From Spirochaetota bacterium (GTDB lineage Bacteria; Spirochaetota; UBA4802; UBA5550): a stretch of DNA of 64,000 nucleotides. The notes beneath the pieces were generated by a model, which saw only the letters and a program-made list of their open reading frames with translations, was not told the origin of the DNA and ran no database searches. The stretch covers positions 3,168,001-3,232,000 of the forward strand of contig CAXXHB010000003.1 in assembly GCA_963664815.2 (NCBI GenBank), written 5' to 3'. The position numbers and the translations under genes are program-made. Position 1 is the first letter of the stretch. Every line of letters starts with the position of its first letter. This document shows positions 1-64,000 of this stretch, piece by piece.

Positions 1-245
1 GTCTATCAAACCCTTTAAAAGAGTCATTTTGGCTACACTTAAAATAAGGCAATAAAACTCAACTTCAGTTGTTGATACAATAAACCACTAAAATCCGGGA
101 AAATGTTCCCAATATATACTACTTAATCAGTTTTCAATACTGCCTTCTGATTTTATTACCAGATTCAGATGTATTAAACCAATCCGCCCTATTATAATAT
201 ACCCAAAAAGCAGCCACGTCAAGCAGAATGATAAAAGTATTATAA

Positions 246-1151
246 TTAAAAAAAGATATTCAACCCGAATTCCGCTGTATTTTTTATATAACCATCTTCC
301 CCTATTAAAGTGAAAATATCAGATATCTGAAAGAAAAAAGAACTAGAAAAAAAATATTTTCCCCCCACAGATAGTAGAAACGGACTAACCCTGTCCCCCT
401 CAATGCTTATATTCATCAAATCTTCTTTTCCTCTGTACAGTCTTGATGAATAATAAAGCTCTATAAAAAAAACAGATGGATACAATCTTGAAGTTATTGC
501 CCCTGCAGAAATTGATGCATAATCATTTTTAAGACGTTTCCCTTCGAGAAAAGAGCCCTGGTAGAAAGGATTTAAACCTAAACATGATTTATAGGTCTCC
601 CTGTTCAATGGATTTACTCTAAACCCGCTATAGAGATTTTCACCTGATGCCTCCCTGAAAGTATAACCCGGATTTAACAGCAAAATCTCCCGGCTTGAAA
701 CATTGAATGAAAATACCGGAGTAAACTTCAGTTCGCTGTTTCCGAAAGAGAGATTCCGGCACTTTTCATCATTATATGCATTCTGGCCTGTGGGAATTCT
801 CACTACAACACTTAATCCGGTTTCAAAAGCACCATCAAAATAACTTCCCGTGAAATGCCATAAATTGAAAAGAATATCACCAGGTTTGTTCTCTCCTACC
901 TTGAGGGAATCATAATTGATCAGAGAAAAATCAAATCCGATTGAACTATTTGATGGCATACCAAGATTAAATGAATAATTATCTTTTCTGTTCATGCTGT
1001 CAATGTAAATGAATTCCTCTTTCAGCAGCATATCAATTTTATTTTCAGAAGGGGTATAGCAGGTTTTTGTAAGTGGAAGGGATTTAATATCTGAAAAACA
1101 AAACAGCACCATAGCAATGGTGCTGTTCATTATAATAAGAATTTTTTTCAT
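246..1151 (-). CDS. Hypothetical exported/outer-membrane protein
   Basis: 301-aa ORF directly downstream of rplT; N-terminal hydrophobic signal-like segment, C-terminal Phe (GLNIFF). Confidence 0.6.
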   Translation of the reverse strand: MKKILIIMNSTIAMVLFCFSDIKSLPLTKTCYTPSENKIDMLLKEEFIYIDSMNRKDNYSFNLGMPSNSSIGFDFSLINYDSLKVGENKPGDILFNLWHFTGSYFDGAFETGLSVVVRIPTGQNAYNDEKCRNLSFGNSELKFTPVFSFNVSSREILLLNPGYTFREASGENLYSGFRVNPLNRETYKSCLGLNPFYQGSFLEGKRLKNDYASISAGAITSRLYPSVFFIELYYSSRLYRGKEDLMNISIEGDRVSPFLLSVGGKYFFSSSFFFQISDIFTLIGEDGYIKNTAEFGLNIFF

Positions 1152-1167
1152 TCAGATATAATACGGA

Positions 1168-1521
1168 TTATGCTACCTTTTTTACATTTTCAACTATTTT
1201 TCTGAAAGCATCCATATCTCTAACAGCAATCTCTGCAAGCATTTTTCTGTTGATATCTACTTTGTTATCTTTTAATGCTCCAATCAGTTTACTATATGAT
1301 GTACCGCATGCTCTCGCTGCCGCATTTATTCTCATTATCCATAAAGAACGGAAATCTCTTTTCTTCAATCTTCTGTGTTTATATGAATTCTGAAGCGCTC
1401 TTCTCCTTGCATCTTTAGCTGTTCTGAAAAGTTTACTTCTTGCACCTCTGAACCCTTTAGTATCTTTAAGAACTCTTCTTTTTCTCTTCTGATGGATTCT
1501 TCCTGTTGTAGCTCTGGCCAT
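1168..1521 (-). CDS. rplT: 50S ribosomal protein L20
   Basis: MARAT...KGFRGARS...RDFRSLWIMRINAAAR...INRKMLAEIAV motifs; order infC-rpmI-rplT. Confidence 0.98.
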   Translation of the reverse strand: MARATTGRIHQKRKRRVLKDTKGFRGARSKLFRTAKDARRRALQNSYKHRRLKKRDFRSLWIMRINAAARACGTSYSKLIGALKDNKVDINRKMLAEIAVRDMDAFRKIVENVKKVA

Positions 1522-1554
1522 TTTTACCCTCTTCTTTAATTACTGAAAATATTA

Positions 1555-1752
1555 TTATGCGTATGGGAGCATTCTCTTGACTTTTGCAGCTTCCGCTTCT
1601 GATGCCACAGTTGTGCCCCTCAGCCGTCTTTTCTGTTTTGGTGATTTATGTTCAAGAATGTGGCGGGCATAAGCATGAGCACATTTCACCTTTCCATTTT
1701 TCGTTATAGAAAATCTTTTTTTTGCACCGCTGTTGCTTTTAATCTTAGGCAT
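1555..1752 (-). CDS. rpmI: 50S ribosomal protein L35
   Basis: MPKIKSNSGAKKRF...HILEHKSPKQKRRLR; synteny. Confidence 0.98.
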   Translation of the reverse strand: MPKIKSNSGAKKRFSITKNGKVKCAHAYARHILEHKSPKQKRRLRGTTVASEAEAAKVKRMLPYA

Positions 1753-1811
1753 ATCGTTTCCCCTTATTCATCCTTAATTGTCATAGTTTCAGTTTATATA
1801 TATCAGCATCT

Positions 1812-2357
1812 TTACTTGGAAACCGGCGTCATATACATTGTTATATTTCTCCCTTCCTGGATAGGTTTTTTTTCAACAACACCAACATCTTTCAATACTT
1901 CCAGAACCTTTTCCATTACCTCAAAACCGAGTTCAGGATGAACCATTTCTCTGCCCCTGAACATCAATGTAAACTTTACCTTATCCCCCTTTTCAAGAAA
2001 ATCTTTCGCCCTGTTTACTTTGTGTGTGAAATCATTATCATCAATGGCCGGTCTCATCTTTATTTCTTTAACATGAACGACCTTCTGTTTTTTCTTTGCC
2101 TCTTTGGCTTTTTTTACCTGGTCAAATTTGAACTTACTGTAATCTACAATCCTTACTACCGGAAGCTCCTGGTTTGCGGTAATCTCAACAAGGTCTAAAT
2201 TTTTCTCCCTGGCAATTGCAAGAGCCGCACTTACTGAAATTATTACGGGCTCACCCTCTTCTCCAACCAGTCTGACATTATCAGCAATAATTTCTTCATT
2301 TACCCTGAATTTGTCAAATTTATCCTTGCCGGCACCCTTACCTTTATTCTGCAAAAT
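1812..2357 (-). CDS. infC: Translation initiation factor IF-3 (probable ATT start at 2357)
   Basis: RVNEEI...VRLV...LDLVEI...DYSKFKF...KEIKMRP...GDKVK motifs; GGGGGTG RBS lies 5 nt before an in-frame ATT. Confidence 0.97.
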   Translation of the reverse strand: MLQNKGKGAGKDKFDKFRVNEEIIADNVRLVGEEGEPVIISVSAALAIAREKNLDLVEITANQELPVVRIVDYSKFKFDQVKKAKEAKKKQKVVHVKEIKMRPAIDDNDFTHKVNRAKDFLEKGDKVKFTLMFRGREMVHPELGFEVMEKVLEVLKDVGVVEKKPIQEGRNITMYMTPVSK

Positions 2358-2613
2358 TGTCACACCCCCGGAAAATAAAAATATCTTTAAAGTCAGAATG
2401 AATGAACAGTAGTATTAAAATCAATAAAAAATTCATTCCGTGAGATATTTTTTCGGTATTTGGACAATAATTATACAGTTTGACTGTTTATGGCAGTCAA
2501 CTCATGAAATCGGAACCTCATAAATCCCCTTTGACTTCACCATCATTTATAGATCGGGTGTCGCATGATTAATAGAGGGGAGAGGGGAAATTTCATAATA
2601 AATATAGTTATTT

Positions 2614-4533
2614 TTATCTTTTATTAACTATATCCTCCTTTAAAAGCTTATAAAACTCATCCAGTTTCATTGTTACAGAATCTTTTTCACCCCGCTTCCT
2701 TACAGAAACCGAACCGTTTTCAACCTCATTTTTACCGAAGACGCAAACATAGGGGGCTTTCTGTGAAACAGCTTCACGTATTTTATATCCCATTGATTCA
2801 TTACGAATATCGACATGTGGACGGAGTTCCATATCTATCATATCAGATTTTACTCTGTTTACAAATTCCACCTGCTCTTCCGAAACATTGATTAAAATAG
2901 CCTGTACTGGAGCAATCCATGCGGGAAACCTCCCTGCGTAATGCTCTACAAGTATCCCCACAAACCTTTCTATTGAACCAAGGAGTGCACGGTGAACCAT
3001 ATATGGCCTGTGTTTCTGGCCGTCTTCTCCAACATAATACATATCGAATCTTTCCGGCATGTTAAAATCAAACTGAATTGTTGTCATCTGCCATTCACGG
3101 CCAATTGCATCACGGACTTTGAGATCAATTTTCGGTCCATAAAATGCTCCACCACCTTCATCCATTTCAACTTTAAGGTTAGCAGATTCAATGGCTTTTC
3201 TGAGAGATTCCTGAGCTGTTTCCCATCTCGATGCCTCGCCTACGCTCCCTTCAGGCTTTGTTGCAAGGTAGGCCTTTATATCTGTGAAACCGAGTGTCTT
3301 CCACATCCAGAGCGAAAATCGCAGTACTTCTTTCACTTCATCTTCTATTTGTTCAGGAGTACAGAATATATGAGCATCATCCTGTGTGAATCCCCTTACA
3401 CGGAGAAGACCGTGAAGCACTCCTGATTTTTCATATCTGTAAACTGTTCCAAGCTCCGCCCATCGAAGAGGGAGATCCCTGTATGAATGAAGCGATGTCT
3501 GATATATCTTTATATGGAACGGGCAGTTCATCGGCTTTATATAGTAATCCTGCTCGTCAATCTCCATGGGTGAATACATGTTCTGTTTGTAAAATCCAAG
3601 GTGGCCGGAGGTTTCCCACAAATGAGCTCGCCCGATATGTGGAGTATAGAGAATATCATAACCATTTTTAAAATGCTCTTTCCTCCACCACTCTTCAAGT
3701 ACATTTCTAAGCCTTGCACCGTTAGGGTGCCAGTAGACCAGCCCCCCTCCTACATCTTCATGAGTGCTGAAAAGATCGAGTTCCTTTCCAAGCTTACGGT
3801 GATCTCTCTTTTTCACCTCTTCGAGAAATTCCAGGTGTTTGTTGAGAGCCTTCTGGTCCGTGAACGCTATTCCGTATATACGCTGAAGCATTTTATTCTT
3901 CTCATCACCGCGCCAGTACGCGCCGGCTATTGAGAGAAGTTTGACTGATTTTAAAATTTCAGTATTCATAACATGCGGCCCGCGGCAGAGATCGGCGAAC
4001 TCTCCCTGCCGGTAAAGCGAAACGTTCCCCTCCGGGAGATCGTTAAGCAGCTCAATCTTATATACTTCATTTATTTTTGTAAAATAATTTAATGCATCAG
4101 AACGTGACATCTCTTCTCTTTTAATATCAAGCTTCTCTTCCACTATTTTTATCATCTCTGCTTCAATAGCAGTGAGGTCTTCAGGAACGAGTGATTTCTT
4201 CATATCTATGTCATAATAAAAACCGTTATCTATCGCTGGTCCAATTGCAAATTTTGCATCGGGAAAAAGCCGCTTAACAGCCTGGGCCATCAGATGAGAG
4301 GCAGAATGCCAGAAGATGTTCTTCCCTTTCTCTGAATCAAATGTTATTATGTTTATTTCACTATCGCTGTTAACCGGGGTTGAAAGATCAACAGCAATAC
4401 CATTAATCTCAGCAGCAAGAGCGGCCTTCTGAAGCCCTTTACCTATCTGACCGGTAAAATCATACAAAGTAGTCCCTTTTTCAACTTCTCTTACGCTTTT
4501 ATCAGGTAGTATTACTTTAATCATATTGCTCAC
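2614..4533 (-). CDS. thrS: Threonine--tRNA ligase
   Basis: TGS domain, HSASHLMAQA, DLCRGPH, RDHRKLG, KPMNCP, RVRGFTQDDAH, FYGPKID. Confidence 0.99.
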   Translation of the reverse strand: MSNMIKVILPDKSVREVEKGTTLYDFTGQIGKGLQKAALAAEINGIAVDLSTPVNSDSEINIITFDSEKGKNIFWHSASHLMAQAVKRLFPDAKFAIGPAIDNGFYYDIDMKKSLVPEDLTAIEAEMIKIVEEKLDIKREEMSRSDALNYFTKINEVYKIELLNDLPEGNVSLYRQGEFADLCRGPHVMNTEILKSVKLLSIAGAYWRGDEKNKMLQRIYGIAFTDQKALNKHLEFLEEVKKRDHRKLGKELDLFSTHEDVGGGLVYWHPNGARLRNVLEEWWRKEHFKNGYDILYTPHIGRAHLWETSGHLGFYKQNMYSPMEIDEQDYYIKPMNCPFHIKIYQTSLHSYRDLPLRWAELGTVYRYEKSGVLHGLLRVRGFTQDDAHIFCTPEQIEDEVKEVLRFSLWMWKTLGFTDIKAYLATKPEGSVGEASRWETAQESLRKAIESANLKVEMDEGGGAFYGPKIDLKVRDAIGREWQMTTIQFDFNMPERFDMYYVGEDGQKHRPYMVHRALLGSIERFVGILVEHYAGRFPAWIAPVQAILINVSEEQVEFVNRVKSDMIDMELRPHVDIRNESMGYKIREAVSQKAPYVCVFGKNEVENGSVSVRKRGEKDSVTMKLDEFYKLLKEDIVNKR

Positions 4534-4603
4534 TTGAGTGTCTCCAGGTGTAAATTTGCTTTTCTGCAGGATTACCTATTTTAAAATGTCAGTGAAGGAA
4601 CTC

Positions 4604-4677
4604 TGGGTGATACTGGAATCGAACCAGTGACCTCCTGCATGTCGAGCAGGCACTCTAACCAGCTGAGCTAATCACCC
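4604..4677 (-). tRNA. tRNA-Val(GAC), CCA not encoded
   Basis: Minus strand GGGTGATTAGCTCAGCTGGTTAGAGTG-CCTGC-TC GAC AT-GCAGG-AGGTCACTGGTTCGATTCCAGTATCACCCA folds as a cloverleaf. Confidence 0.97.
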
Positions 4678-4997
4678 TATTCTGCTGAATATTGAATCAA
4701 TATTTTCAGGAGAAGTTCATTGTCAACTTTTTTTTAAAGAAAACATTACAGCCTTCTTTCATATGCTCAAAAACTCTCCCGGATTATCCAATACTGGATT
4801 TATATATAATTTGTTAAGAATCGCAACACCCTGCAAGTCTTTTTCAGGATATGCTGCGATATTTTACCACAGCATAAAGCATAAAAAGAATGACTGAGTT
4901 TCTTTTGAAATCCATTAAGGACAGACAATATTGCAGAAGTTATCTGTTTTGAAGATTCAGAGGATTATAGAACCGATAAATGTATAGAATACTTAAA

Positions 4998-5027
4998 GCC
5001 GGAGAGATTCGAATGAATCTCTCCGGC
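4998..5027. terminator. Intrinsic terminator-like hairpin downstream of the Spy/CpxP-like gene
   Basis: Perfect 13-bp stem GCCGGAGAGATTC/GAATCTCTCCGGC with 4-nt loop. Confidence 0.7.
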
Positions 5028-5072
5028 ATGTCTTTTTAAAAAATTTTCCGTTTTGTCATTTTTATATATTTC

Positions 5073-5561
5073 TTACTTTTCCCATATGCCCTCAATACGG
5101 CGTTTATTATGCTGCTCAAGCATTTCAGCTAATTTATCTCTCTGCTTAGAAGTTAACATCTTATGGAATTCAACAAATTGATCTATAAGTAAATCTCTGA
5201 ATTCTTTATTAGCTGCCTCCCTTGCTTCTTTCTTCTTCAACAGAAGTTCAGTCAGCCTTGTTTTATCAATTTTATCACTCCTGATATAATTAATTACTTC
5301 AGCATTTGACGGCGGCTGTTCATCCTTCTGTAATTTTTTCTTTTGAACAATCCGGGATTTGATATCATCCAGTTTTGCCTTCTGTACATCAGTTAACGAC
5401 AGTTTCTTTGTTATTTCATCCGCAACCTTGTCTGCCCTTTTTTCAAAACTGACTTTTTTATGGCCACCTTCACTATTTGCAGCGAAAAGCCCGGCAGAAA
5501 AAAGGGTCATGAGCACAATTGATAAAACTGATTTTGAAAAAAATAAACGGATCACTTTCAT
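5073..5561 (-). CDS. Spy/CpxP-family periplasmic protein
   Basis: Signal peptide plus two LTxxQ motifs (LTDVQ, LTSKQ), helical and Lys-rich. Confidence 0.75.
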   Translation of the reverse strand: MKVIRLFFSKSVLSIVLMTLFSAGLFAANSEGGHKKVSFEKRADKVADEITKKLSLTDVQKAKLDDIKSRIVQKKKLQKDEQPPSNAEVINYIRSDKIDKTRLTELLLKKKEAREAANKEFRDLLIDQFVEFHKMLTSKQRDKLAEMLEQHNKRRIEGIWEK

Positions 5562-5688
5562 TTTAATCTCCTTATTTTATTATTAATCAGTTAACCTCAG
5601 ATATGGGAGTTCGGTTCCAAAAAAAATTATAAACTGTAATAGAAATTAAACCTTTCACATGGAATAAAAAATCCGCCGTCTTTTGTAA

Positions 5689-7539
5689 TTATAAATCATT
5701 TATTGTAAACACTGCCATGAATCCATTCAGTTCCTGAGCCTGGTTTGCCATCTCCTCGCTTGCTGCGGCGGTCTCTTCCACAAGCGCGGCATTCTGCTGA
5801 GTCATTGAATCCAGTTCAGAAACAGCTTTATTTATCTGGTTTATACCCTGCTTTTGTTCATTACTTGCCGATGCCATCTCTGATATCAATCGGCTGACTT
5901 TTTTTACAGACTCAATTATTTCAGTAAGAGACTGACCGCTCAAATTGGCCTGCTGTGTTCCATAACCGATTTTTTCGCCCGATTCTTTGATAAGTGAACT
6001 TATCTCTTTTGCCGCATTTCCTGATCTCTGTGCCAGATTTCTAACCTCTCCCGCAACAACGGCAAAACCTCTCCCCTGCTCACCGGCGCGTGCGGCCTCT
6101 ACGGCAGCATTCAGAGCCAGAAGATTTGTCTGAAACGCTATATCATTTATGACAGTAATTATCTCACTGATTTTTTTACTGAATTCATAAATCTCATTAA
6201 TGGAATCCACTGCACCGGAAACCATATTGCCGCCGCTCACAGCCATGTCAGCAGACTTTTGAGCCAGATTATTTGCTTCTATCGAATTGTCGGCATTCAG
6301 ATTAATATTCTGTGCAGTCTCTTCAATGGTTGAAGCTATCTCTTCCAATGCTGCAGCCTGTTCGCTTGTCCGCTGCGACAGATTCTGATTCCCGCTTGCA
6401 ATTTCCTGTACCGCCTGTGTCAGGTTCTGGGATGACATTTTTATATTAAATATTAATTTCTCAAACTGATCAAGAGCATTGTTCATGCCGGATGCAATTT
6501 CACTTATTTCATCGCCGGAATTCTTACCGGTATACCTTATATTCAGCTTACCCATAGCCATAGCGTTCATGACATTTTTACATTCTTCAAGCGGATTAAG
6601 CCTTTTAGCTATGACATAATAAATGATTCCTCCGAACACAAAAATTCCTGCAATACCTACCAGTATCATTATAACAGCCATCTCGTTGACCTTTTCATTT
6701 ATATCTGAAACATAAATTGTAACACATGTAATAAACTTATACTTATCATTTCTCAGATAAGAAAGGATTTTCGGTTTACCCTGAAAGCTGTATTCAATAA
6801 CATCGCTCTCCATTTTTTTTTCAAAAATCTTTTTTCCCCATTCCTCTTTGCTCATATCAAGTTTGTATATAAATTCACTTTTAGGATGGGCGAAAACCAA
6901 TCCTTTAAGTGTGGTAATAAATGGATATCCCGTTTTACCAATCAGAGTATTACCCACAAGGTTGTTTGAAAATGTTCCTATATCGCATGCCAGCCCCATA
7001 ATGCCCCTTACTTTACCGTTAATTACTATCGGATTGGTTATAAGAACAACCCCTTTACCATTAATCGGGGATTTATATGGTTCACTTATATGAATATTGC
7101 CTTTAAGCGCTTCATTAAGATTGTCATCAAAACCTGTTCCCTTCCAGTGCAATCCTACAGATTTCCCCCCCATGCCGTCCGCCACAAGCACGGCATCATC
7201 CTCAGCGGTTGAAATAAAGACATTTTCATATAGTTTAATTTCATTAAAATAAGTTGTCATCATATCCGTGGCAACCCCATATTTACCGGAAGCAACAGCC
7301 TCTTTTATATCTTTTGACGCAGCCAGATACCGGCAGTTGTTCATCTGTTGTTCATAGAAATTAACAAGCTGTCTGCTGAAATCGCTGTTAAAATTGCTGA
7401 GCTGATTGAGATACGAGATTTTAACAGCATTGTATGCTATTAAGTATGAACCGGCAATAAGTGAAACAGTTAAAATTATTATAATGCAGGCTACCGTTAA
7501 AGAAAGCACAACTTTAAGACTTTTCATATTGATATTCAT
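5689..7539 (-). CDS. Methyl-accepting chemotaxis protein (Cache sensor, HAMP, MCP signal)
   Basis: Two TM segments; [40 protein letters not shown]. Confidence 0.97.
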
Positions 7540-7809
7540 CTGATTTAACCCCTACTTCAGTTCTGTTGTATTATTGAATCAATAATAGCTGTTTTTTTTG
7601 TCAGAATCAAATTTTCATCAGATTCATTTGTCTTTGCTGTTCTTATATTTTTTTTATTGCATGATAAGTCATTCCGGGGAAATTGCAGATAAAATAGGGT
7701 TATTTGATATTTATAAATTATTGTTTATTAAATAAAAAAACTTACTGAAAACATTGACGTGCTGATCATATTTTAGTATATTATTAAATATTAAATCTTA
7801 CAACCCGAG

Positions 7810-7998
7810 GTGAATATAATGTGGGCAATACCTGATAAATATATAACTAAATGCTACCTGAAAGATACCGGTGAGCTTGTAACTGAACATGTCTATGAGG
7901 CAATAAATAAAGACGAAGCAGAAACGCGGGCTTTTCTTAATTGCATAATAGCCAACAACAGAAAAACTAATGTACGTGTAGATGTAAAAAAACTGTAA
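7810..7998 (+). CDS. Small hypothetical protein
   Basis: 62-aa ORF with GAGG RBS, upstream TTGACG promoter-like box and downstream terminator. Confidence 0.55.
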   Translation: MNIMWAIPDKYITKCYLKDTGELVTEHVYEAINKDEAETRAFLNCIIANNRKTNVRVDVKKL

Positions 7999-8031
7999 AA
8001 GAAATATAGTGTATTACTTTCATTCTATTAT

Positions 8032-8076
8032 TCTATCCGGAAAATAAAAATTTTATTTCCCGGATAGAGTTTTTTT
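8032..8076 (+). terminator. Rho-independent terminator
   Basis: TCTATCCGGAAAATAAAA / TTTTATTTCCCGGATAGA stem followed by a T run. Confidence 0.75.
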
Positions 8077-8172
8077 ATAATATAAAGAGGTTTAACAATT
8101 CCGTAAAAAATAAAAAAGATTGATATATGTTTCCAGGTATTTCAGACTAAATTACTTACATATAAGGAAATA

Positions 8173-8835
8173 ATGATGTGCGGAAGATTTGCCCTTTCTA
8201 TTCCTTTAAATAAAATAGCCGAATATTTTCAGGCCATCAATACAAGCAACCTCCAGGCAAGTTATAATATTGCTCCCGGCCAGGAAATTGCAGCTGTCAT
8301 AAATGATACCTGCAGAAAAATAATTAATCTTAAATGGGGATTTATACCTACATGGGCAAAAGACCCGGCTATTGGCTATAGAATGATTAATGCAAAATCG
8401 GAAACTCTGGCTGAAAAACCGAGTTTCAGGGAGGCTCTGAAAAAACGGAGGTGCATTATACCTGCAACCGGTTTTTTCGAATGGAATAAATCGGGTAAGG
8501 AAAAAACTCCCTTCTATATTCACATGAAAGATGATTCTTTTTTCTCTTTTGCCGGATTATATGAATACTGGCAGGACCGGGAAGGTAAAACTTTATCCAC
8601 CTGCACCATAATAACAACCTGTTCCAACACGTTAATCAATACTATTCATAACAGGATGCCTGTTATTTTATCAGAGGAACAGGCCCTTTCGTGGATCGAT
8701 ATGTCTTTAGACATATCCGATGTTCTCCCTTTATTAATACCATATAACCCTGATGAGATCCTGATGGAGGAGGTATCCCTGCTTGTAAATTCACCGCGAA
8801 ATAATTCTCCTGAATGCATAAAATCTGTAAAATAA
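8173..8835 (+). CDS. SOS response-associated peptidase (SRAP/YedK/HMCES family)
   Basis: N-terminal MCGRF, YNIAPGQ, GFFEW, IHNRMPVIL. Confidence 0.95.
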   Translation: MMCGRFALSIPLNKIAEYFQAINTSNLQASYNIAPGQEIAAVINDTCRKIINLKWGFIPTWAKDPAIGYRMINAKSETLAEKPSFREALKKRRCIIPATGFFEWNKSGKEKTPFYIHMKDDSFFSFAGLYEYWQDREGKTLSTCTIITTCSNTLINTIHNRMPVILSEEQALSWIDMSLDISDVLPLLIPYNPDEILMEEVSLLVNSPRNNSPECIKSVK

Positions 8836-8896
8836 TACTAAACATTTGTTGACTATTACAATATATAATAATATCCTGCCTGTATGAGGTATTATT

Positions 8897-9325
8897 ATGC
8901 TGCATGTAATAAAAATAGCCGGACTGAAAGCTGTAACGGGCTTCAAGTTGCCATTTTTCGTTCAATCAGTCCAGGCCGGTTTTCCGTCTCCTGCTGATGA
9001 CTATATTGAAAAGCAGCTGGATTTCAACGAATTGCTTATACAGCATCCGGCAGCAACATTCTGCGTCAGGGTTTCCGGAGATTCCATGATTAATGCGGGA
9101 ATTTCTGCAGGAGATATCCTTGTTGTCGATAAAGCATTGATTCCAAAAAATAATTCCATCGTAATAGCCATTCTTAACGGAGAGTTCACGGTGAAGAGAA
9201 TACAGTTTAATCATAACCAGGTATTGTTAATTCCGGAAAACCCTGCCTTCAGCCCGGTGATTGTGAGCAATGATAGCTTTGAAGTATGGGGTGTTGTAAC
9301 ATATGTCATCCATAAAGCCAGATAA
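8897..9325 (+). CDS. umuD: DNA polymerase V subunit UmuD (S24 peptidase)
   Basis: VQAGFPSPADDY cleavage motif, RVSGDSM, FTVKR. Confidence 0.93.
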   Translation: MLHVIKIAGLKAVTGFKLPFFVQSVQAGFPSPADDYIEKQLDFNELLIQHPAATFCVRVSGDSMINAGISAGDILVVDKALIPKNNSIVIAILNGEFTVKRIQFNHNQVLLIPENPAFSPVIVSNDSFEVWGVVTYVIHKAR

Positions 9326-10583
9326 CGTTGTGGCAATTGTTGACTGCAACTCCTTCTATGCCTCATGTGAAAAAGTATTTAATCCTCAACTCAACAATAG
9401 GCCTGTTGTTGTCCTCAGCAATAATGACGGCTGTGTTGTAGCCTGTTCACAGGAGGCAAAAAATCTCGGCATAAAGATTGGAACTCCGGTATTTAAATGT
9501 GAGAGATTACTGAAAATACATGGCGGAGAAATTTTCTCTTCAAATTACACCCTGTACGGAGACATGTCAAAAAGGGTTATGGAGATACTTTCCGGATTCA
9601 GCCCTGACATGGAAATCTACTCAATTGATGAGGCCTTCCTGTCCCTTGAAGGGATGGCACATTTTGACCTGTCGGAATACGGTAAAGAGATAATATCCAC
9701 TGTGAAACAGTGGACCGGGTTACCTGTATCAGTAGGGATTGCGGAGACTAAAACTCTGGCTAAAATCGGCAACAGATTCAGCAAACGCGATCCGAGTCTT
9801 AATGGCGTCTGCAATCTTGTAAATAACAGTCACATAGAATATATTCTTGAAGGTACCGATGTAAGCGACGTATGGGGAGTAGGCGATCAATATACAAAAC
9901 GCCTGAAACAATACGGGATAACCAATGCACTGCAGCTCAGAGATGCCGATGAAAAATGGATAAAAAATAAAATGACTATTACCGGATTAAGAACCGTAAT
10001 GGAATTACGCGGAAAGCCATGTATCGGGCTTGAGGAAGCCCCGCTGACAAAAAAAGGAATTATGAGCTCCAAATCCTTCGGCAAACCGGTAGAGTCTTTA
10101 GATGAGATGATGGAAGCCATTTCCGTCTATACTTCTGTCGCGGCTGTAAAACTCAGGAGGCAGAGATCAGTTACCCCGGTTATAACCGTATTTATTATGA
10201 CAGACCGGTTCAGGAAAGATCAGCCGCAATATGGCAATTCATGCACAATAAGGCTCCCGGAAGCAACGTCGTATACTCCTGACCTTATTCGTTTTGCACG
10301 GCAGGGTATTGAAAGTATTTACTGCACCGGTTATCTTTACAAAAAATCCGGAGTTTTCTTCGGTGATATATTCTCAGAAGATGACTTTCAGCCTGACCTG
10401 TTTGCCGGAGGCAGCATGCATAAAATCCCTCTTATGCATGCTATCGATAAAATTAATAAAAAATATGGTGCGACTACAATCCGAACAGCTGCCGAAGGAA
10501 TCAATAACCCCTGGCAAATGAAAAGAGGCAGACTATCAAAAAAATATACTACACGATGGGATGAGCTGCTGAATATTTCATGA
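9303..10583 (+). CDS. umuC: Y-family DNA polymerase V subunit UmuC
   Basis: DCNSFYASCE, VVLSNNDGCVVA, YSIDEAFL, TKTLAK, C-terminal YTTRWDEL. Confidence 0.95.
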   Translation: MSSIKPDNVVAIVDCNSFYASCEKVFNPQLNNRPVVVLSNNDGCVVACSQEAKNLGIKIGTPVFKCERLLKIHGGEIFSSNYTLYGDMSKRVMEILSGFSPDMEIYSIDEAFLSLEGMAHFDLSEYGKEIISTVKQWTGLPVSVGIAETKTLAKIGNRFSKRDPSLNGVCNLVNNSHIEYILEGTDVSDVWGVGDQYTKRLKQYGITNALQLRDADEKWIKNKMTITGLRTVMELRGKPCIGLEEAPLTKKGIMSSKSFGKPVESLDEMMEAISVYTSVAAVKLRRQRSVTPVITVFIMTDRFRKDQPQYGNSCTIRLPEATSYTPDLIRFARQGIESIYCTGYLYKKSGVFFGDIFSEDDFQPDLFAGGSMHKIPLMHAIDKINKKYGATTIRTAAEGINNPWQMKRGRLSKKYTTRWDELLNIS

Positions 10584-11276
10584 CTTGCGTATTCCATCGA
10601 CGTTTTTATTCATTGAATGCCTGATAATATTCCTGTAAAAGAAACGCTTGATAACATTTATATTCTGACTGTGTTTTATGAAGAAAGAATCGGGATCATC
10701 GAATATTCCCAGGTCTTTTTTTATTCCATCTTTCTGTATGTAGGTATCATTCTCATCCCAATGAACAGGGGGACTGGAAAAATTGTCAGTTGCAACTCCG
10801 TACCCGCAAAAATTACCCCTGCACTCCCTGAAGCTGCTCTGTAAAGCGGATAGGTATTCCATATCGAGAATAAAACCCTCAATATTTAACCAATTGTTAT
10901 TATAGTAAATTTCAACCCAGCTGTGCACAAGTTCAGCTGGAGTAATAGCATACCAGAAACCTGTAATAGCCCCTTTCTGCAATACTTTGTCAATAGTAAA
11001 TCCGTGAAAACGGCAGGGAATGCCAACTCCCCTCAGCAGGGTCATAAAGAGTATCCCCTTGGTATTACATTGCCCGTACCCGTCATTGAGTATAACTGAT
11101 GCGGGGATTTTATCATCGGTATTATATCCGAATTTAATATCATCCCGGACATAATTGTAAATACTCAGAATTCTGTCTTTCTCAGATAAGTTTTTCCAGC
11201 CTTTGTTATGAATCAGGCTTTGAATTGAATTATCATTATAATTCAACAGCCCGGTTTCTTTAAGATAATTATTCAT
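10578..11276 (-). CDS. Transglutaminase-like protein
   Basis: GYGQCNTK catalytic Cys, HSWVEIY. Confidence 0.85.
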   Translation of the reverse strand: MNNYLKETGLLNYNDNSIQSLIHNKGWKNLSEKDRILSIYNYVRDDIKFGYNTDDKIPASVILNDGYGQCNTKGILFMTLLRGVGIPCRFHGFTIDKVLQKGAITGFWYAITPAELVHSWVEIYYNNNWLNIEGFILDMEYLSALQSSFRECRGNFCGYGVATDNFSSPPVHWDENDTYIQKDGIKKDLGIFDDPDSFFIKHSQNINVIKRFFYRNIIRHSMNKNVDGIRKS

Positions 11277-11318
11277 CTCCGTTCTCCTGCGGTAAATGTC
11301 AGTGATATCAGAAGCATA

Positions 11319-12086
11319 TCAGCTTTTGCAGAAGAATACTTGTATGGACCTGCTATTATGAAAAATTTCCCGTAAATTTATACCGAACATTTCTTTGAAT
11401 ACCCTGCTCATATGGGCGGAATCTGAAAAGCCCGCTTCGTAAGATGCAAAGGTAAAATCCCTGCCCTCTGTAATTATAATGATTCCGTCGATCAGTCTTT
11501 TCCATTGTAAATACTGTTTAATGGAAATACCGACAATGGATTTAAAAAGATGCTGCAGCCGGCTTTCAGAGAGTGAAACATAACCGGCTAAATATGAAAC
11601 TGTTGCTTTCCTTTCATCAATAGTTTCAATCAGTTCAACAATCCTATTAATTCTGTCATCATTACCCGGGCAGATATCTGACTTAATCCCGAGGTGAGTG
11701 ACAATTTTTTCAACCATACTTAAGATATTCAGGCTTTTGATCATTTCAGATTCAATTGTCTTAATGATGCTCAGATCAAAATCCAGGTTTTGATACGGTT
11801 TATTCCCAAGATATGTCTGAAATATCTTCCCGTAAACCGATTCCGGTTCTATTAAAAGCAGAACCTGTGTGCCATCTCTGCCTATAAGTTTATGTCTGCA
11901 TTTAAGGTTAAGCAGTATTGATTTTGTGCGTATGCTTTCACCTTCAATATCGATTATAAAATCATTATCGGTGGCAAATGTAATCTGCAGAGCGTGATGG
12001 TTATGAAATTCTGTATCCATTACCGTGCCGATATAAAGGAATAATCCTTTTGTTATAAAAAGTTTTGAGTGTTTTGTTAATTTCAT
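11319..12086 (-). CDS. AraC-family transcriptional regulator
   Basis: LSESRLQHLFK...AGFSDSAHMSRVFK HTH motifs. Confidence 0.9.
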   Translation of the reverse strand: MKLTKHSKLFITKGLFLYIGTVMDTEFHNHHALQITFATDNDFIIDIEGESIRTKSILLNLKCRHKLIGRDGTQVLLLIEPESVYGKIFQTYLGNKPYQNLDFDLSIIKTIESEMIKSLNILSMVEKIVTHLGIKSDICPGNDDRINRIVELIETIDERKATVSYLAGYVSLSESRLQHLFKSIVGISIKQYLQWKRLIDGIIIITEGRDFTFASYEAGFSDSAHMSRVFKEMFGINLREIFHNSRSIQVFFCKS

Positions 12087-12149
12087 AAATATTTTTTACC
12101 GGGACTTGCGGGATATAATAGATATCAGTATCAGCTCTGCAATAATTAT

Positions 12150-12719
12150 TTACTTTAATTCCTTACGGGCAGTCATTACAGCTTTTTTTATAAATTCAGA
12201 TTTCCCGCTCGTATACAATTCTCTGTTATTTTTATACAATCTGCTTAATTCAATTTTTAGTGATTCATATTCTTTTGCCAGGTTGTGATTTACTTTTAAA
12301 TATTCACAAAAGTATATTTCGTCCCAATCACCTTCATATCTTACATGGACATGAAAGGCCTGTCCTTTAAAACCATCAATGGTATATCCCTTTGTGAACA
12401 TCATATGCGGCTCCGGATTTTCAGGTTGAGCTGTATAATTATATCCTTCATCCTTCATATTATTGATTAGATTATCCAGATCAGTTTCACCTGTTATTTC
12501 CAGTAAAATATCGATTGTTGGTTTTGAGATTATTCCCGGAACAGCAGTGCTCCCGATATGGCTTATACGAATAATATTATTTTTACCAATAATTTTCCGC
12601 AGAATTTTTTTCTCACTCAGATACAGTGAGTTCCAGTTATCCTGATGTTCCACAAGATAAATCGGGAACAGGTTTCCCAATTCATCAATGCTTAATTCAT
12701 GTAATAATTTCTTTTTCAT
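12150..12719 (-). CDS. GrpB-family nucleotidyltransferase-fold protein
   Basis: HIGSTAVPG..SKPTIDIL, YESLKIEL, YTSGKSEFI. Confidence 0.88.
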   Translation of the reverse strand: MKKKLLHELSIDELGNLFPIYLVEHQDNWNSLYLSEKKILRKIIGKNNIIRISHIGSTAVPGIISKPTIDILLEITGETDLDNLINNMKDEGYNYTAQPENPEPHMMFTKGYTIDGFKGQAFHVHVRYEGDWDEIYFCEYLKVNHNLAKEYESLKIELSRLYKNNRELYTSGKSEFIKKAVMTARKELK

Positions 12720-12739
12720 AACAATAAATAACCTGAATT

Positions 12740-13138
12740 TTAATTACCGGTATGCTTTACCATGGGAATTTTGTTTTTTTTAAAATAATTGTTAAGTATC
12801 GAAATAAGATCTTCCGCAATAACAGGTTTTATTATATATGCAACCGGGTTAAACAGGCGTGCCTCTGTGATTATCGATTCATCAGAATAACCTGACATGA
12901 ATATAACCGGGACATCAGAACTTTTCCTGATTTCCCTGACAGCCTCAATTCCGTTCATTTTACCGGCCAGTCTTATATCCATGATAACCATACCAGGTTC
13001 AAGTTCAGCAGCATATTTCACTGCACCCTCGCCGGTTGGTACGCTTTTAATGACACTATATCCCGCATGATTGAGTATAGTGCGGATCAACATTGCGGTA
13101 ATCGCCTCATCCTCAGCTATCAGTATTGTTCTGTTCAT
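12740..13138 (-). CDS. Single-domain response regulator
   Basis: ILIAEDE, MDIRL phospho-acceptor, IIKP. Confidence 0.92.
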   Translation of the reverse strand: MNRTILIAEDEAITAMLIRTILNHAGYSVIKSVPTGEGAVKYAAELEPGMVIMDIRLAGKMNGIEAVREIRKSSDVPVIFMSGYSDESIITEARLFNPVAYIIKPVIAEDLISILNNYFKKNKIPMVKHTGN

Positions 13139-13156
13139 AATGCTCCGGCCCGATGC

Positions 13157-16100
13157 TCAGACCCGTTCCTCATATTTATTATCCTGAAAAAGGATTTTCC
13201 ATCTGACTCCTGGATTTTTTTCAACTGTTATTGTTCCGTTAAGCTGGTATTCAACAATATTAAAGACAATCTGTAAACCAAGATTATTTTCACCCGACGG
13301 ATTACAGCTTTCATTAAAACCAATTCCGTTATCGTAAACAATTAATTCAATAATCCCGCTGTTCTTTCCGGAGAGTATAATCCCTATTTCCCCTTCTGAG
13401 TCCCCCGGAAAAGCATGTTTATAGGAATTTGTAACAAGCTCATTTACAACAAGCCCGCAGGGGACTGCACTGTCAATGAGAACCGGCATGGACTCCAGTT
13501 CAATGATAATATTTATTCTTTTTTTCCCGTCATCAAAGCCTGTTTTGATCTGTTTTATCAGATCGGTGATATAATCTTTCAGGTCTATATGGGAAATACT
13601 CCCGGACAGGTAAAGCCTTTCATATACAAGCGACATAGCCATGACCCTTGATTCCATATCCCTGCAGATACGTATGGACTCACTGCTCCTTGCGTAGAAA
13701 GCCTGAAGTGAAAGCATTGATAAAATTACCTGCAGGCTGTTTTTTGTCCTGTGCTGGATTTCACGTATAAGCTCTGTTTTCTGTTTCAGCGATAACTGCA
13801 GACCGGCTTCGGCTGTCTTTCTCTCTGTAATATCCTCCGAAAAAATAACTATACCTCCGATTTTACCTCCGGCATTAAACCATGGACGTACTTCCCATCG
13901 TAACCACTGAAGTGTGCCATCCAATCTCCGGTAAAAATCCTCGTCATTTTTTATAACTTCACCTGCAAGTCCCCTGCGATGAATAACTTTCAGGTCTTCA
14001 GTAATCTGCGGAAAGATATCATAATGGGACCGGCCTGTTATATTCTCATTTTCGAGACTATAATCTGACAGCCAGCGGTTACTTGCCTGAATATATTTCA
14101 TATTATTGTCAAACATTGCCAGCGCAGCGGGGGCATGCTCTATAAAAAGCCGCAGTTTCTCCTCATTCTCCTTAAGCCTGTTTTCTGCATGCATGCGTTC
14201 GGTTATTTCGATGGAAAGAATGAATATACCTTCAGGCGCAGGTTGTATACTCAGTTCGAACCAGCCCTTCAGACCCGAAGGATACGTAAACTCATTAACC
14301 ATTCTGTGAGAAAAACGTTCATCCATACAGCGTTTAAGATAAAAAAACATCTCCGTCTTTTCAATACCGGGATACATCTCCATCATTGTATACCCTGTCA
14401 GTTTGTTTTTGTCCATATGTCCATGAATTGCCGCTGCTTCATTAACATAAATATACTTCCAGTCAAATCCGACAATCTGGCAGCCTTCCAGCATGGAATC
14501 AAGAATTCCATGGTACCGGTTTTCACTCTCCAGAAGTTTATCTTCGGCTATTTTCTTTAAATTAATATCCTCAATAACAGAGATAAAGTAATCAGGGGTA
14601 CCGTCCTGATTCCATACAAGTGAAACAGTGAGTTTTATCCAGATGAAGCTGCCGTCCTTTCGTATATAACGTTTCTCAACATTATAGTTTCCTTTCTCAT
14701 GATAAAGCATTGCCCGTATAGATTTCATTTCAGGATCAAGATCATCAGGATGAGTAATATCCTGAAACGTGCAGTTTAAAAGCTCAACTTCACTGTAACC
14801 GGTAATATCACAGAGCTTCCGGTTAACGCGGAGCCAGTGCCCGTCCGGCGCAACATGGGCAATTCCCACTGCAGCCTGCTCAAAAGTAGATTTAAAGCGT
14901 ACCTCACTTTCACGCAGAAGTTCTTTTGCTCTCCTGCTTTCAGCTATAATCCCGTTTATGCGCGCAAGCAGTTCATCTGTACTGAAAGGTTTAACTATAA
15001 AATCCCGGACGCCTGACTGAAGCAGCCCTATACGCAGTTCATCATCTGCCCTGGCAGTGAGCATAACCAGAGGTATATCTGACATTTCAGGAAGTTTCCC
15101 GAGAGCAAGAGCCAGCTCATCACCGCTCATGACAGGCATCATTACATCAGACAGTATAAGGTCAGGACGCAGTAAAACCGCCTGTTCAAGTCCCTCTGCC
15201 CCGTTCTTTACATGTACAACCCTGTAATGCCCCGCCAGGACACCAGTGAGGTATTCCGCCATATCGGCATTGTCCTCTACAACCAGAATCAGCGGATCAT
15301 AGCGGGCAGCAGAATTACTGAAGAATTCCTTATCTGAGGGAAAAAGTTCCTCTACAACCTGATGTTCAAGAAGGTCATCCGTTTTATACCCATCTTCCCG
15401 GTTCTTCAGGTCATACTTTTCACATCTTTCAAGCGGCAGAGTGATTCTGAAAACTGCTCCTCCGCCCGGGACATCAGAGACAGATGCATATCCTCCGAGA
15501 ATTTCACTGAACTGCTTTACAATGGCAAGACCAAGGCCTGTACCGCCATACCTGCGCCTTGAGCTTCCATCAACCTGGCGGAAAGGCTCAAAAATCTCTC
15601 CGCGAAGATTCTCCGGCACACCAGGGCCATTATCCTCTACGCCAAGTATGACATTATCCTCTTTTTCTTCAACTGTGACACGAACCATTCCACCTTCAGG
15701 AGAAAACTTGAATGAATTTGACAGCAGGTTAAGGAGTATCCGCTGAACCTTCTCCGCATCTGTCATGACATATAGTGAATCCGGGATTTCAACCTCCAGC
15801 CGGATATTTCTTGACCTTGCGAGGTTCTCAAAATTTGACACCGTTCCCCGTGTTAACCGCGAAAGATTCTCAGCCTTAAGTGAAAGCGGCATTTTACCGG
15901 ATTCCATACGGGCAACATCCAGCAGGTCTGTCACATGGCGATAAAGGAGCCGTGCATTTCTTCCGACAATTTCAAGATCACGTCTCAGTTCAGGATCAAG
16001 GTTCTTCCCTGCCAGATAATCTGACACAGGATTGAGGATAAGCGTTAGCGGCGTACGAAGCTCATGGCTGACATTTGCGAAGAACTGTGTCTTCAGTTCA

Positions 16101-16495
16101 TCAAGCTCACGCGTACGTTCATATAAACGCGTTATCTCAATATTTGCAGCACGTGTCTCTTTCAGCGCTTTTTCGGTTTCATTTTGTGCCCTTTCAAGAC
16201 GCTGCTGCGCCTGACTTACAAGGTAGCCCACAAAAAGAAAAAGACCTACTGACCAGAAATTTGAAGGATTATTCACTCTCCATGAGAACTGAGGAGGGAT
16301 AAAGAAATACCAGACAATCCCTGCGGAGAGTATGGAGCTTATCATTCCCCCTCTGAAACTTCCCAGCCTTGCACTAAAAAATACTGTGGGGAAAAAAAGG
16401 AACCACACGAAGGGTGAAATCCACTTCCAGAGAACCCACTGAACACCCAGCGCGATAAAAGGAAATAAAATTGAAATCAGCAGCCGGACTGACAT
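13157..16495 (-). CDS. Hybrid sensor kinase: membrane sensor, HisKA/HATPase, REC, three PAS, second HisKA_2-type kinase
   Basis: SHELRTPL, NLLSNSFKF, GTGLGL; LSDVMMP; PAS/PAC repeats; REIQHRTKNSLQ, NELVTNSYKHAF, DNGIG. Confidence 0.93.
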   Translation of the reverse strand: MSVRLLISILFPFIALGVQWVLWKWISPFVWFLFFPTVFFSARLGSFRGGMISSILSAGIVWYFFIPPQFSWRVNNPSNFWSVGLFLFVGYLVSQAQQRLERAQNETEKALKETRAANIEITRLYERTRELDELKTQFFANVSHELRTPLTLILNPVSDYLAGKNLDPELRRDLEIVGRNARLLYRHVTDLLDVARMESGKMPLSLKAENLSRLTRGTVSNFENLARSRNIRLEVEIPDSLYVMTDAEKVQRILLNLLSNSFKFSPEGGMVRVTVEEKEDNVILGVEDNGPGVPENLRGEIFEPFRQVDGSSRRRYGGTGLGLAIVKQFSEILGGYASVSDVPGGGAVFRITLPLERCEKYDLKNREDGYKTDDLLEHQVVEELFPSDKEFFSNSAARYDPLILVVEDNADMAEYLTGVLAGHYRVVHVKNGAEGLEQAVLLRPDLILSDVMMPVMSGDELALALGKLPEMSDIPLVMLTARADDELRIGLLQSGVRDFIVKPFSTDELLARINGIIAESRRAKELLRESEVRFKSTFEQAAVGIAHVAPDGHWLRVNRKLCDITGYSEVELLNCTFQDITHPDDLDPEMKSIRAMLYHEKGNYNVEKRYIRKDGSFIWIKLTVSLVWNQDGTPDYFISVIEDINLKKIAEDKLLESENRYHGILDSMLEGCQIVGFDWKYIYVNEAAAIHGHMDKNKLTGYTMMEMYPGIEKTEMFFYLKRCMDERFSHRMVNEFTYPSGLKGWFELSIQPAPEGIFILSIEITERMHAENRLKENEEKLRLFIEHAPAALAMFDNNMKYIQASNRWLSDYSLENENITGRSHYDIFPQITEDLKVIHRRGLAGEVIKNDEDFYRRLDGTLQWLRWEVRPWFNAGGKIGGIVIFSEDITERKTAEAGLQLSLKQKTELIREIQHRTKNSLQVILSMLSLQAFYARSSESIRICRDMESRVMAMSLVYERLYLSGSISHIDLKDYITDLIKQIKTGFDDGKKRINIIIELESMPVLIDSAVPCGLVVNELVTNSYKHAFPGDSEGEIGIILSGKNSGIIELIVYDNGIGFNESCNPSGENNLGLQIVFNIVEYQLNGTITVEKNPGVRWKILFQDNKYEERV

Positions 16496-17024
16496 ATTTT
16501 CACCAGACTAAAGGTTATTTCCGCAAACCTGGATAACTGTATCTGCGTAAATAATACTTTTCCCGGCAGAATTATAATAATAGCTCATTGTTTACCCCCC
16601 GTTATACTTTTCTTATATTATAAAAAGTATTGCAGCAGGATTCAAAATTAATTATTAAATGAATTATTGATATATCCGGGAGAATTCACTGGTTTAATGA
16701 ATTTATATACTAAAGATACCTTTTCTCGATGAACTGAAGAAGTTTAATACTCTCCAGGATTCCATGATTTCAATATTATGTTCAACTTCACGCAGGCGGT
16801 ATATGAATGGTCAGCAGAATATAAATTACCGGGTTTCCAGCTGCAGCGCCGGTTTATTAATTATATATTGATTTCAGAAATTCAACAATTTCCTGCTTTG
16901 CTATGTATATAATTGCGAATGAAAATAATATGGTAAAGGCATTCACAACCTTATTATTCTTTACTATTATATTTTTCAGGAGTTTCCCCTGTATTACTGA
17001 TACAGATTCCGGAGGCAGGAAATA

Positions 17025-17474
17025 TCACTCCCCCCCTCTTTTCTTCCTGATACACTTCATATCCTTCAATCCACTGCAGATTATCTCTTCAGCTCTCTCC
17101 CTTTCTGCCTGATTTAATATTATGCTTGATATTCTGTTCAGCATCTCTTCGTTTTTAATTGAGCAGAAGGCTGCGATAACCTCTTTCTGCATCTTCGACA
17201 GGTTGTTGAACAGTTCACCGGATGAAACCCTCACCTGAGTCTTTTTATTATCTGCCCGGGAATTGATAAACATCTCACCCTCACCGGTAAGCAGCCATGC
17301 CGGATTAATATTATAAACAGCCTTGATAGCCAGGGCCTCCTGTTTATCAATCTTATAAAGTCCCTTTAATTGCCTGTCTAACTTTGACTCCGCAATTCCT
17401 ATACTACCGGCAAAATCAGCACGGTTCAAACAGAGAGTATTAAGTACAGAATTTAATCTTTCATTCATATCCAT
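17025..17474 (-). CDS. XRE/CI-like helix-turn-helix protein
   Basis: MNERL...FAGSIGI...YNINPAWLLTGEGEMF. Confidence 0.75.
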   Translation of the reverse strand: MDMNERLNSVLNTLCLNRADFAGSIGIAESKLDRQLKGLYKIDKQEALAIKAVYNINPAWLLTGEGEMFINSRADNKKTQVRVSSGELFNNLSKMQKEVIAAFCSIKNEEMLNRISSIILNQAERERAEEIICSGLKDMKCIRKKRGGE

Positions 17475-17786
17475 TTTTCACCCATAAATATACACATTGC
17501 ATATTATAGTATTTATATGATTAATAATAAAAGCTGATTCAGAATATCTCAATCGTATCATAAACATTAATAATTGCAACATAAAAACTTTAATAAAGAG
17601 GCGAGCTTATAAAATTTGGATTTAAAAAAAGCTGATTGTTGCAGAATATAGACTAAGGAACATACTTAAAAAACAGAATTCTTTGATGACACCAAACGGA
17701 CTGTGAAACTGACGTTCCGTTACAACCTGTACAAAACAACAGATTGCTCTGAATTTTCCAGGAAGGGAGTTTTATCTTTTGCATAT

Positions 17787-18110
17787 CTATATCATATAAT
17801 GCCCGGCAACGGTTATTAATGTTCCAAGTATAACTGACATTGCAGCCATTATCAGCGGCGCTTTTCTGTCACTCTCATCTCCTGATACAATTAATATAAC
17901 CGGAAGCGCCAGGCAGAGTGAAATGATTCCACCCTTTAACCACCATGAAAGGAATGGCAGGTTTATATTCAGAATAACAATTGATACGAAAAAATATTGT
18001 ATAAATGCTGAAACTGTTGATCTTTTATCGAGCTTCTGAATGATCATCGGTAAAATATCAATTACGCCTGCTATTACACCAACACCCATTGAAATCAGTA
18101 ATGTTTTCAT
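17787..18110 (-). CDS. Small four-TM membrane protein
   Basis: Hydrophobic 107-aa ORF with AGGAG RBS. Confidence 0.7.
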   Translation of the reverse strand: MKTLLISMGVGVIAGVIDILPMIIQKLDKRSTVSAFIQYFFVSIVILNINLPFLSWWLKGGIISLCLALPVILIVSGDESDRKAPLIMAAMSVILGTLITVAGHYMI

Positions 18111-18243
18111 ATTTACTCCTTAAATTTGTATTTATCTTGCAGGCCGGGGAGCCTGCACTCCCAGGTATTCTTTAATAACTCTGAATTTTTATTTAAAAGT
18201 AACTCTTGCTTCAGTCTCGTTGAGCGTCGTTGTCTACTGTTAA

Positions 18244-18813
18244 TTATACAGCCTTTCTAATATTACTATAATAGTTTTTTATTATTTCAATATCACTAAA
18301 TACGACTTTACAGCCATCCCCTAACGGAGATTGACAAGATAATCCAATTTTGATTTTATTTTTTAATTCAAACTTGAAATATCGTACCATTTTCCAATTA
18401 ATTTTATCATTTGAATAATGCAAACACCAGTTATTGCCTTTACGGACAATTTGCAGATAAATTCTTTGATCTTCTATTCTTTCACCATTGCAATCATCAG
18501 AACAACCATTTGTTATAACCGAAACCACAGAAGAGTAACCAAGATCTGTCTTTTCAAAAGCAAATTTAATCCATCTATCTTCAGACTCATAAGCTAATAA
18601 ACAACCGGCATCATAAACATTTGTAAAGGCTGGTTTAATTGAGCAGCGAAAAATAAAATCGTTTTCTATATTTGTATTATAGAATGGTGCATTATGTTGT
18701 TTATAATCACTGCAAACATCAATAAAAAAATCAGTTTTCCCGGGTGCTGTTATTTCAACTGTTCTTTCATTATTTGAAACTGATTCAGCCCGATTTAATA
18801 ATTCATATTTCAT
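18244..18813 (-). CDS. DUF1349-family (concanavalin-like) protein, probable gene cassette
   Basis: KTDFF, WIKFAFE, SVITNGCSDDCN, WKMVRYF, SCQSPLG; loosely flanked by GTTGT (18229) and ACAAC (~18857). Confidence 0.75.
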   Translation of the reverse strand: MKYELLNRAESVSNNERTVEITAPGKTDFFIDVCSDYKQHNAPFYNTNIENDFIFRCSIKPAFTNVYDAGCLLAYESEDRWIKFAFEKTDLGYSSVVSVITNGCSDDCNGERIEDQRIYLQIVRKGNNWCLHYSNDKINWKMVRYFKFELKNKIKIGLSCQSPLGDGCKVVFSDIEIIKNYYSNIRKAV

Positions 18814-19020
18814 AACATCTTTTTCCAGTATAAAATTATATAGCAATGAAGTACAACGATAAGAACATTATCATAAAAAATATTCAATCTGCGGGATGCC
18901 GGCAGACTGTTGCTGAATATCGATTTAATCTCATCCTTTATATCACGGACAAATGATGCAATCGAAGTAAAATCTGGTGCTATCCGCTGATAATGCACTG
19001 AATACAATATTTTCACGGCG

Positions 19021-19218
19021 CGCGTCCATTATCTTCCTTGATGATACAATCCCGCAGGAATACGACAGCGGGATAATCTGCTTTGTAAAATCAACCGGAA
19101 TCATTATACCCTGCTCATATTAATACTACTTATACCGCGCTATGAATACCTCCCATAGCTTTATACACAGCATAACTATTATGAAATTACGATTAATTTA
19201 TAATTTTTCTACGGACAC
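19021..19218 (-). mobile_element. IS1182-family left-end/N-terminal remnant
   Basis: Minus strand reads ..IPVDFTKQIIP..SYSCGIVSSRKIMDA; ~140 bp homologous to 38736-38875. Confidence 0.7.
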
Positions 19219-19235
19219 GTTATCTGCAGTACCCG

Positions 19236-19649
19236 TTATTTTTTTATTTTTTTTGACCAGTTTTCTATTTTTAAACTTTTCACTTTTTCAAATTCTTTTG
19301 TATTATTTGTTACAAGAATGCCGTTTTTAGCTAAAACTGTTGCAGCAATCATATAATCATTTGGTCCTATACTTGTTCCTTTCAATTCCATTGCCGAACG
19401 AATTTTAGAATAAACAATTGAACAATCATCATCAAATGGTATTATTTCAAAAGGTTCGAGAAATCGATTGATATTAGTTAAATTTTTAGCTTTATGCTGA
19501 CTTTTTTCTGCGCCATAAAGAAGCCCGGTTTTTACAATTGAAGGAATTTTAATATTATTCGGATTTATATTTTGTATATTTTCCATTATAGAAGGATATA
19601 AGCCTTTAAGAAAGTACACACATATATTTGAATCAAGATAATAAATCAT
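19236..19649 (-). CDS. vapC: VapC PIN-domain toxin
   Basis: YYLDSNIC, IGPNDYMIAA, LVTNNTKEF. Confidence 0.9.
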   Translation of the reverse strand: MIYYLDSNICVYFLKGLYPSIMENIQNINPNNIKIPSIVKTGLLYGAEKSQHKAKNLTNINRFLEPFEIIPFDDDCSIVYSKIRSAMELKGTSIGPNDYMIAATVLAKNGILVTNNTKEFEKVKSLKIENWSKKIKK

Positions 19650-19873
19650 AAGCTTTCTCTTTTCAAATCTTGCTCAAATGATAAATTCTTAATTTCAAAC
19701 GATTTATCTGTTATTGAACCAAATAAATCAAAATATCCCCGGGGATAATCTTCTTTTATTACTTTCTTTATATTGTTGCCTACCCATTTTGAGATTGAAA
19801 TACGTTCTTCAGCTGCGGCTTTTTCAATCTTAGCTAAGGTATCTTTGTCGATATATAATGATATTTGCGGCAT
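19646..19873 (-). CDS. Antitoxin (RHH-like), partner of VapC
   Basis: MPQISLYID...ISISKWV; 4-bp overlap with toxin start. Confidence 0.82.
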   Translation of the reverse strand: MPQISLYIDKDTLAKIEKAAAEERISISKWVGNNIKKVIKEDYPRGYFDLFGSITDKSFEIKNLSFEQDLKRESL

Positions 19874-19953
19874 ATAAAATCTCCTATAAGGAAAAAAATA
19901 AACGAACAGGTAAAAATCAAGTATATTTGCAAGTATATTTTAAGTGCAATGGC

Positions 19954-20075
19954 CGATAACACTGTTCGATGACTGCCCTATGCGCTTAGCTTGTCTAAGC
20001 AAGCCCGAACGACTGCCAGGGAGTTAAGCGCATAAGCTTTATATGAAGGCAATATGTCGTAAACATAAGTTTTTA
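19954..20075. other. Degenerate attC-like hairpin bounding the TA cassette
   Basis: CGATAAC mirrors GTTATC at 19219; internal TATGCGCTTA/TAAGCGCATA inverted repeat; distal GTT. Confidence 0.45.
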
Positions 20076-20082
20076 AATGAAC

Positions 20083-20497
20083 CTATCTAAATCTTTTTTT
20101 ATTATGTCGATATGAAGACGGTAAATTCCCGGTCCACTTTTTAAATGCATGATAAAAGTTAGCTGTATCACTATACCCTAGTTTTTCAGCAATTTTTTCT
20201 ATAGTTAATTCTGTTGTAGTTAAAAAATCGATTGCCTTATTTTTAAGCACATTCGAAAGAATGGTCTGGTAAGTTATCCCTTCATCATAGAGATACCGCC
20301 TGAGTGTACGTGATGAAATATTCATATTACTGGCAATTTCGGCCATTGGTACTATTGCTTCTTCATGATAATATAATTCGTTATAAATTCTTTCAGTAAC
20401 AGTTTGGGATTCATTAAGTCTTAAATATAAAATGCGACATTCTTCTTCATATTTTTTCTTCATCAGAGGATTTGCTTTCGCCTGAAGGAATTCATAA
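20083..20497 (-). pseudogene. 5'-truncated AraC-family regulator
   Basis: Only the C-terminal HTH remains (SSRTLRRYL...LGYSDTANFYHAFKKWTG). Confidence 0.75.
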
Positions 20498-21301
20498 ACC
20501 ACCTGTCATAATAATGGCACATGGACTGTGCACCCAGAAAAATTTTGGACTCATGGATTATACAGAACGATTTGTTAAAAAATGTATGGCCGTATTTCTT
20601 TTTGATTACCGCAGCTGGGGTAAGAGTGATGGTGTGAACCGCGTCAGATAGCTGAACCATCCCGCTATCTTGATGACTGGAGAGCGGCAATTGCACATGT
20701 TCGAGGCCTCCCCGAAGTTGATATAGACATGATCGCTCTTTGGGGCTCCTCTTTTTCGGGTGGCCATGTACTCTATATCGCCTCAGAGTACCATGGTATA
20801 AAAGCTGTTATAGCACAGGTACCTTTCATGAGCGGTTTTTCTTCAATATCAACCAAGAGTTTTTCGGATATAATAAAATCAACATTCTACGGGTGTTACG
20901 ATATTTTCAGGAGTGTTTTAAACCTCTCTCCTCACTATTCACCGGAAATAGGCAGACCCGGAACTTTTGCAGCAATGAATAGTGAAGAATCTTATGATGG
21001 CTATATGTCCATTGTCGGTGATGATAAAATATGGCAGAATAAAGTAGCTTCGCGTCTTTTTATAAAAATGTCGATGTACAGTCCATCTTCCAGAGCAAAA
21101 AAAAATTAAGGCAATGTTTTAATCTTGGCCGGGAAGAATGATTCACTAATTCCGGTTAAAGACGTGGAAAAATGTGCCATGAGGATATCTCATCGCCGAC
21201 TTGTTATAATGGACTGCAACCATTTTTAACCTTACACGGGGGATACTTTTAAAAATATCATTGATAAACATATTAAATTTCTGGAAGAATACCTGAAATG
21301 A
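20498..21301 (+). pseudogene. Frameshifted alpha/beta hydrolase
   Basis: PPVIIMAHGL, WGSSFSGGH nucleophile elbow and DCNHF spread across frames with stops. Confidence 0.75.
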
Positions 21302-21375
21302 ACACAGAGACTCATTGATGAGGTAATAGGAAATATTGAAAACTACTAAAAAATAGTAAATAATGGAGATAGATT

Positions 21376-21915
21376 ATGGCTGATAAACCAATAAAGACAT
21401 TCAGAGAAGACTGGTTTAGACGTTTTCAAAAGCATCTGTTTATTATAGTATTTATACCTGGAGGTTTATTTGTACAAAAATCACTAATCGGTCAAATTCA
21501 ATTTGAATATAATAGATCAGATTATTTCAGTATCATCTTCTGGAGTATACTTTTTCTGGGAATGTTTTGGCTTGAATATATATCTATTATCTATATGCAA
21601 ACAATAAAAACTGCAGCGGCAACAGTAGATGTATATGAGGATAGAATTGTAGGGCATGCACAGTATAAAAAAAACATATGGGTATTGAAATATGTTGATA
21701 TTAAAAAAATATATCCAAAACCTGGAGCTGTAAGACCTTATTTTGTCTTTGAAGATAAAAATGGAGACAAGTATAACATATCCATATTAATGGATTATCT
21801 CAAGGAATGCATGGAGTATATACAATATCAATCAGTCAATCTTGAAGTATACAAACTGGGGACTGTGCCTAAAAATGATATTGAATGGAAAAAATCAGAT
21901 GATCCAATTATATAG
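21376..21915 (+). CDS. Hypothetical membrane protein, possible orphan immunity protein
   Basis: Two TM segments, GGAG RBS, directly precedes the Rhs modules. Confidence 0.55.
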   Translation: MADKPIKTFREDWFRRFQKHLFIIVFIPGGLFVQKSLIGQIQFEYNRSDYFSIIFWSILFLGMFWLEYISIIYMQTIKTAAATVDVYEDRIVGHAQYKKNIWVLKYVDIKKIYPKPGAVRPYFVFEDKNGDKYNISILMDYLKECMEYIQYQSVNLEVYKLGTVPKNDIEWKKSDDPII

Positions 21916-22076
21916 CCCTACCACACCATAGACCATTCTGGACAAACCGGTTCCTTAAATGGAACCGTAGTATTCCGGTACATCCGGTTTATTCTCTTAT
22001 ACTTGAAAGAGTAATAAATAAACTGGAGCAATATTTTTAAAATAAAGCAATAGTTCCTTGAAAGCAGAAAATATTC

Positions 22077-23422
22077 ATGACAGAACCGCGTCATGGAGGC
22101 GGAGGGTTTAGCCCGCAGTGCCGGAGCGATAACGGAGCCCGGAGCATCACGACTATAATCAACCGCACAGCTATCCATATAATGTATGACAAAAGGAGGA
22201 TTGCAGCGGTGCATAACTGGTCAGTGGATACAGGGAACCGGGAAGTTAATTCTTCGGCTGATCTGAAAACCAACAAAATAAGGTATCAGTACGGGAATCA
22301 CCTGGATAGCGCTTTACTGGAACTTGATAATTTGGGAAACATCATCAGTTACGAGGAGTATTTTCCTCATGGTGATACAAGCTTTATGGCTGGTAGTAAC
22401 CAGAAGGAAGTTAAGCTCAAAGAGTACAGATAAACAGGGAAAGAAAAGTATGATGCTACGGGATTGTACTACTTCAGGGCTCGGTATTATGCTTCATGGG
22501 TTGCTAGATGGCTATCTGCCGACCCACTGTTCAGGGAGAACCCAGCAGTTTATGAGGGACCAAAACCTAAAGATAAGGATGAGGCGAAGAAGCAGGAAGA
22601 GGATTACAGGCAGAAACTTTATTCTGAGGGATTGAACCTGTATGGGTATGTGAAGGGGAATCCGGTGAGGTTTAGTGATAAAGTGGGTAATCCTGCTTCT
22701 GCAGCTACTTTATCCGAAACTTTAGTAGAGTATGGAGCAGCTGCAGCAGAGGGTACAAAAAGTGCTGCGGAATATAATCCAGTATTATTAGCTTTAGCAA
22801 TAATATGTACACCATGGAATAATACAGACTATCCTGATATAGGAGGAATATGGAATGAACCATGGATAACTAATGAAGCTGAAGAAAAAATAGAAAGAGC
22901 AATCGTAATACAGGGATTAATTAGTGAATATGCAAAAGTAGAATATGAAAAAGAATTAAATGTATCAGTATATAATGCGCCACCAGCCAAAAAAGGTGCG
23001 TTTGAAGGTTTTTTAAAACAATTATTAAACATGGAGCAAGTATAATAGATTTAGGAATATCAGACCCTAAAAATAGATTTGGACAAGCTTTCTATGTCTC
23101 TGAAGATGAATATACAGCAAGATTGGAAACTGATAACTGGGTAACACCTGTTTTTAGGTTTACAATGAAAAATGCAAGGATATTGGATTTAACTGATCCA
23201 AAAACAGCTGAAATGTTTGGATATAAGGATGGAATGGAGCGCGAAGATGTTTTATCATTGTTAAAAGATAAAAATTTTACGGATATAACTCAAATTGATG
23301 CTATAAAGTATAAAAGTGTGAAAACTGGACGGATCAATTATGCTATAAAAAATCCAGCTATATTGGAATTTAAAGGTATAACAATGGGTGGTATAGATAT
23401 AAAAAATTGGATTAGACCATAA
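22077..23422 (+). pseudogene. Rhs/TcC-like core fragment with RES-like toxin tip (premature stop and frameshift)
   Basis: YQYGNHLDSA..ISYEEYFPHG..EYR*TGKE..YYFRARYY..NLYGYVKGNP; after a frameshift near 23010 it continues NRFGQAFYVSED..ARLE..ILDLTD..YKSVK..NYAI. Confidence 0.8.
22501..22666 (+). repeat. 166-bp direct repeat of the Rhs core end, matching 24655-24820
   Basis: TTGCTAGATGG...GGAATCCGGT appears identical in both copies; sequences diverge right after NPV. Confidence 0.9.
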
Positions 23423-23434
23423 AAGGAGGATAAA

Positions 23435-23872
23435 ATGTCAGGTGGGGATTTTGGAGTTGATATATACGTATTGGAATGTAGTAATTGCAAAACAAGATTT
23501 GAGAATGAATTTTCTAATAGTGACATGGCAACAAATTTTATTTTATTTTTAAAATGTATGACAGATGGAAAATTGTATTGTGTTGATACTATGTCAGATA
23601 ATGTTTTTAAAAAAATATATAATGAAATAAAAATGAAGTCTACTGAAGAAGTTATATTGGAAAGTAGAGCTTTTAAAGAAAAATTTGAAAGCATATGCAA
23701 ACCATGTAGCTGTGGAGGTAATTATATTTTTGATTATGCCTATGTCTGTCCAAAGTGTGGTAATGCAAGCAAACAAAACTTTGTATTAATAAATAAATAT
23801 TCATCTAGTATATATGTCCAGGATGTACAATACCAGGATGAATATAATATACCTGATGATATTGAGGATTAG
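23435..23872 (+). CDS. Cys-rich putative immunity protein
   Basis: AGGAGG RBS right after the toxin tip; CxxC, CxC and CPKCG motifs. Confidence 0.65.
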   Translation: MSGGDFGVDIYVLECSNCKTRFENEFSNSDMATNFILFLKCMTDGKLYCVDTMSDNVFKKIYNEIKMKSTEEVILESRAFKEKFESICKPCSCGGNYIFDYAYVCPKCGNASKQNFVLINKYSSSIYVQDVQYQDEYNIPDDIED

Positions 23873-23889
23873 GACTGCCACTGCCACAA

Positions 23890-25237
23890 TGCCACACCCT
23901 AGACCATTCTGGACAAACCGGTTCCTTAAATGGAACCGCATATTCCGGGTACATCCGGTTTATGCTCTGACACCTCATCTCTGGAAGGAATGGAATGAGG
24001 CGCTGACACTGAAAGTGAGGTGAACTGGAACTACAGGGATAACATAAGCTCTGCTGTTCTTTTAAAACGAGATAGCAACATAAACGACGCAGAGTACTAC
24101 GTGTATGACGCGGCAGGTCAGCGCATCAGGAAAGTACGGGAGACGCTCACCAACAGCAACAATAACAGTGTTGAAATTGAAGAGAAGATATATTTAAGTG
24201 CTGTTGAAATAAAGAAGATACGCACTGTTCAGGGGAATAACAGCACTGATATATTGAACAGGTCAACTCTCCATGTTATGGATGACAAGAGGAGAATTGC
24301 GACTGTCCATAACTGGTCACAGGATAGCAATAACCGTGAGGTGAATTCATCCAGCGATCTCAACACAAACAGGATAAGATACCAGTATGGAAATCATCTT
24401 GATTCAGCTTCGCTGGAACTGGACAGTATAGGGCAGATCATCTCCTATGAGGAATATGACGCCACAGGATGTGGCTAATGCAAAGCGCGACAGGATGTCA
24501 AAAAAGCGCTTTGCCTTTCCGTATGGCGACACTTCTTTCATAGCAGGCACTAACCAGAAAGAGGTGAAACTCAAGGAGTACAGGTACACAGTGAAGGAGA
24601 AGGACGATGCCACAGGATTATACTATTACGGGGCACGCTACTACGCTTCATGGCTTGCTAGATGGCTATCTGCCGACCCACTGTTCAGGGAGAACCCAGC
24701 AGTTTATGAGGGACCAAAACCTAAAGATAAGGATGAGGCGAAGAAGCAGGAAGAGGATTACAGGCAGAAACTTTATTCTGAGGGATTGAACCTGTATGGG
24801 TATGTGAAGGGGAATCCGGTAAACCATAATGATCCGACGGGTATGGAAGAAAAGTATAATCCAAGTTGTCATCAAAGTTATATCCCTAGTGTCGGAGAAG
24901 CTGTAGAGTCACGACTTAAAAGAGAAAACAATGAGACAGTCAAAGCAGTAAAAAACTTTTCTTTTTGAAAGTAAGATTAATGCATTATCATCTGATAATC
25001 CACTACCGCTACCAATGCCAAAGGTATTAATAGGAAATGATTATTACTATTTATTGCGTTATATTGACGCTGAAAATAGAGGGTTAAATCCACCGGATTA
25101 TTATCTTGATTATGGTAATAAATATATGAATAAATTTAAATATGAAACTGGGCCTAGCTTATCAACTAGCGGACAAGAATGTTGCCGTTATACTTTATAC
25201 TATTTACAAGCAAATATGGAAAATATTCTATTATTAA
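23890..25237 (+). pseudogene. Second Rhs/TcC-like core fragment with a different C-terminal tip, disrupted
   Basis: YVYDAAGQRIRK, YQYGNHLDSA, YYYGARYY, NPVNHNDPTG; 58-bp insertion, frameshift near 24960, truncated by IS91 remnant. Confidence 0.8.
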
Positions 25238-25533
25238 ACAGTCTATCAGATAACTGTAGAAATAATTATTTTACGGGATTATTATTTTTTCCGGTAAAAT
25301 CACCGGATTTTTACTGTATGTTATTTCAAAGATCGGGAGAAAATGGGATTCGAATTCCTATGACTGTTCTGAGTATTTTCAAAGCATGCACTGTCCGATG
25401 TCAGTGATTTCGTCCAACAAAAGTCTTAACATAGCTGCTGTCTGAAGATTGAAATTATCTGTTCAATGTTTTTATACCGCTAATAAAGATTAGCGGTTTT
25501 TTTGGGGCAGCTACGTTAAGACTTCTATAAGTT
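25238..25533 (+). mobile_element. IS91-family element A, 3'-end remnant with oriIS-like motif and terminal hairpin
   Basis: Homologous to the ends of the 30360, 35803 and 41198 copies; GGATTCGAATTCCTAT then GTCCAAC and hairpin ending at GTT. Confidence 0.8.
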
Positions 25534-25537
25534 AGAT
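25412..25537. other. attC-like hairpin linked to the IS91-A end
   Basis: GTCCAAC..AGTCTTAACATAGCTGC ... GCAGCTACGTTAAGACT..GTTAGAT. Confidence 0.75.
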
Positions 25538-25553
25538 GATGGTTGTGAAACTT

Positions 25554-26531
25554 TTAATAAGAATCAATATGTCTAATTTTATCAATATACCATTTATTTT
25601 CTATTTTTGTTAAATACACATTACATGAGACAAACTCTTTTACTATCTGTTTTTGTGTAAAAGTTTTATCAACATCAATATTAAATCCTTCTTTCGATTT
25701 AGTTTTCAACAGCCAAGCTAATTTTGATGAATTTGTTGGCGAAATTAGCTGAAATAAAATCAAATTATCAAATACATCAACATCATAGTTATGTTCTTTT
25801 AGTTCGTTTTTAAAGGAATCAAATATTTTTATAATATTACTTAAATCTTTGACTTTTTTCTTATAAATTTGATCAATACAATCAAATAATGGAGCATCAG
25901 TTTTATCAGTATAATTTACAAATATTTCTGCAGATGCTGCATCAACTTTGGTTTTACGAATACTTAAATCTACAATTGAATCTGTATAGATATAACCTTC
26001 TTTAAAAGAAGATAAATTATTATTCCATCGTTGTTTTCTAAAATCAGAGCTAAGAAGTTTAAATGCATTCTCATAATTTTTATGTGATAAATGAGTATAA
26101 AAATATTTTACACAAGCATATGCAGAACCATGCTCATCCATTAAGTTCTTAATAAATTTTTTCACTCTATCACGCAGATTGTCTAATGATTCAGGTGTGA
26201 AATCATAAAAAACTTGTCTTAATCCAGTAACATCAAATGGAATTTTATCATCATTATTATATCTTGTAACAATTACATTATTAAAAGACAATGCATGAGC
26301 ATAACCTAATTCATAAAAAACATTGGGATTATTAGAACTAATATCTGCAATAATCATATCAGCGCTTTTTATATTATTTAAAACATCTTCCATAATTTGA
26401 CCGGGTTGTGCAATTTCATCAACTCTTATACATTTAACATCTAATTCATCACATATACTTTTGTATACATTGTTATACACATCTTCATACTTTGAAAATG
26501 GCATAATAACAAAACAATTTTTTTTATCCAT
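25554..26531 (-). CDS. Nucleoside 2-deoxyribosyltransferase/TIR-like domain protein (cassette)
   Basis: CFVIMPFS..CIRVDE..IIADISSNNPNVFYELGYAHAL..IPFDV; low GC; flanked by GTTAGATGATGGTTGTGAA / TTCACAACTATCATATCAAC. Confidence 0.75.
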   Translation of the reverse strand: MDKKNCFVIMPFSKYEDVYNNVYKSICDELDVKCIRVDEIAQPGQIMEDVLNNIKSADMIIADISSNNPNVFYELGYAHALSFNNVIVTRYNNDDKIPFDVTGLRQVFYDFTPESLDNLRDRVKKFIKNLMDEHGSAYACVKYFYTHLSHKNYENAFKLLSSDFRKQRWNNNLSSFKEGYIYTDSIVDLSIRKTKVDAASAEIFVNYTDKTDAPLFDCIDQIYKKKVKDLSNIIKIFDSFKNELKEHNYDVDVFDNLILFQLISPTNSSKLAWLLKTKSKEGFNIDVDKTFTQKQIVKEFVSCNVYLTKIENKWYIDKIRHIDSY

Positions 26532-26617
26532 TTAAAACTCCATAATATAAATTATTTTTAAATTCACAACTATCATATCAACGTCTTGGCTATACGACGT
26601 TGCGCGGTCTTTTGCGC

Positions 26618-28451
26618 GTCGAGTGGCGCGAAGGAACTTCCCCTCCGCGCTCTCACGGAACCAGACGTGAATCTCTCAATTCATCCGGCTCTTATTGTTC
26701 AGCCTTTACAGTAAAGAAGACCCCAATGCGTGAAAAGTTTCGGCTCTTTCATTGCTATGCGCTCTATCCAGTGCCTTGCTCTGCGCTTATGACCCCTTAA
26801 CCTTTTATATTTCTTCATTGCCCATTTTGTCAGTATTAAATCAAACAGCCTTAGTGTCGGATACATCGCCGACCGGTAAAAGGCATAGTAATAATTTATC
26901 CATCCTCTGATTCTGGCATTGAACATGCGGGATATCTCCTCAAGTGTCTGGCTGCTCCGAAGATGAACCTTCCACACTTTCATAGTTTCCCTTATATTTT
27001 TCATAGCCTTATCACTGGCGGCAGGACTGAAATTGACAAAGTATTTCCCATGTTTTGTTTTCGACATTCTGGCCTTAAAAGTAAATCCCAGAAAATCAAA
27101 ATTTACTACAGGATATCTCTGCTTTCTCTTGTCATCCCTGCAATAAACAATCTTTGTCTTCTCCGGATGAAGTTCAAGTTTACACTCATTCATCCTTTCT
27201 TCAAGTGCATGCTTCAACTGTATAGCCTGTTCTTCAGTGCTGCAATGACAGATACAGTCGTCTGCGTACCTTTCAAAAGGTATTGACGGATAGTTTCTCA
27301 CCATCCATGCGTCAAATGCGTAATGAAGATAAAGATTCGCAAGCAGCGGGCTTATTACTCCCCCCTGTGGCGTCCCTTTTGTTCTCTCCTCAAGACTGCC
27401 ATCCGGCATTTTCACCGGAGCTTTCAGCCAGCGTTCAATATACAGTATAACCCATCTGCTTTTTGTATGCTTACACACCGCCTTCATCATCAGATCATGA
27501 TCTATTGTATCAAAGAATCCTTTGATATCAAGGTCGATTACCCAGTCATATTTCCAGCAGTGTCTTCGGGCTCTTTCAACTGCATCTTTAGCCGAACGCC
27601 CTGGCCGATAGCCGTATGAATTTTGATGAAATACCTTTTCAAGTTCAGGCTCAAGCATACGCTTGACCACCGTCTGGGCTATCCTGTCAGATACTGCAGG
27701 TATTCCCAGTGATCTTTTCTTCCCGTCACTTTTCGGAATTTCAACACGTAATACCGGCGGAGGCAAATAACTTCCGGATGACATACGGTTCCAGATTTTA
27801 AACAGGTTATTTTTTAAATCTGATTCAAAATCTTTTAGCTTTACTCCGTCTGCTCCGGATGCTCCTCTGTTCGCTTTTACCTGTTTGTAACTATCCCATA
27901 CTTCCTGTCTGGATATTTGAAACGGCTTTGCCTTATCCAATCAATTCCTCCCGTTACCGGTTGATTAATCTCTAAAGCTGAACAATGTGCCCCCTTTGCT
28001 CCATCTCCATTACAGAGACTTCTTCACTACTACGGGACACTCCGCCCCTGTGCTTTGCCTCGGTACTCTCATCCTTGCGGGGCCACCGCTTGAAATTCTC
28101 CCTTATCATCAAAGCGACTTACTTCTCACATTGAACATAAAAGCCAGCTGTAAAGTCACACCATCTTTATGCCGGAAGCCGTCCGGACAGTAAACAGGTC
28201 TCCTCCGGACTTATCCCGGAATCCACATTACACCCCGGTTTTGACTTCAACTGTAGCCTCTTTCGACACCTCAACGATGATTCACTTTCGTTTGTCTCCT
28301 TACAACACACCTGACGTGTTTATCACGCCTTTTCCTTAACGCTCACCACAGTAGCTCTTTACCAATGCAGCTTAAGGTGGTTTGAAGCCTGTACCTGTAT
28401 ACCGGCTCCGAAGGGCCCTCCTTCATCTTTTACACTCCTTCCGTGACACAC
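26618..28451 (-). mobile_element. Complete group II intron, RmInt1-like (bacterial class D, no endonuclease)
   Basis: 5' GTGTG at 28451; DV GAGCCGGATGAATTGAGAGATTCACGTCTGGTTC; DVI ending ACTCGAC at 26618; EBS1 AATGTGG (28229-28223) complementary to 5' exon CCACATT. Confidence 0.92.
26699..27940 (-). CDS. ltrA: Group II intron reverse transcriptase/maturase
   Basis: KIWNRMSSGSY, SYGYRPGRS, DLDIKGFFD, GTPQGGVISPLLANLYL, RYADD, FDFLGFTF; no HNH domain. Confidence 0.97.
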   Translation of the reverse strand: MDKAKPFQISRQEVWDSYKQVKANRGASGADGVKLKDFESDLKNNLFKIWNRMSSGSYLPPPVLRVEIPKSDGKKRSLGIPAVSDRIAQTVVKRMLEPELEKVFHQNSYGYRPGRSAKDAVERARRHCWKYDWVIDLDIKGFFDTIDHDLMMKAVCKHTKSRWVILYIERWLKAPVKMPDGSLEERTKGTPQGGVISPLLANLYLHYAFDAWMVRNYPSIPFERYADDCICHCSTEEQAIQLKHALEERMNECKLELHPEKTKIVYCRDDKRKQRYPVVNFDFLGFTFKARMSKTKHGKYFVNFSPAASDKAMKNIRETMKVWKVHLRSSQTLEEISRMFNARIRGWINYYYAFYRSAMYPTLRLFDLILTKWAMKKYKRLRGHKRRARHWIERIAMKEPKLFTHWGLLYCKG

Positions 28452-28542
28452 AATGTGGCAAAGCCCAAGTGAGGTACTCTGAACTCTGCGGGTAAGCTTT
28501 GTTGTATGCCGTAAGCGAATTTTGGATTTAATTTATTTTTAT

Positions 28543-29868
28543 TCAAAAAGCAAAAAATTCCGTAATGCATGTATCCTCAAATTTAATCCCAGGGTAAACA
28601 TCTTTTATTGTTATACGAATTTTTGTAATTTCGTAATCGCAATCAAAATCTTCCGGGGCAATAAGAATACTTGTCACATTTATCTCTTTATTGACACCTT
28701 CAAAATCATCTTCGCCCCAATTCAGCAATGCAAAATATTTCGTTTTCAAGTCATCTATGGTTATAGTTTTACTAAATGAAAAAGAGCTTCCATCTGCTCC
28801 TTTCTTGTTACCCTGAATATCACATTGTACTTTTTTAATTCTAGAATTATTTGTAAACAATTTGCTGGATCTCATAAAACCATTCGCAATTGCAATATTT
28901 TTTACACCCTCTTTAAAATCGACTTCAATCCACTCTCCAATCCCATTTCCATCTGCACCTTCCGCCCATGCCGTTTTGAATGTCCCGTCGATAAGATTTT
29001 TAACCGAATAAGGCCCTTTAAGACTGCTCGAAGCGGATATGTTTTTTACTAACAAAGATGTTTTATTTTTCAACACCTGACTGCGGTATTTTTTATAATA
29101 TTTTTCAAGATCATATGCAATTTCAAGATCTCTTAATTTTGAAAAATTTACCTTTTCTATGATTACGCTCTGATTATAATTTTGTTTTTGAAAGCCTTTA
29201 ATCCCATTAATTTTAAAATCAATTTTTTTCATATCTAATACAAAGGTATCTATAACGATTTCTAATTTATCAACAACACCTTTACCCCAGCCAGCTGCAG
29301 GTTTAAAATTATATACGAAAGTTCTTATCCTGTCGCTCCCTTCATCACCGTTATAACTTGATCTTGCTAAATAATTAATTTGAATAATGTTTATCCCTTT
29401 GTTTAGTTTTATCTTTGACAAATACCACTTAATTTCATCATCTTCATCAGATTCAAAAAAATCTTCTCTTTTAATTTTATTTATTTTTTGAGTCAGTGTA
29501 ACATCAGAATTATTTATTGTCATCTTAAAATATTTAATAGAATCATTATCACTATTTTTAAAAGACTGGAAATCTACAAGCCCTACATGCTTGTTATAAA
29601 ATGGAAATCCGAAATCTACAGTTTTATTATCATCTCTACAGTTCAGTTCATATATTAACTGAATATTGACATAATCATCAATAGGTCTGATGAATAGCTT
29701 TTCAGATAAAAGATCAACATTTTCAAATTTTTTTAATTGGACATTACCTGTTGATACAAGTGTTGAACCCTCAATTGGGCCTCCGTTTGATTGAAGTGGA
29801 AATGAGTAGAATATGCTTACTGAAAAAAATAATAAACCAAGAATAGATTCTCTAACTATTTTCATCAC
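28543..29868 (-). CDS. Secreted protein: DUF4424-like N-terminus plus discoidin/NADase-type glycan-binding domain (cassette)
   Basis: Signal peptide; ASSSL..NLIDG..TAWAEG..GIGEWI..NGF..NSRIKK motif. Confidence 0.65.
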   Translation of the reverse strand: MMKIVRESILGLLFFSVSIFYSFPLQSNGGPIEGSTLVSTGNVQLKKFENVDLLSEKLFIRPIDDYVNIQLIYELNCRDDNKTVDFGFPFYNKHVGLVDFQSFKNSDNDSIKYFKMTINNSDVTLTQKINKIKREDFFESDEDDEIKWYLSKIKLNKGINIIQINYLARSSYNGDEGSDRIRTFVYNFKPAAGWGKGVVDKLEIVIDTFVLDMKKIDFKINGIKGFQKQNYNQSVIIEKVNFSKLRDLEIAYDLEKYYKKYRSQVLKNKTSLLVKNISASSSLKGPYSVKNLIDGTFKTAWAEGADGNGIGEWIEVDFKEGVKNIAIANGFMRSSKLFTNNSRIKKVQCDIQGNKKGADGSSFSFSKTITIDDLKTKYFALLNWGEDDFEGVNKEINVTSILIAPEDFDCDYEITKIRITIKDVYPGIKFEDTCITEFFAF

Positions 29869-29966
29869 AAACCTCTTTGAGTTTTATTATCAAAAATCTG
29901 CTATGAATTAACAGTATTTTGTATAAGAAAATATATAGTTAATAAAAAAAGTTCAATTCGCTTATA

Positions 29967-30359
29967 GTCTGGTAGGTCAGGAAGCTCGCACCTCCTTTCC
30001 CCCATAAGAACCGTACGTGGAAGTTTTTACCACAGGCACTTCCTCCGGTCGCCTTCACACGGCTCAAGCCGTCTAAAGCTGATTTTACAACCAGCCGCTG
30101 TTATCTGTTTGTATTCCCATTTTTCTATAGTAGAAATAATCAGAATCTACTTTTAGAAATGGGTTCCTGTCAAGACTTATCATTCTGTGCCGTACAATTT
30201 TAATGTGTCCCGCAGTAATGAGAATCTCCTCATCAGAGCAGAAAGTTTAAGTACCGGTTTTTAAGCCATAAAGAATTTTTCATCGGGTGTCTGAATCTGC
30301 CCCATATCCATAGAGCCTGAAAAAGAACAGTATCGAGTTTTAAAGGCTACCTTTGACAT
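29967..30359 (-). mobile_element. 3' fragment of a second group II intron (maturase domain X, DV, DVI)
   Basis: Minus strand KLDTVLFQALWIWGRFRHPMKNSLWLKNRY..IKIVRHRMISLDRNPF; GAGCCG..CACGTACGGTTC; ends CTACCAGAC. Confidence 0.85.
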
Positions 30360-31252
30360 TCATGAAAATGCTTTTATTCCACCTCGGCAAAGAACTTAAA
30401 AACGGTTCTTTAAAGACACCTGACGGCATTGAAGATACAGAAAAGCTTTTTAATCAGCTTGCGTATATTCCATAGGTTGTAAACTCCCAGCCTCCCGGCA
30501 AAGGTAAAAAGAAACCGGTAAACATAGTCCGCTATCTTTCGAGATACGTTGCTAAAAGTGCAGTCAGTGATAAACGGATACAGAAAGCGGAGAATGGAAA
30601 TGTTTACATCCGCTATTACAATAGAAAAAGGAAGCAGAGTAAAATGGAGGTTGTTACAGAGATTCAATTTATGAAACGGCTGGTACTGCATATTCTTCCT
30701 AAAGGATTTAAAAAGTCCGGTTCTTCGGGTTTATGGCAAACCATAACAGGGCAAACAATCTTGCCCTTTGCCGGATGTTTCTTGGTCAGCCCCTGGCGGA
30801 GCAGGATGAGCGGAGCAAAGAGCTTCTTGAGGATACAGCTTTCCTGTTCTGGAAATATTTCAGGATTGATATAACTCTCTGCAGGGAGTGCGAAAAGGGA
30901 CACATTCATTATATCCATGGCCTGTCGACTTACGGTTAGCTGTTATAAAGAAGTATATCCGCACAGATTTAAAAAACTGTTTTATAGAGAGGATAAGTAT
31001 GTCCGGAGCATTTGAGATTTTTCATAAAATCGCCATTCACAGTCTATCAGATAACTGTAGAAATAATTATTTTACGGAATTATTATTTTTTCCGGTAAGA
31101 TCATCGGATTTTTACTGTATGTTATTTCAAAGATCGGGAGAAAACGGTATTCAAATTCCTAAATATACTGTTCGATCCCAGTGGTTTCGTCCAACAGAGT
31201 CTTAACATAGCTGCTACCTGAAGATTAAAATTATCTGTTTAATGTTTTTATA
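30360..31252 (+). mobile_element. IS91-family element A, 3' transposase pseudogene, oriIS-like end, truncated hairpin
   Basis: RYLSRYV..HILPKGFKK..CRECEKG with stop and frameshift; GGTATTCAAATTCCTA; GTCCAAC. Confidence 0.85.
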
Positions 31253-31324
31253 AGTTTTTCAAAATATCCCCCATGCTCTTTTTCCACACCGAAGCGCATG
31301 GACGCGCGAAGGTTATTTAAAAAA

Positions 31325-32536
31325 TCATTGATTAACTGCTTCTCGCATGGAGTCTCTTTTGGATAATTCTCGTAATTGCAAATCTATTGATTTTATAACA
31401 ACTACGTCAGATTGAAATGGAAAAAGTCGATTTTCTTTAATTTCTTTTGTTTGAACAACTATTTTTAGCGGATAATTTTTTCCTACTGATGCTTTTTCTA
31501 ACTTTTCAATGGTTTCTTCAACTGTATCATATTCACCTTGAATTTTTACAGGTACAGGAAAGCCATTATGGTGCTCTTTTAAAAAACCATCTATGCCAGT
31601 ATTTCTTTGAACTGGTAATGCATTAATACTTGCAAGTATTGATAATTCATAATCATTTTTAACTAAATAATCTGATGTTCCTTTTTTTAAGAGATTAGAT
31701 TGAGTTATTACCATCTCATCAAGACGAGAATTTGAAAGATTTACAGCATCTATAGAAATATCAATCCCAATATATTTTCTGTTTAGTAGTTTTGCAGAAA
31801 CACAAGTTGTCCCACTACCACAAAATGGGTCTAAAACAATATCACCCTCATCAGTTGAAATATTTATAATTTGATTTAAAAGTAAAACCGGTTTTTGAGT
31901 TGGATAACCAGTTCTTTCTTTTGCTTTAGGATTAAGGTATGGAATTTCCCATACATCTGATAACGGGACACCTTTCTTTTCTTTTCCAATTACTATTTTT
32001 CCATTATCATCCTTTTTATATATTGATTTACCATTTGTATCTCTTTCACGCTCTTGTAATATTTGATCAATATTTGTCGTAGCTGAATAGTCTGTATATA
32101 TCGTGTTAAATTTAAATTCAGATGCTTTTGAATAAAAAAATATTATTTGATGAGAATTTAAAAGTCCTTTTTTAGAATTAGACCATCTTTTATAAGACCA
32201 AACTATTTCACTTTGAAAATTTTCAGTTTGAAAAACTTCATCTAATAAAATTCTTATATAATGTGATGCAGTTTTATCACAATGCAAAAAAACCGAACCA
32301 GTATTTTTAAGTATTCGATTACATTGGATCAATACTTCTTTAATTAAAAATGTATATTCATCAATTGAATCAAATTTATCATCAAATTCGTATATCTTTG
32401 AATTATCACGATTTGCTAAAGAATGCTTTTTCTGAGTAAAAAATGGTGGATCAAAATAGATTAAATCAATTGACTCAGAATTTATTTCTAATAATTTTTC
32501 TAAGCAGTTACCATGAATAATTTTATTTGTTTCCAT
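31325..32536 (-). CDS. N4/N6 DNA methyltransferase of a type II RM system
   Basis: DLIYFDPPF, YPTQKP, VLDPFCGSGTT (beta-class motif order). Confidence 0.92.
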   Translation of the reverse strand: METNKIIHGNCLEKLLEINSESIDLIYFDPPFFTQKKHSLANRDNSKIYEFDDKFDSIDEYTFLIKEVLIQCNRILKNTGSVFLHCDKTASHYIRILLDEVFQTENFQSEIVWSYKRWSNSKKGLLNSHQIIFFYSKASEFKFNTIYTDYSATTNIDQILQERERDTNGKSIYKKDDNGKIVIGKEKKGVPLSDVWEIPYLNPKAKERTGYPTQKPVLLLNQIINISTDEGDIVLDPFCGSGTTCVSAKLLNRKYIGIDISIDAVNLSNSRLDEMVITQSNLLKKGTSDYLVKNDYELSILASINALPVQRNTGIDGFLKEHHNGFPVPVKIQGEYDTVEETIEKLEKASVGKNYPLKIVVQTKEIKENRLFPFQSDVVVIKSIDLQLRELSKRDSMREAVNQ

Positions 32537-33161
32537 TATCGGGAGTCCTTTCATTAGCTATTTCTATTAAAATCTTTTTAAGATCAATACCTGTGTATTT
32601 ATATACATAATTCCAAGCCTCGTCACCAACATAATATTCTCCATTCACCGCCGAGTAAAGTGTCTTAAGAGTTTCCTGGATTTTAATAGCTTGAGCTCTT
32701 TGGGGATAATAAAACATAACCCGTATCGGCTTATAACCCTGATTTTGTATAACTTTTACCCTCGTGTGTTCTTTTGTAATATGATCTCCATCAGTTGTCG
32801 CATCTCGCCATTTTATTTCTATTGCATCATTACCATTTAAAAAGTCAATTTCAAATGTTTTTGGTCTTTGACCAATTGTATTGTTAATCTTTGTCTTTAT
32901 ACCATCAGGAAATTTATAATTAAAACATAGTGTAGCTGCTTCCCCTAAAAATGAACCAGCATATTTATATAAAAATCGACCGGTATTTTGATAAACATCA
33001 ATCAGTTTGCCTTCTTTTGATGTTATTCCAAGAACTCTATATATTAAATAATATGAATTATCATCATTATTCATCTCTTTTTTTCGTTGTTTAATTTTTT
33101 TATTGAGCTCAGATGCGTATTTTTCAGCTAATTTAATAATTTTGTTTTTTAATTCGTCCAT
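32523..33161 (-). CDS. ApaLI-like type II restriction endonuclease
   Basis: GRFLYKYAGSFL, FEID..AIEIKWRDATTDGDHITKEH; overlaps the MTase start. Confidence 0.8.
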   Translation of the reverse strand: MDELKNKIIKLAEKYASELNKKIKQRKKEMNNDDNSYYLIYRVLGITSKEGKLIDVYQNTGRFLYKYAGSFLGEAATLCFNYKFPDGIKTKINNTIGQRPKTFEIDFLNGNDAIEIKWRDATTDGDHITKEHTRVKVIQNQGYKPIRVMFYYPQRAQAIKIQETLKTLYSAVNGEYYVGDEAWNYVYKYTGIDLKKILIEIANERTPDNGNK

Positions 33162-33280
33162 ATATTTCTTCCAAATAAATATTTCTTAGCCCGGCACAGA
33201 AGCCGAGCTTCTTTAAAAGGGCATGGGGGTTGTATTTTTTCAATTATTTTTCTTCAAAAACAAAAAGATTGGCTTCCCAA

Positions 33281-33460
33281 GTCTGGTAGGTCGGGGAGTT
33301 TGCACCCCCTTTCCCCCATAAGAACCGTACGTGAAAGTTTTACCACAGGCACTTCCTCCGGTCGCCCTTCATACGGCTCAAGCAGTCTTAAGCTCTCTAT
33401 TCAACCAGCCGCTGTTATCTGTTTTTATTCCCATTTTTCTATAGTAGAAATAATCAGAAT
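33281..33460 (-). mobile_element. Short copy of the group II intron 3' fragment (DV-DVI)
   Basis: Near-identical to the starts of the 29967 and 40805 copies; ends CTACCAGAC. Confidence 0.85.
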
Positions 33461-33624
33461 AAAAGTATCCCTTCATGGTCTTTTTATAGTTCCATAATCA
33501 TAGTATTAATATATAGATAATAATCTACAACTGCTCTGGTTATCCGGTAATGACTGATACTTCAGCGGTTCAGGAATCTCTTTCACTACAAGCCTTCCGG
33601 TTTTACATGCAGTGCAGCATGAAA
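33449..33624 (-). mobile_element. IS91-family element B, degraded 3' remnant
   Basis: Homologous to 38284-38462; minus strand ..CCTACKTGRL.. Confidence 0.65.
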
Positions 33625-33731
33625 CGCGACAGCTTTTTACATCAGCTATGGTAAGGCATTATACATGTCACGGGTAAAAGTTATTGCACATCCTGTATGA
33701 AGAGTTTCATACGGCCTGGCAGGAGTCAGTA

Positions 33732-34595
33732 TTATTCTTTCGCCCCTGCTTTTTTAAGTATATCAACAATTTCAGAATAACCTTTCTCTTTCGCTATCTC
33801 TGATGCAGAATAACCCATGGCATTGTCTTTAGCATTGACGTCTGCACCTTTACTGATCAGCAGTTTTACAGCTTCAATATCTCCTGATTCTGCAGCATTA
33901 AACAGGGCGGTAAATCCATCCCTGTCTCTGGAGTTAACATTGGCTCCCCTGCTAATTAGCAGTTTAACTATTGTTATATTTACAGGATTGAACAGTCCTG
34001 ATGTGACATACATCAGGACTGTCTTGCCTTCATTATCTTTAGCATTGACATCTGCACCTTTATCCATCAGGATTTTAAAGATTTCAGTATTATCATTTTT
34101 TGAAGCGGCATACATCAGGGGATTGCATCCGTGGTCATCTTTTGCATTAACATCTGCTCCCTTGCTGACCAGGAGTTTTATAATTTCAGTGTTCCGGTAT
34201 ATTACCGAATATATTAAAGGTGTTTTACCTGAAATAGTTTTAGCATTTACATTCGCTTCATGGTTGATGAGGAGCGCGGCTATTTCTGTATTTTCTTTTT
34301 CTATAGCTACTATCAGGGGTGAGTAGCCTGAAGCTGTTTCGGGATTAATACCGGCGCCGTTACTTATAAGCAGCCTGACAATTTCTGTATTTTCTTTTTT
34401 TACAGCGAACATTACAGGTGTCCATCCGCCATCAGCTTTGTAATTGACATCCGCGCCTGCCGAGATTGTTGCCCTGACATCTTCCAGATTCCCGCTTTCT
34501 ACTGCATCAAGCAGTTTCCGATTCAGATCGTTGTTCTTCGCATATATTGCGTTTGCGGCCAGGCATATAAGAGTGATAATAAAAAAATTTTTCAT
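33732..34595 (-). CDS. Secreted ankyrin-repeat protein
   Basis: Signal peptide; repeated G.TPL..A....IVKLL.SKGADVNAKD units. Confidence 0.93.
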   Translation of the reverse strand: MKNFFIITLICLAANAIYAKNNDLNRKLLDAVESGNLEDVRATISAGADVNYKADGGWTPVMFAVKKENTEIVRLLISNGAGINPETASGYSPLIVAIEKENTEIAALLINHEANVNAKTISGKTPLIYSVIYRNTEIIKLLVSKGADVNAKDDHGCNPLMYAASKNDNTEIFKILMDKGADVNAKDNEGKTVLMYVTSGLFNPVNITIVKLLISRGANVNSRDRDGFTALFNAAESGDIEAVKLLISKGADVNAKDNAMGYSASEIAKEKGYSEIVDILKKAGAKE

Positions 34596-34850
34596 AAACG
34601 GAGTCCTCCGTATATCATCGGGTACATAACGGGGTTTGTATTATAAATCCGGTATTATTCATTCGGCATTTCATTCATTTCAAGTATTGTTTTCCAGTTT
34701 CTTGCTGTAGATATAGGGCTTAACTTTTTTTCTATATAAGTACCGATGAATTCGGACCTTACTGCTCCATCTTGATAATATATGCAGCCGACAATCATAG
34801 TCCGGCTGCAAGCACTTCTTGTAACCTGTTTTATATATTTAACTGCATAG

Positions 34851-35404
34851 CTAAAAAGCCCTGATAGCCCTGACCCATCCATCATCACATTCGTTTATCA
34901 TAGCGCCGCTCTGAACTCCGGTACTAAAATACTGGCCTATCGCGTAATTGTAACCATCATCAGTCGAGCTCCAATAGAATTCTTCGCTAAGTCCTCCGAC
35001 TTTTGCTTTTTCAAATTTAAATACATTAAATTAAGTTCATCTTTCGATGGCAAAAACCAGTCATTTTTCCCACCTCCGCGATAATCGGCACATAGCCTTG
35101 CCGCTGAATTAACTGTGCCGCAGTTTTGTAATGCAGACCGGGTATTGCTTTTTCCTGTCCCTATTGCTGTTCCATTAGCGCCGGATTTAGCGTCACCGGA
35201 ACAACCCCATATTGTATGTTTACTCTGGTCTTCAGGTGCAGCTTCCAAATAACGCCATCCATCGGTATATTTACCCTTGTCATAAAATATCCAGCCGCCG
35301 GCGGAGCCTTTACTCCTGAGTTTATATACTTTTTCCCCTGCACAAATATCAGAATAAAAAAACAGCATCAACATTAAAGGTATAAACATCAAAAACCTTT
35401 TCAT
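34851..35404 (-). pseudogene. Lcl/DUF1566-like C-type-lectin-fold protein, frameshifted near 35005
   Basis: AGGWIFYDKG..WRYLEAAP..DWFLPSKDELNLMY, then shifted frame VGGLSEEFYWSST..VRAIRAF*. Confidence 0.8.
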
Positions 35405-35664
35405 AATACTCTCCGGATTCTTTATAATGAGAATATGAAACATTGAATTTAAAAAAATTTCAAGTTTTTTCTTTCTCATTCCAGCAAAAAAGAAAGTTAC
35501 AACATCCAACTCCTTTAGCAGTCATATTAACTTATATATCAAGTAAACTTCGATAAATCACAGAAAGTAAATACGAAACTCGCTGGAGTTAACGGGACAG
35601 ATTAGAACTTATCGGTAGATCGAATCAGTAATCTTCTTGATAAAAAGTATTCAATACGCCCTTT

Positions 35665-35800
35665 TTAAATTAAATCAAGGAACCTTCTGAACTTGATGTC
35701 CGAATCGCTGGTATGCTTCATCAACCAGTCATATAGGAAATCGAGCAACTCAAAGGAGACGACCAGCCCCCCTTCATCGAACTGGCTCTTCAGTTTCACC
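35665..35800 (-). pseudogene. Hemerythrin-like C-terminal fragment
   Basis: ELLDFLYDWLMKHTSDSDIKF matches the W..HI...D hemerythrin end; cut at IS91-A remnant. Confidence 0.55.
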
Positions 35801-35802
35801 AA

Positions 35803-36222
35803 AAAGGACACATTCATTATATCCATGGCCTGACCGCTTACGGTTAGCTGTTATAATGAAGTTTAGCTGTACTGCACAGATTTTAAAAACTGTTTCATAG
35901 AGAGGATAAGTATGTCCGGAGCATTTGAGATTTTTCATAAAATCGCCATTCACAGTCTATCAGATAACTGTAAAAATAATTATTTTACTGGATTATTATT
36001 TCCCCTGGTAAAATCACCGGATTTTTACTGTATGTTATTTCAAAGATCGGGATAAAACGGTATTCAAATTCCTATATATACTGTTCGATCCCAGTGGTTT
36101 CGTCCAACAGAGTCTTAACATAGCTGCTGTCTGAAGATTGAAATTATCTGTTTAATGTTTTTATACTGCTAATAAATATTAGCGGTTTTTTTGAGGCAAC
36201 TACGTTAAGACTTCTATAAGTT
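35803..36222 (+). mobile_element. IS91-family element A, 3'-end remnant with hairpin (36102-36226)
   Basis: KGHIHYIHGL tail; GGTATTCAAATTCCTATA; GTCCAAC hairpin ending CTATAA|GTT. Confidence 0.85.
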
Positions 36223-36273
36223 AAATGCTGTTGCCAAGGTTATAAAAAAGTAGAATCCTATATTGTTTATCAA

Positions 36274-36918
36274 TTATTTTCTATATTTTTTTAATAATTC
36301 ACTTTTCTTTTCAGTCGGTAAAACTTGTTTCGTAGGTATTTTAATTTCATTAAAAACGGTTTCTAGTTGTCCACCAGACTTAATTGTTTTCTGATATATC
36401 ATTTCAGTAGCGGATTTATTATTTTCAATAACATATACTATTTTTTCATAATCTTTAGAACTTGCTGCAGCAATTCCGCCTCCCGCTCCTCCTAATAAAA
36501 GAAGTGCATAATTAGTTTTTTCAGAACTCGAATCATAAAATGCAGTAATGTCACCTAAGTAAACTTTTTTACCACCACCATTATTTTCAAAGTTAATTCT
36601 TTTATCATTTTCAAAAAAAAACAATTTTGAATTAAAACCATTTTTACAGGCAATACGTGATAAATAGTTTTTACCGATTTTACCTTTCCCAACAAAAAAA
36701 CCGTTTTCATCTATATTCATAAAAGATTTTTGACTGTTCTGCTCATCCATGAAGATAAGATTACAACTTCTTGTTACATCCTCACCATCTATGAAAATAT
36801 GAAAAGTACCATAAAAAACTCCAGTTCCATTTTCAATTTCTAGATCATTAAAATTTTTCGTAGTAGTAGCACAACCTGTTATTAAAATACTTAATAGCAT
36901 GGTAAAAATAATTTTCAT
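36274..36918 (-). CDS. Lipoprotein (cassette)
   Basis: Lipobox LITGC; flanked by GTTAAATGCTGTTGCCA / TGGCAATTGCATTTAAC. Confidence 0.8.
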   Translation of the reverse strand: MKIIFTMLLSILITGCATTTKNFNDLEIENGTGVFYGTFHIFIDGEDVTRSCNLIFMDEQNSQKSFMNIDENGFFVGKGKIGKNYLSRIACKNGFNSKLFFFENDKRINFENNGGGKKVYLGDITAFYDSSSEKTNYALLLLGGAGGGIAAASSKDYEKIVYVIENNKSATEMIYQKTIKSGGQLETVFNEIKIPTKQVLPTEKKSELLKKYRK

Positions 36919-36980
36919 TTTTAATCTCCAAATGTTTAATTCTAATGTATATATTTTTCTAAAAAAAATATGGCAATTGC

Positions 36981-37180
36981 ATTTAACGGCCAGGCTAACT
37001 GACGTTGGCGATCAGCCAATGTGCTGACCTGAAAATCTACAAAACCCTGACACATCATATTCAAAAACACAACTCAAATGTCCAGGCTACAAACATGGAA
37101 GCCAAGCACGGATGCTATTCCGTTCCTTTGAAAATCAAAAAGTTCATTCAGCCGTGCGCCGCTGTTAGCCGGTGTTATCG
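36981..37180. other. Long attC-like site between two cassettes
   Basis: ATTTAAC-GGCCA-GGCTAAC ... GTTAGCC-GGT-GTTATCG; internal GACGTTGGC..GCCAATGTG resembles the intron-hit site. Confidence 0.65.
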
Positions 37181-37251
37181 GCTGTAGCAACAACCACTAA
37201 TATTTTATTTTGCCCTCGTTCACGGACGAATGAGGGCAGGTCACAGGTTAA

Positions 37252-37968
37252 TCATTCAATTAATTCAAAGCTTTTAAATAAATATTCTTTTGAATCTTTT
37301 TTGTAATACATTTTAAAATCAATCAGGCAACCTTTTACAATATCAAAATGTGAAGTTACATGCAATCCCAGTAAATTATAACCATCAATATATGCAATAT
37401 TTGAAGTTATACTTTTTAATGTATAATTGATTAATATTTTATCAGGTTTTCCTTCATTGTCATATTCAAAGATATTATTCCATGATTCACCTATAGAAAT
37501 CTCTTTCTCCGAGAAATAAATTGGGATGATAATAGGGTTACCGTTTGGGACATTTTTGCGTTTAAACCTAAATAAGTTGAAGCCAAAAATGCAATTACTA
37601 TATACATAGTCACTTTCATTTTTAATAAACTCACCAGATGGCTTGATACGATTTTCAATTTCACTGCCCACCGTATAAAAATATCCCGGATATGATAATG
37701 GATTACAGCATGACTTCTTATCAAAGATTGTAAGGGTGTATGATAACTTCAAAATATCATTATCATTTTCTTTTATAGATATTTTTACAATACTTAAATC
37801 AGAATAAATTCCTGTTAATTGTTTTACTAATGCATTTTCTGGAAATGACTGAAGTTGTATTTTATATTTCAAAACTTCATTAGGCTTGAAAACCAAGGTT
37901 ACTTTATCAGAAGTATATCCTTGTGAAACGATTGACATAGCGAATATTAGAGTAAGAATTTTTTTCAT
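37252..37968 (-). CDS. Secreted hypothetical protein (cassette)
   Basis: Signal peptide; flanked by GTTATCGGCTGTAGCAACAA / TTGTTGCCATTGCCGATAAC. Confidence 0.75.
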   Translation of the reverse strand: MKKILTLIFAMSIVSQGYTSDKVTLVFKPNEVLKYKIQLQSFPENALVKQLTGIYSDLSIVKISIKENDNDILKLSYTLTIFDKKSCCNPLSYPGYFYTVGSEIENRIKPSGEFIKNESDYVYSNCIFGFNLFRFKRKNVPNGNPIIIPIYFSEKEISIGESWNNIFEYDNEGKPDKILINYTLKSITSNIAYIDGYNLLGLHVTSHFDIVKGCLIDFKMYYKKDSKEYLFKSFELIE

Positions 37969-38032
37969 AAAATATATTTATCCTTATTTACTCGGCCACG
38001 GATGGCCGACCACAAAGTTTTGTTGCCATTGC

Positions 38033-38095
38033 CGATAACGTTAAGAAGAGTATCTTAATCAATCTTCTCCGATTGAGATACTCTTCAAGTTGGAC
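38033..38095. other. Short attC-like hairpin linked to the IS91-B end
   Basis: CGATAAC..GAAGAGTATCTTAATC / GATTGAGATACTCTTC..GTTGGAC. Confidence 0.7.
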
Positions 38096-38617
38096 AGAAC
38101 CGCCTGAGCAACAGCCCGATATAATATTAATGGATTTTAAATTACCGGATTTATAATTGCAAGAATAATTCGTATGTAGAAATTTGAATAAATAAACAAT
38201 TGCTTCTTTATAACAACCAATATATCTGCTTTTAAAATATACTGTTAAACGATACTTTCCGGAATAAATTATAAGTATTTCTTAATAATCAGAATAAAAG
38301 TATCCCTTCATGGTCTTCCTACAGCCACCACAATCATAATACATCAATATGCAGATAATAATATACAACCGCTCTGGTTCGCTGGAGGTGAACGATACCT
38401 CACCGGTTCAAGAATCTCTTTTACAATAAGCCTTCCGGTTTTGCATGCAGGGCAGCATGAAAGATTTTTACCTGTGACACGCAGATAGATTTCACTCCAT
38501 GTCTGCGGTATACTTTCATTCTTCTTTTGAATTTCGTAAAACTCGCGGCATGCCTCAACAGCCTACTTTTTGTTTCTGTGTGATAGAATTACAAAGTATC
38601 TGATGCGGACTCAAAGC
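38089..38617 (-). mobile_element. IS91-family element B, 3' remnant with end region
   Basis: Minus strand VRIRYFVILSHRNKK..TGKNLSCCPACKTGRL..RSPP; later GGTAATTTAAAATCCATTAA and GCGGTTCTGTCCAAC. Confidence 0.75.
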
Positions 38618-38649
38618 TGGAGTTGTCAGCTTTAACTGATTTTTTACAC

Positions 38650-38875
38650 AAAACCGGCAAAATTATATCGGGATAGATCAATTTTATTTTTCCACGACCC
38701 AGTGAATCGTATATTCCAGTGTTCCCGGGATGATTTGCTTTGTAAAATCAACCGGAATCATTATACCCTGCTCACATGAATATTGTTTATACCGTGCCAT
38801 GGATGCCTCCAATGGCTTTATTCACAGCATAACTATTATGTAATTGCAATCAATTTATACTTTTTTTACAATCTC
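38650..38875 (-). mobile_element. IS1182-family left end and transposase N-terminus
   Basis: ATG at 38800: MARYKQYSCEQGIMIPVDFTKQIIPGTLEYTIHWVVE; terminal GAGATTGTAAAAAAA. Confidence 0.75.
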
Positions 38876-39123
38876 GTTATATGAAAGCGCTTAACAACGA
38901 CCAGTCGCAGCAATACACGGATGTATTGCTGCGTTCCGACGAAACAGATTATATCTCAGAACATGAGCAATCATATTTTAATATTTTGCAGTATCAGTAT
39001 AAGTCAATAAAATAATTGACATATGCTTATAAAGAGTAATTATTTGAATATTCGATGAAACGAGTAGAGGAGATTCATTCATTCTAAAATATTTATCTTA
39101 TATTAAAAAAGGAGACATATATT

Positions 39124-39696
39124 ATGAAGAAAAATGTTTCATCAGCAGTTTTAGTAATGGTTCTGTTAATGTTTGCAGGAACAGGAGTTTTATTTGTAAG
39201 CGAAAGTAACGCGAAGAGTAAGACATACAGAATAGGAGATAAAGGCCCTGCAGGAGGCTGGATATTTTATGATAAAGGGAATTCTTCTGATGGATGGCGG
39301 TATTTAGAAGCCGCACCAAATGATCAGAGCGCTGAATCAGCGTGGGGCTGTTATGAAAAATCAATTCCCGGTGCGCAAGGAACAGCTATTGGAACGGGAA
39401 AAACCAATACTGCAGTAATAATTGGAAGCTGCGATGAATCAGGAATAGCAGCTAAAGTCGCAGCTGATTATCGTGGCGGAGGAAAAAGCGACTGGTTTTT
39501 ACCATCTGATGATGAACTGAATCTGATGTATCATAATTTGCATATAAAAGGAATTGGCGGTTTCGCCGAAGGCGACTATTGGAGTTCGTCTGAGGGCCCT
39601 GCGGACGGCGCGGCGAAACAGAATTTCATCGCTGGCGGTCATGACTACTACAATAAGGTCATGACGTTAAGGGTTAGGGCTGTCCGGGCTTTTTAA
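39124..39696 (+). CDS. Exported Lcl/DUF1566-like C-type-lectin-fold protein, candidate DGR target
   Basis: YRIGDKGPAGGWIFYDKG, DWFLPS.DEL, YWSSSE...VRAVRAF*; AGGAG RBS. Confidence 0.85.
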   Translation: MKKNVSSAVLVMVLLMFAGTGVLFVSESNAKSKTYRIGDKGPAGGWIFYDKGNSSDGWRYLEAAPNDQSAESAWGCYEKSIPGAQGTAIGTGKTNTAVIIGSCDESGIAAKVAADYRGGGKSDWFLPSDDELNLMYHNLHIKGIGGFAEGDYWSSSEGPADGAAKQNFIAGGHDYYNKVMTLRVRAVRAF

Positions 39697-39711
39697 CAAT
39701 TTTTCACAGGG

Positions 39712-39900
39712 CAACCGCTCTGGTTCGCCGGAGGTGAACGATACCTCACCGGTTCAGGATTCTCTTTCACTACAAGCCTTCCGGTTTTGCATGCAGGGCA
39801 GCATGAAAGATTTTTACCTGTGATACGCAGATAGATTTCACTCCATGTCTGCGGTATACTTTCATTCTTCTTTTGAATTTCGTAAAACTCGCGGCATGCC
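39712..39900 (-). mobile_element. IS91-family element B, transposase C-terminal remnant
   Basis: Near-identical to 38366-38554; ACREFYE..CCPACKTGRL..RSPP. Confidence 0.75.
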
Positions 39901-39904
39901 TATC

Positions 39905-40208
39905 ACCATTCTGAGGATAGAACCCTTATTTGATATACAAATTAAGCGGCAATTTTAAATCGGTGGTGACATCTATCATCGTGGACTGGAAAAGGTTAAC
40001 ACAATCTAGGCTCTTATCTGTATTGCTCATAATTTCCGGAAGCCCGCCCGGTTGGAATACGGATTATAATTAAATAAAGTAAAATATTCCCGAAGACACA
40101 CAATCTTCGGGATACATACAGGATTGTCAAAATAAAAGCAGAGGGTATTCAGCCGATATTATTTTAGAGTACTCAATTTTTTTAATAAGCTACTTTTGCG
40201 ACAGACTC
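39905..40208 (+). mobile_element. IS1182-family C-terminal remnant and right end
   Basis: RIEPLF..HRGLEKVNT..ALICIAHNFRK; terminal TTTTGCGACAGACTC. Confidence 0.65.
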
Positions 40209-40240
40209 GTTTGTTGTGTGCAGTATCGCGGTTTACACAT

Positions 40241-40777
40241 TCATTTATCAATTACAAATGTAACTTCTTGAAATGTTCCAGGCCGTGGTACAATTGGAGG
40301 AAATATACATCCAGGTATGCATGCAATTGTTTTTTTTATCGCTTTACTATCATCAAGTTTTAGTTTTATTGTTTCATCCTGTTTAATCTTCAAATGTAGC
40401 ATTCGAATTGAACCAATTCCAGGGTTTTGCGAAGTACCGTACGTATCAGCCTGTCCAGTTGCCGCATGTAGGATATATTCTATTTTTAAATCACCAACTG
40501 GTACTGGAAATTTATATTTAAAATCATCTTTTTTATAAATCTTTTTATCATTTTGATCAAAATAATGATTACCAAAAGTTCCATAAAAATATTCTTCATC
40601 ATTCACAATAAATTTACAAGACCAGTGATCAATATATTTATAATAATTGAAGTCTAATACTATATAACCATGCGCAGATAATAAAATTGAATTTTCTTTT
40701 TCTTTAATCTGTCGTGATGGTGTACACGATGTAATAAAAAATAGGATAAGTATAATTATTGATATATGTTTTTGCAT
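40241..40777 (-). CDS. Lipoprotein (cassette)
   Basis: Lipobox FITSC; cassette edge GTTGTGTGCAGTATCGC at 40213, partial mirror GCGATA at 40799-40804. Confidence 0.78.
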   Translation of the reverse strand: MQKHISIIILILFFITSCTPSRQIKEKENSILLSAHGYIVLDFNYYKYIDHWSCKFIVNDEEYFYGTFGNHYFDQNDKKIYKKDDFKYKFPVPVGDLKIEYILHAATGQADTYGTSQNPGIGSIRMLHLKIKQDETIKLKLDDSKAIKKTIACIPGCIFPPIVPRPGTFQEVTFVIDK

Positions 40778-40804
40778 TTACTAACTCCTAAAGTTTTAGC
40801 GATA

Positions 40805-41197
40805 GTCTGGCAGGTCGGGGAGTTTGCACCCACTTTCCCCCATAAGAACCGTACGTGAAAGTTTTACCACAGGCACTTCCTCCGGTCGCCCTTCATACGG
40901 CTCAAGCCGTCTAAAGCTGATTATACAACCAGCCGCTGTTATCTGTTTGTATTCCCATTTTTCTATAGTAGAAATAATCAGAATCTTCTTTTAAAAATGG
41001 GTTCCTGTCAAGACTTATCATTCTGTGTCGTACAATTTTAATGTGTCCCGCAGTAATGAGAATCTCCTCATCAGAGCAGAAAGTTTAAGTACTGGTTTTT
41101 AAGTCATAAAGAATTTTTCATCGGGTGTCTGAATCTGCCCCATATCCATAGAGCCTGAAAAAGAACAGTATCGAGTTTTAAAGGCTACCTTTGACAT
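40805..41197 (-). mobile_element. 3' fragment of the second group II intron (copy of 29967-30359)
   Basis: Same domain X, DV and DVI sequence and same junction CTTTGACAT|TCATGAAA. Confidence 0.85.
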
Positions 41198-42147
41198 TCA
41201 TGAAAATGCTTTTATTCCACCTCGGCAAAGAACTTAAAAACGGTTCTTTAAAGACACCTGACGGCATTGAAAATATTGCAAAGCTTTTTAATCAGCTTGC
41301 GCATATTCCATGGGTTGTAAACTCCCAGCCTCCCGGCAAAGGTAAAAAGAAACCGGTAAACATAGTCCGCTATCTTTCGAGATACGTTGCTAAAAGTGCA
41401 GTCAGTGATAAACGGATACAGAAAGCGGAGAATGGAAATGTTTACATCCGCTATTACAATAGAAAAAGGAAGCAAAGTAAAATTGAGGTTGTTACAGAGA
41501 TTCAATTCATGAAACGTCTGGCACTGCATATTCTTCCTAAAGGATTTAAAAAAGTCCGGTTCTTCGGTTTTATGGCAAACCATAACAGGGCAAACAATCT
41601 TGCCCTTTGCCGGATGTTTCTTGGTCAGCCTCTGGCAGAACAGTATGAGCAGAGCAAAGAGCTTCCTGATGATACGGCTTTCCTGTTCTGGAAATATTTC
41701 AGGATTGATATAACTCTCTGCAGGGAGTGCGGAAGAGGACACATTCATTATATCCATGGCCTGTCGACTTAAGGTTAGCTGTTATAAAGAGTATATCCGC
41801 ACAGATTTAAAAAACTGTTTCATAGAGAGGATAAGTATGCCCGGAGCTTTTGAGATTTTGCATAAAATCGCCATTCACAGTCTATCAGATAACTGTAGAA
41901 ATAATTATTTTACGGGATTATTATTTTTTCCGGTAAAATCACCGGATTTTTATTGTATGTTATTTCAAAGATCGGGAGAAAACGGTATTCAAATTCCTAT
42001 ATATACTGTTCGATCCCAGTGGTTTCGTCCAACAGAGTCTTAACATAGTTGTTGTCTGAAGATTAAAATTATCTGTTTAATGTTTTTATACCGCTAATAA
42101 AGATAAGCGGTTTTTTTGAGGCAACTACGTTAAGACTTCTATAAGTT
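41198..42147 (+). mobile_element. IS91-family element A, 3' half of transposase, oriIS-like end and hairpin (42027-42151)
   Basis: WVVNSQPP..VRYLSRYV..LHILPKGFKKVRFFGFMAN..CREC; GGTATTCAAATTCCTATA; hairpin ends CTATAA|GTT. Confidence 0.88.
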
Positions 42148-42172
42148 GTGCGAAGAACACGAATTAATACTA

Positions 42173-43015
42173 TTAGTGTTCAATTAATAAAAAATTCATA
42201 ATTGGAAGTATTTCACCAAATAAATCACCATTTTCTAAAGTAAGAAATCTATTTTCTATATCCGTTGATTTTAAATGTTCAATTATTTTAAATTGATTTT
42301 CGAGAACAAATTTTTCTATTTCTCCCATCTTAATTCCGAATTTAATTACTTCATCTTTCAAACCTATATCTATAAGGTCTTCACCATTTAATATTGTTTG
42401 GAAATCAAAACCCAATTTACTTCCAGTCCCAGAATTCTGCCTTATTTTTTCCAGCATTGAAATTACAGTTTTGCCTGATAAATAAAACGTAACACCTTCA
42501 CATATAAACAAGGTTTCTTTGTGTGTATCATAGCCATATTTTTGAAGTAAAAACATGAAATTATCTGTTTCAAAATTAACAGAAACATATGAAATATTTC
42601 TATGAATGTTTATATTATTATTGTTTAAAACTTCAAGTTTATATTCCTGTGTTGGTTTTGAGTCCACTTCAAAAATCTTTGTATCTCTTATTGAATTACT
42701 AAATCTATATGACCGACTATCATAACCAGCTCCCAGAAAGACTATTTGATCGATATTATTTGTTAACTCATTTATGAATAATTCATCAAAATACTTTGTC
42801 CTTGATATCACATATTCATACAATCCTTTGGGTAAAACTTTTTTTAAACCTTCTCTTGAATCAATATAAGCAAGAATTTTTTTTTGATCATCTGTTAAAA
42901 ACAATTCGGCCAAAGTATCATTGGTTTTAATTTTTTCAATTTTTTCGTAATTTGAAAGAGCACGTAATGATAGTGTAGCAAATGCAGTTTCCGATTTTTT
43001 GTTATCAATACCCAT
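42173..43015 (-). CDS. SAM-dependent methyltransferase, leucine carboxyl methyltransferase-like
   Basis: RTKYFD, QIVFLGAGYDSRSYR, FEVD, ICEGVTFYL. Confidence 0.88.
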   Translation of the reverse strand: MGIDNKKSETAFATLSLRALSNYEKIEKIKTNDTLAELFLTDDQKKILAYIDSREGLKKVLPKGLYEYVISRTKYFDELFINELTNNIDQIVFLGAGYDSRSYRFSNSIRDTKIFEVDSKPTQEYKLEVLNNNNINIHRNISYVSVNFETDNFMFLLQKYGYDTHKETLFICEGVTFYLSGKTVISMLEKIRQNSGTGSKLGFDFQTILNGEDLIDIGLKDEVIKFGIKMGEIEKFVLENQFKIIEHLKSTDIENRFLTLENGDLFGEILPIMNFLLIEH

Positions 43016-43044
43016 AAAATGATCTCCTAGTTTTAAAGTGATTG

Positions 43045-43680
43045 TTAATTCTTCATTAAATCGCAAAAAAAACTTAAAGTTTTTATCATATACTTCACTG
43101 TTGATTCATTATCAATTAATCCATTTTGAGATATGAAATATTCTTGAGTGAGGGCAATAGAAACATAATTATATTGTTCGGCAAATAATTGTGCATCGAT
43201 AGGCTTAACCATTTTTCGTATAATCATTTTTTCGATTAGGTTTTTGTAGTAGTTTACTGGTTCGCTTACCATGTATTTATGATATGTTTCTGCTGCTAAT
43301 GAATTTCTAAATTTCTCATAATGTATAAACATTGCAACATCCTGAAGCATTTTGCTTATTTGACTGCCAACTTGAAAAACTATAAATTTGAATATTTCTT
43401 CAGGTAACATAATTTCTAGCATTCTATCAAGCTCTACATCAGAAGGTCTTGATTTATAAGTTTCTTCTGCAAAAAACTTGAATAAAGAATCCCTGATGTC
43501 TGCTTTATTCTTAAAATGATTATATAAAGAGCTCTCTTTTATATCTAGAAGACTAGCAATTTCCCTTAGAGAAACACTATCATATCCCTTATTTGCGAAT
43601 AAGTTTGCAGATACCTCAAGTATCTTATTTCGCGTATCTATCCCAGTTTTGCGCTTTTTTTTATTATTTTCTGATTGCAT
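43045..43680 (-). CDS. TetR/AcrR-family regulator
   Basis: LFANKGYDSVSLREIA..SSLYNHFKNK. Confidence 0.92.
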   Translation of the reverse strand: MQSENNKKKRKTGIDTRNKILEVSANLFANKGYDSVSLREIASLLDIKESSLYNHFKNKADIRDSLFKFFAEETYKSRPSDVELDRMLEIMLPEEIFKFIVFQVGSQISKMLQDVAMFIHYEKFRNSLAAETYHKYMVSEPVNYYKNLIEKMIIRKMVKPIDAQLFAEQYNYVSIALTQEYFISQNGLIDNESTVKYMIKTLSFFCDLMKN

Positions 43681-43813
43681 ATATCCATTAAACTATCAAA
43701 TGATAGTTTTATCAATAATTATACTAATAATTGATAGCTCAAAAGAATAAAAAAGATATTATTATGAAAGAAGAATGGTTTTAATATAGGAAAAAAATAA
43801 ATTTGTGCTTTTC

Positions 43814-43872
43814 GCATAACTGATTACTGTAAGCAATTCCTGATTATACATGAATTTTACAGCAAGTTGAGA
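43814..43872. other. Short attC-like hairpin at the right end of the array
   Basis: GCATAAC..CTGTAA.AATTC / GAATT.TTACAG..GTTGAGA; mirror of the cassette edge at 42145. Confidence 0.55.
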
Positions 43873-44320
43873 ATTGTCAGACGGGGCTATATGAATTTCA
43901 TTTTTATTCATTACTTAACTTACTCATCATTGCAACCGGCTATTAATACATATCAGGATTGTCTATATTTCAATACTTCTTTAGTATTCAAATAAATATT
44001 ATATATTTTATACAAAATCAGTAATCACGTTATTAAGCTGGCTGCCGTGCAATGAAGGAATATGAAAAAAATGTTACAAGCACAAATCATGCCGAAACTG
44101 CTGCATTTGGGCCTGGTTTATACCCCTTCTACCTCAATGTATCCGCTATCTGTTCGCCATGTATTCGCCATCTATCCGGCGAACTAACTTCAGAATTTTT
44201 TTTGCTTTTCCCGGAAATTTTTTAAATTCTTCTGTTTCAGACGTATTAATGTTATGTAAGGATGCCGGGGGGAGCATTATAACGCGCTATCGATAATCCA
44301 CATCAGTCCCATTACCGCTC

Positions 44321-44758
44321 CTCCCGGTTTCCTTAACTACACCGCTCCCCGGGTGTTTTTAAGTGAAACGAGAAATGTCCCGAGGGGATCACTACCGGAA
44401 AACTGTTTTCTTAAAACATATTAATAATATCAATCTTTGAACACGATTACAGGATTTAAGGATTAACGGGATTTTCTGCAGAGTGAACAGACATCAGGAC
44501 AGGTGCTCCCTGCATATCTCTTTGATACTGTTCGTAATGAAATATTATCAATATGCCCGTGTCAGCTATGAAACCGCATCTTCAAGTTTCTTAAACCACA
44601 CCGTTCCCCGAGTGTTTTTAGTGAAACTGGAAATGTATCGAGGGGATCACTACAGGATCTCCCGGTTTCCTTAACCTCACCGCTCCCCGGGTATTTTTTA
44701 AGTAAAACCGTAAATGCTTTATCCTCCCCTCGCCATTTAGAGAGGGCCGGGGGTGAGG
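44321..44758. repeat. Cluster of three ~60-75 bp REP-like repeats plus a GC-rich palindromic element
   Basis: CACCG(C/T)TCCCCG.GT.TTTTT..GT.AAAC at ~44340, ~44599, ~44678; CCCCTC..GAGAGGG..GGGGGTGAGG at 44723-44758. Confidence 0.6.
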
Positions 44759-44889
44759 TCTGCATCGTGCATCATCTGGTTCAGATTCAAATTCACTGCA
44801 GATTTATGACAAAATTCCGACTCTGTTTACAGAGTATTCAGTTTCGCCTACATTTCGCTTCAATTACGCCTCAAACACGCTACTGACAG

Positions 44890-45429
44890 TTAAAAACGCG
44901 CGTTTTTCTCTGTCAGTAACGGAGTTGAAACGGTATTGAAACGGTTTTTAACAGGGTCTACATACTGCTTAAGTCCTGTTTTAACAGCTTCACCTCTGTC
45001 TTTTGCTGCATTAATATTATTCTCCCCATCTGCTGATCTGCTGTTTTCTGAACAGTAACAGGTATATTCTGCAACTTCTCCGGAAGCAGATACAACCACC
45101 GCATCCCCTGTTCCGCCGTTTCCCGATGGAGTAACAGGTGAACCGGGTGCAATGCCGCGAAGGTATTCAGACATAAAAAGGTTATACCCTGACTTTCTCT
45201 TCCTCTTTGCCCTGTTTCTGTAGAGAGCCTTCTCCTCTTCCGGAAGAACCTGCCAGGCCTTAACACCGCCGCCGAAATTACCCCTGCACTTCACCTGCGG
45301 TTCAGTTCGCGGATTAGCAGGAATTGTACGTGCTTTAATGTAGATTTTACCATAGCGTCTGTAAAACACAAGATCGCCCATACCTCCATGCGCAGTTCTT
45401 AAATAAGGATGAAGCTTTACTTTTGCCAT
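44890..45429 (-). CDS. Basic hypothetical protein, possibly DNA-binding
   Basis: AAGGAG RBS; Lys/Arg-rich N-terminal 90 aa. Confidence 0.6.
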   Translation of the reverse strand: MAKVKLHPYLRTAHGGMGDLVFYRRYGKIYIKARTIPANPRTEPQVKCRGNFGGGVKAWQVLPEEEKALYRNRAKRKRKSGYNLFMSEYLRGIAPGSPVTPSGNGGTGDAVVVSASGEVAEYTCYCSENSRSADGENNINAAKDRGEAVKTGLKQYVDPVKNRFNTVSTPLLTEKNARF

Positions 45430-45707
45430 AGATATACACTCCTTTATTGCTGTTATATTTTATCGTTATTTATATAGAAACTTATGTCTCTAATAACCAG
45501 TGCGGAAAAGCAAATGACATGGGGCAAGCATAATTTTTAAAAAAGTTACCAGATTGGATTACGGACATGTTGCTTTGCCACCTCCGGGGGTGCGGGGGCT
45601 GAGCGGTTACGGCTGCTGAATGTATATTTTACAAGCAATGTGTACTCAATGAGTAATGGCTATACACCCACTTTAACAAAGCTGGTGTATAAAATAATTC
45701 GCTGCAC

Positions 45708-46961
45708 TCAGATATACTGCCGGTAAAAATTTAAGTGCTTTTCAATATAATGGTAAACAAGATTTATCCGTTCAATGTTGTCTTCAGAATAACTTCCAAA
45801 AGTAGTGATTGTTACTGCGTCATCAAATGTTGAAAATGTGAATTGTATGGAACTGTTTCTTTTTAATGATGCAACAAAGAAGGCATTGGTTATTTTTGAC
45901 CCGTCAAATTGAAAATCTTTTTTATCCAGTACCCCTATATTCGTTGCCGAGATGACAGGTTTCATTATTTTCTTTTTTATTAACCGGAAGAAAAGCCGTC
46001 TTGGCAGCAGGCTTCTGAAAAATCTGAGACTTAATAAGTTTCTGTACCCGGGCATGTTTAATTTTATTTTCTTCAGTTCCGAATGGATACTCAGTAATAA
46101 TTCTTCTTTATTCCTGTTGTTACAGAATATTGAGACTTTTTCCATTGATGAAGCATTGATATATGGATAGAGAAAGCGATTATGGTCATATCTCCTGGCA
46201 TCAATCATCATTGATATATCCGATACCTTATTCAGTTTAAAGAGTCCGGAATCAATTAATGCAAGGACGAAAGCAGTCATCATATAATCATTAACGGTAA
46301 CTCCCTTTGACCTGCAATATCTCTGAATCTCAGAATAACCGGTTTTATCTGTTTTTGTTGTAAAAAACACTGAACCATATTTCGATGGTCTGTTCTCTGA
46401 TTTTTTGCCGGGTGTCAGAAATCTGTTCACTGTCTCTGAATTTCTTCTTTTCTTCCCTGCGGGCTTTAATATTGTGAATATATCCCGCTCTGCCGATACT
46501 TCTTTTTTATTGATTGTAACTCCGTTATATATTCCGGACAAAAGGGTTAAATAGTTTTTGAATCCTGTGCCGTCAAAAACCATATGATTTACTGTTATAA
46601 CAAGAACATCATTCTTTTGAGATCGTAAAACAGTAACATTCAGCTGAGGGGCGGTATACTGATCCACATGTTTCTCAAGTGTTTCTTTCAGCAGTGAAAA
46701 AGAAAAATCACCTTCAATTATATTAAAATAGTTTTTTTCAAAATCGCAGGAATCACTCCCCTCCCACAGTAAATCCGTTCCATTTACAATCAGCCTGCTG
46801 GCAAGAACCGGCACATATTTAAAACTCTCCCTGATTGCGTATTGTAATCTGCCGCTGTCTATTCTTTCATTAAACTCAATCACAACGCGGATTTGATGGT
46901 CATTTGCCACTTCCTGCAGATATAGATATTCATCTAATATTTCAACATTATATGCACTCAT
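45708..46961 (-). CDS. Condensation-domain (CoA-dependent acyltransferase) protein
   Basis: NHMVFDG (HxxxDG) motif, VTVNDYMM, TNIG. Confidence 0.8.
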   Translation of the reverse strand: MSAYNVEILDEYLYLQEVANDHQIRVVIEFNERIDSGRLQYAIRESFKYVPVLASRLIVNGTDLLWEGSDSCDFEKNYFNIIEGDFSFSLLKETLEKHVDQYTAPQLNVTVLRSQKNDVLVITVNHMVFDGTGFKNYLTLLSGIYNGVTINKKEVSAERDIFTILKPAGKKRRNSETVNRFLTPGKKSENRPSKYGSVFFTTKTDKTGYSEIQRYCRSKGVTVNDYMMTAFVLALIDSGLFKLNKVSDISMMIDARRYDHNRFLYPYINASSMEKVSIFCNNRNKEELLLSIHSELKKIKLNMPGYRNLLSLRFFRSLLPRRLFFRLIKKKIMKPVISATNIGVLDKKDFQFDGSKITNAFFVASLKRNSSIQFTFSTFDDAVTITTFGSYSEDNIERINLVYHYIEKHLNFYRQYI

Positions 46962-47277
46962 GATATAACTCTTTACGCCCGTTTGTATGATTAAACACAT
47001 TAATTGCAACATTAAAAAAGCTTTATATTAAGGGGGGACAGCCATATTAAAAGCTCTTTCTTTTCTTTAAAATCTGCAGGTACACCTATGTTAACAGTCA
47101 GATGTATTAATGTAGTTACCCGGCGGAAAAATAATATACAACTATAATATAGTTGAAAATAATGTAACAGATTATTATTAGTGTCAACAAATGGTTTTTC
47201 ATATTTCTGCATAATCTTCAGGGTTTTGCAGCATAGTATTGAATATGACAATCAATATCTCAAAAAGGACTTAAAAA

Positions 47278-48342
47278 ATGTACAACAACATTGAAATATA
47301 TGCCGGCGATAAAGCAGCAGAGATAATCCGCAGCAGGGGGCTGAAAGAGAACGACATAAAGGCCATTGTCGGAGCTTCCGGAGGACCCAAGTTTCTTGTA
47401 CTTGCAGGATTCGACAAGGTTTTACTTGACTCATGGTTTAAGAAGAGGAAGGAACCGCTTTACTTTATCGGCTCATCCATCGGCGCATGGAGAGGGGCTG
47501 CGTTTTCAACCGGCACCCCGGCTAAGTCTCTTGAAAAGCTTACACAATCCTACCTTAAACAGCAGTATTCGGAAAAGCCCTCGGCAAAGGATGTAACCGA
47601 TGAGAGCATGAAGATAATAAACGGCTTCCTCAGTGATGAGGATATAAACTACATAATAAACAGATCGGTTGTGAACCTCAACATTATTTCAGCACAATGC
47701 AGGGGATTGTCCTCCAGCGACAACAGCGCGGCACTTGCGCTTTCACTTTTACCATCTGCCATCTTAAATATTGCAAGCAGGGAACTTCTTCTGAAAATCT
47801 TTCACCGGACGCTTTTTAATGACGGAAGAAATACCCCCCCTTTCAGCGGCATATTTAAAAAAAAGAATATTGTAAAACTTACATCAGAAAATTTCAAACA
47901 GGCGCTCCTCTCCTCCGGGTCCATACCTTTTGTAATGCAGGGGATTAAAAATATACCGGGAGCGCCGGCAGGCACCTACAGGGATGGCGGGCTTACCGAT
48001 TACCACATTAATATAGATTTCGGCATTGAAGATGGAATTGTTCTGTTTCCCCACTTCAGCAGCAAGGTCACTCCGGGCTGGCTTGACAAAACAGTTCCAT
48101 GGAGAAGAGCCGACAAAAGCCTTTTCTCAAATACAGTACTTGTCGCCCCGTCAAAAAGTTTCATAGACAGCCTCCCAATGGGCAAAATTCCGGACAGGAA
48201 AGATTTTAATACATTCGTCGGCAGGGATAACGAAAGGCTCACATACTGGAACGAGGTTATTAAAAGAAGTTCGATTATCGGAGAGGAGTTTATGGAGGCT
48301 GTTTCAGGCGGAAAAATTAAAGATGTTATTAGAAGTTTTTAA
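47278..48342 (+). CDS. Patatin-like phospholipase family protein
   Basis: GASGGPK, GSSIG nucleophile, SGSIPF, DGG. Confidence 0.85.
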   Translation: MYNNIEIYAGDKAAEIIRSRGLKENDIKAIVGASGGPKFLVLAGFDKVLLDSWFKKRKEPLYFIGSSIGAWRGAAFSTGTPAKSLEKLTQSYLKQQYSEKPSAKDVTDESMKIINGFLSDEDINYIINRSVVNLNIISAQCRGLSSSDNSAALALSLLPSAILNIASRELLLKIFHRTLFNDGRNTPPFSGIFKKKNIVKLTSENFKQALLSSGSIPFVMQGIKNIPGAPAGTYRDGGLTDYHINIDFGIEDGIVLFPHFSSKVTPGWLDKTVPWRRADKSLFSNTVLVAPSKSFIDSLPMGKIPDRKDFNTFVGRDNERLTYWNEVIKRSSIIGEEFMEAVSGGKIKDVIRSF

Positions 48343-48369
48343 ACCGGGGTGTTGTTAATCACCCCGGTT
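48342..48369. terminator. Terminator-like hairpin
   Basis: AACCGGGGTG / CACCCCGGTT immediately after the stop. Confidence 0.65.
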
Positions 48370-48440
48370 CATGTTTATATTTTTCTGAATAACTGTTCAT
48401 GGTTTCATATTATAGTATTTCACGAAACGATTAGCACTAT

Positions 48441-48521
48441 GTCATTCCGGCCGTAGTGATAACGAAGTGCCGGAATCTCATAATACTTGTTCTATGGGAT
48501 TCCCGCCTTCGCGGGAATGAC
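48441..48521. repeat. GTCATTCC...GGAATGAC palindromic miniature element
   Basis: Terminal GTCATTCC/GGAATGAC with internal ATTCCCGC..GCGGGAAT hairpin, between convergent genes. Confidence 0.65.
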
Positions 48522-48626
48522 AATGAGTATACTGATTCAATTGTTAACAGCTATAGTTACCTGATTCAGGTAAATTTTACTGCTGAACAGATGAATCTGT
48601 TTTTTAAAACATGTTTTCTGACGACT

Positions 48627-50468
48627 TCACTCCTCATACATCGAATCTATTACGTCTTTATACTTTTCCATAATCACCTTTCTTTTAATTTTAAAGGTAG
48701 GAGTAAGCTCACCGCTCTCCTGGGCGAAATCCTTTGCAAGAAGAGTAAACTTTTTAACCTGTTCTACCTGGCCAAGGGCCGCTGTTCTTTCATTGATTCT
48801 GTCTCTGAAAAACCGGACTATAGCAGGATTCTTAATAAGCTCCTCCCTCGAAGAGTACTCTACACCATTTTTTTTGCAGTATAATTCCAGCTGTTCGTAG
48901 TTGGGAACAATAAGCGCTGATACGTATTTCTTCCCGTCGCCGATTGCTGCCGCCTGTTCAAAATAGATATCCTCTTTAAGAAGTGTTTCAATCTGCTGAG
49001 GTGCAATATATTTACCGCCGGATGTTTTAAACATATCCTTGAGCCTGTCGGTAATTACAACATAACCCTCTTCATCGAGATGCCCTATGTCGCCGGTTCT
49101 TACCCATCCGTCTTCAGTAAAAAGTTCTTTATCCAGATGAGGCTTGTTCCAGTATCCGGGCGTCTGGCTCGGGCTTGTGGCCTGAATTTCTCCCTCGGGA
49201 GATATCCTTACCTTCATCAGCGGAACCACCGGGCCGCATGTGCCGAACTTGTTTCTCTGCGGATTGGACACGCTTATTACAAAGCATTCCGTCATCCCGT
49301 ATCCCTGCAGAAGGAGAACTCCGCAGCTGAAAAAGAATTCAGATATCTCACCGGAAAATGCCGAACCTCCGCAGTTGTAAACCTTGTTTCTTCCGCCGAA
49401 CAGGTTCCGTACTTTTTTCAACACAAGAGTATCTGCTATTTTAAACCTGAATTTTAATCCGAATGGTATCGGTTTCATCTCTTTTTTCAGATATGCGACC
49501 TGTTTCCCTGTGTTTATTGCCCAGTTGAAGAGTTTCTGTTTCTTCTCCGGAGCCTGGCTTATTCCATCCTGAACCTTGGAGTAAATTTTTTCCCAGAGCC
49601 TTGGAACACTGCACATATAATGAGGCTTCGATTCAAGGAGGAACTGAAGCAGAACATCGGGTTTTGCCTCGTGGCAGTAGTCAACCCGGGCATTGCTGCA
49701 TAAAATAAAATAGCTCCAGGCCCTCTCAAACACGTGGGCAAGGGGGAGAAACGCCAGGTTCACATCAGATTCAATAATAGGGATATAGTAGCCTGTGGCA
49801 AAGAGCATCGCGAGCCAGTTTTTGTGAGTAAGCTTAACACCCTTTGGCTCACCCGTTGTCCCTGAAGTATATATCAGTGTTGAAAGGTCATCGCCTGTTG
49901 CATCAGCAAGCAGTTTTTCAACTTCATCTTTTTTTGATGATTTTTTACCCATTTCAATAAAATCTTTATAAAGTATAACCTTGCTGTTGTTTTTATCGTA
50001 GTTTATCCTGTGATCAATTACTATAAGCTTTTCAACCTGCGGAGAGTCTTTAAGTATACTCACCGCCTTGTCGTAATGTTCCTGTTTTTCCACGAAGAGT
50101 ATTTTAATGCCGCAGTCATTAACTATATACTTCAGCTCCTCTGCTGAATTTGACTGGTAAATCAGCACCGAACATGCGCGGATTGAAAAGCATCCGAAGT
50201 CCGCAACTGCAAGTTCCACCCTGTTATTGGAAAAAACTCCGACAAAATCTCTCTCCCTGACTCCATACTCAAGAAGTCCCATGGCGCATGAATCGATGAG
50301 ATCGGCAAATTTCGCCCAGCTGAACTCCTCCCACTCTCCAAAAGCCTTATGCCTCACAGCTGTTTTACTGTTCCCGAATTTTTCCGCCCTTTTATGAACC
50401 ATTTTACCCAGATGGTTATCCTTCGCGAGAAAATCCTGAAATTCCTTTTCATAATCCACATTACTCAT
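48627..50468 (-). CDS. Long-chain-fatty-acid--CoA ligase
   Basis: YTSGTTGEPKGV, QGYGMTE, RTGDIG, DRLKDMFKTSGGKYIAPQ. Confidence 0.95.
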   Translation of the reverse strand: MSNVDYEKEFQDFLAKDNHLGKMVHKRAEKFGNSKTAVRHKAFGEWEEFSWAKFADLIDSCAMGLLEYGVRERDFVGVFSNNRVELAVADFGCFSIRACSVLIYQSNSAEELKYIVNDCGIKILFVEKQEHYDKAVSILKDSPQVEKLIVIDHRINYDKNNSKVILYKDFIEMGKKSSKKDEVEKLLADATGDDLSTLIYTSGTTGEPKGVKLTHKNWLAMLFATGYYIPIIESDVNLAFLPLAHVFERAWSYFILCSNARVDYCHEAKPDVLLQFLLESKPHYMCSVPRLWEKIYSKVQDGISQAPEKKQKLFNWAINTGKQVAYLKKEMKPIPFGLKFRFKIADTLVLKKVRNLFGGRNKVYNCGGSAFSGEISEFFFSCGVLLLQGYGMTECFVISVSNPQRNKFGTCGPVVPLMKVRISPEGEIQATSPSQTPGYWNKPHLDKELFTEDGWVRTGDIGHLDEEGYVVITDRLKDMFKTSGGKYIAPQQIETLLKEDIYFEQAAAIGDGKKYVSALIVPNYEQLELYCKKNGVEYSSREELIKNPAIVRFFRDRINERTAALGQVEQVKKFTLLAKDFAQESGELTPTFKIKRKVIMEKYKDVIDSMYEE

Positions 50469-50723
50469 GAAATCCCTCCAATACTGAACCCGTTTTTTAT
50501 GTCTGTGTAAAGACAAGTTACACCATAAAAAAGATAAAGTCTTGCCGATGTATAATTTTTAAAATGAGTAAATTTCGTAAGTTATAATTCTGAAAGAATC
50601 CCGGAAGATATACTGCCATACGCAGCATATGGTTTCTGCTGGCACAGTATCAAAACAGCCCTATTTATCATTGACAGCGTTACAATAAACTAATAATTTT
50701 ATTAAAATAATGGAGCCTGTATT

Positions 50724-51848
50724 ATGACACATAAAATTTTATATTTCATCATGTTTTTCGGCCCGGTTTTTGCGCTTATAATATCAATCGGACAGATGAT
50801 ACAGGCAAAAAAGAGACTGATCGATTACCTCTTCGCTCTTTCTTTCTTCGGGATGTCTGTCTGGATGTTCCAGATAGCGCTTTTCAGCACAGAGCTTATA
50901 AATAACTGGCAATACGCCTGGTACCTGACTTTTCTTCCGGTTCCCCTTATATATATCATCCCCCCGATAATGGTTTTGAGATACAGGTGGGTTCTTGCCA
51001 GTACATTTAAAATTAAAAAGGCTCATGCATATTTGATAATTCCATCTGTTATATCACTTTTAATATTTCTTTACTTCCCGTTTTCAGGACATGGCGATGT
51101 TTCAAGGTATTATCCCGGGTTACCTGTTATGGGGGAGAGATTTGCCCGGCTTCCTCTTTATTTTAAAATTACCTACATAACCGCAATAATACCCAATCTC
51201 TATGTCTCCGCTCTTATGACACCTGTCCTTATTCAGATGCTCCCGGTGTGGAGACGCGACCACAATAACAGAATTTCAAAACCTGCAAGAATGGGTTATA
51301 TATCAGCACTCTCAATCGCTGTTACAAACATAATGTGTCTCGCCGGTTACATATACTCTCTTGACCTTGTAATAATCTCACTGATCGCAGCAAACGCGGC
51401 TACCATATATGTCTATCTTGTCACACAGCGTCATCCGGACTATCACCGCCTCCTCAGAAGCGAAACAAGAAAGGCAAGTTATGAAAAATCAAGGATAACC
51501 GGCCTTGATGTAGATGTTATCTGCACGCGTCTGAACGAGCTTATGCACGACGAAAAGGTTTTTGCCGATGAAGATCTCTCCCTCCGTGACCTCGCCGGCG
51601 AGCTCGGCATAAGCGCCCACCAGCTCTCTGAAATACTCAATGAAAAGATGAAAAAAAATTTCAACACATTTGTAAATGAATACCGCGTAGACGAGGCAAA
51701 AAATATGCTTGTAGAGGAACCGGGGAGATCCATACTGTCCGTGGGAATAGCTGTGGGCTTCAACTCAAACACAACATTCTGCACGGTATTTTCCAAAATT
51801 GCGGGAGAATCTCCAAGCCACTACAGAAAAAGGAGACTTAACGGGTAA
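50724..51848 (+). CDS. Membrane-anchored AraC-family regulator
   Basis: Multi-TM N-terminus; HQLSEILN..FVNEYRV..VGFNSNTTF. Confidence 0.9.
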   Translation: MTHKILYFIMFFGPVFALIISIGQMIQAKKRLIDYLFALSFFGMSVWMFQIALFSTELINNWQYAWYLTFLPVPLIYIIPPIMVLRYRWVLASTFKIKKAHAYLIIPSVISLLIFLYFPFSGHGDVSRYYPGLPVMGERFARLPLYFKITYITAIIPNLYVSALMTPVLIQMLPVWRRDHNNRISKPARMGYISALSIAVTNIMCLAGYIYSLDLVIISLIAANAATIYVYLVTQRHPDYHRLLRSETRKASYEKSRITGLDVDVICTRLNELMHDEKVFADEDLSLRDLAGELGISAHQLSEILNEKMKKNFNTFVNEYRVDEAKNMLVEEPGRSILSVGIAVGFNSNTTFCTVFSKIAGESPSHYRKRRLNG

Positions 51849-51852
51849 TATC

Positions 51853-52737
51853 ATGACACCAATACTGGACGTAATAGATCTTAAGAAAACTTTTCCCGGG
51901 GTAAAAGCAGTAGACGGTATATCTTTCAGTATTGAACCTGGAATCTGCTTCGGCCTTCTGGGGCCTAACGGAGCGGGAAAAACCACGACAATTGAAATTA
52001 TTGAAGGGATACTTAAACCTGACTCCGGCCGGATTCTCTACAGAGGCGCGAAAAGAGGAAAAACATTCAAGGAGGAGGTGGGAATTCAGTTCCAGAATAC
52101 CGAGCTTCCCCAATACCTTACTGTCTATGAAACCCTCAAAGCCTTCAGAACACTTTATACGAGAAAAGCAAAACTCGACTGGATTGTGGATGTCTGTCAG
52201 CTGGGCGAAATACTCAGCCGTGATAACAGGAAAATATCCGGAGGGCAGAAACAGAGACTCCTGCTTGCTATTGCTCTTACCAATGACCCGGAACTGATAA
52301 TCCTGGATGAACCTACTACCGGTCTTGATCCACAGGCAAGAAGGCACCTGTGGGATATAGTAAACGGGATAAAGGATTCTGGAAGGACAATAATACTGAC
52401 GACACACTATATGGAAGAGGCCGAAATACTCTGCAACTCCATTGCCATCATGGATTACGGTAAAATCATAGATAAAGACTCACCTGGGAATCTGCTGATG
52501 AAATATGGTGAAGGCGCCACTATTACCATAAAAACAGATACACCGGAAAAGGTAATTGATGCCGTCGCGTGCACTGTCTACAGGGTGGAAGATACAGTTG
52601 AAATTCACACGAACCGGCTGAATGAATGTATAAAGAATCTCGCGCATGCCGGGGCGGATCTTTCCAATATGACAGTCCGCACACCAAACCTGGAGGATGT
52701 TTTCATCAAACTTACCGGGCACACTCTGAGAGCATAG
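51853..52737 (+). CDS. ABC transporter ATP-binding protein
   Basis: GPNGAGKTT, ISGGQKQR, ILDEPTTGLD. Confidence 0.96.
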   Translation: MTPILDVIDLKKTFPGVKAVDGISFSIEPGICFGLLGPNGAGKTTTIEIIEGILKPDSGRILYRGAKRGKTFKEEVGIQFQNTELPQYLTVYETLKAFRTLYTRKAKLDWIVDVCQLGEILSRDNRKISGGQKQRLLLAIALTNDPELIILDEPTTGLDPQARRHLWDIVNGIKDSGRTIILTTHYMEEAEILCNSIAIMDYGKIIDKDSPGNLLMKYGEGATITIKTDTPEKVIDAVACTVYRVEDTVEIHTNRLNECIKNLAHAGADLSNMTVRTPNLEDVFIKLTGHTLRA

Positions 52738-52752
52738 AGACAGGAATATAAT

Positions 52753-53793
52753 ATGATTAAAAGAATATGGATAATTTTTCTTTCAAGAAACAGGGAATTC
52801 TACAGAGACAGATCAGGTTTCGGATGGAACATCATCTTCCCGTTTTTTATAATAATAGGTTTCAGCCTGATATTCAACCAGAACGATAAGACCGAATACA
52901 AGATCGGTATTACAGGAGATGAAGCAAATATAAAGAAGGAGATAACACTTCAATACAAAAACTTCAGGGAATCAAAATTCCTGGAGTTTATCCCTGTGGA
53001 AAACGCAGAGTCAGGCAAAGAGAAGCTTGGACACCACAGGATTGACATGCTGATCGATCCCGAACATGGAGTCTACTGGAAAAGCAAGTCATCACCGAAA
53101 AGCTACCTCGCGGAGAAGATTCTCCAGGCCGGTAATTATACTGCAGGCGCAGAATCATTTAAAACAGGGACTGTCGAGGGGAGAGAGATCCCATATATAG
53201 AATGGCTCTTCCCCGGAGTTCTTGGTATGAACATGATGTTCAGCGCGCTTTTTGGAGTAGGCTACGCTGTAGTCCGCGACAGGAAAAACGGTGTCCTGAA
53301 AAGGCTCAGCGTAACACCGCTGATTCCTTTCGAATTCCTGACAGCGCATATCATGTCGCGGATGTTTGCGCTGTTTATAACTACGGCTGTTGTCTATATC
53401 GGCTGCGCATTGCTTTACGGCTTTGAAAACCGCGGGTCATATCTGTCCCTGATAGTAATATTTTCACTTGGCGGTTTCAGCATGATTTCACTTTCACTGA
53501 TAATTGCCTCCCGGAGCAGCAGCGAGGAGTTTGCCGGAGGTGCATTAAACCTGATTTCATGGCCCATGATGCTTCTGTCCGAGGTATGGTTTTCCCTTGA
53601 AGGGGCAAAGCCGTGGGTGAAAAACGCAGCGCAGGCATTTCCTCTAACTCATCTCACAGCAGGTGTAAGAAGAATTATGAATGACGGTGCCTCTCTCTAC
53701 GACATCAGGTATAACGTTATTGTGCTTTCCGTTATGTCTGTACTTTTCCTGGCTATCGGTTCCCTGCTTTTCAGATGGAGAAAAGCAGACTGA
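52753..53793 (+). CDS. ABC-2 type permease
   Basis: Multi-TM, R..GVLKRL..TP, FPLTHL. Confidence 0.92.
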   Translation: MIKRIWIIFLSRNREFYRDRSGFGWNIIFPFFIIIGFSLIFNQNDKTEYKIGITGDEANIKKEITLQYKNFRESKFLEFIPVENAESGKEKLGHHRIDMLIDPEHGVYWKSKSSPKSYLAEKILQAGNYTAGAESFKTGTVEGREIPYIEWLFPGVLGMNMMFSALFGVGYAVVRDRKNGVLKRLSVTPLIPFEFLTAHIMSRMFALFITTAVVYIGCALLYGFENRGSYLSLIVIFSLGGFSMISLSLIIASRSSSEEFAGGALNLISWPMMLLSEVWFSLEGAKPWVKNAAQAFPLTHLTAGVRRIMNDGASLYDIRYNVIVLSVMSVLFLAIGSLLFRWRKAD

Positions 53794-53799
53794 AGAGCG

Positions 53800-54996
53800 C
53801 TATTCAAATTTCAGCGCATCAATCGGTTTAAGGTTGGACGCTTTCCTTGCAGGATAATACCCGAAAAAAACACCAACCGCTGTGGAAAAAATAAAAGAGA
53901 TCAGCACTGATAATATAGAAAAAACAAAAGCCCACTTCAGTACAATTATAATAATCAGGTAAATTACCAGTCCAAGCATAATCCCTATCGCCCCCCCTGC
54001 CGAAGTAAGGGTAACAGCCTCTATTAAAAACTGGAAAAGCACATCCCTTCTCTTAGCGCCGATTGCCATCCTTATCCCTATCTCCCGTGTTCTCTCCGTG
54101 ACAGAGACAAGCATGATATTCATGATCCCCACTCCGCCTACGAATAAAGATATTGAGGCAATCCCGGCCAGAAGCAGAGAAAGAGCCCGTGTTATATCTT
54201 CAGTCATTTTCAGTTTTTCCTTGCTAGTTTTTATCCAGAAATCATCTTCAGCATCTGCCCTCAGGTTATGAACTGTTCTGAGGTATTTCACAAGCTTTCT
54301 GCTTGCATCATCAAGCATATTCTCTTCCCTCGTCGATAAAAGCATCTCGGCATAATCATTTCTCTTCCCGAAAAACCTGATGTTCGCAGTGGTATATGGT
54401 ATCATTATTTCATTATCAAAATCATTGCCGGAAAACGCCACACCTGCCCTGTTCAAAATACCTATAACCTGGAGCGGCACACCGTTATAAAGAATCTGCT
54501 CACCTATTGGATCCCTGTTCCCGAAAACCATCTCTTTAACAGTTAAACCTATTATAACAACCTTTGCAAATGAATTATAATCTTCCTCGTTAAAAGATCT
54601 TCCATTAATTACACTGCGGCCTTTGATAATAAGATATTCATTGCTTACCCCCCACATTTTAGCATGGGTTATATTATTTCTATACCGCAACAATCCCCCT
54701 TTTTCAGGAATGTAGCAAATTGGACTTATTTTATCTATTTCAAAGATTTCATTTTTGATAGTCAGTATATCATTATTGGAAATTCTTTTACCGCCCGGCT
54801 TTGATTCAACTGATATACCGTTATCGCCAAAATTGGCAACCTTATCCTTAACCTCAACTCTTGCGCTGCTGCCAAGTCCTATCATAAGGATTACCGACGA
54901 AACACCAATTACTATACCAATACTTGTTAGAAAGGATCTCAGCTTATTTCTTCTGAGAGATCTTATAGCAGTAATAATTGCATTCTTTATATTCAT
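53800..54996 (-). CDS. MacB/FtsX-like ABC permease
   Basis: RSFLTSIGIVIGV, GGVGIMNIMLVSVTERTREIGIRMAIGA. Confidence 0.95.
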   Translation of the reverse strand: MNIKNAIITAIRSLRRNKLRSFLTSIGIVIGVSSVILMIGLGSSARVEVKDKVANFGDNGISVESKPGGKRISNNDILTIKNEIFEIDKISPICYIPEKGGLLRYRNNITHAKMWGVSNEYLIIKGRSVINGRSFNEEDYNSFAKVVIIGLTVKEMVFGNRDPIGEQILYNGVPLQVIGILNRAGVAFSGNDFDNEIMIPYTTANIRFFGKRNDYAEMLLSTREENMLDDASRKLVKYLRTVHNLRADAEDDFWIKTSKEKLKMTEDITRALSLLLAGIASISLFVGGVGIMNIMLVSVTERTREIGIRMAIGAKRRDVLFQFLIEAVTLTSAGGAIGIMLGLVIYLIIIIVLKWAFVFSILSVLISFIFSTAVGVFFGYYPARKASNLKPIDALKFE

Positions 54997-55503
54997 AAAA
55001 CCTTTTTAATAATTGTTTTTTAACTTTTATGCTTATCTGTTTGTCTGCTTATTACTTATTATGTAATAATAAAGATAATTCGTTACCTAAAAAAATAGTA
55101 AATGAAAGTAATATCAGTAATAATTTCCGAACTTTTTATAATTAAGCAAAACTATTCACACGGTTGAAGGCGCCCGTGAGACATAATCGTCTGTCTGAAA
55201 CTGAAATATTCTTTTTAGAAATTAACATTGAAGTTATATAATTAAATTCAAATTCTTCATGATAAAAAAAGTCAAGAAAATTACAGGAGACTGATATTGA
55301 CCTGACAGCGTAAGTGAACAGGAATTATATTTCCTGGAATTATTGCTGAAAAAAAGTGACTAAAAATAAAATAATGTTGAAAAGATAGGAATAAAATTTG
55401 AAATAAAAAGTAAAAAATAATTTCATGCTCCCTTACTACAGCCCCGACAGTAATTAATGGAGCAATACAGTATCAGCAGATATATTTTCCAGGAGTAGAT
55501 AAA

Positions 55504-56337
55504 ATGGCAATATCAAAAGCACAGAAGGCCGCTTATAATGATGATATAAAGGCAATCAAACTGCAATCTGACGAGCTTGAAAAAAAAATAAGAGATCTCC
55601 TGCAGAAGAGAAAAAGCAAACCCAACCTTGAACCATACTATAATCTTGAAATTGCAACATACCTTCTCGGGACAATAGAATTATATCTTAAAATGAATGA
55701 CCTGTCAATTGCGATGCTAGGAATAAAAAACAACAAAGCCCTTGATATTGCAAAATCTAACTTCTCAAAAGTGCTTCTTCTGCTGAAAGAAACTGTCGGG
55801 GATGAGGTAGACAGAGAATCTCTTAAGGAAAATGAAGAATATCTTCAGGCAATAGATAAATTAAATCCGCGCCAGATAATCGATTTTTTAAACAGAGTTG
55901 ATATGGTTTTTAACAACCTGAGAAATAACATGGGTGAAGATTCAAAGTGGAAATGGCTCTTTGTGGAACTCCAGGCAAAAATTGCCGTAATAATAAGAAA
56001 CTTTATCAATTTTTCAGATATTCTCAAATACAGAGATCCAAGGCAGCCATATTTCCGCGACAGACGCGAACATCTCTCTATGGCAAAAGATGCTCTGGAA
56101 GAAGCAGCAAAACAGTACAGAACCAAATATGAGCTGTCATCAAAATCCCGGGAGGATTTAAAAAAATCGATCGAGATACTTGAAGCGCTGCGTAAAATCC
56201 ATTTTACCATGGGTGAGAGTAACGAAGCTGATAAATTGAAAACGACTATAGATGCCGCTAAATTTACGCTTGAAGCCGGGGATAAAAAGAAAGAAACTGA
56301 CGAAAAAAGTAAAACTAAACCATCTGTAAAAAAGTGA
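55504..56337 (+). CDS. Hypothetical helical protein upstream of hrcA
   Basis: 277-aa ORF with AGGAG RBS; no motif recognised. Confidence 0.75.
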   Translation: MAISKAQKAAYNDDIKAIKLQSDELEKKIRDLLQKRKSKPNLEPYYNLEIATYLLGTIELYLKMNDLSIAMLGIKNNKALDIAKSNFSKVLLLLKETVGDEVDRESLKENEEYLQAIDKLNPRQIIDFLNRVDMVFNNLRNNMGEDSKWKWLFVELQAKIAVIIRNFINFSDILKYRDPRQPYFRDRREHLSMAKDALEEAAKQYRTKYELSSKSREDLKKSIEILEALRKIHFTMGESNEADKLKTTIDAAKFTLEAGDKKKETDEKSKTKPSVKK

Positions 56338-56401
56338 TAAAACTTATAAAAAAAGTTGAAATTTTTCCTTGACGATTAGAGATAAATTATTATATTGTTT
56401 A

Positions 56402-56428
56402 TTAGCACTCAATAATCATGAGTGCTAA
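56402..56428. promoter_or_regulatory. CIRCE element (HrcA operator)
   Basis: Perfect TTAGCACTC-N9-GAGTGCTAA just downstream of TTGACG-N16-TATATT. Confidence 0.97.
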
Positions 56429-56450
56429 TAAACGGGTAAAAGGTAATTAC

Positions 56451-57497
56451 TTGAAAAGCGAAATGCAGGCAGAAAGGCAGCTGGATGAAAGAGAATCTGC
56501 AATACTTAACGCTATCGTTTATGAGTATATCCTTACTGGCAAACCGGTAGGATCACGGTCTTTTGTCCAGAAATACTCATTTTCTCTCTCACCAGCTACA
56601 ATGAGAAACATCATGTTCGATCTTGAAAGAATGAACTTCCTCATGCAGCCACATACTTCCTCCGGGAGAGTCCCTACGGACAAGGGATATAGATATTATG
56701 TGGATTCTCTTCTGGATAATTACAACTTCCATGAGATGATTCTTGATGAAAAAATTTTTCAGAGGGAAGTGCAGCTGGATAAAATATTTGAATCTGTTAC
56801 AAAAATGCTTTCGGTAACTTCAAACTATGCGGGAGTTATGCTGTCACCTAAACCCGATTTTACAGTAGTAAAACTCGTGGAACTGATTCAGCTCGAAAGC
56901 AGCGAAATTCTGCTTATTGCAATAACAAGAACAGGGATGATACTAACGCGCAAAGTTGGAATTTCAGTAAAGGTTACACAGGATGAGTTATTTGAGTATT
57001 CCAAGTTTCTGACCAGTGAACTTTGCGGATATTCTCTTTTCGATATAAAAGAGAAAATCTTCGAGAACCTCAGGCTGGATAAAATTAATTCCACCAACAG
57101 GGAACTGGCCCTCGATATAGCACAGATAGCTTTCAACGAAACAACAAATTCAACCATCAATATTGACGGGATAGAAAACCTTTTAAGAATTCCGGAAATG
57201 GTTGAAGAGAGCCGGTTAAACAGCCTTCTGAATATAATTGAAGAAAAAAATATTCTTAAAAGTATTCTCGAAAAGCATATGGAGGGGGAGGGAGTAAAAA
57301 TACTGATCGGTAAAGAAATAGAAAATGACAAGGTTACAGGCTGCAGCCTCGTAGCCTCTTCTTATAAGATCGGCAACAAATCAGTCGGAGCAGTTGGAGT
57401 TTTCGGTCCGACCAGGATGGATTATGAAAAAGTGGTTCCGCTGGTTGATTATACAGGAAAAGCGGTATCTGGCCTTTTGACCAAGATGTCGAAATAA
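56451..57497 (+). CDS. hrcA: Heat-inducible transcription repressor HrcA (probable TTG start)
   Basis: PVGSR, SPATMRNIM, QPHTSSGRVPTDKGYRYYVD, GPTRMDY. Confidence 0.97.
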   Translation: MKSEMQAERQLDERESAILNAIVYEYILTGKPVGSRSFVQKYSFSLSPATMRNIMFDLERMNFLMQPHTSSGRVPTDKGYRYYVDSLLDNYNFHEMILDEKIFQREVQLDKIFESVTKMLSVTSNYAGVMLSPKPDFTVVKLVELIQLESSEILLIAITRTGMILTRKVGISVKVTQDELFEYSKFLTSELCGYSLFDIKEKIFENLRLDKINSTNRELALDIAQIAFNETTNSTINIDGIENLLRIPEMVEESRLNSLLNIIEEKNILKSILEKHMEGEGVKILIGKEIENDKVTGCSLVASSYKIGNKSVGAVGVFGPTRMDYEKVVPLVDYTGKAVSGLLTKMSK

Positions 57498-57523
57498 ACA
57501 GTAATTTAAGGTGGAGATTTAAA

Positions 57524-58168
57524 ATGGGTAACGGGGAAACGGGCGCAGCCAAAGAAAATCAGACTGAAACAGAAAATATTGTAAATAGTGAAAACGGTCA
57601 TGAAAGCAATTGCGAAGATGTTAAAAATCTTGAAAATGAGATTTCGAACCAGGATGAAGAGATTGTAAAGTTAAACAAAGAAATAGAGACTTTAAAAGAT
57701 CTTCTTCAGAGAAGGCAGGCAGATTTTGAAAACTTCAGAAAACGGACGATTAAACTTCAGGAGGATTACAGAAAACTGGCCATAAAGGATTTTGCCTGTG
57801 ATATTATCAATGTAAATGATGATATAATGAGGGCAATTGAAGCTTCGGACAGTCTATCCGGACAGGAACAGACAGACTCAAAGAATTCTTTTATAGAAGG
57901 AATCAGACTTGTATCCAGAAGAATTGAAGAGATACTGAATAAATACGGAATTGAAGAGATTGCATCCGAGAATAAACCCTTTAATCCGAGTTTTCACGAA
58001 GCTGTGGAAATTGAAAACAGCGCGGATCACAACGAAGATACTGTAACAAAGGTTTACCAGAAAGGTTTTAAACTGGATGAGCATCTTGTAAGAAGCGCAA
58101 AAGTTAAAGTATCAAAACCTGCCCCGAAGAAGACAGATGGGGCGGACGATAATGGAAAATGCAGCTGA
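57524..58168 (+). CDS. grpE: Nucleotide exchange factor GrpE
   Basis: ADFENFRKR, FNPSFHEAV, QKGF..VRSAKVKV. Confidence 0.96.
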   Translation: MGNGETGAAKENQTETENIVNSENGHESNCEDVKNLENEISNQDEEIVKLNKEIETLKDLLQRRQADFENFRKRTIKLQEDYRKLAIKDFACDIINVNDDIMRAIEASDSLSGQEQTDSKNSFIEGIRLVSRRIEEILNKYGIEEIASENKPFNPSFHEAVEIENSADHNEDTVTKVYQKGFKLDEHLVRSAKVKVSKPAPKKTDGADDNGKCS

Positions 58169-58236
58169 TTGCTCATTTAATCATGCTGTTGTAATAAAAT
58201 GACAAAAGAATAATATAATTTACAAGGAGTAATGTA

Positions 58237-60156
58237 ATGAGTAAAATAATAGGAATAGATCTTGGAACCACAAATTCATGTGTATCTGTTATGTCAGGCG
58301 GTGAACCGGTTGTAATACAGAATGCAGAGGGACAGAGAACTACACCTTCAATTGTAGCTTATACGGATAAAGGCGAGCGTCTCGTGGGACAGATTGCCAA
58401 AAACCAGATTATAACAAATCCCGAGAACACCATAAGATCGGTAAAACGTTTTATGGGGAGAAAATATAATGAAGTAACAGGGGAAATCTCCATGGTTGCA
58501 TATCATGTTAAAGATGACAGCAAGGGCGGAGTTACAATCAATACTGTATCAGGTGAATTTACACCGCCGGAGATTTCTGCAAGAATACTGCAGAAGATGA
58601 AACAGACCGCTGAGGATTTTCTCGGAGAGACTGTTTCAAAAGCTGTTATCACAGTACCTGCATATTTTAACGACTCACAGAGGCAGGCTACAAAAGACGC
58701 AGGGAGAATAGCAGGCCTTGAAGTTGAGAGGATAATAAACGAACCGACAGCAGCCGCACTGGCTTATGGTCTCGACAAAGGAAAAAACAACGAAAAAATA
58801 GCAGTATATGACCTCGGTGGCGGCACATTTGACGTTTCCATCCTCGAACTTGGTGATGGAGTTTTTGAGGTAAAATCCACCAATGGCAACACTCACCTCG
58901 GAGGAGATGACTTCGACCAGAGAATAATGGAGTGGCTCATTGCTGAATTCAAGAAGCAGACCGGAATTGATGTTTCCAAGGATAAAATGGCTCTTCAGAG
59001 ACTTAAAGAATCAGCTGAAAAAGCGAAGATCGAATTATCAGGCAAGATGCAGACTGAAATCAATATACCATTCCTCACAGCCGATCAGAATGGCCCGAAA
59101 CACCTTGTTACCACACTGTCGAGATCGAAGTTCGAGCAGCTTGTGGAGGATCTCGTTGAATCGACCAAATCTCCCTGTATGAGAGCGCTGGAAGATGCGG
59201 GACTTACTGCAGGTGATATCGATGAAGTAATACTCGTAGGGGGATCAACAAGGATACCATCCGTTCAGGAACTTGTAAAAAGAGTTTTCGCGAAAGAGCC
59301 CCACAAGGGAGTTAACCCCGATGAGGTTGTAGCCATAGGAGCTGCCATTCAGGGCGGAGTTCTTGCAGGTGACGTACACGATGTACTTCTTCTCGACGTA
59401 ACTCCCCTTTCTCTCGGAATTGAGACCCTGGGCGGAGTTATGACAAAACTGATAGAAAGAAATACGACAATTCCGGCAAGGAAGAGCCAGACTTTCTCTA
59501 CAGCTGCTGATAACCAGCCTGCTGTTTCAATCCATGTTCTCCAGGGTGAAAGGGAGATAGCCGCACAGAACAGAACGCTGGGCAGATTTGACCTGTCAGA
59601 TATTCCTCCTGCTCCGAGGGGAATTCCACAGATAGAGGTTACATTCGATATAGATGCAAACGGTATTGTACACGTTTCAGCTAAAGATCTTGGAACCGGC
59701 AAAGAGCAGAAAATTAAAATTGAATCTTCAAGCGGACTTTCAGAATCTGATATCGAAAAAATGGTTAAAGAGGCTGAACTGCACGCCGAAGAGGACAAAA
59801 AAGCCAAAGAACTTATTGAGGCTAAAAATGAATCTGATTCACTCATTTATTCAATGGAAAAAATGATAAGAGAAAACGAAACAAAAATTGAGCCTGGTGA
59901 AAAAGATTCAATCAATACAGCAATTTCAAAGCTGAAGACCGCAATGGAAGGGAGCAACCTGGAATCTATACGACATGCAAAATCCGAACTTGAACAGGCC
60001 TCACACCAGTTCGCACAACGTATATATCAGGATGCATCAAAGGAACATAGTGAACCCGGACAGGAAGGGCCGGCAGGGGAAAAGCCGGGTGAATCTGCAG
60101 GCGGGAAAGATAAAGTTTATGACGCAGATTATGAAGTAGTTGACGAGGATAAATAA
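58237..60156 (+). CDS. dnaK: Chaperone DnaK
   Basis: [26 protein letters not shown]. Confidence 0.99.
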
Positions 60157-60170
60157 TCCTGGCATAATAC

Positions 60171-60201
60171 TACCGCAGTTTTAAACAATAAAACTGCGGT
60201 A
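60171..60201 (+). terminator. Intergenic stem-loop between dnaK and dnaJ
   Basis: TACCGCAGTTTTA / TAAAACTGCGGTA perfect stem. Confidence 0.65.
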
Positions 60202-60231
60202 TAAAAGCCTTTTAAATGTGAGGGGATTAAA

Positions 60232-61329
60232 TTGGCAAAAAGAGATTATTACGAGATACTTGGCGTTGTTAAAACAGCCTCTGATCAGGAAATAAAACAG
60301 GCGTACAGGAAACTCGCGTTAAAATATCATCCGGATAAAAACAAGGGTAATAAAGAATCCGAAGAAATGTTCAAAGAAGCTACTGAAGCCTATGAAGTAC
60401 TCAGGGATCCGAAAAAACGCGCATCTTACGACAAATTCGGACATGAGGGTGTAGGTGGTTTTGAAAATTTCGGCCGTGGAGCATATTCCGATTTTTCAGA
60501 TATTTTCGGCAATGTAGACCTTGGCGATATATTTGAAGGTTTTTTCGGTTCGTCCTTCGGCAGAAGCGGATCAAAGAAAGCAAAAAGAGGTTCCGATTTA
60601 CAGTATGACATGACAATAACGCTTGAAGAAGCGGCATCAGGAAGCGAAATACAGATTGAAATACCAAGAAATGAAACATGTGAAACCTGCAGTGGTACCG
60701 GCTCCTCTTCAAAAACAAAACCCGCAGTATGCCCCACATGTAATGGGATGGGACAGGTCAGACAAACCCAGGGATTCTTCTCAATAACTCAGGCCTGCCC
60801 CAGGTGCCGTGGTGAGGGGAAAATTGTAACATCACCCTGCAAAGTCTGCAATGGATCAGGACTAACAAAGAAAAAAAGGACTATAACAGTAAAGATTCCG
60901 GCCGGTGTGGAATCCGGGTCACGGCTTAAAATTTCGGGAGAGGGTGAGCATGCCCCTAATGACGGAATTACCGGAGATCTTTATGTTGTTCTTCACATAA
61001 AAAAACATCCCAACTTTGACAGGCATGGTAATGATATACTGAGCGTCATAGACGTTTCATACCCGATCGTCTGCCTTGGCGGAGAAATTGAAGTGCCGAC
61101 CATTTATGGGAACAAGGTTAAAATGAAGCTTCCGCCGGGAACTGAAAACGGACAGGTATTCCGCCTGAAAGGCAACGGCATACCATATCTTGGATCATAT
61201 GGCAAAGGTGATCAACTGGTAAAAATAAATATCCTGGTGCCTAAAAAACTCACATCAAGGCAGAAGGAACTGCTCAAAGAATTTGCAAAACTCTCGGGAG
61301 AAAGTCCGGCGGGTGAGGATTTTTACTGA
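60232..61329 (+). CDS. dnaJ: Chaperone DnaJ
   Basis: J domain HPD; four CxxCxGxG repeats. Confidence 0.99.
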
Positions 61330-61679
61330 AAACGAATAGGCTCTGTTGTATATTATCACCCTGCCCTTCATGGTTGCAGCAGGTGTCTTTTATGGAGACA
61401 ATAGTTATCTATATATTTATAAAATGTTTTATTATTGCATTAATTTGAAGAAATTCATCATTTGATTGATATAAAATAAAAGATGAAAATTTTTAAATCG
61501 TTTTTATCAAACCGCTTAATAATGAATGCTCTTTTCAGGTCAATTTTTATGAAATCCAGCCATTCATGCCTTTATTTACGGTGATATCAAAACGGCTGCT
61601 TAAAAAACATTATAAAACCATGCCCATTAATAATTAAGGGTATAGGTTTATAAAACAAAAGCTGCAACTGGAGAGATAG

Positions 61680-61967
61680 ATGATTCCAATAGTAGATTAC
61701 GGAAGCATTGCAATTGTTGTCCCAAAAGTAACTGCTGTTGGCAGTACTGTTTCCGAAGAAGGGAAACCAGGTTTTGAAGTATTTCTTTCCGGAATGGAGG
61801 AACCTATTGTTATCGGATTTGATACCGAGAAAGAAGCTTTTGATGCAAGAGAGGAACTGATCGCCATTATAGCACAATATCATTATGTAAAAGAGCTTGG
61901 TCCCGACTTTGATATCAGCGATTTCCTCGGTAAAGAAGAAAATGATGATGACATCAGTGAACATTAA
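61680..61967 (+). CDS. Small acidic hypothetical protein
   Basis: GGAG RBS, 95 aa. Confidence 0.65.
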   Translation: MIPIVDYGSIAIVVPKVTAVGSTVSEEGKPGFEVFLSGMEEPIVIGFDTEKEAFDAREELIAIIAQYHYVKELGPDFDISDFLGKEENDDDISEH

Positions 61968-62070
61968 AAAATCGGGCAAACTCAGGAAAAAATAATGATA
62001 AAAAATGAATCTGAATCTGTAAAAAAAATTTTTTTCTTAAAATAATTATTGTAACCATAACAGGACAATC

Positions 62071-62643
62071 ATGTCACCTATAAATGATATAGAAATAATA
62101 AACAGAGTTATTGAAGGGGATAAAGAAGCCTTCACTATAATTGTTAAAAAATACCAGAATATGGTGTTTAAATATGTTTATTATCAGTTCAACAACTATG
62201 ACGAAGCACTCGATATTACACAGGATATATTTATAACTGTTATGGAAGCTCTACAATCATTCAGGCAGGAATCAAAGTTTTCCACATGGCTTTACAGTAT
62301 AATGGTAAACCATTGTAAAAACTACAGGAAGAAAATGAACAGGTACAGTACTGTTTCTCTGAAAATCCAGAGAGGTGAGGATGAAGTTGATCTTCAGCTT
62401 CAGGATTACAGGGAAAATCCTGAGGAAAAAGTAGTAAATGAAGATTCACTGCGGATAATAAAAGAAGAAATTGAGAAGCTGCCAGATGATTTTAAAGATA
62501 TTCTGACTCTCCGTGATATTGACGGTTTATCATATAATGAAATATCTGATATACTGGGAATAAACCTTTCCAATGTCAAAGTACGGATTCACAGAGGCCG
62601 CGAATATTTAAAAAACAGATTATATGCCAGAGGTTTAATATGA
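62071..62643 (+). CDS. ECF RNA polymerase sigma factor (RpoE-like)
   Basis: DITQDIF, SKFSTWLY, GLSYNEIS..VKVRIHRGR. Confidence 0.94.
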   Translation: MSPINDIEIINRVIEGDKEAFTIIVKKYQNMVFKYVYYQFNNYDEALDITQDIFITVMEALQSFRQESKFSTWLYSIMVNHCKNYRKKMNRYSTVSLKIQRGEDEVDLQLQDYRENPEEKVVNEDSLRIIKEEIEKLPDDFKDILTLRDIDGLSYNEISDILGINLSNVKVRIHRGREYLKNRLYARGLI

Positions 62644-63308
62644 CATTTAAGCATCTGAATTTTGAACAATTATCCGATTTAATAGACAACGAACTCCCCG
62701 ATCAACAGAAAGAATACTGTCTGTCACATATCACCATATGTGAAATATGCGGCAGGGAATATGAATCTTTGACTAAATGTTTATCTCTTTTATCAACTCT
62801 GAAAAATGAATGTATAACAATCCCTGATTTTTCAGAGCGTACAATAATGATATGCAGGTCCCGGGAAAGGAAGAAATTATTCATTAAAGCCATCCCGGCT
62901 ATTGCAGCCTCAGTGGTAATAATTGCAGGAGCGGGTTTTATCCGTACCGGTATTTTTAATAACGGGAGCTCTTATGTTGCAGCCAATTTGTCAGGACATA
63001 ATGAAACACAGAAAATAATTGAATCGATAAGCAACTCACATGGCAGAATTATTCAGATAGCACATTCTTATATTGACAGTGAATTTGATAAAAAATCCCT
63101 TGATACAATTGAACAAATATTACATAAAAATAACATAAAGCATGCAGTTATTGTGAATTCAGGAATGCTTATAAATCCTGCAACCGGGAATATGGAAGAT
63201 GTAAACTTTTATTACGGCAGCAGTCCTGTTTCGGATAATACTCTTTCAAAAAATAACAATTATTTTGCCACAGGAAACGGTAAAATACGCATAAGAATTT
63301 TCAAATAG
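62640..63308 (+). CDS. Zinc-finger anti-sigma factor
   Basis: HxxxCxxC (HITICEIC) plus a TM segment; overlaps the sigma stop. Confidence 0.85.
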   Translation: MTFKHLNFEQLSDLIDNELPDQQKEYCLSHITICEICGREYESLTKCLSLLSTLKNECITIPDFSERTIMICRSRERKKLFIKAIPAIAASVVIIAGAGFIRTGIFNNGSSYVAANLSGHNETQKIIESISNSHGRIIQIAHSYIDSEFDKKSLDTIEQILHKNNIKHAVIVNSGMLINPATGNMEDVNFYYGSSPVSDNTLSKNNNYFATGNGKIRIRIFK

Positions 63309-63948
63309 ATTCCACCATCAATTCAAGGAAAGAATCCGTGTCATAAATAGCTCCGCCGCACACACCTCTGGATGAATATAAAGAGGCTTCATGCACCATC
63401 TCGTCATAATCTGCCTGTGCATCATGTATTTGATAAATATTATAACCTCTGTCAGATGCATCTCTTGCTGTTGTTTCAACACACTGGCTGGTAGCAAGAC
63501 CCGTTAATACCAGAGTTGAAATATTCATAGATTTAAGAATATTGTCTATATCCGATGAAGAAAATGGACTGAATGTTGTTTTGTCAACTATTATATCTTC
63601 GGGATCAGGTTTCAATTCATCAATTATATCTGCTGACAATTCAGTTTCAACAGGATAAACTCCGGCAAATCCTCTTGCCATTCCATCATCATAGGTTTTT
63701 TTAAAAAACCTGTGAAGATCTTTTCTTTCATAATCCTGCCCGCATAATCTCAGATAAATTACTGGCAGATTAAGCTCTTTAAATGATTTTTTTATTTTCA
63801 TAATATTAGGAATTATGATATTATATGAACGATCGCGAATATATGTAAGAGATCCCGGATACAGGGAATTAAAATACTCTGAGTATGCAGAATTACTTTC
63901 CAGATAATATTTCTGCATATCTACTATAACAAGGGCGAATCCTTTCAT
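63301..63948 (-). CDS. Isochorismatase-family cysteine hydrolase
   Basis: ALVIVDMQ, DKTTFSPF, TGLATSQCVETTARDA. Confidence 0.92.
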   Translation of the reverse strand: MKGFALVIVDMQKYYLESNSAYSEYFNSLYPGSLTYIRDRSYNIIIPNIMKIKKSFKELNLPVIYLRLCGQDYERKDLHRFFKKTYDDGMARGFAGVYPVETELSADIIDELKPDPEDIIVDKTTFSPFSSSDIDNILKSMNISTLVLTGLATSQCVETTARDASDRGYNIYQIHDAQADYDEMVHEASLYSSRGVCGGAIYDTDSFLELMVESI

Positions 63949-64000
63949 ATAAACACCGTTATACCATATATTTTGAAAATGAAAAATCATTAATTTATTA

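What the first reader, a model, noticed from the sequence alone, without database searches (positions are those of the whole stretch)
25238..42151. IS91-family ends carry an attC-like hairpin and join cassettes exactly at the GTT crossover: possible rolling-circle/integron hybrid system
Seen: IS91-A remnants start at 25238, 30360, 35803 and 41198, so their left ends vary. Their homology does not stop at the oriIS-like motif (GGTATTCAAATTCCTATA). It continues ~150 bp through GGTTTCGTCCAAC and a ~125-bp hairpin, and in three copies ends at ...CTTCTATAA|GTT (25531, 36220, 42145). Each time an unrelated cassette follows whose far end mirrors the bases after GTT. A different element, IS91-B, shows the same layout on the minus strand: ori-like motif, GCGGTTCTGTCCAAC, a different 63-bp hairpin, then GTT of a cassette. 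Established: GTT is the integron crossover triplet; attC recombines as folded ssDNA; IS91 HUH transposases make ssDNA; several IS91 members encode an upstream tyrosine recombinase. Inference: these elements carry their own att site and either integrate into cassette arrays or capture cassettes by tyrosine-recombinase exchange. No recombinase is present in this window.
Basis: partly seen in the sequence, partly recalled or inferred. Interest (0 to 1): 0.9.

Follow-up and report, generated by a model that had tools for sequence, protein, structure and literature searches.

The report
IS91-type elements docked on attC sites
The repeats are the hairpin-bearing right ends of rolling-circle (IS91-type) jumping genes that also encode an integron-like recombinase and that sit exactly at the recombination sites of a gene-cassette array, a habit I did not find clearly described in print.

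Summary
Four IS91-A remnants and one IS91-B remnant continue past the oriIS-like motif through a conserved 15-nt box (..GGTTTCGTCCAAC) and a hairpin. Homology stops at GTT.

The hairpin belongs to the element. Sixteen lineages (Spirochaetota, a Clostridium plasmid, a Sinorhizobium plasmid, metagenomes) share one layout: left repeat GTTGAAC.., tyrosine recombinase, HUH transposase, CCATAG motif, right repeat ..GTTCAAC, then a lineage-specific hairpin. The two repeats fit the integron R'/R'' consensus. One metagenome contig shows right end joined to left end, an attC-like site.

The only full copy in this genome has the predicted upstream recombinase. It lies between two ordinary cassettes at the G|TT of an attC. 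In 13 of 13 metagenome copies with enough flank, the left neighbour is the 3' half of an attC.

The genome has no canonical IntI, so the arrays are integrase-less cassette clusters. Lineage B lies forward. Lineage A is antiparallel to the array's attC sites in all six arrays, and I infer that it sits at R''.

Not shown: which enzyme makes the joint. IS91 chemistry next to a xTTx word predicts the same junction.

This scan's earlier AI notes report the same element type in other genomes.

The parts
25238..25530 (+). IS91-A remnant (variant b). It holds only the ori region, the right repeat IRR (GTCCAAC at 25412-25418), hairpin A (25421-25524) and the spacer. The boundary GTT is at 25531-25533.
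30356..31252 (+). IS91-A remnant: the C-terminal half of the transposase (Y2_Tnp profile from position 51, with 1 TAG), the ori region, IRR and the 5' half of hairpin A only. Homology is lost at about 31252.
35803..36219 (+). IS91-A remnant: ori region, IRR (36094-36108), hairpin A (36111-36212) and spacer. The boundary GTT is at 36220.
41191..42144 (+). IS91-A remnant: a 193-aa C-terminal transposase fragment (41191-41772), ori region, IRR (42019-42033), hairpin A (42036-42137) and spacer. The boundary GTT is at 42145.
38040..38610 (-). IS91-B remnant: the 3' end of the transposase gene, the ori region, IRR (38089-38104), hairpin B (38045-38086) and the spacer TTAAC. The boundary G|TT on the minus strand is AAC at 38037-38039 on the plus strand.
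33453..33624 (-). Short internal IS91-B fragment.
39712..39901 (-). Short internal IS91-B fragment.
26580..28499 (-). Ordinary attC-like site of type hpC (R'' GCATACAAC, spacer AAA, stem, spacer CAAGAC, G|TT), split by a full group II intron at 26618-28451.
36979..37180 (.). A 200-nt attC-like site with boxes GCATTTAAC and GTTATCGGC and inner boxes GGCTAAC / GTTAGCC. It is single-copy in this genome.
36223..36978 (-). Cassette-like unit with one 214-aa ORF (36274-36918), flanked by the exact 9-nt mirror GTTAAATGC / GCATTTAAC.
37175..38036 (-). Cassette-like unit with one 238-aa ORF (37252-37968), flanked by the exact 9-nt mirror GTTATCGGC / GCCGATAAC.
25534..26579 (-). Cassette-like unit with a 325-aa ORF (weak matches to nucleoside 2-deoxyribosyltransferase and TIR families), lying between hairpin A and the hpC site.
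19950..20045 (-). Degenerate hpC-type site near the apparent left edge of the array.

Best explanation
The repeats are the right-end modules of two lineages (A and B) of a distinct IS91-family clade. A full element is about 2.45 kb and reads as follows:
- left repeat IRL (GTTGAACAAAACCGC) followed by a small hairpin;
- a Xer/IntI-like tyrosine recombinase gene;
- a HUH (Y2) transposase gene;
- a CCATAG/CCTATA motif shared with classical IS91;
- right repeat IRR (GCGGTTTCGTYCAAC);
- 1-4 nt, a lineage-specific hairpin, then 5-8 nt.

Flanking DNA begins with xTT, mostly GTT. IRL and IRR fit the integron R' (GTTRRRY) and R'' (RYYYAAC) consensus. When the ends are joined, IRR-hairpin-IRL has the layout of a folded attC.

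Shown: in this genome the elements lie in integrase-less cassette arrays (CALIN type), at the R boxes of attC sites. Lineage B lies forward, at the G|TT of R', where a cassette would be inserted. Lineage A is antiparallel to the array's attC sites.

Inferred: lineage A sits at R''. The element leaves its donor as single-stranded DNA made by the HUH transposase. The joined ends fold. Integration into the folded or double-stranded attC R box is then done either by the element's own recombinase or by the HUH enzyme itself. All copies in the window are dead remnants.
For: Element architecture.
- The full copy is at C3:3695084-3697537, on the minus strand. It encodes a 287-aa recombinase (PF13495 and PF00589; NF040815 206 bits; TIGR02249 164.6 bits) and a 418-aa transposase (NF033538 429.5 bits against a cut-off of 125).
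- Its ends are 14 of 16 complementary (GTTGAACAAAACCGCC / GGCGGTTCTGTCCAAC).
- The IRR plus hairpin module is present in 13 of 17 spirochaete loci read downstream of the transposase gene. It is also present in L021 and in a Clostridium and a Sinorhizobium plasmid, where the recombinase and IS91 transposase genes are annotated side by side.
- Sixteen lineages each fold into a hairpin directly after IRR. In 11 of 16, none of 200 shuffles folds as well.
- The variants of IRL and IRR covary (GAAC, GTAC or GCAC in both repeats of one element).
- Within the hairpin A family, 91.4% of cells pair, against 19-40% when the partner is slid. Three pairs show compensatory changes.
- Several contigs end exactly at the module's end (L021, L029, L032).

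Targeting.
- Around the full copy the order is orf443 with an hpC attC, then |GTTGAAC..IS91-B..hairpin B-TTAAC|, then GTTAGACGAC, orf245, orf147, GTCGTCTAAC and another hpC attC. The mirror GTTAGACGAC / GTCGTCTAAC is 10 of 10.
- I examined 18 close metagenome copies. Sixteen have IRL. All 13 with at least 60 nt of left flank end in a stem plus a 4-6 nt spacer directly before GTTGAAC. These represent 11 distinct contexts. The stem finder showed the full R''-AAA-stem..stem-AAGAC layout in at least 8 of them.
- Six right junctions are all ..AAC|GTTA.. with six different flanks. Two of the downstream cassettes end in a mirrored R'' followed by an hpC attC.
- Hairpin A is antiparallel to hairpins B and C in all 6 arrays (28 against 13 + 9 sites). 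The same arrangement is seen in metagenome locus L080.
- Contig L132 holds IRR-hairpin-TAAAC-GTTGAAC(IRL), that is, right end joined to left end.

Comparison with classical IS91. In E. coli W plasmid pRK1, IS91 ends 4 nt after AATTCCTAT and is flanked by CAAG in transposase sense. The extra IRR-hairpin module and the xTT flank in the same sense are therefore special to this clade.
Against: - No experiment and no read evidence of movement. Laying contigs of 4 runs gave no circle or empty-site joint.
- The junction sequence cannot tell a G|TT crossover from HUH insertion next to a GTTx word.
- The recombinase lacks the IntI-specific insert. TIGR02249 matches in two stretches, 1-179 and 237-313.
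- No full lineage A copy exists here. Only one was found among the relatives (G016, on a 2260-nt contig without its left end). Placing lineage A at R'' therefore rests on orientation and on right flanks alone.
- Hairpin A is not thermodynamically distinctive.
- Six complete hairpin A copies have no IS91 ori sequence beside them.
- In other lineages the left flanks (L030, L032-L035, L069) are not recognisable hpC sites.
- L132 could be a tandem pair and not a circle.
Confidence: 0.75

Rival explanations
1. This is plain IS91 rolling-circle transposition. The hairpin is only a long oriIS subterminal palindrome. The GTT is the family's target word. attC sites are hit because the HUH transposase prefers xTTx words next to hairpins in single-stranded DNA. 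The recombinase has another job, for example resolving multimers.
For: Passages of PMC13181058 state the following about IS91-family elements. They insert without duplication beside 5'-CTTG, GTTC or GTCC. Their oriIS carries subterminal palindromes. Their terIS has a palindrome next to a GTTC cleavage word. The bottom-strand circle is the form that is inserted.

Here IRL reads ..palindrome-TTT-GTTC|AAC on the bottom strand. A roughly 100-nt unit sits exactly at GTC|CAAC of IRR in 6 of 13 hairpin B copies, as if GTTG on the bottom strand were an IS91-type target word.
Against: In classical IS91 the target word lies on the other strand (flank CAAG in transposase sense). Here the flank after the hairpin reads xTT in transposase sense in 13 of 15 lineages. 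If nicking followed the classical polarity, at IRR|CAAC, the hairpin would be left behind. Yet it travels with the element. A four-letter word cannot explain 13 of 13 left flanks being attC halves. The recombinase gene is kept across three phyla.
Confidence: 0.3
2. The units are passive integron cassettes. The hairpin with its boxes is a true attC, the IS91 and recombinase genes are cargo, and a host IntI moves them.
For: The position and polarity of lineage B are exactly those of a cassette. Canonical IntI occurs in 8 of 122 genomes of the order, 2 of 63 in the same family. The attC beside the IntI of relative G015 resembles hpC.
Against: No IntI reaches the cut-off in this genome; the best score is 220.7 bits against 265. 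The same architecture occurs on a Clostridium plasmid, where the flanks are a simple inverted repeat and not an array. IRL and IRR are conserved in sequence across lineages, unlike the free-varying R boxes of cassettes. Lineage A is always inverted, which IntI-driven insertion does not produce.
Confidence: 0.08
3. The shared flank comes from segmental duplication of one ancestral insertion followed by deletions. This is the refuting case named by the first reader.
For: The copies at 30356 and 41191 share their truncation point and upstream DNA. Blocks at 3.687 and 3.692 Mb are 99.8% identical over 987 nt.
Against: The right flanks differ in most of the 31 hairpin A copies and the 13 hairpin B copies. 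The module occurs next to intact genes in other genera and phyla.
Confidence: 0.02

Closest known systems
IS91 family (IS91, IS801, IS1294), including the members I recall ISfinder listing with an upstream tyrosine-recombinase gene (ISShvi3, ISSod25, ISAzo26; names recalled, from no call)
   Same: Y2 HUH transposase with a zinc-binding N-terminus. A TTCCTAT-type motif near the 3' end. A small palindrome next to a GTTC word at the left end. No target duplication.
   Different: The element does not end at the TTCCTAT motif. It carries a further IRR plus hairpin module of about 100-170 nt. The flank word has the opposite polarity. The ends fit integron R-box consensus. Lineage B is found at attC sites. 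[quoted passage not shown]
Integron gene cassettes and attC sites; CALIN arrays
   Same: R''/R' boxes, two stems with unpaired spacers, lengths of 63 and 125 nt, R'' complementary to the unit's first bases, and a position at the G|TT between two cassettes.
   Different: The unit encodes its own recombinase and a HUH transposase. The boxes are conserved in sequence. The stems show a conserved single mismatch, not the bulged bases known for attC. There is no IntI in this genome.
attC-targeting parasites: IS1111-attC elements and group IIC-attC introns (recalled; the Shewanella paper PMC9229058 mentions both in the passage read)
   Same: Mobile elements found at a fixed place and orientation in attC sites. 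A group II intron sits inside an hpC site in this window.
   Different: The enzymes differ: DEDD transposase or reverse transcriptase in those elements, against a HUH transposase plus tyrosine recombinase here.
CTX phage and other elements integrated by Xer recombinases on folded single strands (recalled; PMC4439123 seen only in the listing)
   Same: Rolling-circle replication supplies a single strand whose hairpin is a tyrosine-recombinase site. This is the mechanism proposed here.
   Different: There the recombinases are the host's XerCD and the target is dif. Here both enzymes are encoded by a 2.45-kb insertion sequence and the target is attC.

Membership tests
IS91 family | HUH/Y2 transposase with an N-terminal zinc-binding domain | tested here: met
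   NF033538 429.5 bits (cut-off 125); PF04986 and PF14319 on the full copy. The window fragment 41191-41772 matches PF04986 at 1.7e-25.
IS91 family | The element ends a few bases after the oriIS motif and is flanked there by the target word (CAAG or GAAC in transposase sense) | tested here: not met
   Classical IS91 in pRK1 reads ..AATTCCTATTGAT|CAAG. Here homology continues 100-170 nt further and the flank reads xTT.
IS91 family | terIS: a subterminal palindrome next to a GTTC-type cleavage word | tested here: met
   GTTGAAC-AAAA-CCGCCTGAAGGCGG reads ..GTTC|AAC on the bottom strand. It is conserved in 16 of 18 metagenome copies and in 6 other lineages. This is a sequence-level test only.
IS91 family | No target-site duplication | tested here: met
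   The left flanks end ..AAGAC or ..AAAAC and the right flanks begin GTTA... There is no direct repeat.
IS91 family | Rolling-circle transposition through a bottom-strand circle | not testable with these tools
   The only related evidence is an end-to-end junction in contig L132. No joint appeared in the laid contigs.
attC site | R'' RYYYAAC and R' GTTRRRY boxes that pair | tested here: met
   IRR is GTCCAAC or GTTCAAC and IRL is GTTGAAC. The full copy is 14 of 16 complementary. The two boxes covary across lineages.
attC site | An inner stem (L boxes) set off by unpaired spacers, with a total length of about 57-141 nt | tested here: met
   Spacers of 2-3 nt and 5-8 nt; site lengths of 63 nt (B) and 125 nt (A).
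attC site | Extrahelical bases that set strand choice | tested here: inconclusive
   Reading the arms printed, I see only one conserved mismatch in each stem (A opposite C in hairpin A, C opposite A in hairpin B). No bulged bases are evident. IntegronFinder and HattCI were not available.
attC site | Recombined by an integron integrase at G|TT | not testable with these tools
   The homology breaks fit G|TT but are ambiguous over the three shared letters.
Integron integrase (IntI), for the element's recombinase | Score over the TIGR02249 cut-off, and the IntI-specific insert | tested here: not met
   164.6 bits against a cut-off of 265. The match is split into 1-179 and 237-313, so profile positions 180-236 have no counterpart. 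The best family is NF040815 at 206 bits, under its cut-off of 220.
Complete integron in this genome | intI next to attI and a cassette array | tested here: not met
   No TIGR02249 match over the cut-off in G000. The arrays of attC-bounded units exist, so they are CALIN-like.

The most novel reading that the evidence does not exclude
These IS91-type elements are self-integrating cassettes. The HUH transposase peels off a single-stranded circle. The joined ends of that circle fold into an attC-like site. The element's own IntI-like recombinase, which lacks the IntI insert, recombines this site with the R box of a resident attC. If so, the recombinase could also serve in trans as the missing integrase of IntI-less cassette arrays such as those of this genome. 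The clade would then be a living link between rolling-circle transposons and integrons.
Probability: 0.35. Interest if true: 0.9.

Novelty: new variant of a known kind. Interest (0 to 1): 0.7.

Why it matters
As I recall from ISfinder, the role of the tyrosine-recombinase gene carried by some IS91 members is unknown.

This locus and its relatives give that question a concrete, testable form. The ends of the clade mimic an integron attC. The joined form exists in DNA. The best-sampled lineage sits at the exact cassette insertion point of attC sites.

If the recombinase acts on the folded junction, this would be a small autonomous system that couples single-strand production to structure-specific recombination. 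It might also explain how cassette arrays without an integrase stay dynamic.

Practically, such elements split attC sites and can confound cassette annotation. Earlier AI notes of this scan report relatives in a clinical E. coli resistance integron; I did not test that here.

Tried and rejected
- Own scan for RYYYAAC..GTTRRRY pairs: too strict and uninformative. I replaced it with a stem-based scan.
- Idea that the elements hit the centre of loop-less palindromes: none of the 586 AACGTT sites in the genome has at least 16 of 20 complementary flanks. Rejected.
- Mirror test between neighbouring sites: only 4 of 24 adjacent pairs had at least 9 of 12 matches. The mirror is not a general rule for arrays full of truncated elements.
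- Approximate mirrors are worthless as evidence: 286 of 300 random arms score as well.
- I first read the 95-nt segment left of the full copy as a deleted group II intron. It is an intact hpC attC, and the window's intron lies inside such a site.
- Canonical IntI loci of relatives (G039, G028, G311): my scan showed no array, and BLAST found no hairpin A, B or C in 14 loci. Only G015 showed one cassette with an attC beside IntI.
- Search for a full lineage A element with its left end: 2 of 400 other genomes of the phylum matched, and neither has the left end. The genome-contig scan gave 4 loci.
- Papers: five searches found no description of attC targeting or attC-like ends in IS91 elements that carry a recombinase. 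The exception is the ISShvi3 remark in PMC9229058 (passage).
- How much of each paper I saw: PMC13181058, PMC10288648 and PMC9345347 were read as passages only, and the last two held nothing relevant. Supplementary files were not opened. The supplementary tables of PMC13181058 on target words may bear on the polarity argument.
- Sequencing runs: 5 runs hold the full copy or part of it. Contigs of 4 runs laid on it showed breaks and loose ends at the hairpin boundary and at GTC|CAAC, but no go-back or excision joint. This is no evidence either way.
- Fold energy of hairpin A alone is not significant.


Full report
**What is in the window**

DNA downstream of IS91-type transposase fragments runs through GGTATTCAAATTCCTATA, then GGTTTCGTCCAAC, then an 18-bp outer stem that encloses a terminator-like inner stem. 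In three copies the homology stops at CTTCTATAA|GTT (25531, 36220, 42145). The copy near 31 kb breaks off inside the hairpin.

A second element type, IS91-B, lies on the minus strand with GGCGGTTCTGTCCAAC, a 42-nt hairpin, TTAAC and GTT. No tyrosine recombinase gene lies in the window.

**Genome-wide picture**

- The 141-nt hairpin A unit gives 34 BLAST matches. Thirty-one copies keep the 3' end. Twenty-eight of these are followed by GTT; the exceptions read CGT, ATT and GTG.
- Twenty of the 31 are preceded by IS91-type ori sequence in two variants. Five are 5'-truncated hairpins. Six are complete hairpins without ori sequence.
- Hairpin B has 13 copies, and 12 are followed by GTT.
- The copies cluster in six arrays. 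In every array hairpin A is antiparallel to hairpin B and to a third site type, hpC (28 against 13 + 9 sites).
- All four lineage A transposase fragments start at Y2_Tnp profile position 51-52. They are dead copies. Those at 30356 and 41191 are duplicates of one another.

**The full copy**

The only full-length IS91 transposase gene of the genome belongs to lineage B. A 287-aa tyrosine recombinase gene lies upstream of it and overlaps it.

The recombinase has the SAM_4 and catalytic domains. It scores highest against NF040815 (206 bits, cut-off 220). TIGR02249 follows at 164.6 bits (cut-off 265), split so that the IntI-specific region has no counterpart. It is therefore IntI-like but not an IntI.

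The genome has no IntI over the cut-off. Eight of 122 genomes of the order do.

**The hairpin belongs to the element**

Homologues of the lineage B transposase occur in 30 of 400 other genomes of the phylum. In 13 of 17 loci read downstream the same order recurs:
- a CCATAG-type motif;
- 12-20 nt;
- a 15-nt box, GCGGTTTCGTTCAA(C/T);
- 1-4 nt;
- a hairpin whose sequence differs from lineage to lineage;
- 5-8 nt;
- then the flank.

The same order holds for three further sources. One is a MAG contig with a transposase only 53% identical to lineage A. Its hairpin keeps the stem through a compensatory change, GTCTTAAC/GTTAAGAC to GTCTTACC/GGTAAGAC. The others are a Clostridium estertheticum plasmid and a Sinorhizobium fredii plasmid, where the recombinase and IS91 transposase genes are annotated side by side.

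All sixteen lineages fold into a hairpin right after the box. In 11 of them, none of 200 mononucleotide shuffles folds as well. The next letters are xTT in 13 of 15 lineages, and GTT in 9. Several contigs stop exactly at the module's end.

Within the hairpin A family covariation is modest because the sequences are similar. Cells pair in 91.4% of cases, three pairs show changes on both sides, and slid controls give 19-40%.

Segmental duplication of one insertion cannot explain this.

**The ends**

The left end is GTTGAACAAAACCGC followed by a small hairpin. It is the inverted repeat of the right box (14 of 16 in the full copy). The variable core (GAAC, GTAC, GCAC) changes together in both repeats of one element.

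GTTGAAC fits GTTRRRY and GTTCAAC fits RYYYAAC. Joined ends would therefore read R''-spacer-stem-loop-stem-spacer-R', the layout of an attC.

One metagenome contig (L132) contains exactly this joined form: IRR, hairpin, TAAAC, GTTGAAC and then the left end. It may be a circle or a head-to-tail pair. Either way the hairpin travels with the element.

**Where the elements sit**

Read on the minus strand, the region around the full copy is a co-oriented array:
- orf443 with an hpC site;
- then |GTTGAAC .. recombinase, transposase .. GTCCAAC-TT-hairpin B-TTAAC|;
- then GTTAGACGAC, orf245, orf147, GTCGTCTAAC-AAA-hpC-AAAAC-G|TTAGCC.

The 10-nt mirror shows that the downstream unit is a regular cassette with its own attC. 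The element occupies the cassette insertion point.

Sixty-eight metagenome loci encode relatives of the recombinase. I examined the 18 closest:
- Sixteen have the left repeat.
- Thirteen have at least 60 nt of left flank.
- All 13 end in a stem plus AAGAC, AAAAC or a similar spacer directly before GTTGAAC. That is the 3' half of an hpC-type attC, in 11 distinct contexts.
- Six right junctions have six different GTTA.. flanks.
- In two loci the following cassette ends in a mirrored R'' and an hpC site.

hpC resembles the attC next to a canonical IntI in relative G015. The arrays here are therefore best read as CALIN-type cassette clusters.

**Lineage A**

Lineage A is always inverted relative to hpC, to hairpin B and to the cassette ORFs. 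Its GTT is then the complement of the AAC of a cassette's R''. The exact 9-nt mirrors around 36220/36979 and 37174/38031 fit this. So do the 20-nt mirrors at 1.378 and 3.687 Mb.

Because no full lineage A copy with a left flank was found, this remains an inference.

**Mechanism**

Passages of PMC13181058 state the following:
- IS91-family elements insert without duplication beside CTTG, GTTC or GTCC.
- oriIS carries palindromes.
- terIS has a palindrome next to its cleavage word.
- The bottom-strand circle is the form that is inserted.

A hairpin at the end and a xTTx flank are therefore not by themselves foreign to IS91.

Two observations argue against the plain reading. First, in classical IS91 (pRK1) the element ends 4 nt after AATTCCTAT and the flank is CAAG in transposase sense. 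Here 100-170 nt more belong to the element, and the outer flank is xTT in the same sense. Second, the last letters of the right box (CAAC) and the left end (GTTC|AAC on the bottom strand) do have the classical polarity. A nick at the right box would, however, leave the hairpin behind.

The data thus show two nested boundaries. The inner one looks like IS91. The outer one, at which copies actually diverge, looks like an attC.

Which enzyme makes the outer joint is open. I put about 0.35-0.4 on the element's recombinase, about 0.3 on the HUH enzyme alone, and little on a host IntI.

**Comparison and novelty**

The elements are members of the IS91 family by their transposase. They fail the family's end rule.

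They work like integron cassettes and like attC-targeting parasites (IS1111-attC, group IIC-attC introns). The proposed mechanism resembles the single-strand integration of CTX phage.

In five literature searches I found only a passing remark on ISShvi3 next to an attC.

Earlier AI notes of this scan describe the same element type at attC sites in other genomes, some forward and some 'backwards'. My results agree with them, and I reached them before reading those notes.

What this locus adds is two lineages with opposite orientation rules side by side in arrays without IntI, and the joined-end contig.

**Limits**

The evidence is all sequence comparison. Many copies within this genome are not independent. 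Supplements were not read.

Noticed in passing
window 26618-28451 (minus strand): A full-length group II intron. It has matches to RF01999 and RF00029, a 413-aa RT/maturase ORF at 26699-27940, and runs from GTGTG to AC. It sits inside an hpC-type attC in the same orientation as the cassettes. It is single-copy in the genome.
   Followed up: partly
window 29966-30146, 33281-33381, 40805-40905 (minus strand): Remnants of group II intron 3' ends. Two of them match RF00029. One lies directly upstream of each duplicated lineage A remnant.
   Followed up: no
L003:6400-6604 (G000:C3:1371400-1371604) and five other places: A unit of about 100-125 nt (GAGCAAAC..AAAAAAGCCGGC) is inserted exactly between GTC and CAAC of the lineage B right repeat in 6 of 13 hairpin B copies. 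It could be a small non-autonomous IS91-type element using GTTG on the other strand as its target word.
   Followed up: partly
window 31325-33161 (minus strand): An ApaLI-like restriction enzyme gene (PF09499, 1.5e-92) with an N6/N4 DNA methylase gene. Other cargo of the array includes an ankyrin-repeat protein (33732-34595), an NADase-translocation/F5-8 type C domain protein (28543-29868) and a 325-aa ORF with weak TIR-like matches.
   Followed up: no
L132:1576-1700 (metagenome contig): The right end of a lineage B relative is joined directly to its left end (IRR-hairpin-TAAAC-GTTGAAC..). This is either a circle junction or a tandem pair.
   Followed up: partly
L001:12136-13209 (G000:C3:1972136-1973209, minus strand): A 357-aa tyrosine recombinase. 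It scores NF040815 235 bits (over its cut-off of 220), is 36% identical to the element's recombinase and has an 85-aa N-terminal extension. It lies next to an ORF whose N-terminus looks ParA-like to me (read, not scanned against a family library). It sits at the edge of the 1.96-Mb array.
   Followed up: partly
L069:1436-1466 and 3952-3981 (Clostridium estertheticum plasmid NZ_CP077626.1): The two flanks of this copy are inverted repeats of each other (GTCGTGAAAACAGAC / GTTCATTTCACGAC). It looks as if the element had landed in the loop of a simple hairpin and not in an attC.
   Followed up: partly
L003:13896-14903 and L003:18740-19745 (G000:C3 1378896-1379903 and 1383740-1384745): A duplicated 1-kb block that starts exactly at the outer boundary of hairpin A. 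It carries a DUF998 membrane-protein gene where the IS91 body would be.
   Followed up: partly

Follow-up and report, generated by a model that had tools for sequence, protein, structure and literature searches.

Two near-identical ~1.3-kb units in a Spirochaetota bacterium join the 3′-end of a group II intron to the 3′ part of an IS91-family element and an attC-like palindrome, and they are best read as three neighbours joined by decay at a cassette junction, with no single element behind them. Both lie in the window, a 64,000-nt stretch of GCA_963664815.2 (CAXXHB010000003.1:3168001-3232000) from whose first letter positions are counted, and both occupy junctions of integron-like cassette arrays.

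A repeated intron–IS91 fusion with an identical internal junction

The two units share the same anatomy, a minus-strand intron 3′-end (maturase tail and domains V and VI, hereafter DV and DVI) and a plus-strand IS91 tail, end and hairpin, as the initial annotation had described. Their parts, in which T1 denotes the IS91-Int element and PAL1 its palindrome, are as follows.

29967..30359, minus strand: unit A intron fragment, the counterpart of the intron 3′ piece of unit B
30360..31169, plus strand: unit A T1 tail and 3′ non-coding region; transposase frameshifted, with one in-frame stop
31170..31252, plus strand: unit A partial PAL1, the left 83 nt of the 140-nt query
40805..41197, minus strand: unit B intron fragment, the 3′ terminal 393 nt with a frameshifted maturase tail, DV and DVI
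41198..41772, plus strand: unit B C-terminal half of the T1 transposase, IS91 family (Y2), open frame 41191-41772
41773..42026, plus strand: unit B T1 3′ non-coding region, homologous to sequence downstream of intact T1-like transposase genes
42027..42147, plus strand: unit B PAL1, an attC-like imperfect palindrome (BLAST, fold scan and flank alignment)

Positions 29967-31252 and 40805-42115 are 95.7% identical over 1288 alignment columns; copy B runs on to 42147, whereas the match of copy A is lost beyond 31252, midway through the palindrome. The internal junction lies between 30359 and 30360 in unit A and between 41197 and 41198 in unit B, and a search of the genome found it identical in all four long copies. 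The left and right flanks are unlike between the two units, again as had been claimed. Genome-wide, the fusion is present as 4 long units and, shortened by deletion, as 5 further units, besides many smaller pieces.

A duplication of this kind could be an assembly artefact, a collapsed or chimeric repeat, and the region is indeed repeat-rich and one in which short-read contigs break up. The assembly was checked against public short-read contigs from four runs in two studies, one of which runs may be the source sample. Three contigs span the internal junction (X3 record 19, with zero differences, X2 record 12, X5 record 28), two the left boundary (X1 record 1, X2 record 9) and one, X5 record 32, the right boundary. 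In copy B, the junction and the outer boundary on either side are thus covered by independent contigs. Moreover, the four copies stand in distinct contexts and differ by 4-13% plus indels. Misassembly, named beforehand as what would refute the repeat, thus has a negligible probability.

The intron fragment is a 3′-end with a sharp boundary upstream of cassette genes

What survives of the group II intron is its terminal ~0.4 kb, with the C-terminal ~103 maturase codons and domains V and VI. On the minus strand, RF00029, the model of these two domains, hits 40805-40905 at 43 bits (cut-off 40) and also 33281-33381; copy A scores 40.0 bits in the genome search, and full-model matches at or above the 40-bit cut-off were obtained at nine genomic places, both units included. 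The final position of the model coincides with the repeat boundary, in agreement with the earlier proposal that the boundary is exactly the intron 3′ splice site. The proposed domain X was likewise recovered: copies with an open frame encode a 103-aa ORF whose BLASTP match (E 8e-15) covers residues 380-470 of an intact intron protein of 484 aa. The ORF also matches Pfam GIIM positions 44-80 of 80 at E 4.6e-4 (20.6 bits, under the 23-bit cut-off). The DV of unit B, as that of most copies, bears a 25-nt loop insertion (alignment of 11 copies).

The remainder of the intron is absent, including the GUGYG 5′-end and domains I-IV. The Rfam families for D1-D4 gave no match in nine loci at E up to 1, so the ribozyme core is missing, and RNAalifold gave no support for covariation upstream of DV. 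The piece lacks the RT domain, no RT of this intron lineage is encoded in the genome, and the only group II intron RT/maturase gene in the whole genome belongs to another lineage. A parental intron was found neither in the genome nor, by nhmmer, among eight intron-RT loci (several intact) of four related genomes, where similarity was confined to DV/DVI at one locus; blastx against the IEP of the window's own intact intron returned nothing significant. The intron 5′ boundary is constant across six junction contexts, which prompted the idea that the piece is a mini-intron, ORF-less but complete, whose 5′-end is genuine; this candidate was rejected, as the piece begins in the maturase frame and has no D1-D4 match.

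At the 3′ side, the intron end is sharp in 19/19 copies, with flanks that are unrelated save in one duplicated pair. Of the 19 copies, 15 have T as their first exon base, and in 16 a co-oriented ORF of at least 90 aa begins no more than 150 nt from the intron 3′-end. In unit B the end at 40805 lies 28 nt upstream of the ORF 40241-40777, and in unit A the end at 29967 lies 99 nt upstream of the ORF 28543-29868. Sharp 3′-ends, unrelated flanks, the T bias and co-oriented ORFs are the expected trace of independent retrohoming. Truncation of the neighbouring cassette's inverted repeat by this boundary had also been claimed; in copy A a 10-nt match (29953-29962, plus strand, with 28515-28524, minus strand) was found, weak by itself, with a further 11 bases absent up to the AAC. 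As for the 5′ side, 12 copies reach the common cut and none of the 19 extends past it.

Other elements in the window are as follows.

25238..25533, plus strand: T1 3′-region remnant with a complete PAL1
26618..28451, minus strand: intact group II intron of another lineage (RF00029, RF01999; TIGR04416 at 436.8 bits)
33281..33624, minus strand: a third, different fusion, of intron positions 1-180 with the T2 3′ region and transposase tail
35802..36222, plus strand: T1 remnant (last 39 nt of the transposase gene and 3′ region) with a complete PAL1
38036..38560, minus strand: T2 remnant with transposase tail, 3′ region and 58-nt palindrome, compared with the intact T2 in L009
39712-39901: additional T2 transposase-tail piece

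T2 is a second IS91-Int type. The intact intron encodes a 413-aa RT/maturase at 26699-27940 and sits, oriented as the cassette ORFs, inside an attC-like palindrome of a family termed type-3; with its ends set against 4-5 copies at equivalent sites in a genome of the same genus, it is a living example of hairpin targeting by introns.

T1 remnants end at an attC-like palindrome in an integron-like array

The open frame 41191-41772 matches Pfam Y2_Tnp (PF04986) positions 52-180 of 183 at E 1.7e-25, and the catalytic N-terminal half of the Y2 transposase is missing from the unit. The tail shares 70-74% DNA identity with intact 381-aa genes of related genomes. Intact relatives in Leptospirales and Spirochaetes MAGs carry a tyrosine recombinase and a 381-aa Y2 transposase. 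On NF033538 (cut-off 125), intact relatives score 323.9 and 429.5 bits, those of 381 aa passing at 323.9 bits. The T1 right terminal inverted repeat is at 42017-42026, the repeat pair being deduced from L045, L048 and T2; an intact T1 left end was observed only in the other genomes L045 and L048, with T2 by analogy. Neither an intact T1 transposase nor a T1 integrase was found in the genome, whose only full-length Y2 transposase is that of T2, 24% identical to the T1 tail. The idea of the intron piece as the natural left end of T1 gained no support, there being no RF00029 match (E up to 0.1) at ten IS91-Int-relative loci, in a test limited by short contigs that stop 47-199 nt upstream of the relatives' integrase gene.

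PAL1, a palindrome of 140 nt, comprises a GTCCAAC box, an 8-bp inner stem, a terminator-like hairpin and a terminal GTT. The right end bears palindromes, and GTTC/GTCC-like tetranucleotides adjoin the box; the elements also have terminal inverted repeats. The 83 nt in unit A run from the T1 right end through the GTCCAAC box into the left part of the palindrome, and the right half that begins at 31253 is a different one. Across the genome, 31 BLAST matches correspond to ~30 PAL1 copies in six clusters. The T1 right inverted repeat adjoins the box in all 27 copies that retain GTCCAAC, and a T1-type inverted repeat lies beside PAL1-like sites of other genomes in 6 of 7 examined. Conservation ends directly after the terminal GTT in 29/29 anchored copies; beyond it comes a semi-conserved 8-nt flank that, taken as its reverse complement, equals the inverse-core context of type-3 palindromes, and at 23 of 29 sites the stop of an antisense ORF lies no more than 75 nt past the GTT. 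The landing rule for T1 is drawn from this flank consensus and only six type-3 sites. Because the two boxes are mirror images, the orientation of PAL1 is ambiguous.

Stems and boxes of the form ...AAC / GTT... are common to PAL1, the type-3 palindrome and the 58-nt palindrome of T2. They fit the attC pattern of a single imperfect palindrome per cassette with an inverse-core box and a core box. The genome has at least three families of such palindromes, lying in either orientation, and one family is always attached to an IS91 end. A canonical IntI was not found in the genome: all TIGR02249 matches are under the cut-off (best 220.7 against 265) and skip model positions 180-234, and the best recombinase family is the XerA-type NF040815, with 235.3 bits for a 357-aa protein (cut-off 220) and 206 for the T2 integrase. 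The array carries restriction-modification, TIR-like, NADase-like and ankyrin genes. Read on the cassette strand (the minus strand of the window), the order at a unit is upstream gene, PAL1, antisense T1 remnant, 0.4 kb of sense intron and downstream gene.

These two boundaries bear on the suggestion of the initial annotation that the unit is a hybrid element, its left end processed by reverse splicing of intron RNA and its right end by att-site recombination. The left boundary coincides exactly with an intron 3′ splice site, and the right one is an attC-like site with a recombination-type edge, as such a hybrid would show. Reverse splicing requires domain I, with the exon-binding sites, and the catalytic core. 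The unit retains only the maturase tail, DV and DVI, domains I-III are absent, DV bears the loop insertion in most copies, and neither the cognate RT nor an intact T1 transposase is encoded in the genome, all of which makes the two-chemistry hybrid very improbable.

The copies are mosaics of each other

In the five short units the same intron piece is joined to the T1 3′ region. A 15-nt remnant of the T1 left end is kept in four of the five, with one base changed in the fifth. Further truncations of T1 exist, each followed by PAL1. Among the four long copies, the closest partner by identity shifts along the unit, and two 25-nt indels assort independently of the long or short form. In the four-gamete test 300 of 741 informative-site pairs fail, and incompatibility grows with distance (p 0.029). 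The dispersed repeats of 0.4-1.3 kb have demonstrably been recombining, and the copies are mosaics of each other. Position 58 of the T2 site was also considered as a recombination crossover and was dropped, the break there being a ~104-nt insertion variant.

The mosaic structure bears on the alternative that the fused unit is a non-autonomous element that moves as a whole with enzymes supplied in trans by an intact T1. It could do so by IS91 rolling-circle transposition from the PAL1/ori end, one-ended in that the terminator end is lost and is passed over until the process stops at the intron 3′-end, or by tyrosine-recombinase excision and integration as a cassette-like circle. Sharp ends with unrelated flanks on both sides of 4 long and 5 short copies, the lack of any intron copy (0/19) longer than the common cut, and retention of the T1 ori-side end in every PAL1-linked copy all favour it, as does the short form, which retains both T1 inverted-repeat remnants in the manner of a miniature derivative; failed termination, which mobilises adjacent DNA, is given as 1-10% of IS91 events in the account consulted (PMC13181058). 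However, the sharp intron 3′-end also occurs without T1 or PAL1 at C3:1372387, 1379695 and 2561319 and at 33281 of the window, the preference for T at exon position +1 is typical of an intron and no tetranucleotide is conserved at that boundary, the copies are mosaic and not tree-like, and the genome lacks the T1 enzymes on which mobilisation would depend. We consider whole-unit mobility unlikely, with a modest residual chance.

A proposed origin of the fused unit

Instead, we give about even chances to a history in which T1 and the intron were neighbours at a cassette site, were fused by deletion and were spread through gene conversion or homologous recombination. We infer the sequence of steps, and the way in which the fusion was copied, as follows. 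A group II intron homing just past cassette hairpins would have inserted upstream of many cassette genes. T1, with its tyrosine recombinase, Y2 transposase and PAL1 on the right end, would then have landed in the inverse-core box of the recombination site of the upstream cassette. A deletion may have taken the host hairpin, the 5′ 1.5 kb of the intron and, later, the left part of T1, leaving the observed junction. The fused form would finally have been copied, by homologous recombination or gene conversion among dispersed repeats, to junctions already holding the intron and T1/PAL1.

Several points count against this neighbour-fusion history. Gene conversion alone would have needed to sweep all 19 intron copies, and multiplication after truncation would explain the common 5′ cut more simply. 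Moreover, the long and short forms stem from two separate deletions that both stop only a few bases from the same intron/T1 junction, a coincidence that we can explain only by invoking transposase cleavage at the T1 left end. The small set of sites behind the T1 landing rule, the intact left end known solely from other genomes and the ambiguous orientation of PAL1 weigh against it as well. The earlier idea of a homology module that shuffles cassettes between sites gains partial support, from the mosaicism of the copies. Gene conversion between independently inserted introns, which had been put forward as a refutation, comes close to the neighbour-fusion history itself, except that the copies far exceed the two it had supposed.

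Relation to known systems and significance

Integron arrays and CALINs are described as holding the 5′-truncated group II introns UHB.F1, H.ha.F1 and H.ha.F2, and UHB.I2 is an intron in cassette orientation directly after attC (PMC7923331). As in those three fragments, the surviving part here is the 3′-end only (DV, DVI and partial IEP), and the cassette junctions, the array without intI, the cassette-gene orientation and a nearby HUH-type insertion sequence are shared as well. Unlike the fragments described there, those of the present genome are of one truncated form in 19 copies, none extending past the common cut, and are fused to an IS91-family remnant, whereas IS200/605 is merely adjacent in that account (PMC7923331).

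Group IIC-attC introns such as S.ma.I2 home to attC hairpins between gene and attC, and in the cassette-formation model of Leon and Roy (2009, J Bacteriol) homologous recombination between intron copies joins genes and attC (both as given in PMC3001079). Hairpin homing, placement between gene and attC and a proposed recombination between intron copies are features in common with the history suggested for the present fragments. In that source, IIC-attC introns occupy the bottom strand of attC and so run against the cassette genes. The fragments here are co-oriented with the downstream ORF in 16/19, as is the window's intact intron, and both depart from the IIC-attC orientation. Relative to PAL1 read as T1-oriented, the introns lie on the opposite strand, so the comparison hinges on the reading direction of PAL1.

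The IS91 family (IS91, IS801 and IS1294, with ISCR relatives) is characterised by a Y2 HUH transposase, distinct ends, subterminal palindromes and target specificity (PMC13181058). T1 resembles it in the Y2 HUH transposase (NF033538 in the intact relatives), and may also share distinct palindrome-bearing ends, target specificity and the capture of adjacent DNA known in the family from failed termination. Unlike the members described in that source, the intact relatives possess a XerA/IntI-like tyrosine recombinase upstream, their terminal inverted repeats are short, an attC-like palindrome lies past the right end, and they sit in cassette-site 7-mer boxes. For a fusion of an intron with IS91, or for IS91-Int homing to attC, no paper was found in a literature search whose coverage left out most subscription journals and ISfinder/TnPedia. 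Some ISfinder IS91 members possess an integrase gene.

CALINs are clusters of attC sites without an integrase. As in integrons and CALINs, the arrays consist mostly of single genes with an imperfect palindrome close behind each, RYYYAAC / GTTRRRY-like boxes and a conservation edge at GTT. Unlike in integrons, no integrase with the IntI-specific insertion was found, and there are several palindrome families, one of them IS91-attached.

A further reading, which we hold to be improbable, is that IS91-Int elements help to build cassette arrays, in that the landing of T1 may deliver an attC-like hairpin 3′ of a gene. T1 may bring a ready-made hairpin because 27/27 PAL1 copies are T1-attached, most of them just past the stop of an unrelated gene. 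Integron-type recombinases use single-stranded circles of the rolling-circle kind, and the element's IntI/XerA-like recombinase could act on such circles. The intron fragments, whose 103-codon frame is often open and lies directly upstream of cassette genes, would serve as portable promoters or stretches of homology. The origin of gene cassettes is a long-standing open question, and array building by IS91-Int elements, if true, would be a route to new ones.

The unit alone is mobile-element wreckage. It flags a large integron-like system in a spirochaete lineage, with six clusters, ~30 sites of one family and no canonical integrase, in which two unrelated kinds of mobile element, group II introns and recombinase-bearing IS91 elements, converge on the same hairpin sites. 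The dispersed repeats that they leave demonstrably recombine, so that the array has a second way of shuffling genes besides site-specific recombination.

Results

Anatomy and reality of the duplicated unit

A repeat search and pairwise alignment showed that the segments at 29967–31252 (unit A) and 40805–42115 (unit B) are 95.7% identical and share one internal junction, located at 30359/30360 in A and 41197/41198 in B, confirming the duplication described in the initial annotation. Unit A departs from B at 31252, in the middle of a palindrome, and unit B runs on through a complete 140-nt palindromic site and ends at 42147. Short-read contigs from four public runs of two studies cross the internal junction and the left boundary of unit B, with its right boundary crossed in one run, and four diverged copies of the unit are present in differing contexts. 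Therefore, misassembly is not a serious option. A 20–21-nt inverted repeat was observed astride the intron/IS91 junction of both units (41084–41104 with 41232–41252; 30246–30265 with 30395–30414); its arms are 76–80% complementary and ~128 nt apart, and it may have arisen by chance or be a vestige of deletion formation.

A minus-strand group II intron contributes its 3′-end as the left 393 nt of the unit. The final position of the Rfam DV/DVI model falls on the repeat boundary, and the other ~290 nt of the intron piece carry the C-terminal ~103 maturase codons. The protein of two open-frame sister copies (L018:364–675 and L014:398–712) aligned to residues 380–470 of an intact 484-aa intron protein from a related genome (E 8e-15), and this maturase tail matched positions 44–80 of 80 in Pfam GIIM, slightly under the cut-off. 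The DV/DVI match and the maturase-tail similarity thus bear out the domain X, DV and DVI anatomy first assigned to this fragment. Neither a trace of domains I–IV nor covariation for structure other than DV/DVI was found in the intron piece. Because the ribozyme core and the RT are absent, the earlier idea of a hybrid whose two ends are processed by different chemistries fails.

The right part of the unit begins partway through the gene for an IS91-family Y2 transposase (Pfam Y2_Tnp, 52–180 of 183), and the 3′ non-coding region of this gene leads on to the palindrome. For this element, here called T1, intact relatives were found both in related genomes and in MAGs bearing the label Leptospirales or Spirochaetes, and in these relatives a tyrosine-recombinase gene overlaps the 381-aa transposase gene. 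The transposases pass the NCBIfam IS91 model, and the recombinases, although they fit models of the XerA type and of integron integrases, are missing the IntI-specific segment.

The palindrome travels with the IS91-Int element

The right inverted repeat of T1 lies directly against the GTCCAAC box of the 140-nt palindrome (PAL1) in 27/27 copies keeping the box in the source genome, and against a PAL1-like box in 6/7 sites from other genomes, showing that PAL1 travels with T1. Past the terminal GTT of PAL1, identity ends in all 29 anchored copies, and a semi-conserved 8-nt flank follows that mirrors the inverse-core context of the sites of a third palindrome family (type 3). This flank consensus suggests the reading that T1 together with PAL1 inserted into the site of the upstream cassette, at its inverse-core box. 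At the opposite end, the left inverted repeat of intact copies of T1 and of T2, the second IS91-Int type, abuts the GTTGRAC box of another palindrome, so the whole element is cassette-shaped.

A single intact copy of T2 (L009) is accompanied by many remnants. T2 is laid out like T1, has a 58-nt palindrome and encodes a transposase with 24% identity to the T1 tail. The T2-related features are as follows.

Window 38036–38560 and 39712–39901: T2 remnants
Window 33281–33624: an intron–T2 fusion, the third fusion type, distinct from units A and B
Source contig C3:1964520–1965286, 2543943–2544793, 3587642–3588019 and 3689700–3690526: T2-tail/T1 chimera, four copies with one common junction

The last entry is another chimera that recurs: it joins the reverse-strand tail of the T2 transposase tail-to-tail with T1 transposase positions 387–574, followed by the T1 end and PAL1. 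At C3:1371500–1371604 and five other places, a conserved ~104-nt insertion, which may be a miniature element, parts the T2 3′ region from the 58-nt palindrome inside the GTCCAAC box; in one copy (3687922–3689452) a 359-aa ORF occupies this spot.

The units lie in an integron-like cassette array

Across the 5.2-Mb genome (three contigs), 31 matches to PAL1 were found, which form six clusters apart from a few that occur singly, and type-3 palindromes occur at nine loci, all in gene orientation. Genes in the clusters are mostly co-oriented, on the minus strand in the window, and an ORF stops within 75 nt of the PAL1 GTT end in 23/29 sites. PAL1, the T2 palindrome and type 3 all have ...AAC and GTT... 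boxes flanking their stems. No integrase at or above the integron-integrase cut-off was found in the genome; the units lie in a cassette array that is integron-like but without IntI. The cargo proteins listed below look defence-related or effector-like, and the window also carries a TetR/methyltransferase pair.

Cargo genes and intact intron in the window
31325–33161, minus: ApaLI-like restriction endonuclease with N6/N4 methylase
25554–26531, minus: weakly TIR-like/nucleoside deoxyribosyltransferase-like protein
28543–29868, minus: NADase-translocation-domain protein
33732–34595, minus: ankyrin-repeat protein
26618–28451, minus: intact group II intron of another lineage, encoding a 413-aa RT/maturase

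The intact intron interrupts a type-3 attC-like palindrome and is co-oriented with the cassette genes; a same-genus genome (L035, L039, L042) has 4–5 copies at equivalent sites, which fix the ends of the intron. At the edge of the 1.37-Mb cluster, a 536-aa ORF (C3:1364323–1365933, plus) gave a weak RVT_1 match (59.5 bits) and by score is not a group II intron protein. The array edge in the window carries three 51-nt direct repeats and a perfect-centre palindrome with 44-nt arms and AAC/GTT ends (44310–44698 and 44856–44943). A tyrosine recombinase of 357 aa (C3:1972136–1973209, minus), extended by ~90 aa at its N terminus and encoded 4 kb from a small PAL1 cluster, passes the XerA-type/'integron integrase' NCBIfam model (235.3 bits, cut-off 220) and could be the array's resident recombinase.

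Origin and spread of the fusion

Genome-wide, 19 intron fragments keep the 3′-end, which is sharp in all 19 and bordered by unrelated flanks. Exon position +1 is T in 15 of them, and a co-oriented ORF starts within 150 nt in 16. These sequence features argue that the truncated introns are the footprint of many separate retrohoming events directly upstream of cassette genes. At copy A, the exon does start 11 nt inside a would-be cassette terminal repeat, in agreement with the truncation of such a repeat noted previously, and this repeat is recognized by a 10-nt match only.

Fusions to T1 comprise four long units with the identical junction, in which the intron piece is joined to the transposase tail, and five short units, in which it is joined to the T1 3′ region via a 15-nt T1 left-end remnant (exact in four, one base changed in the fifth); several further T1 truncations occur, and PAL1 follows each. 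Full-length intron fragments have one common 5′ end point, and in the short units this point touches the T1 left-end remnant, implying that the T1 left end and an internal point of the maturase gene were joined in one ancestral event. This event would have deleted the host palindrome and the 5′ 1.5 kb of the intron; a further deletion would have taken the left 1.6 kb of T1 to give the long form, and the fused forms would then have reached other junctions.

One possible route is that the fused unit multiplied as one piece, either through one-ended rolling-circle transposition starting at the ori-side end, which is retained, or through excision by a recombinase. That none of the 19 intron copies reaches past the common 5′ cut speaks for this route, since conversion would otherwise need to have overwritten all copies, which asks a great deal, and one-piece multiplication is simpler. 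Against it, the same intron 3′-end is also present unattached to T1 or PAL1, the boundary shows an intron-type +1 bias without a conserved tetranucleotide, and the genome has no intact T1 enzymes; we consider this route rather improbable. The copies are, moreover, mosaic: pairwise identity among the four long units swaps partner along the unit, the distribution of two 25-nt indels is independent of whether the form is long or short, and 300/741 informative site pairs fail the four-gamete test, with incompatibility rising with distance (p 0.029). At the level of sequence, these results demonstrated homologous recombination or gene conversion between the dispersed intron and T1/PAL1 repeats. Such recombination would be enough to carry the fusion to junctions already holding both elements, and we give this recombination route an even chance of being how the fusion spread.

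Discussion

Truncated group II introns with only DV/DVI and part of the intron-encoded protein are known in cassette arrays without intI, and introns in cassette orientation directly after attC are also on record (PMC7923331). For group IIC-attC introns, a role in joining genes to attC sites via homologous recombination has been proposed (PMC3001079). IS91 is well characterized: its ends are distinct and its palindromes subterminal, it has target tetranucleotides, and it is known for one-ended transposition and a circular single-stranded intermediate (PMC13181058). A literature search of incomplete coverage found no published description of an intron–IS91 fusion or of IS91-Int elements homing to cassette sites with their own attC-like palindrome.

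The unit itself is decayed, non-autonomous debris, of modest interest as such. More interesting is the surrounding system: the integron-like array lacks IntI, and one of its palindrome families is attached to an IS91 end at each of its sites. A bolder reading, unproven but supported by this surrounding system, is that IS91-Int elements supply the hairpins for new cassettes.
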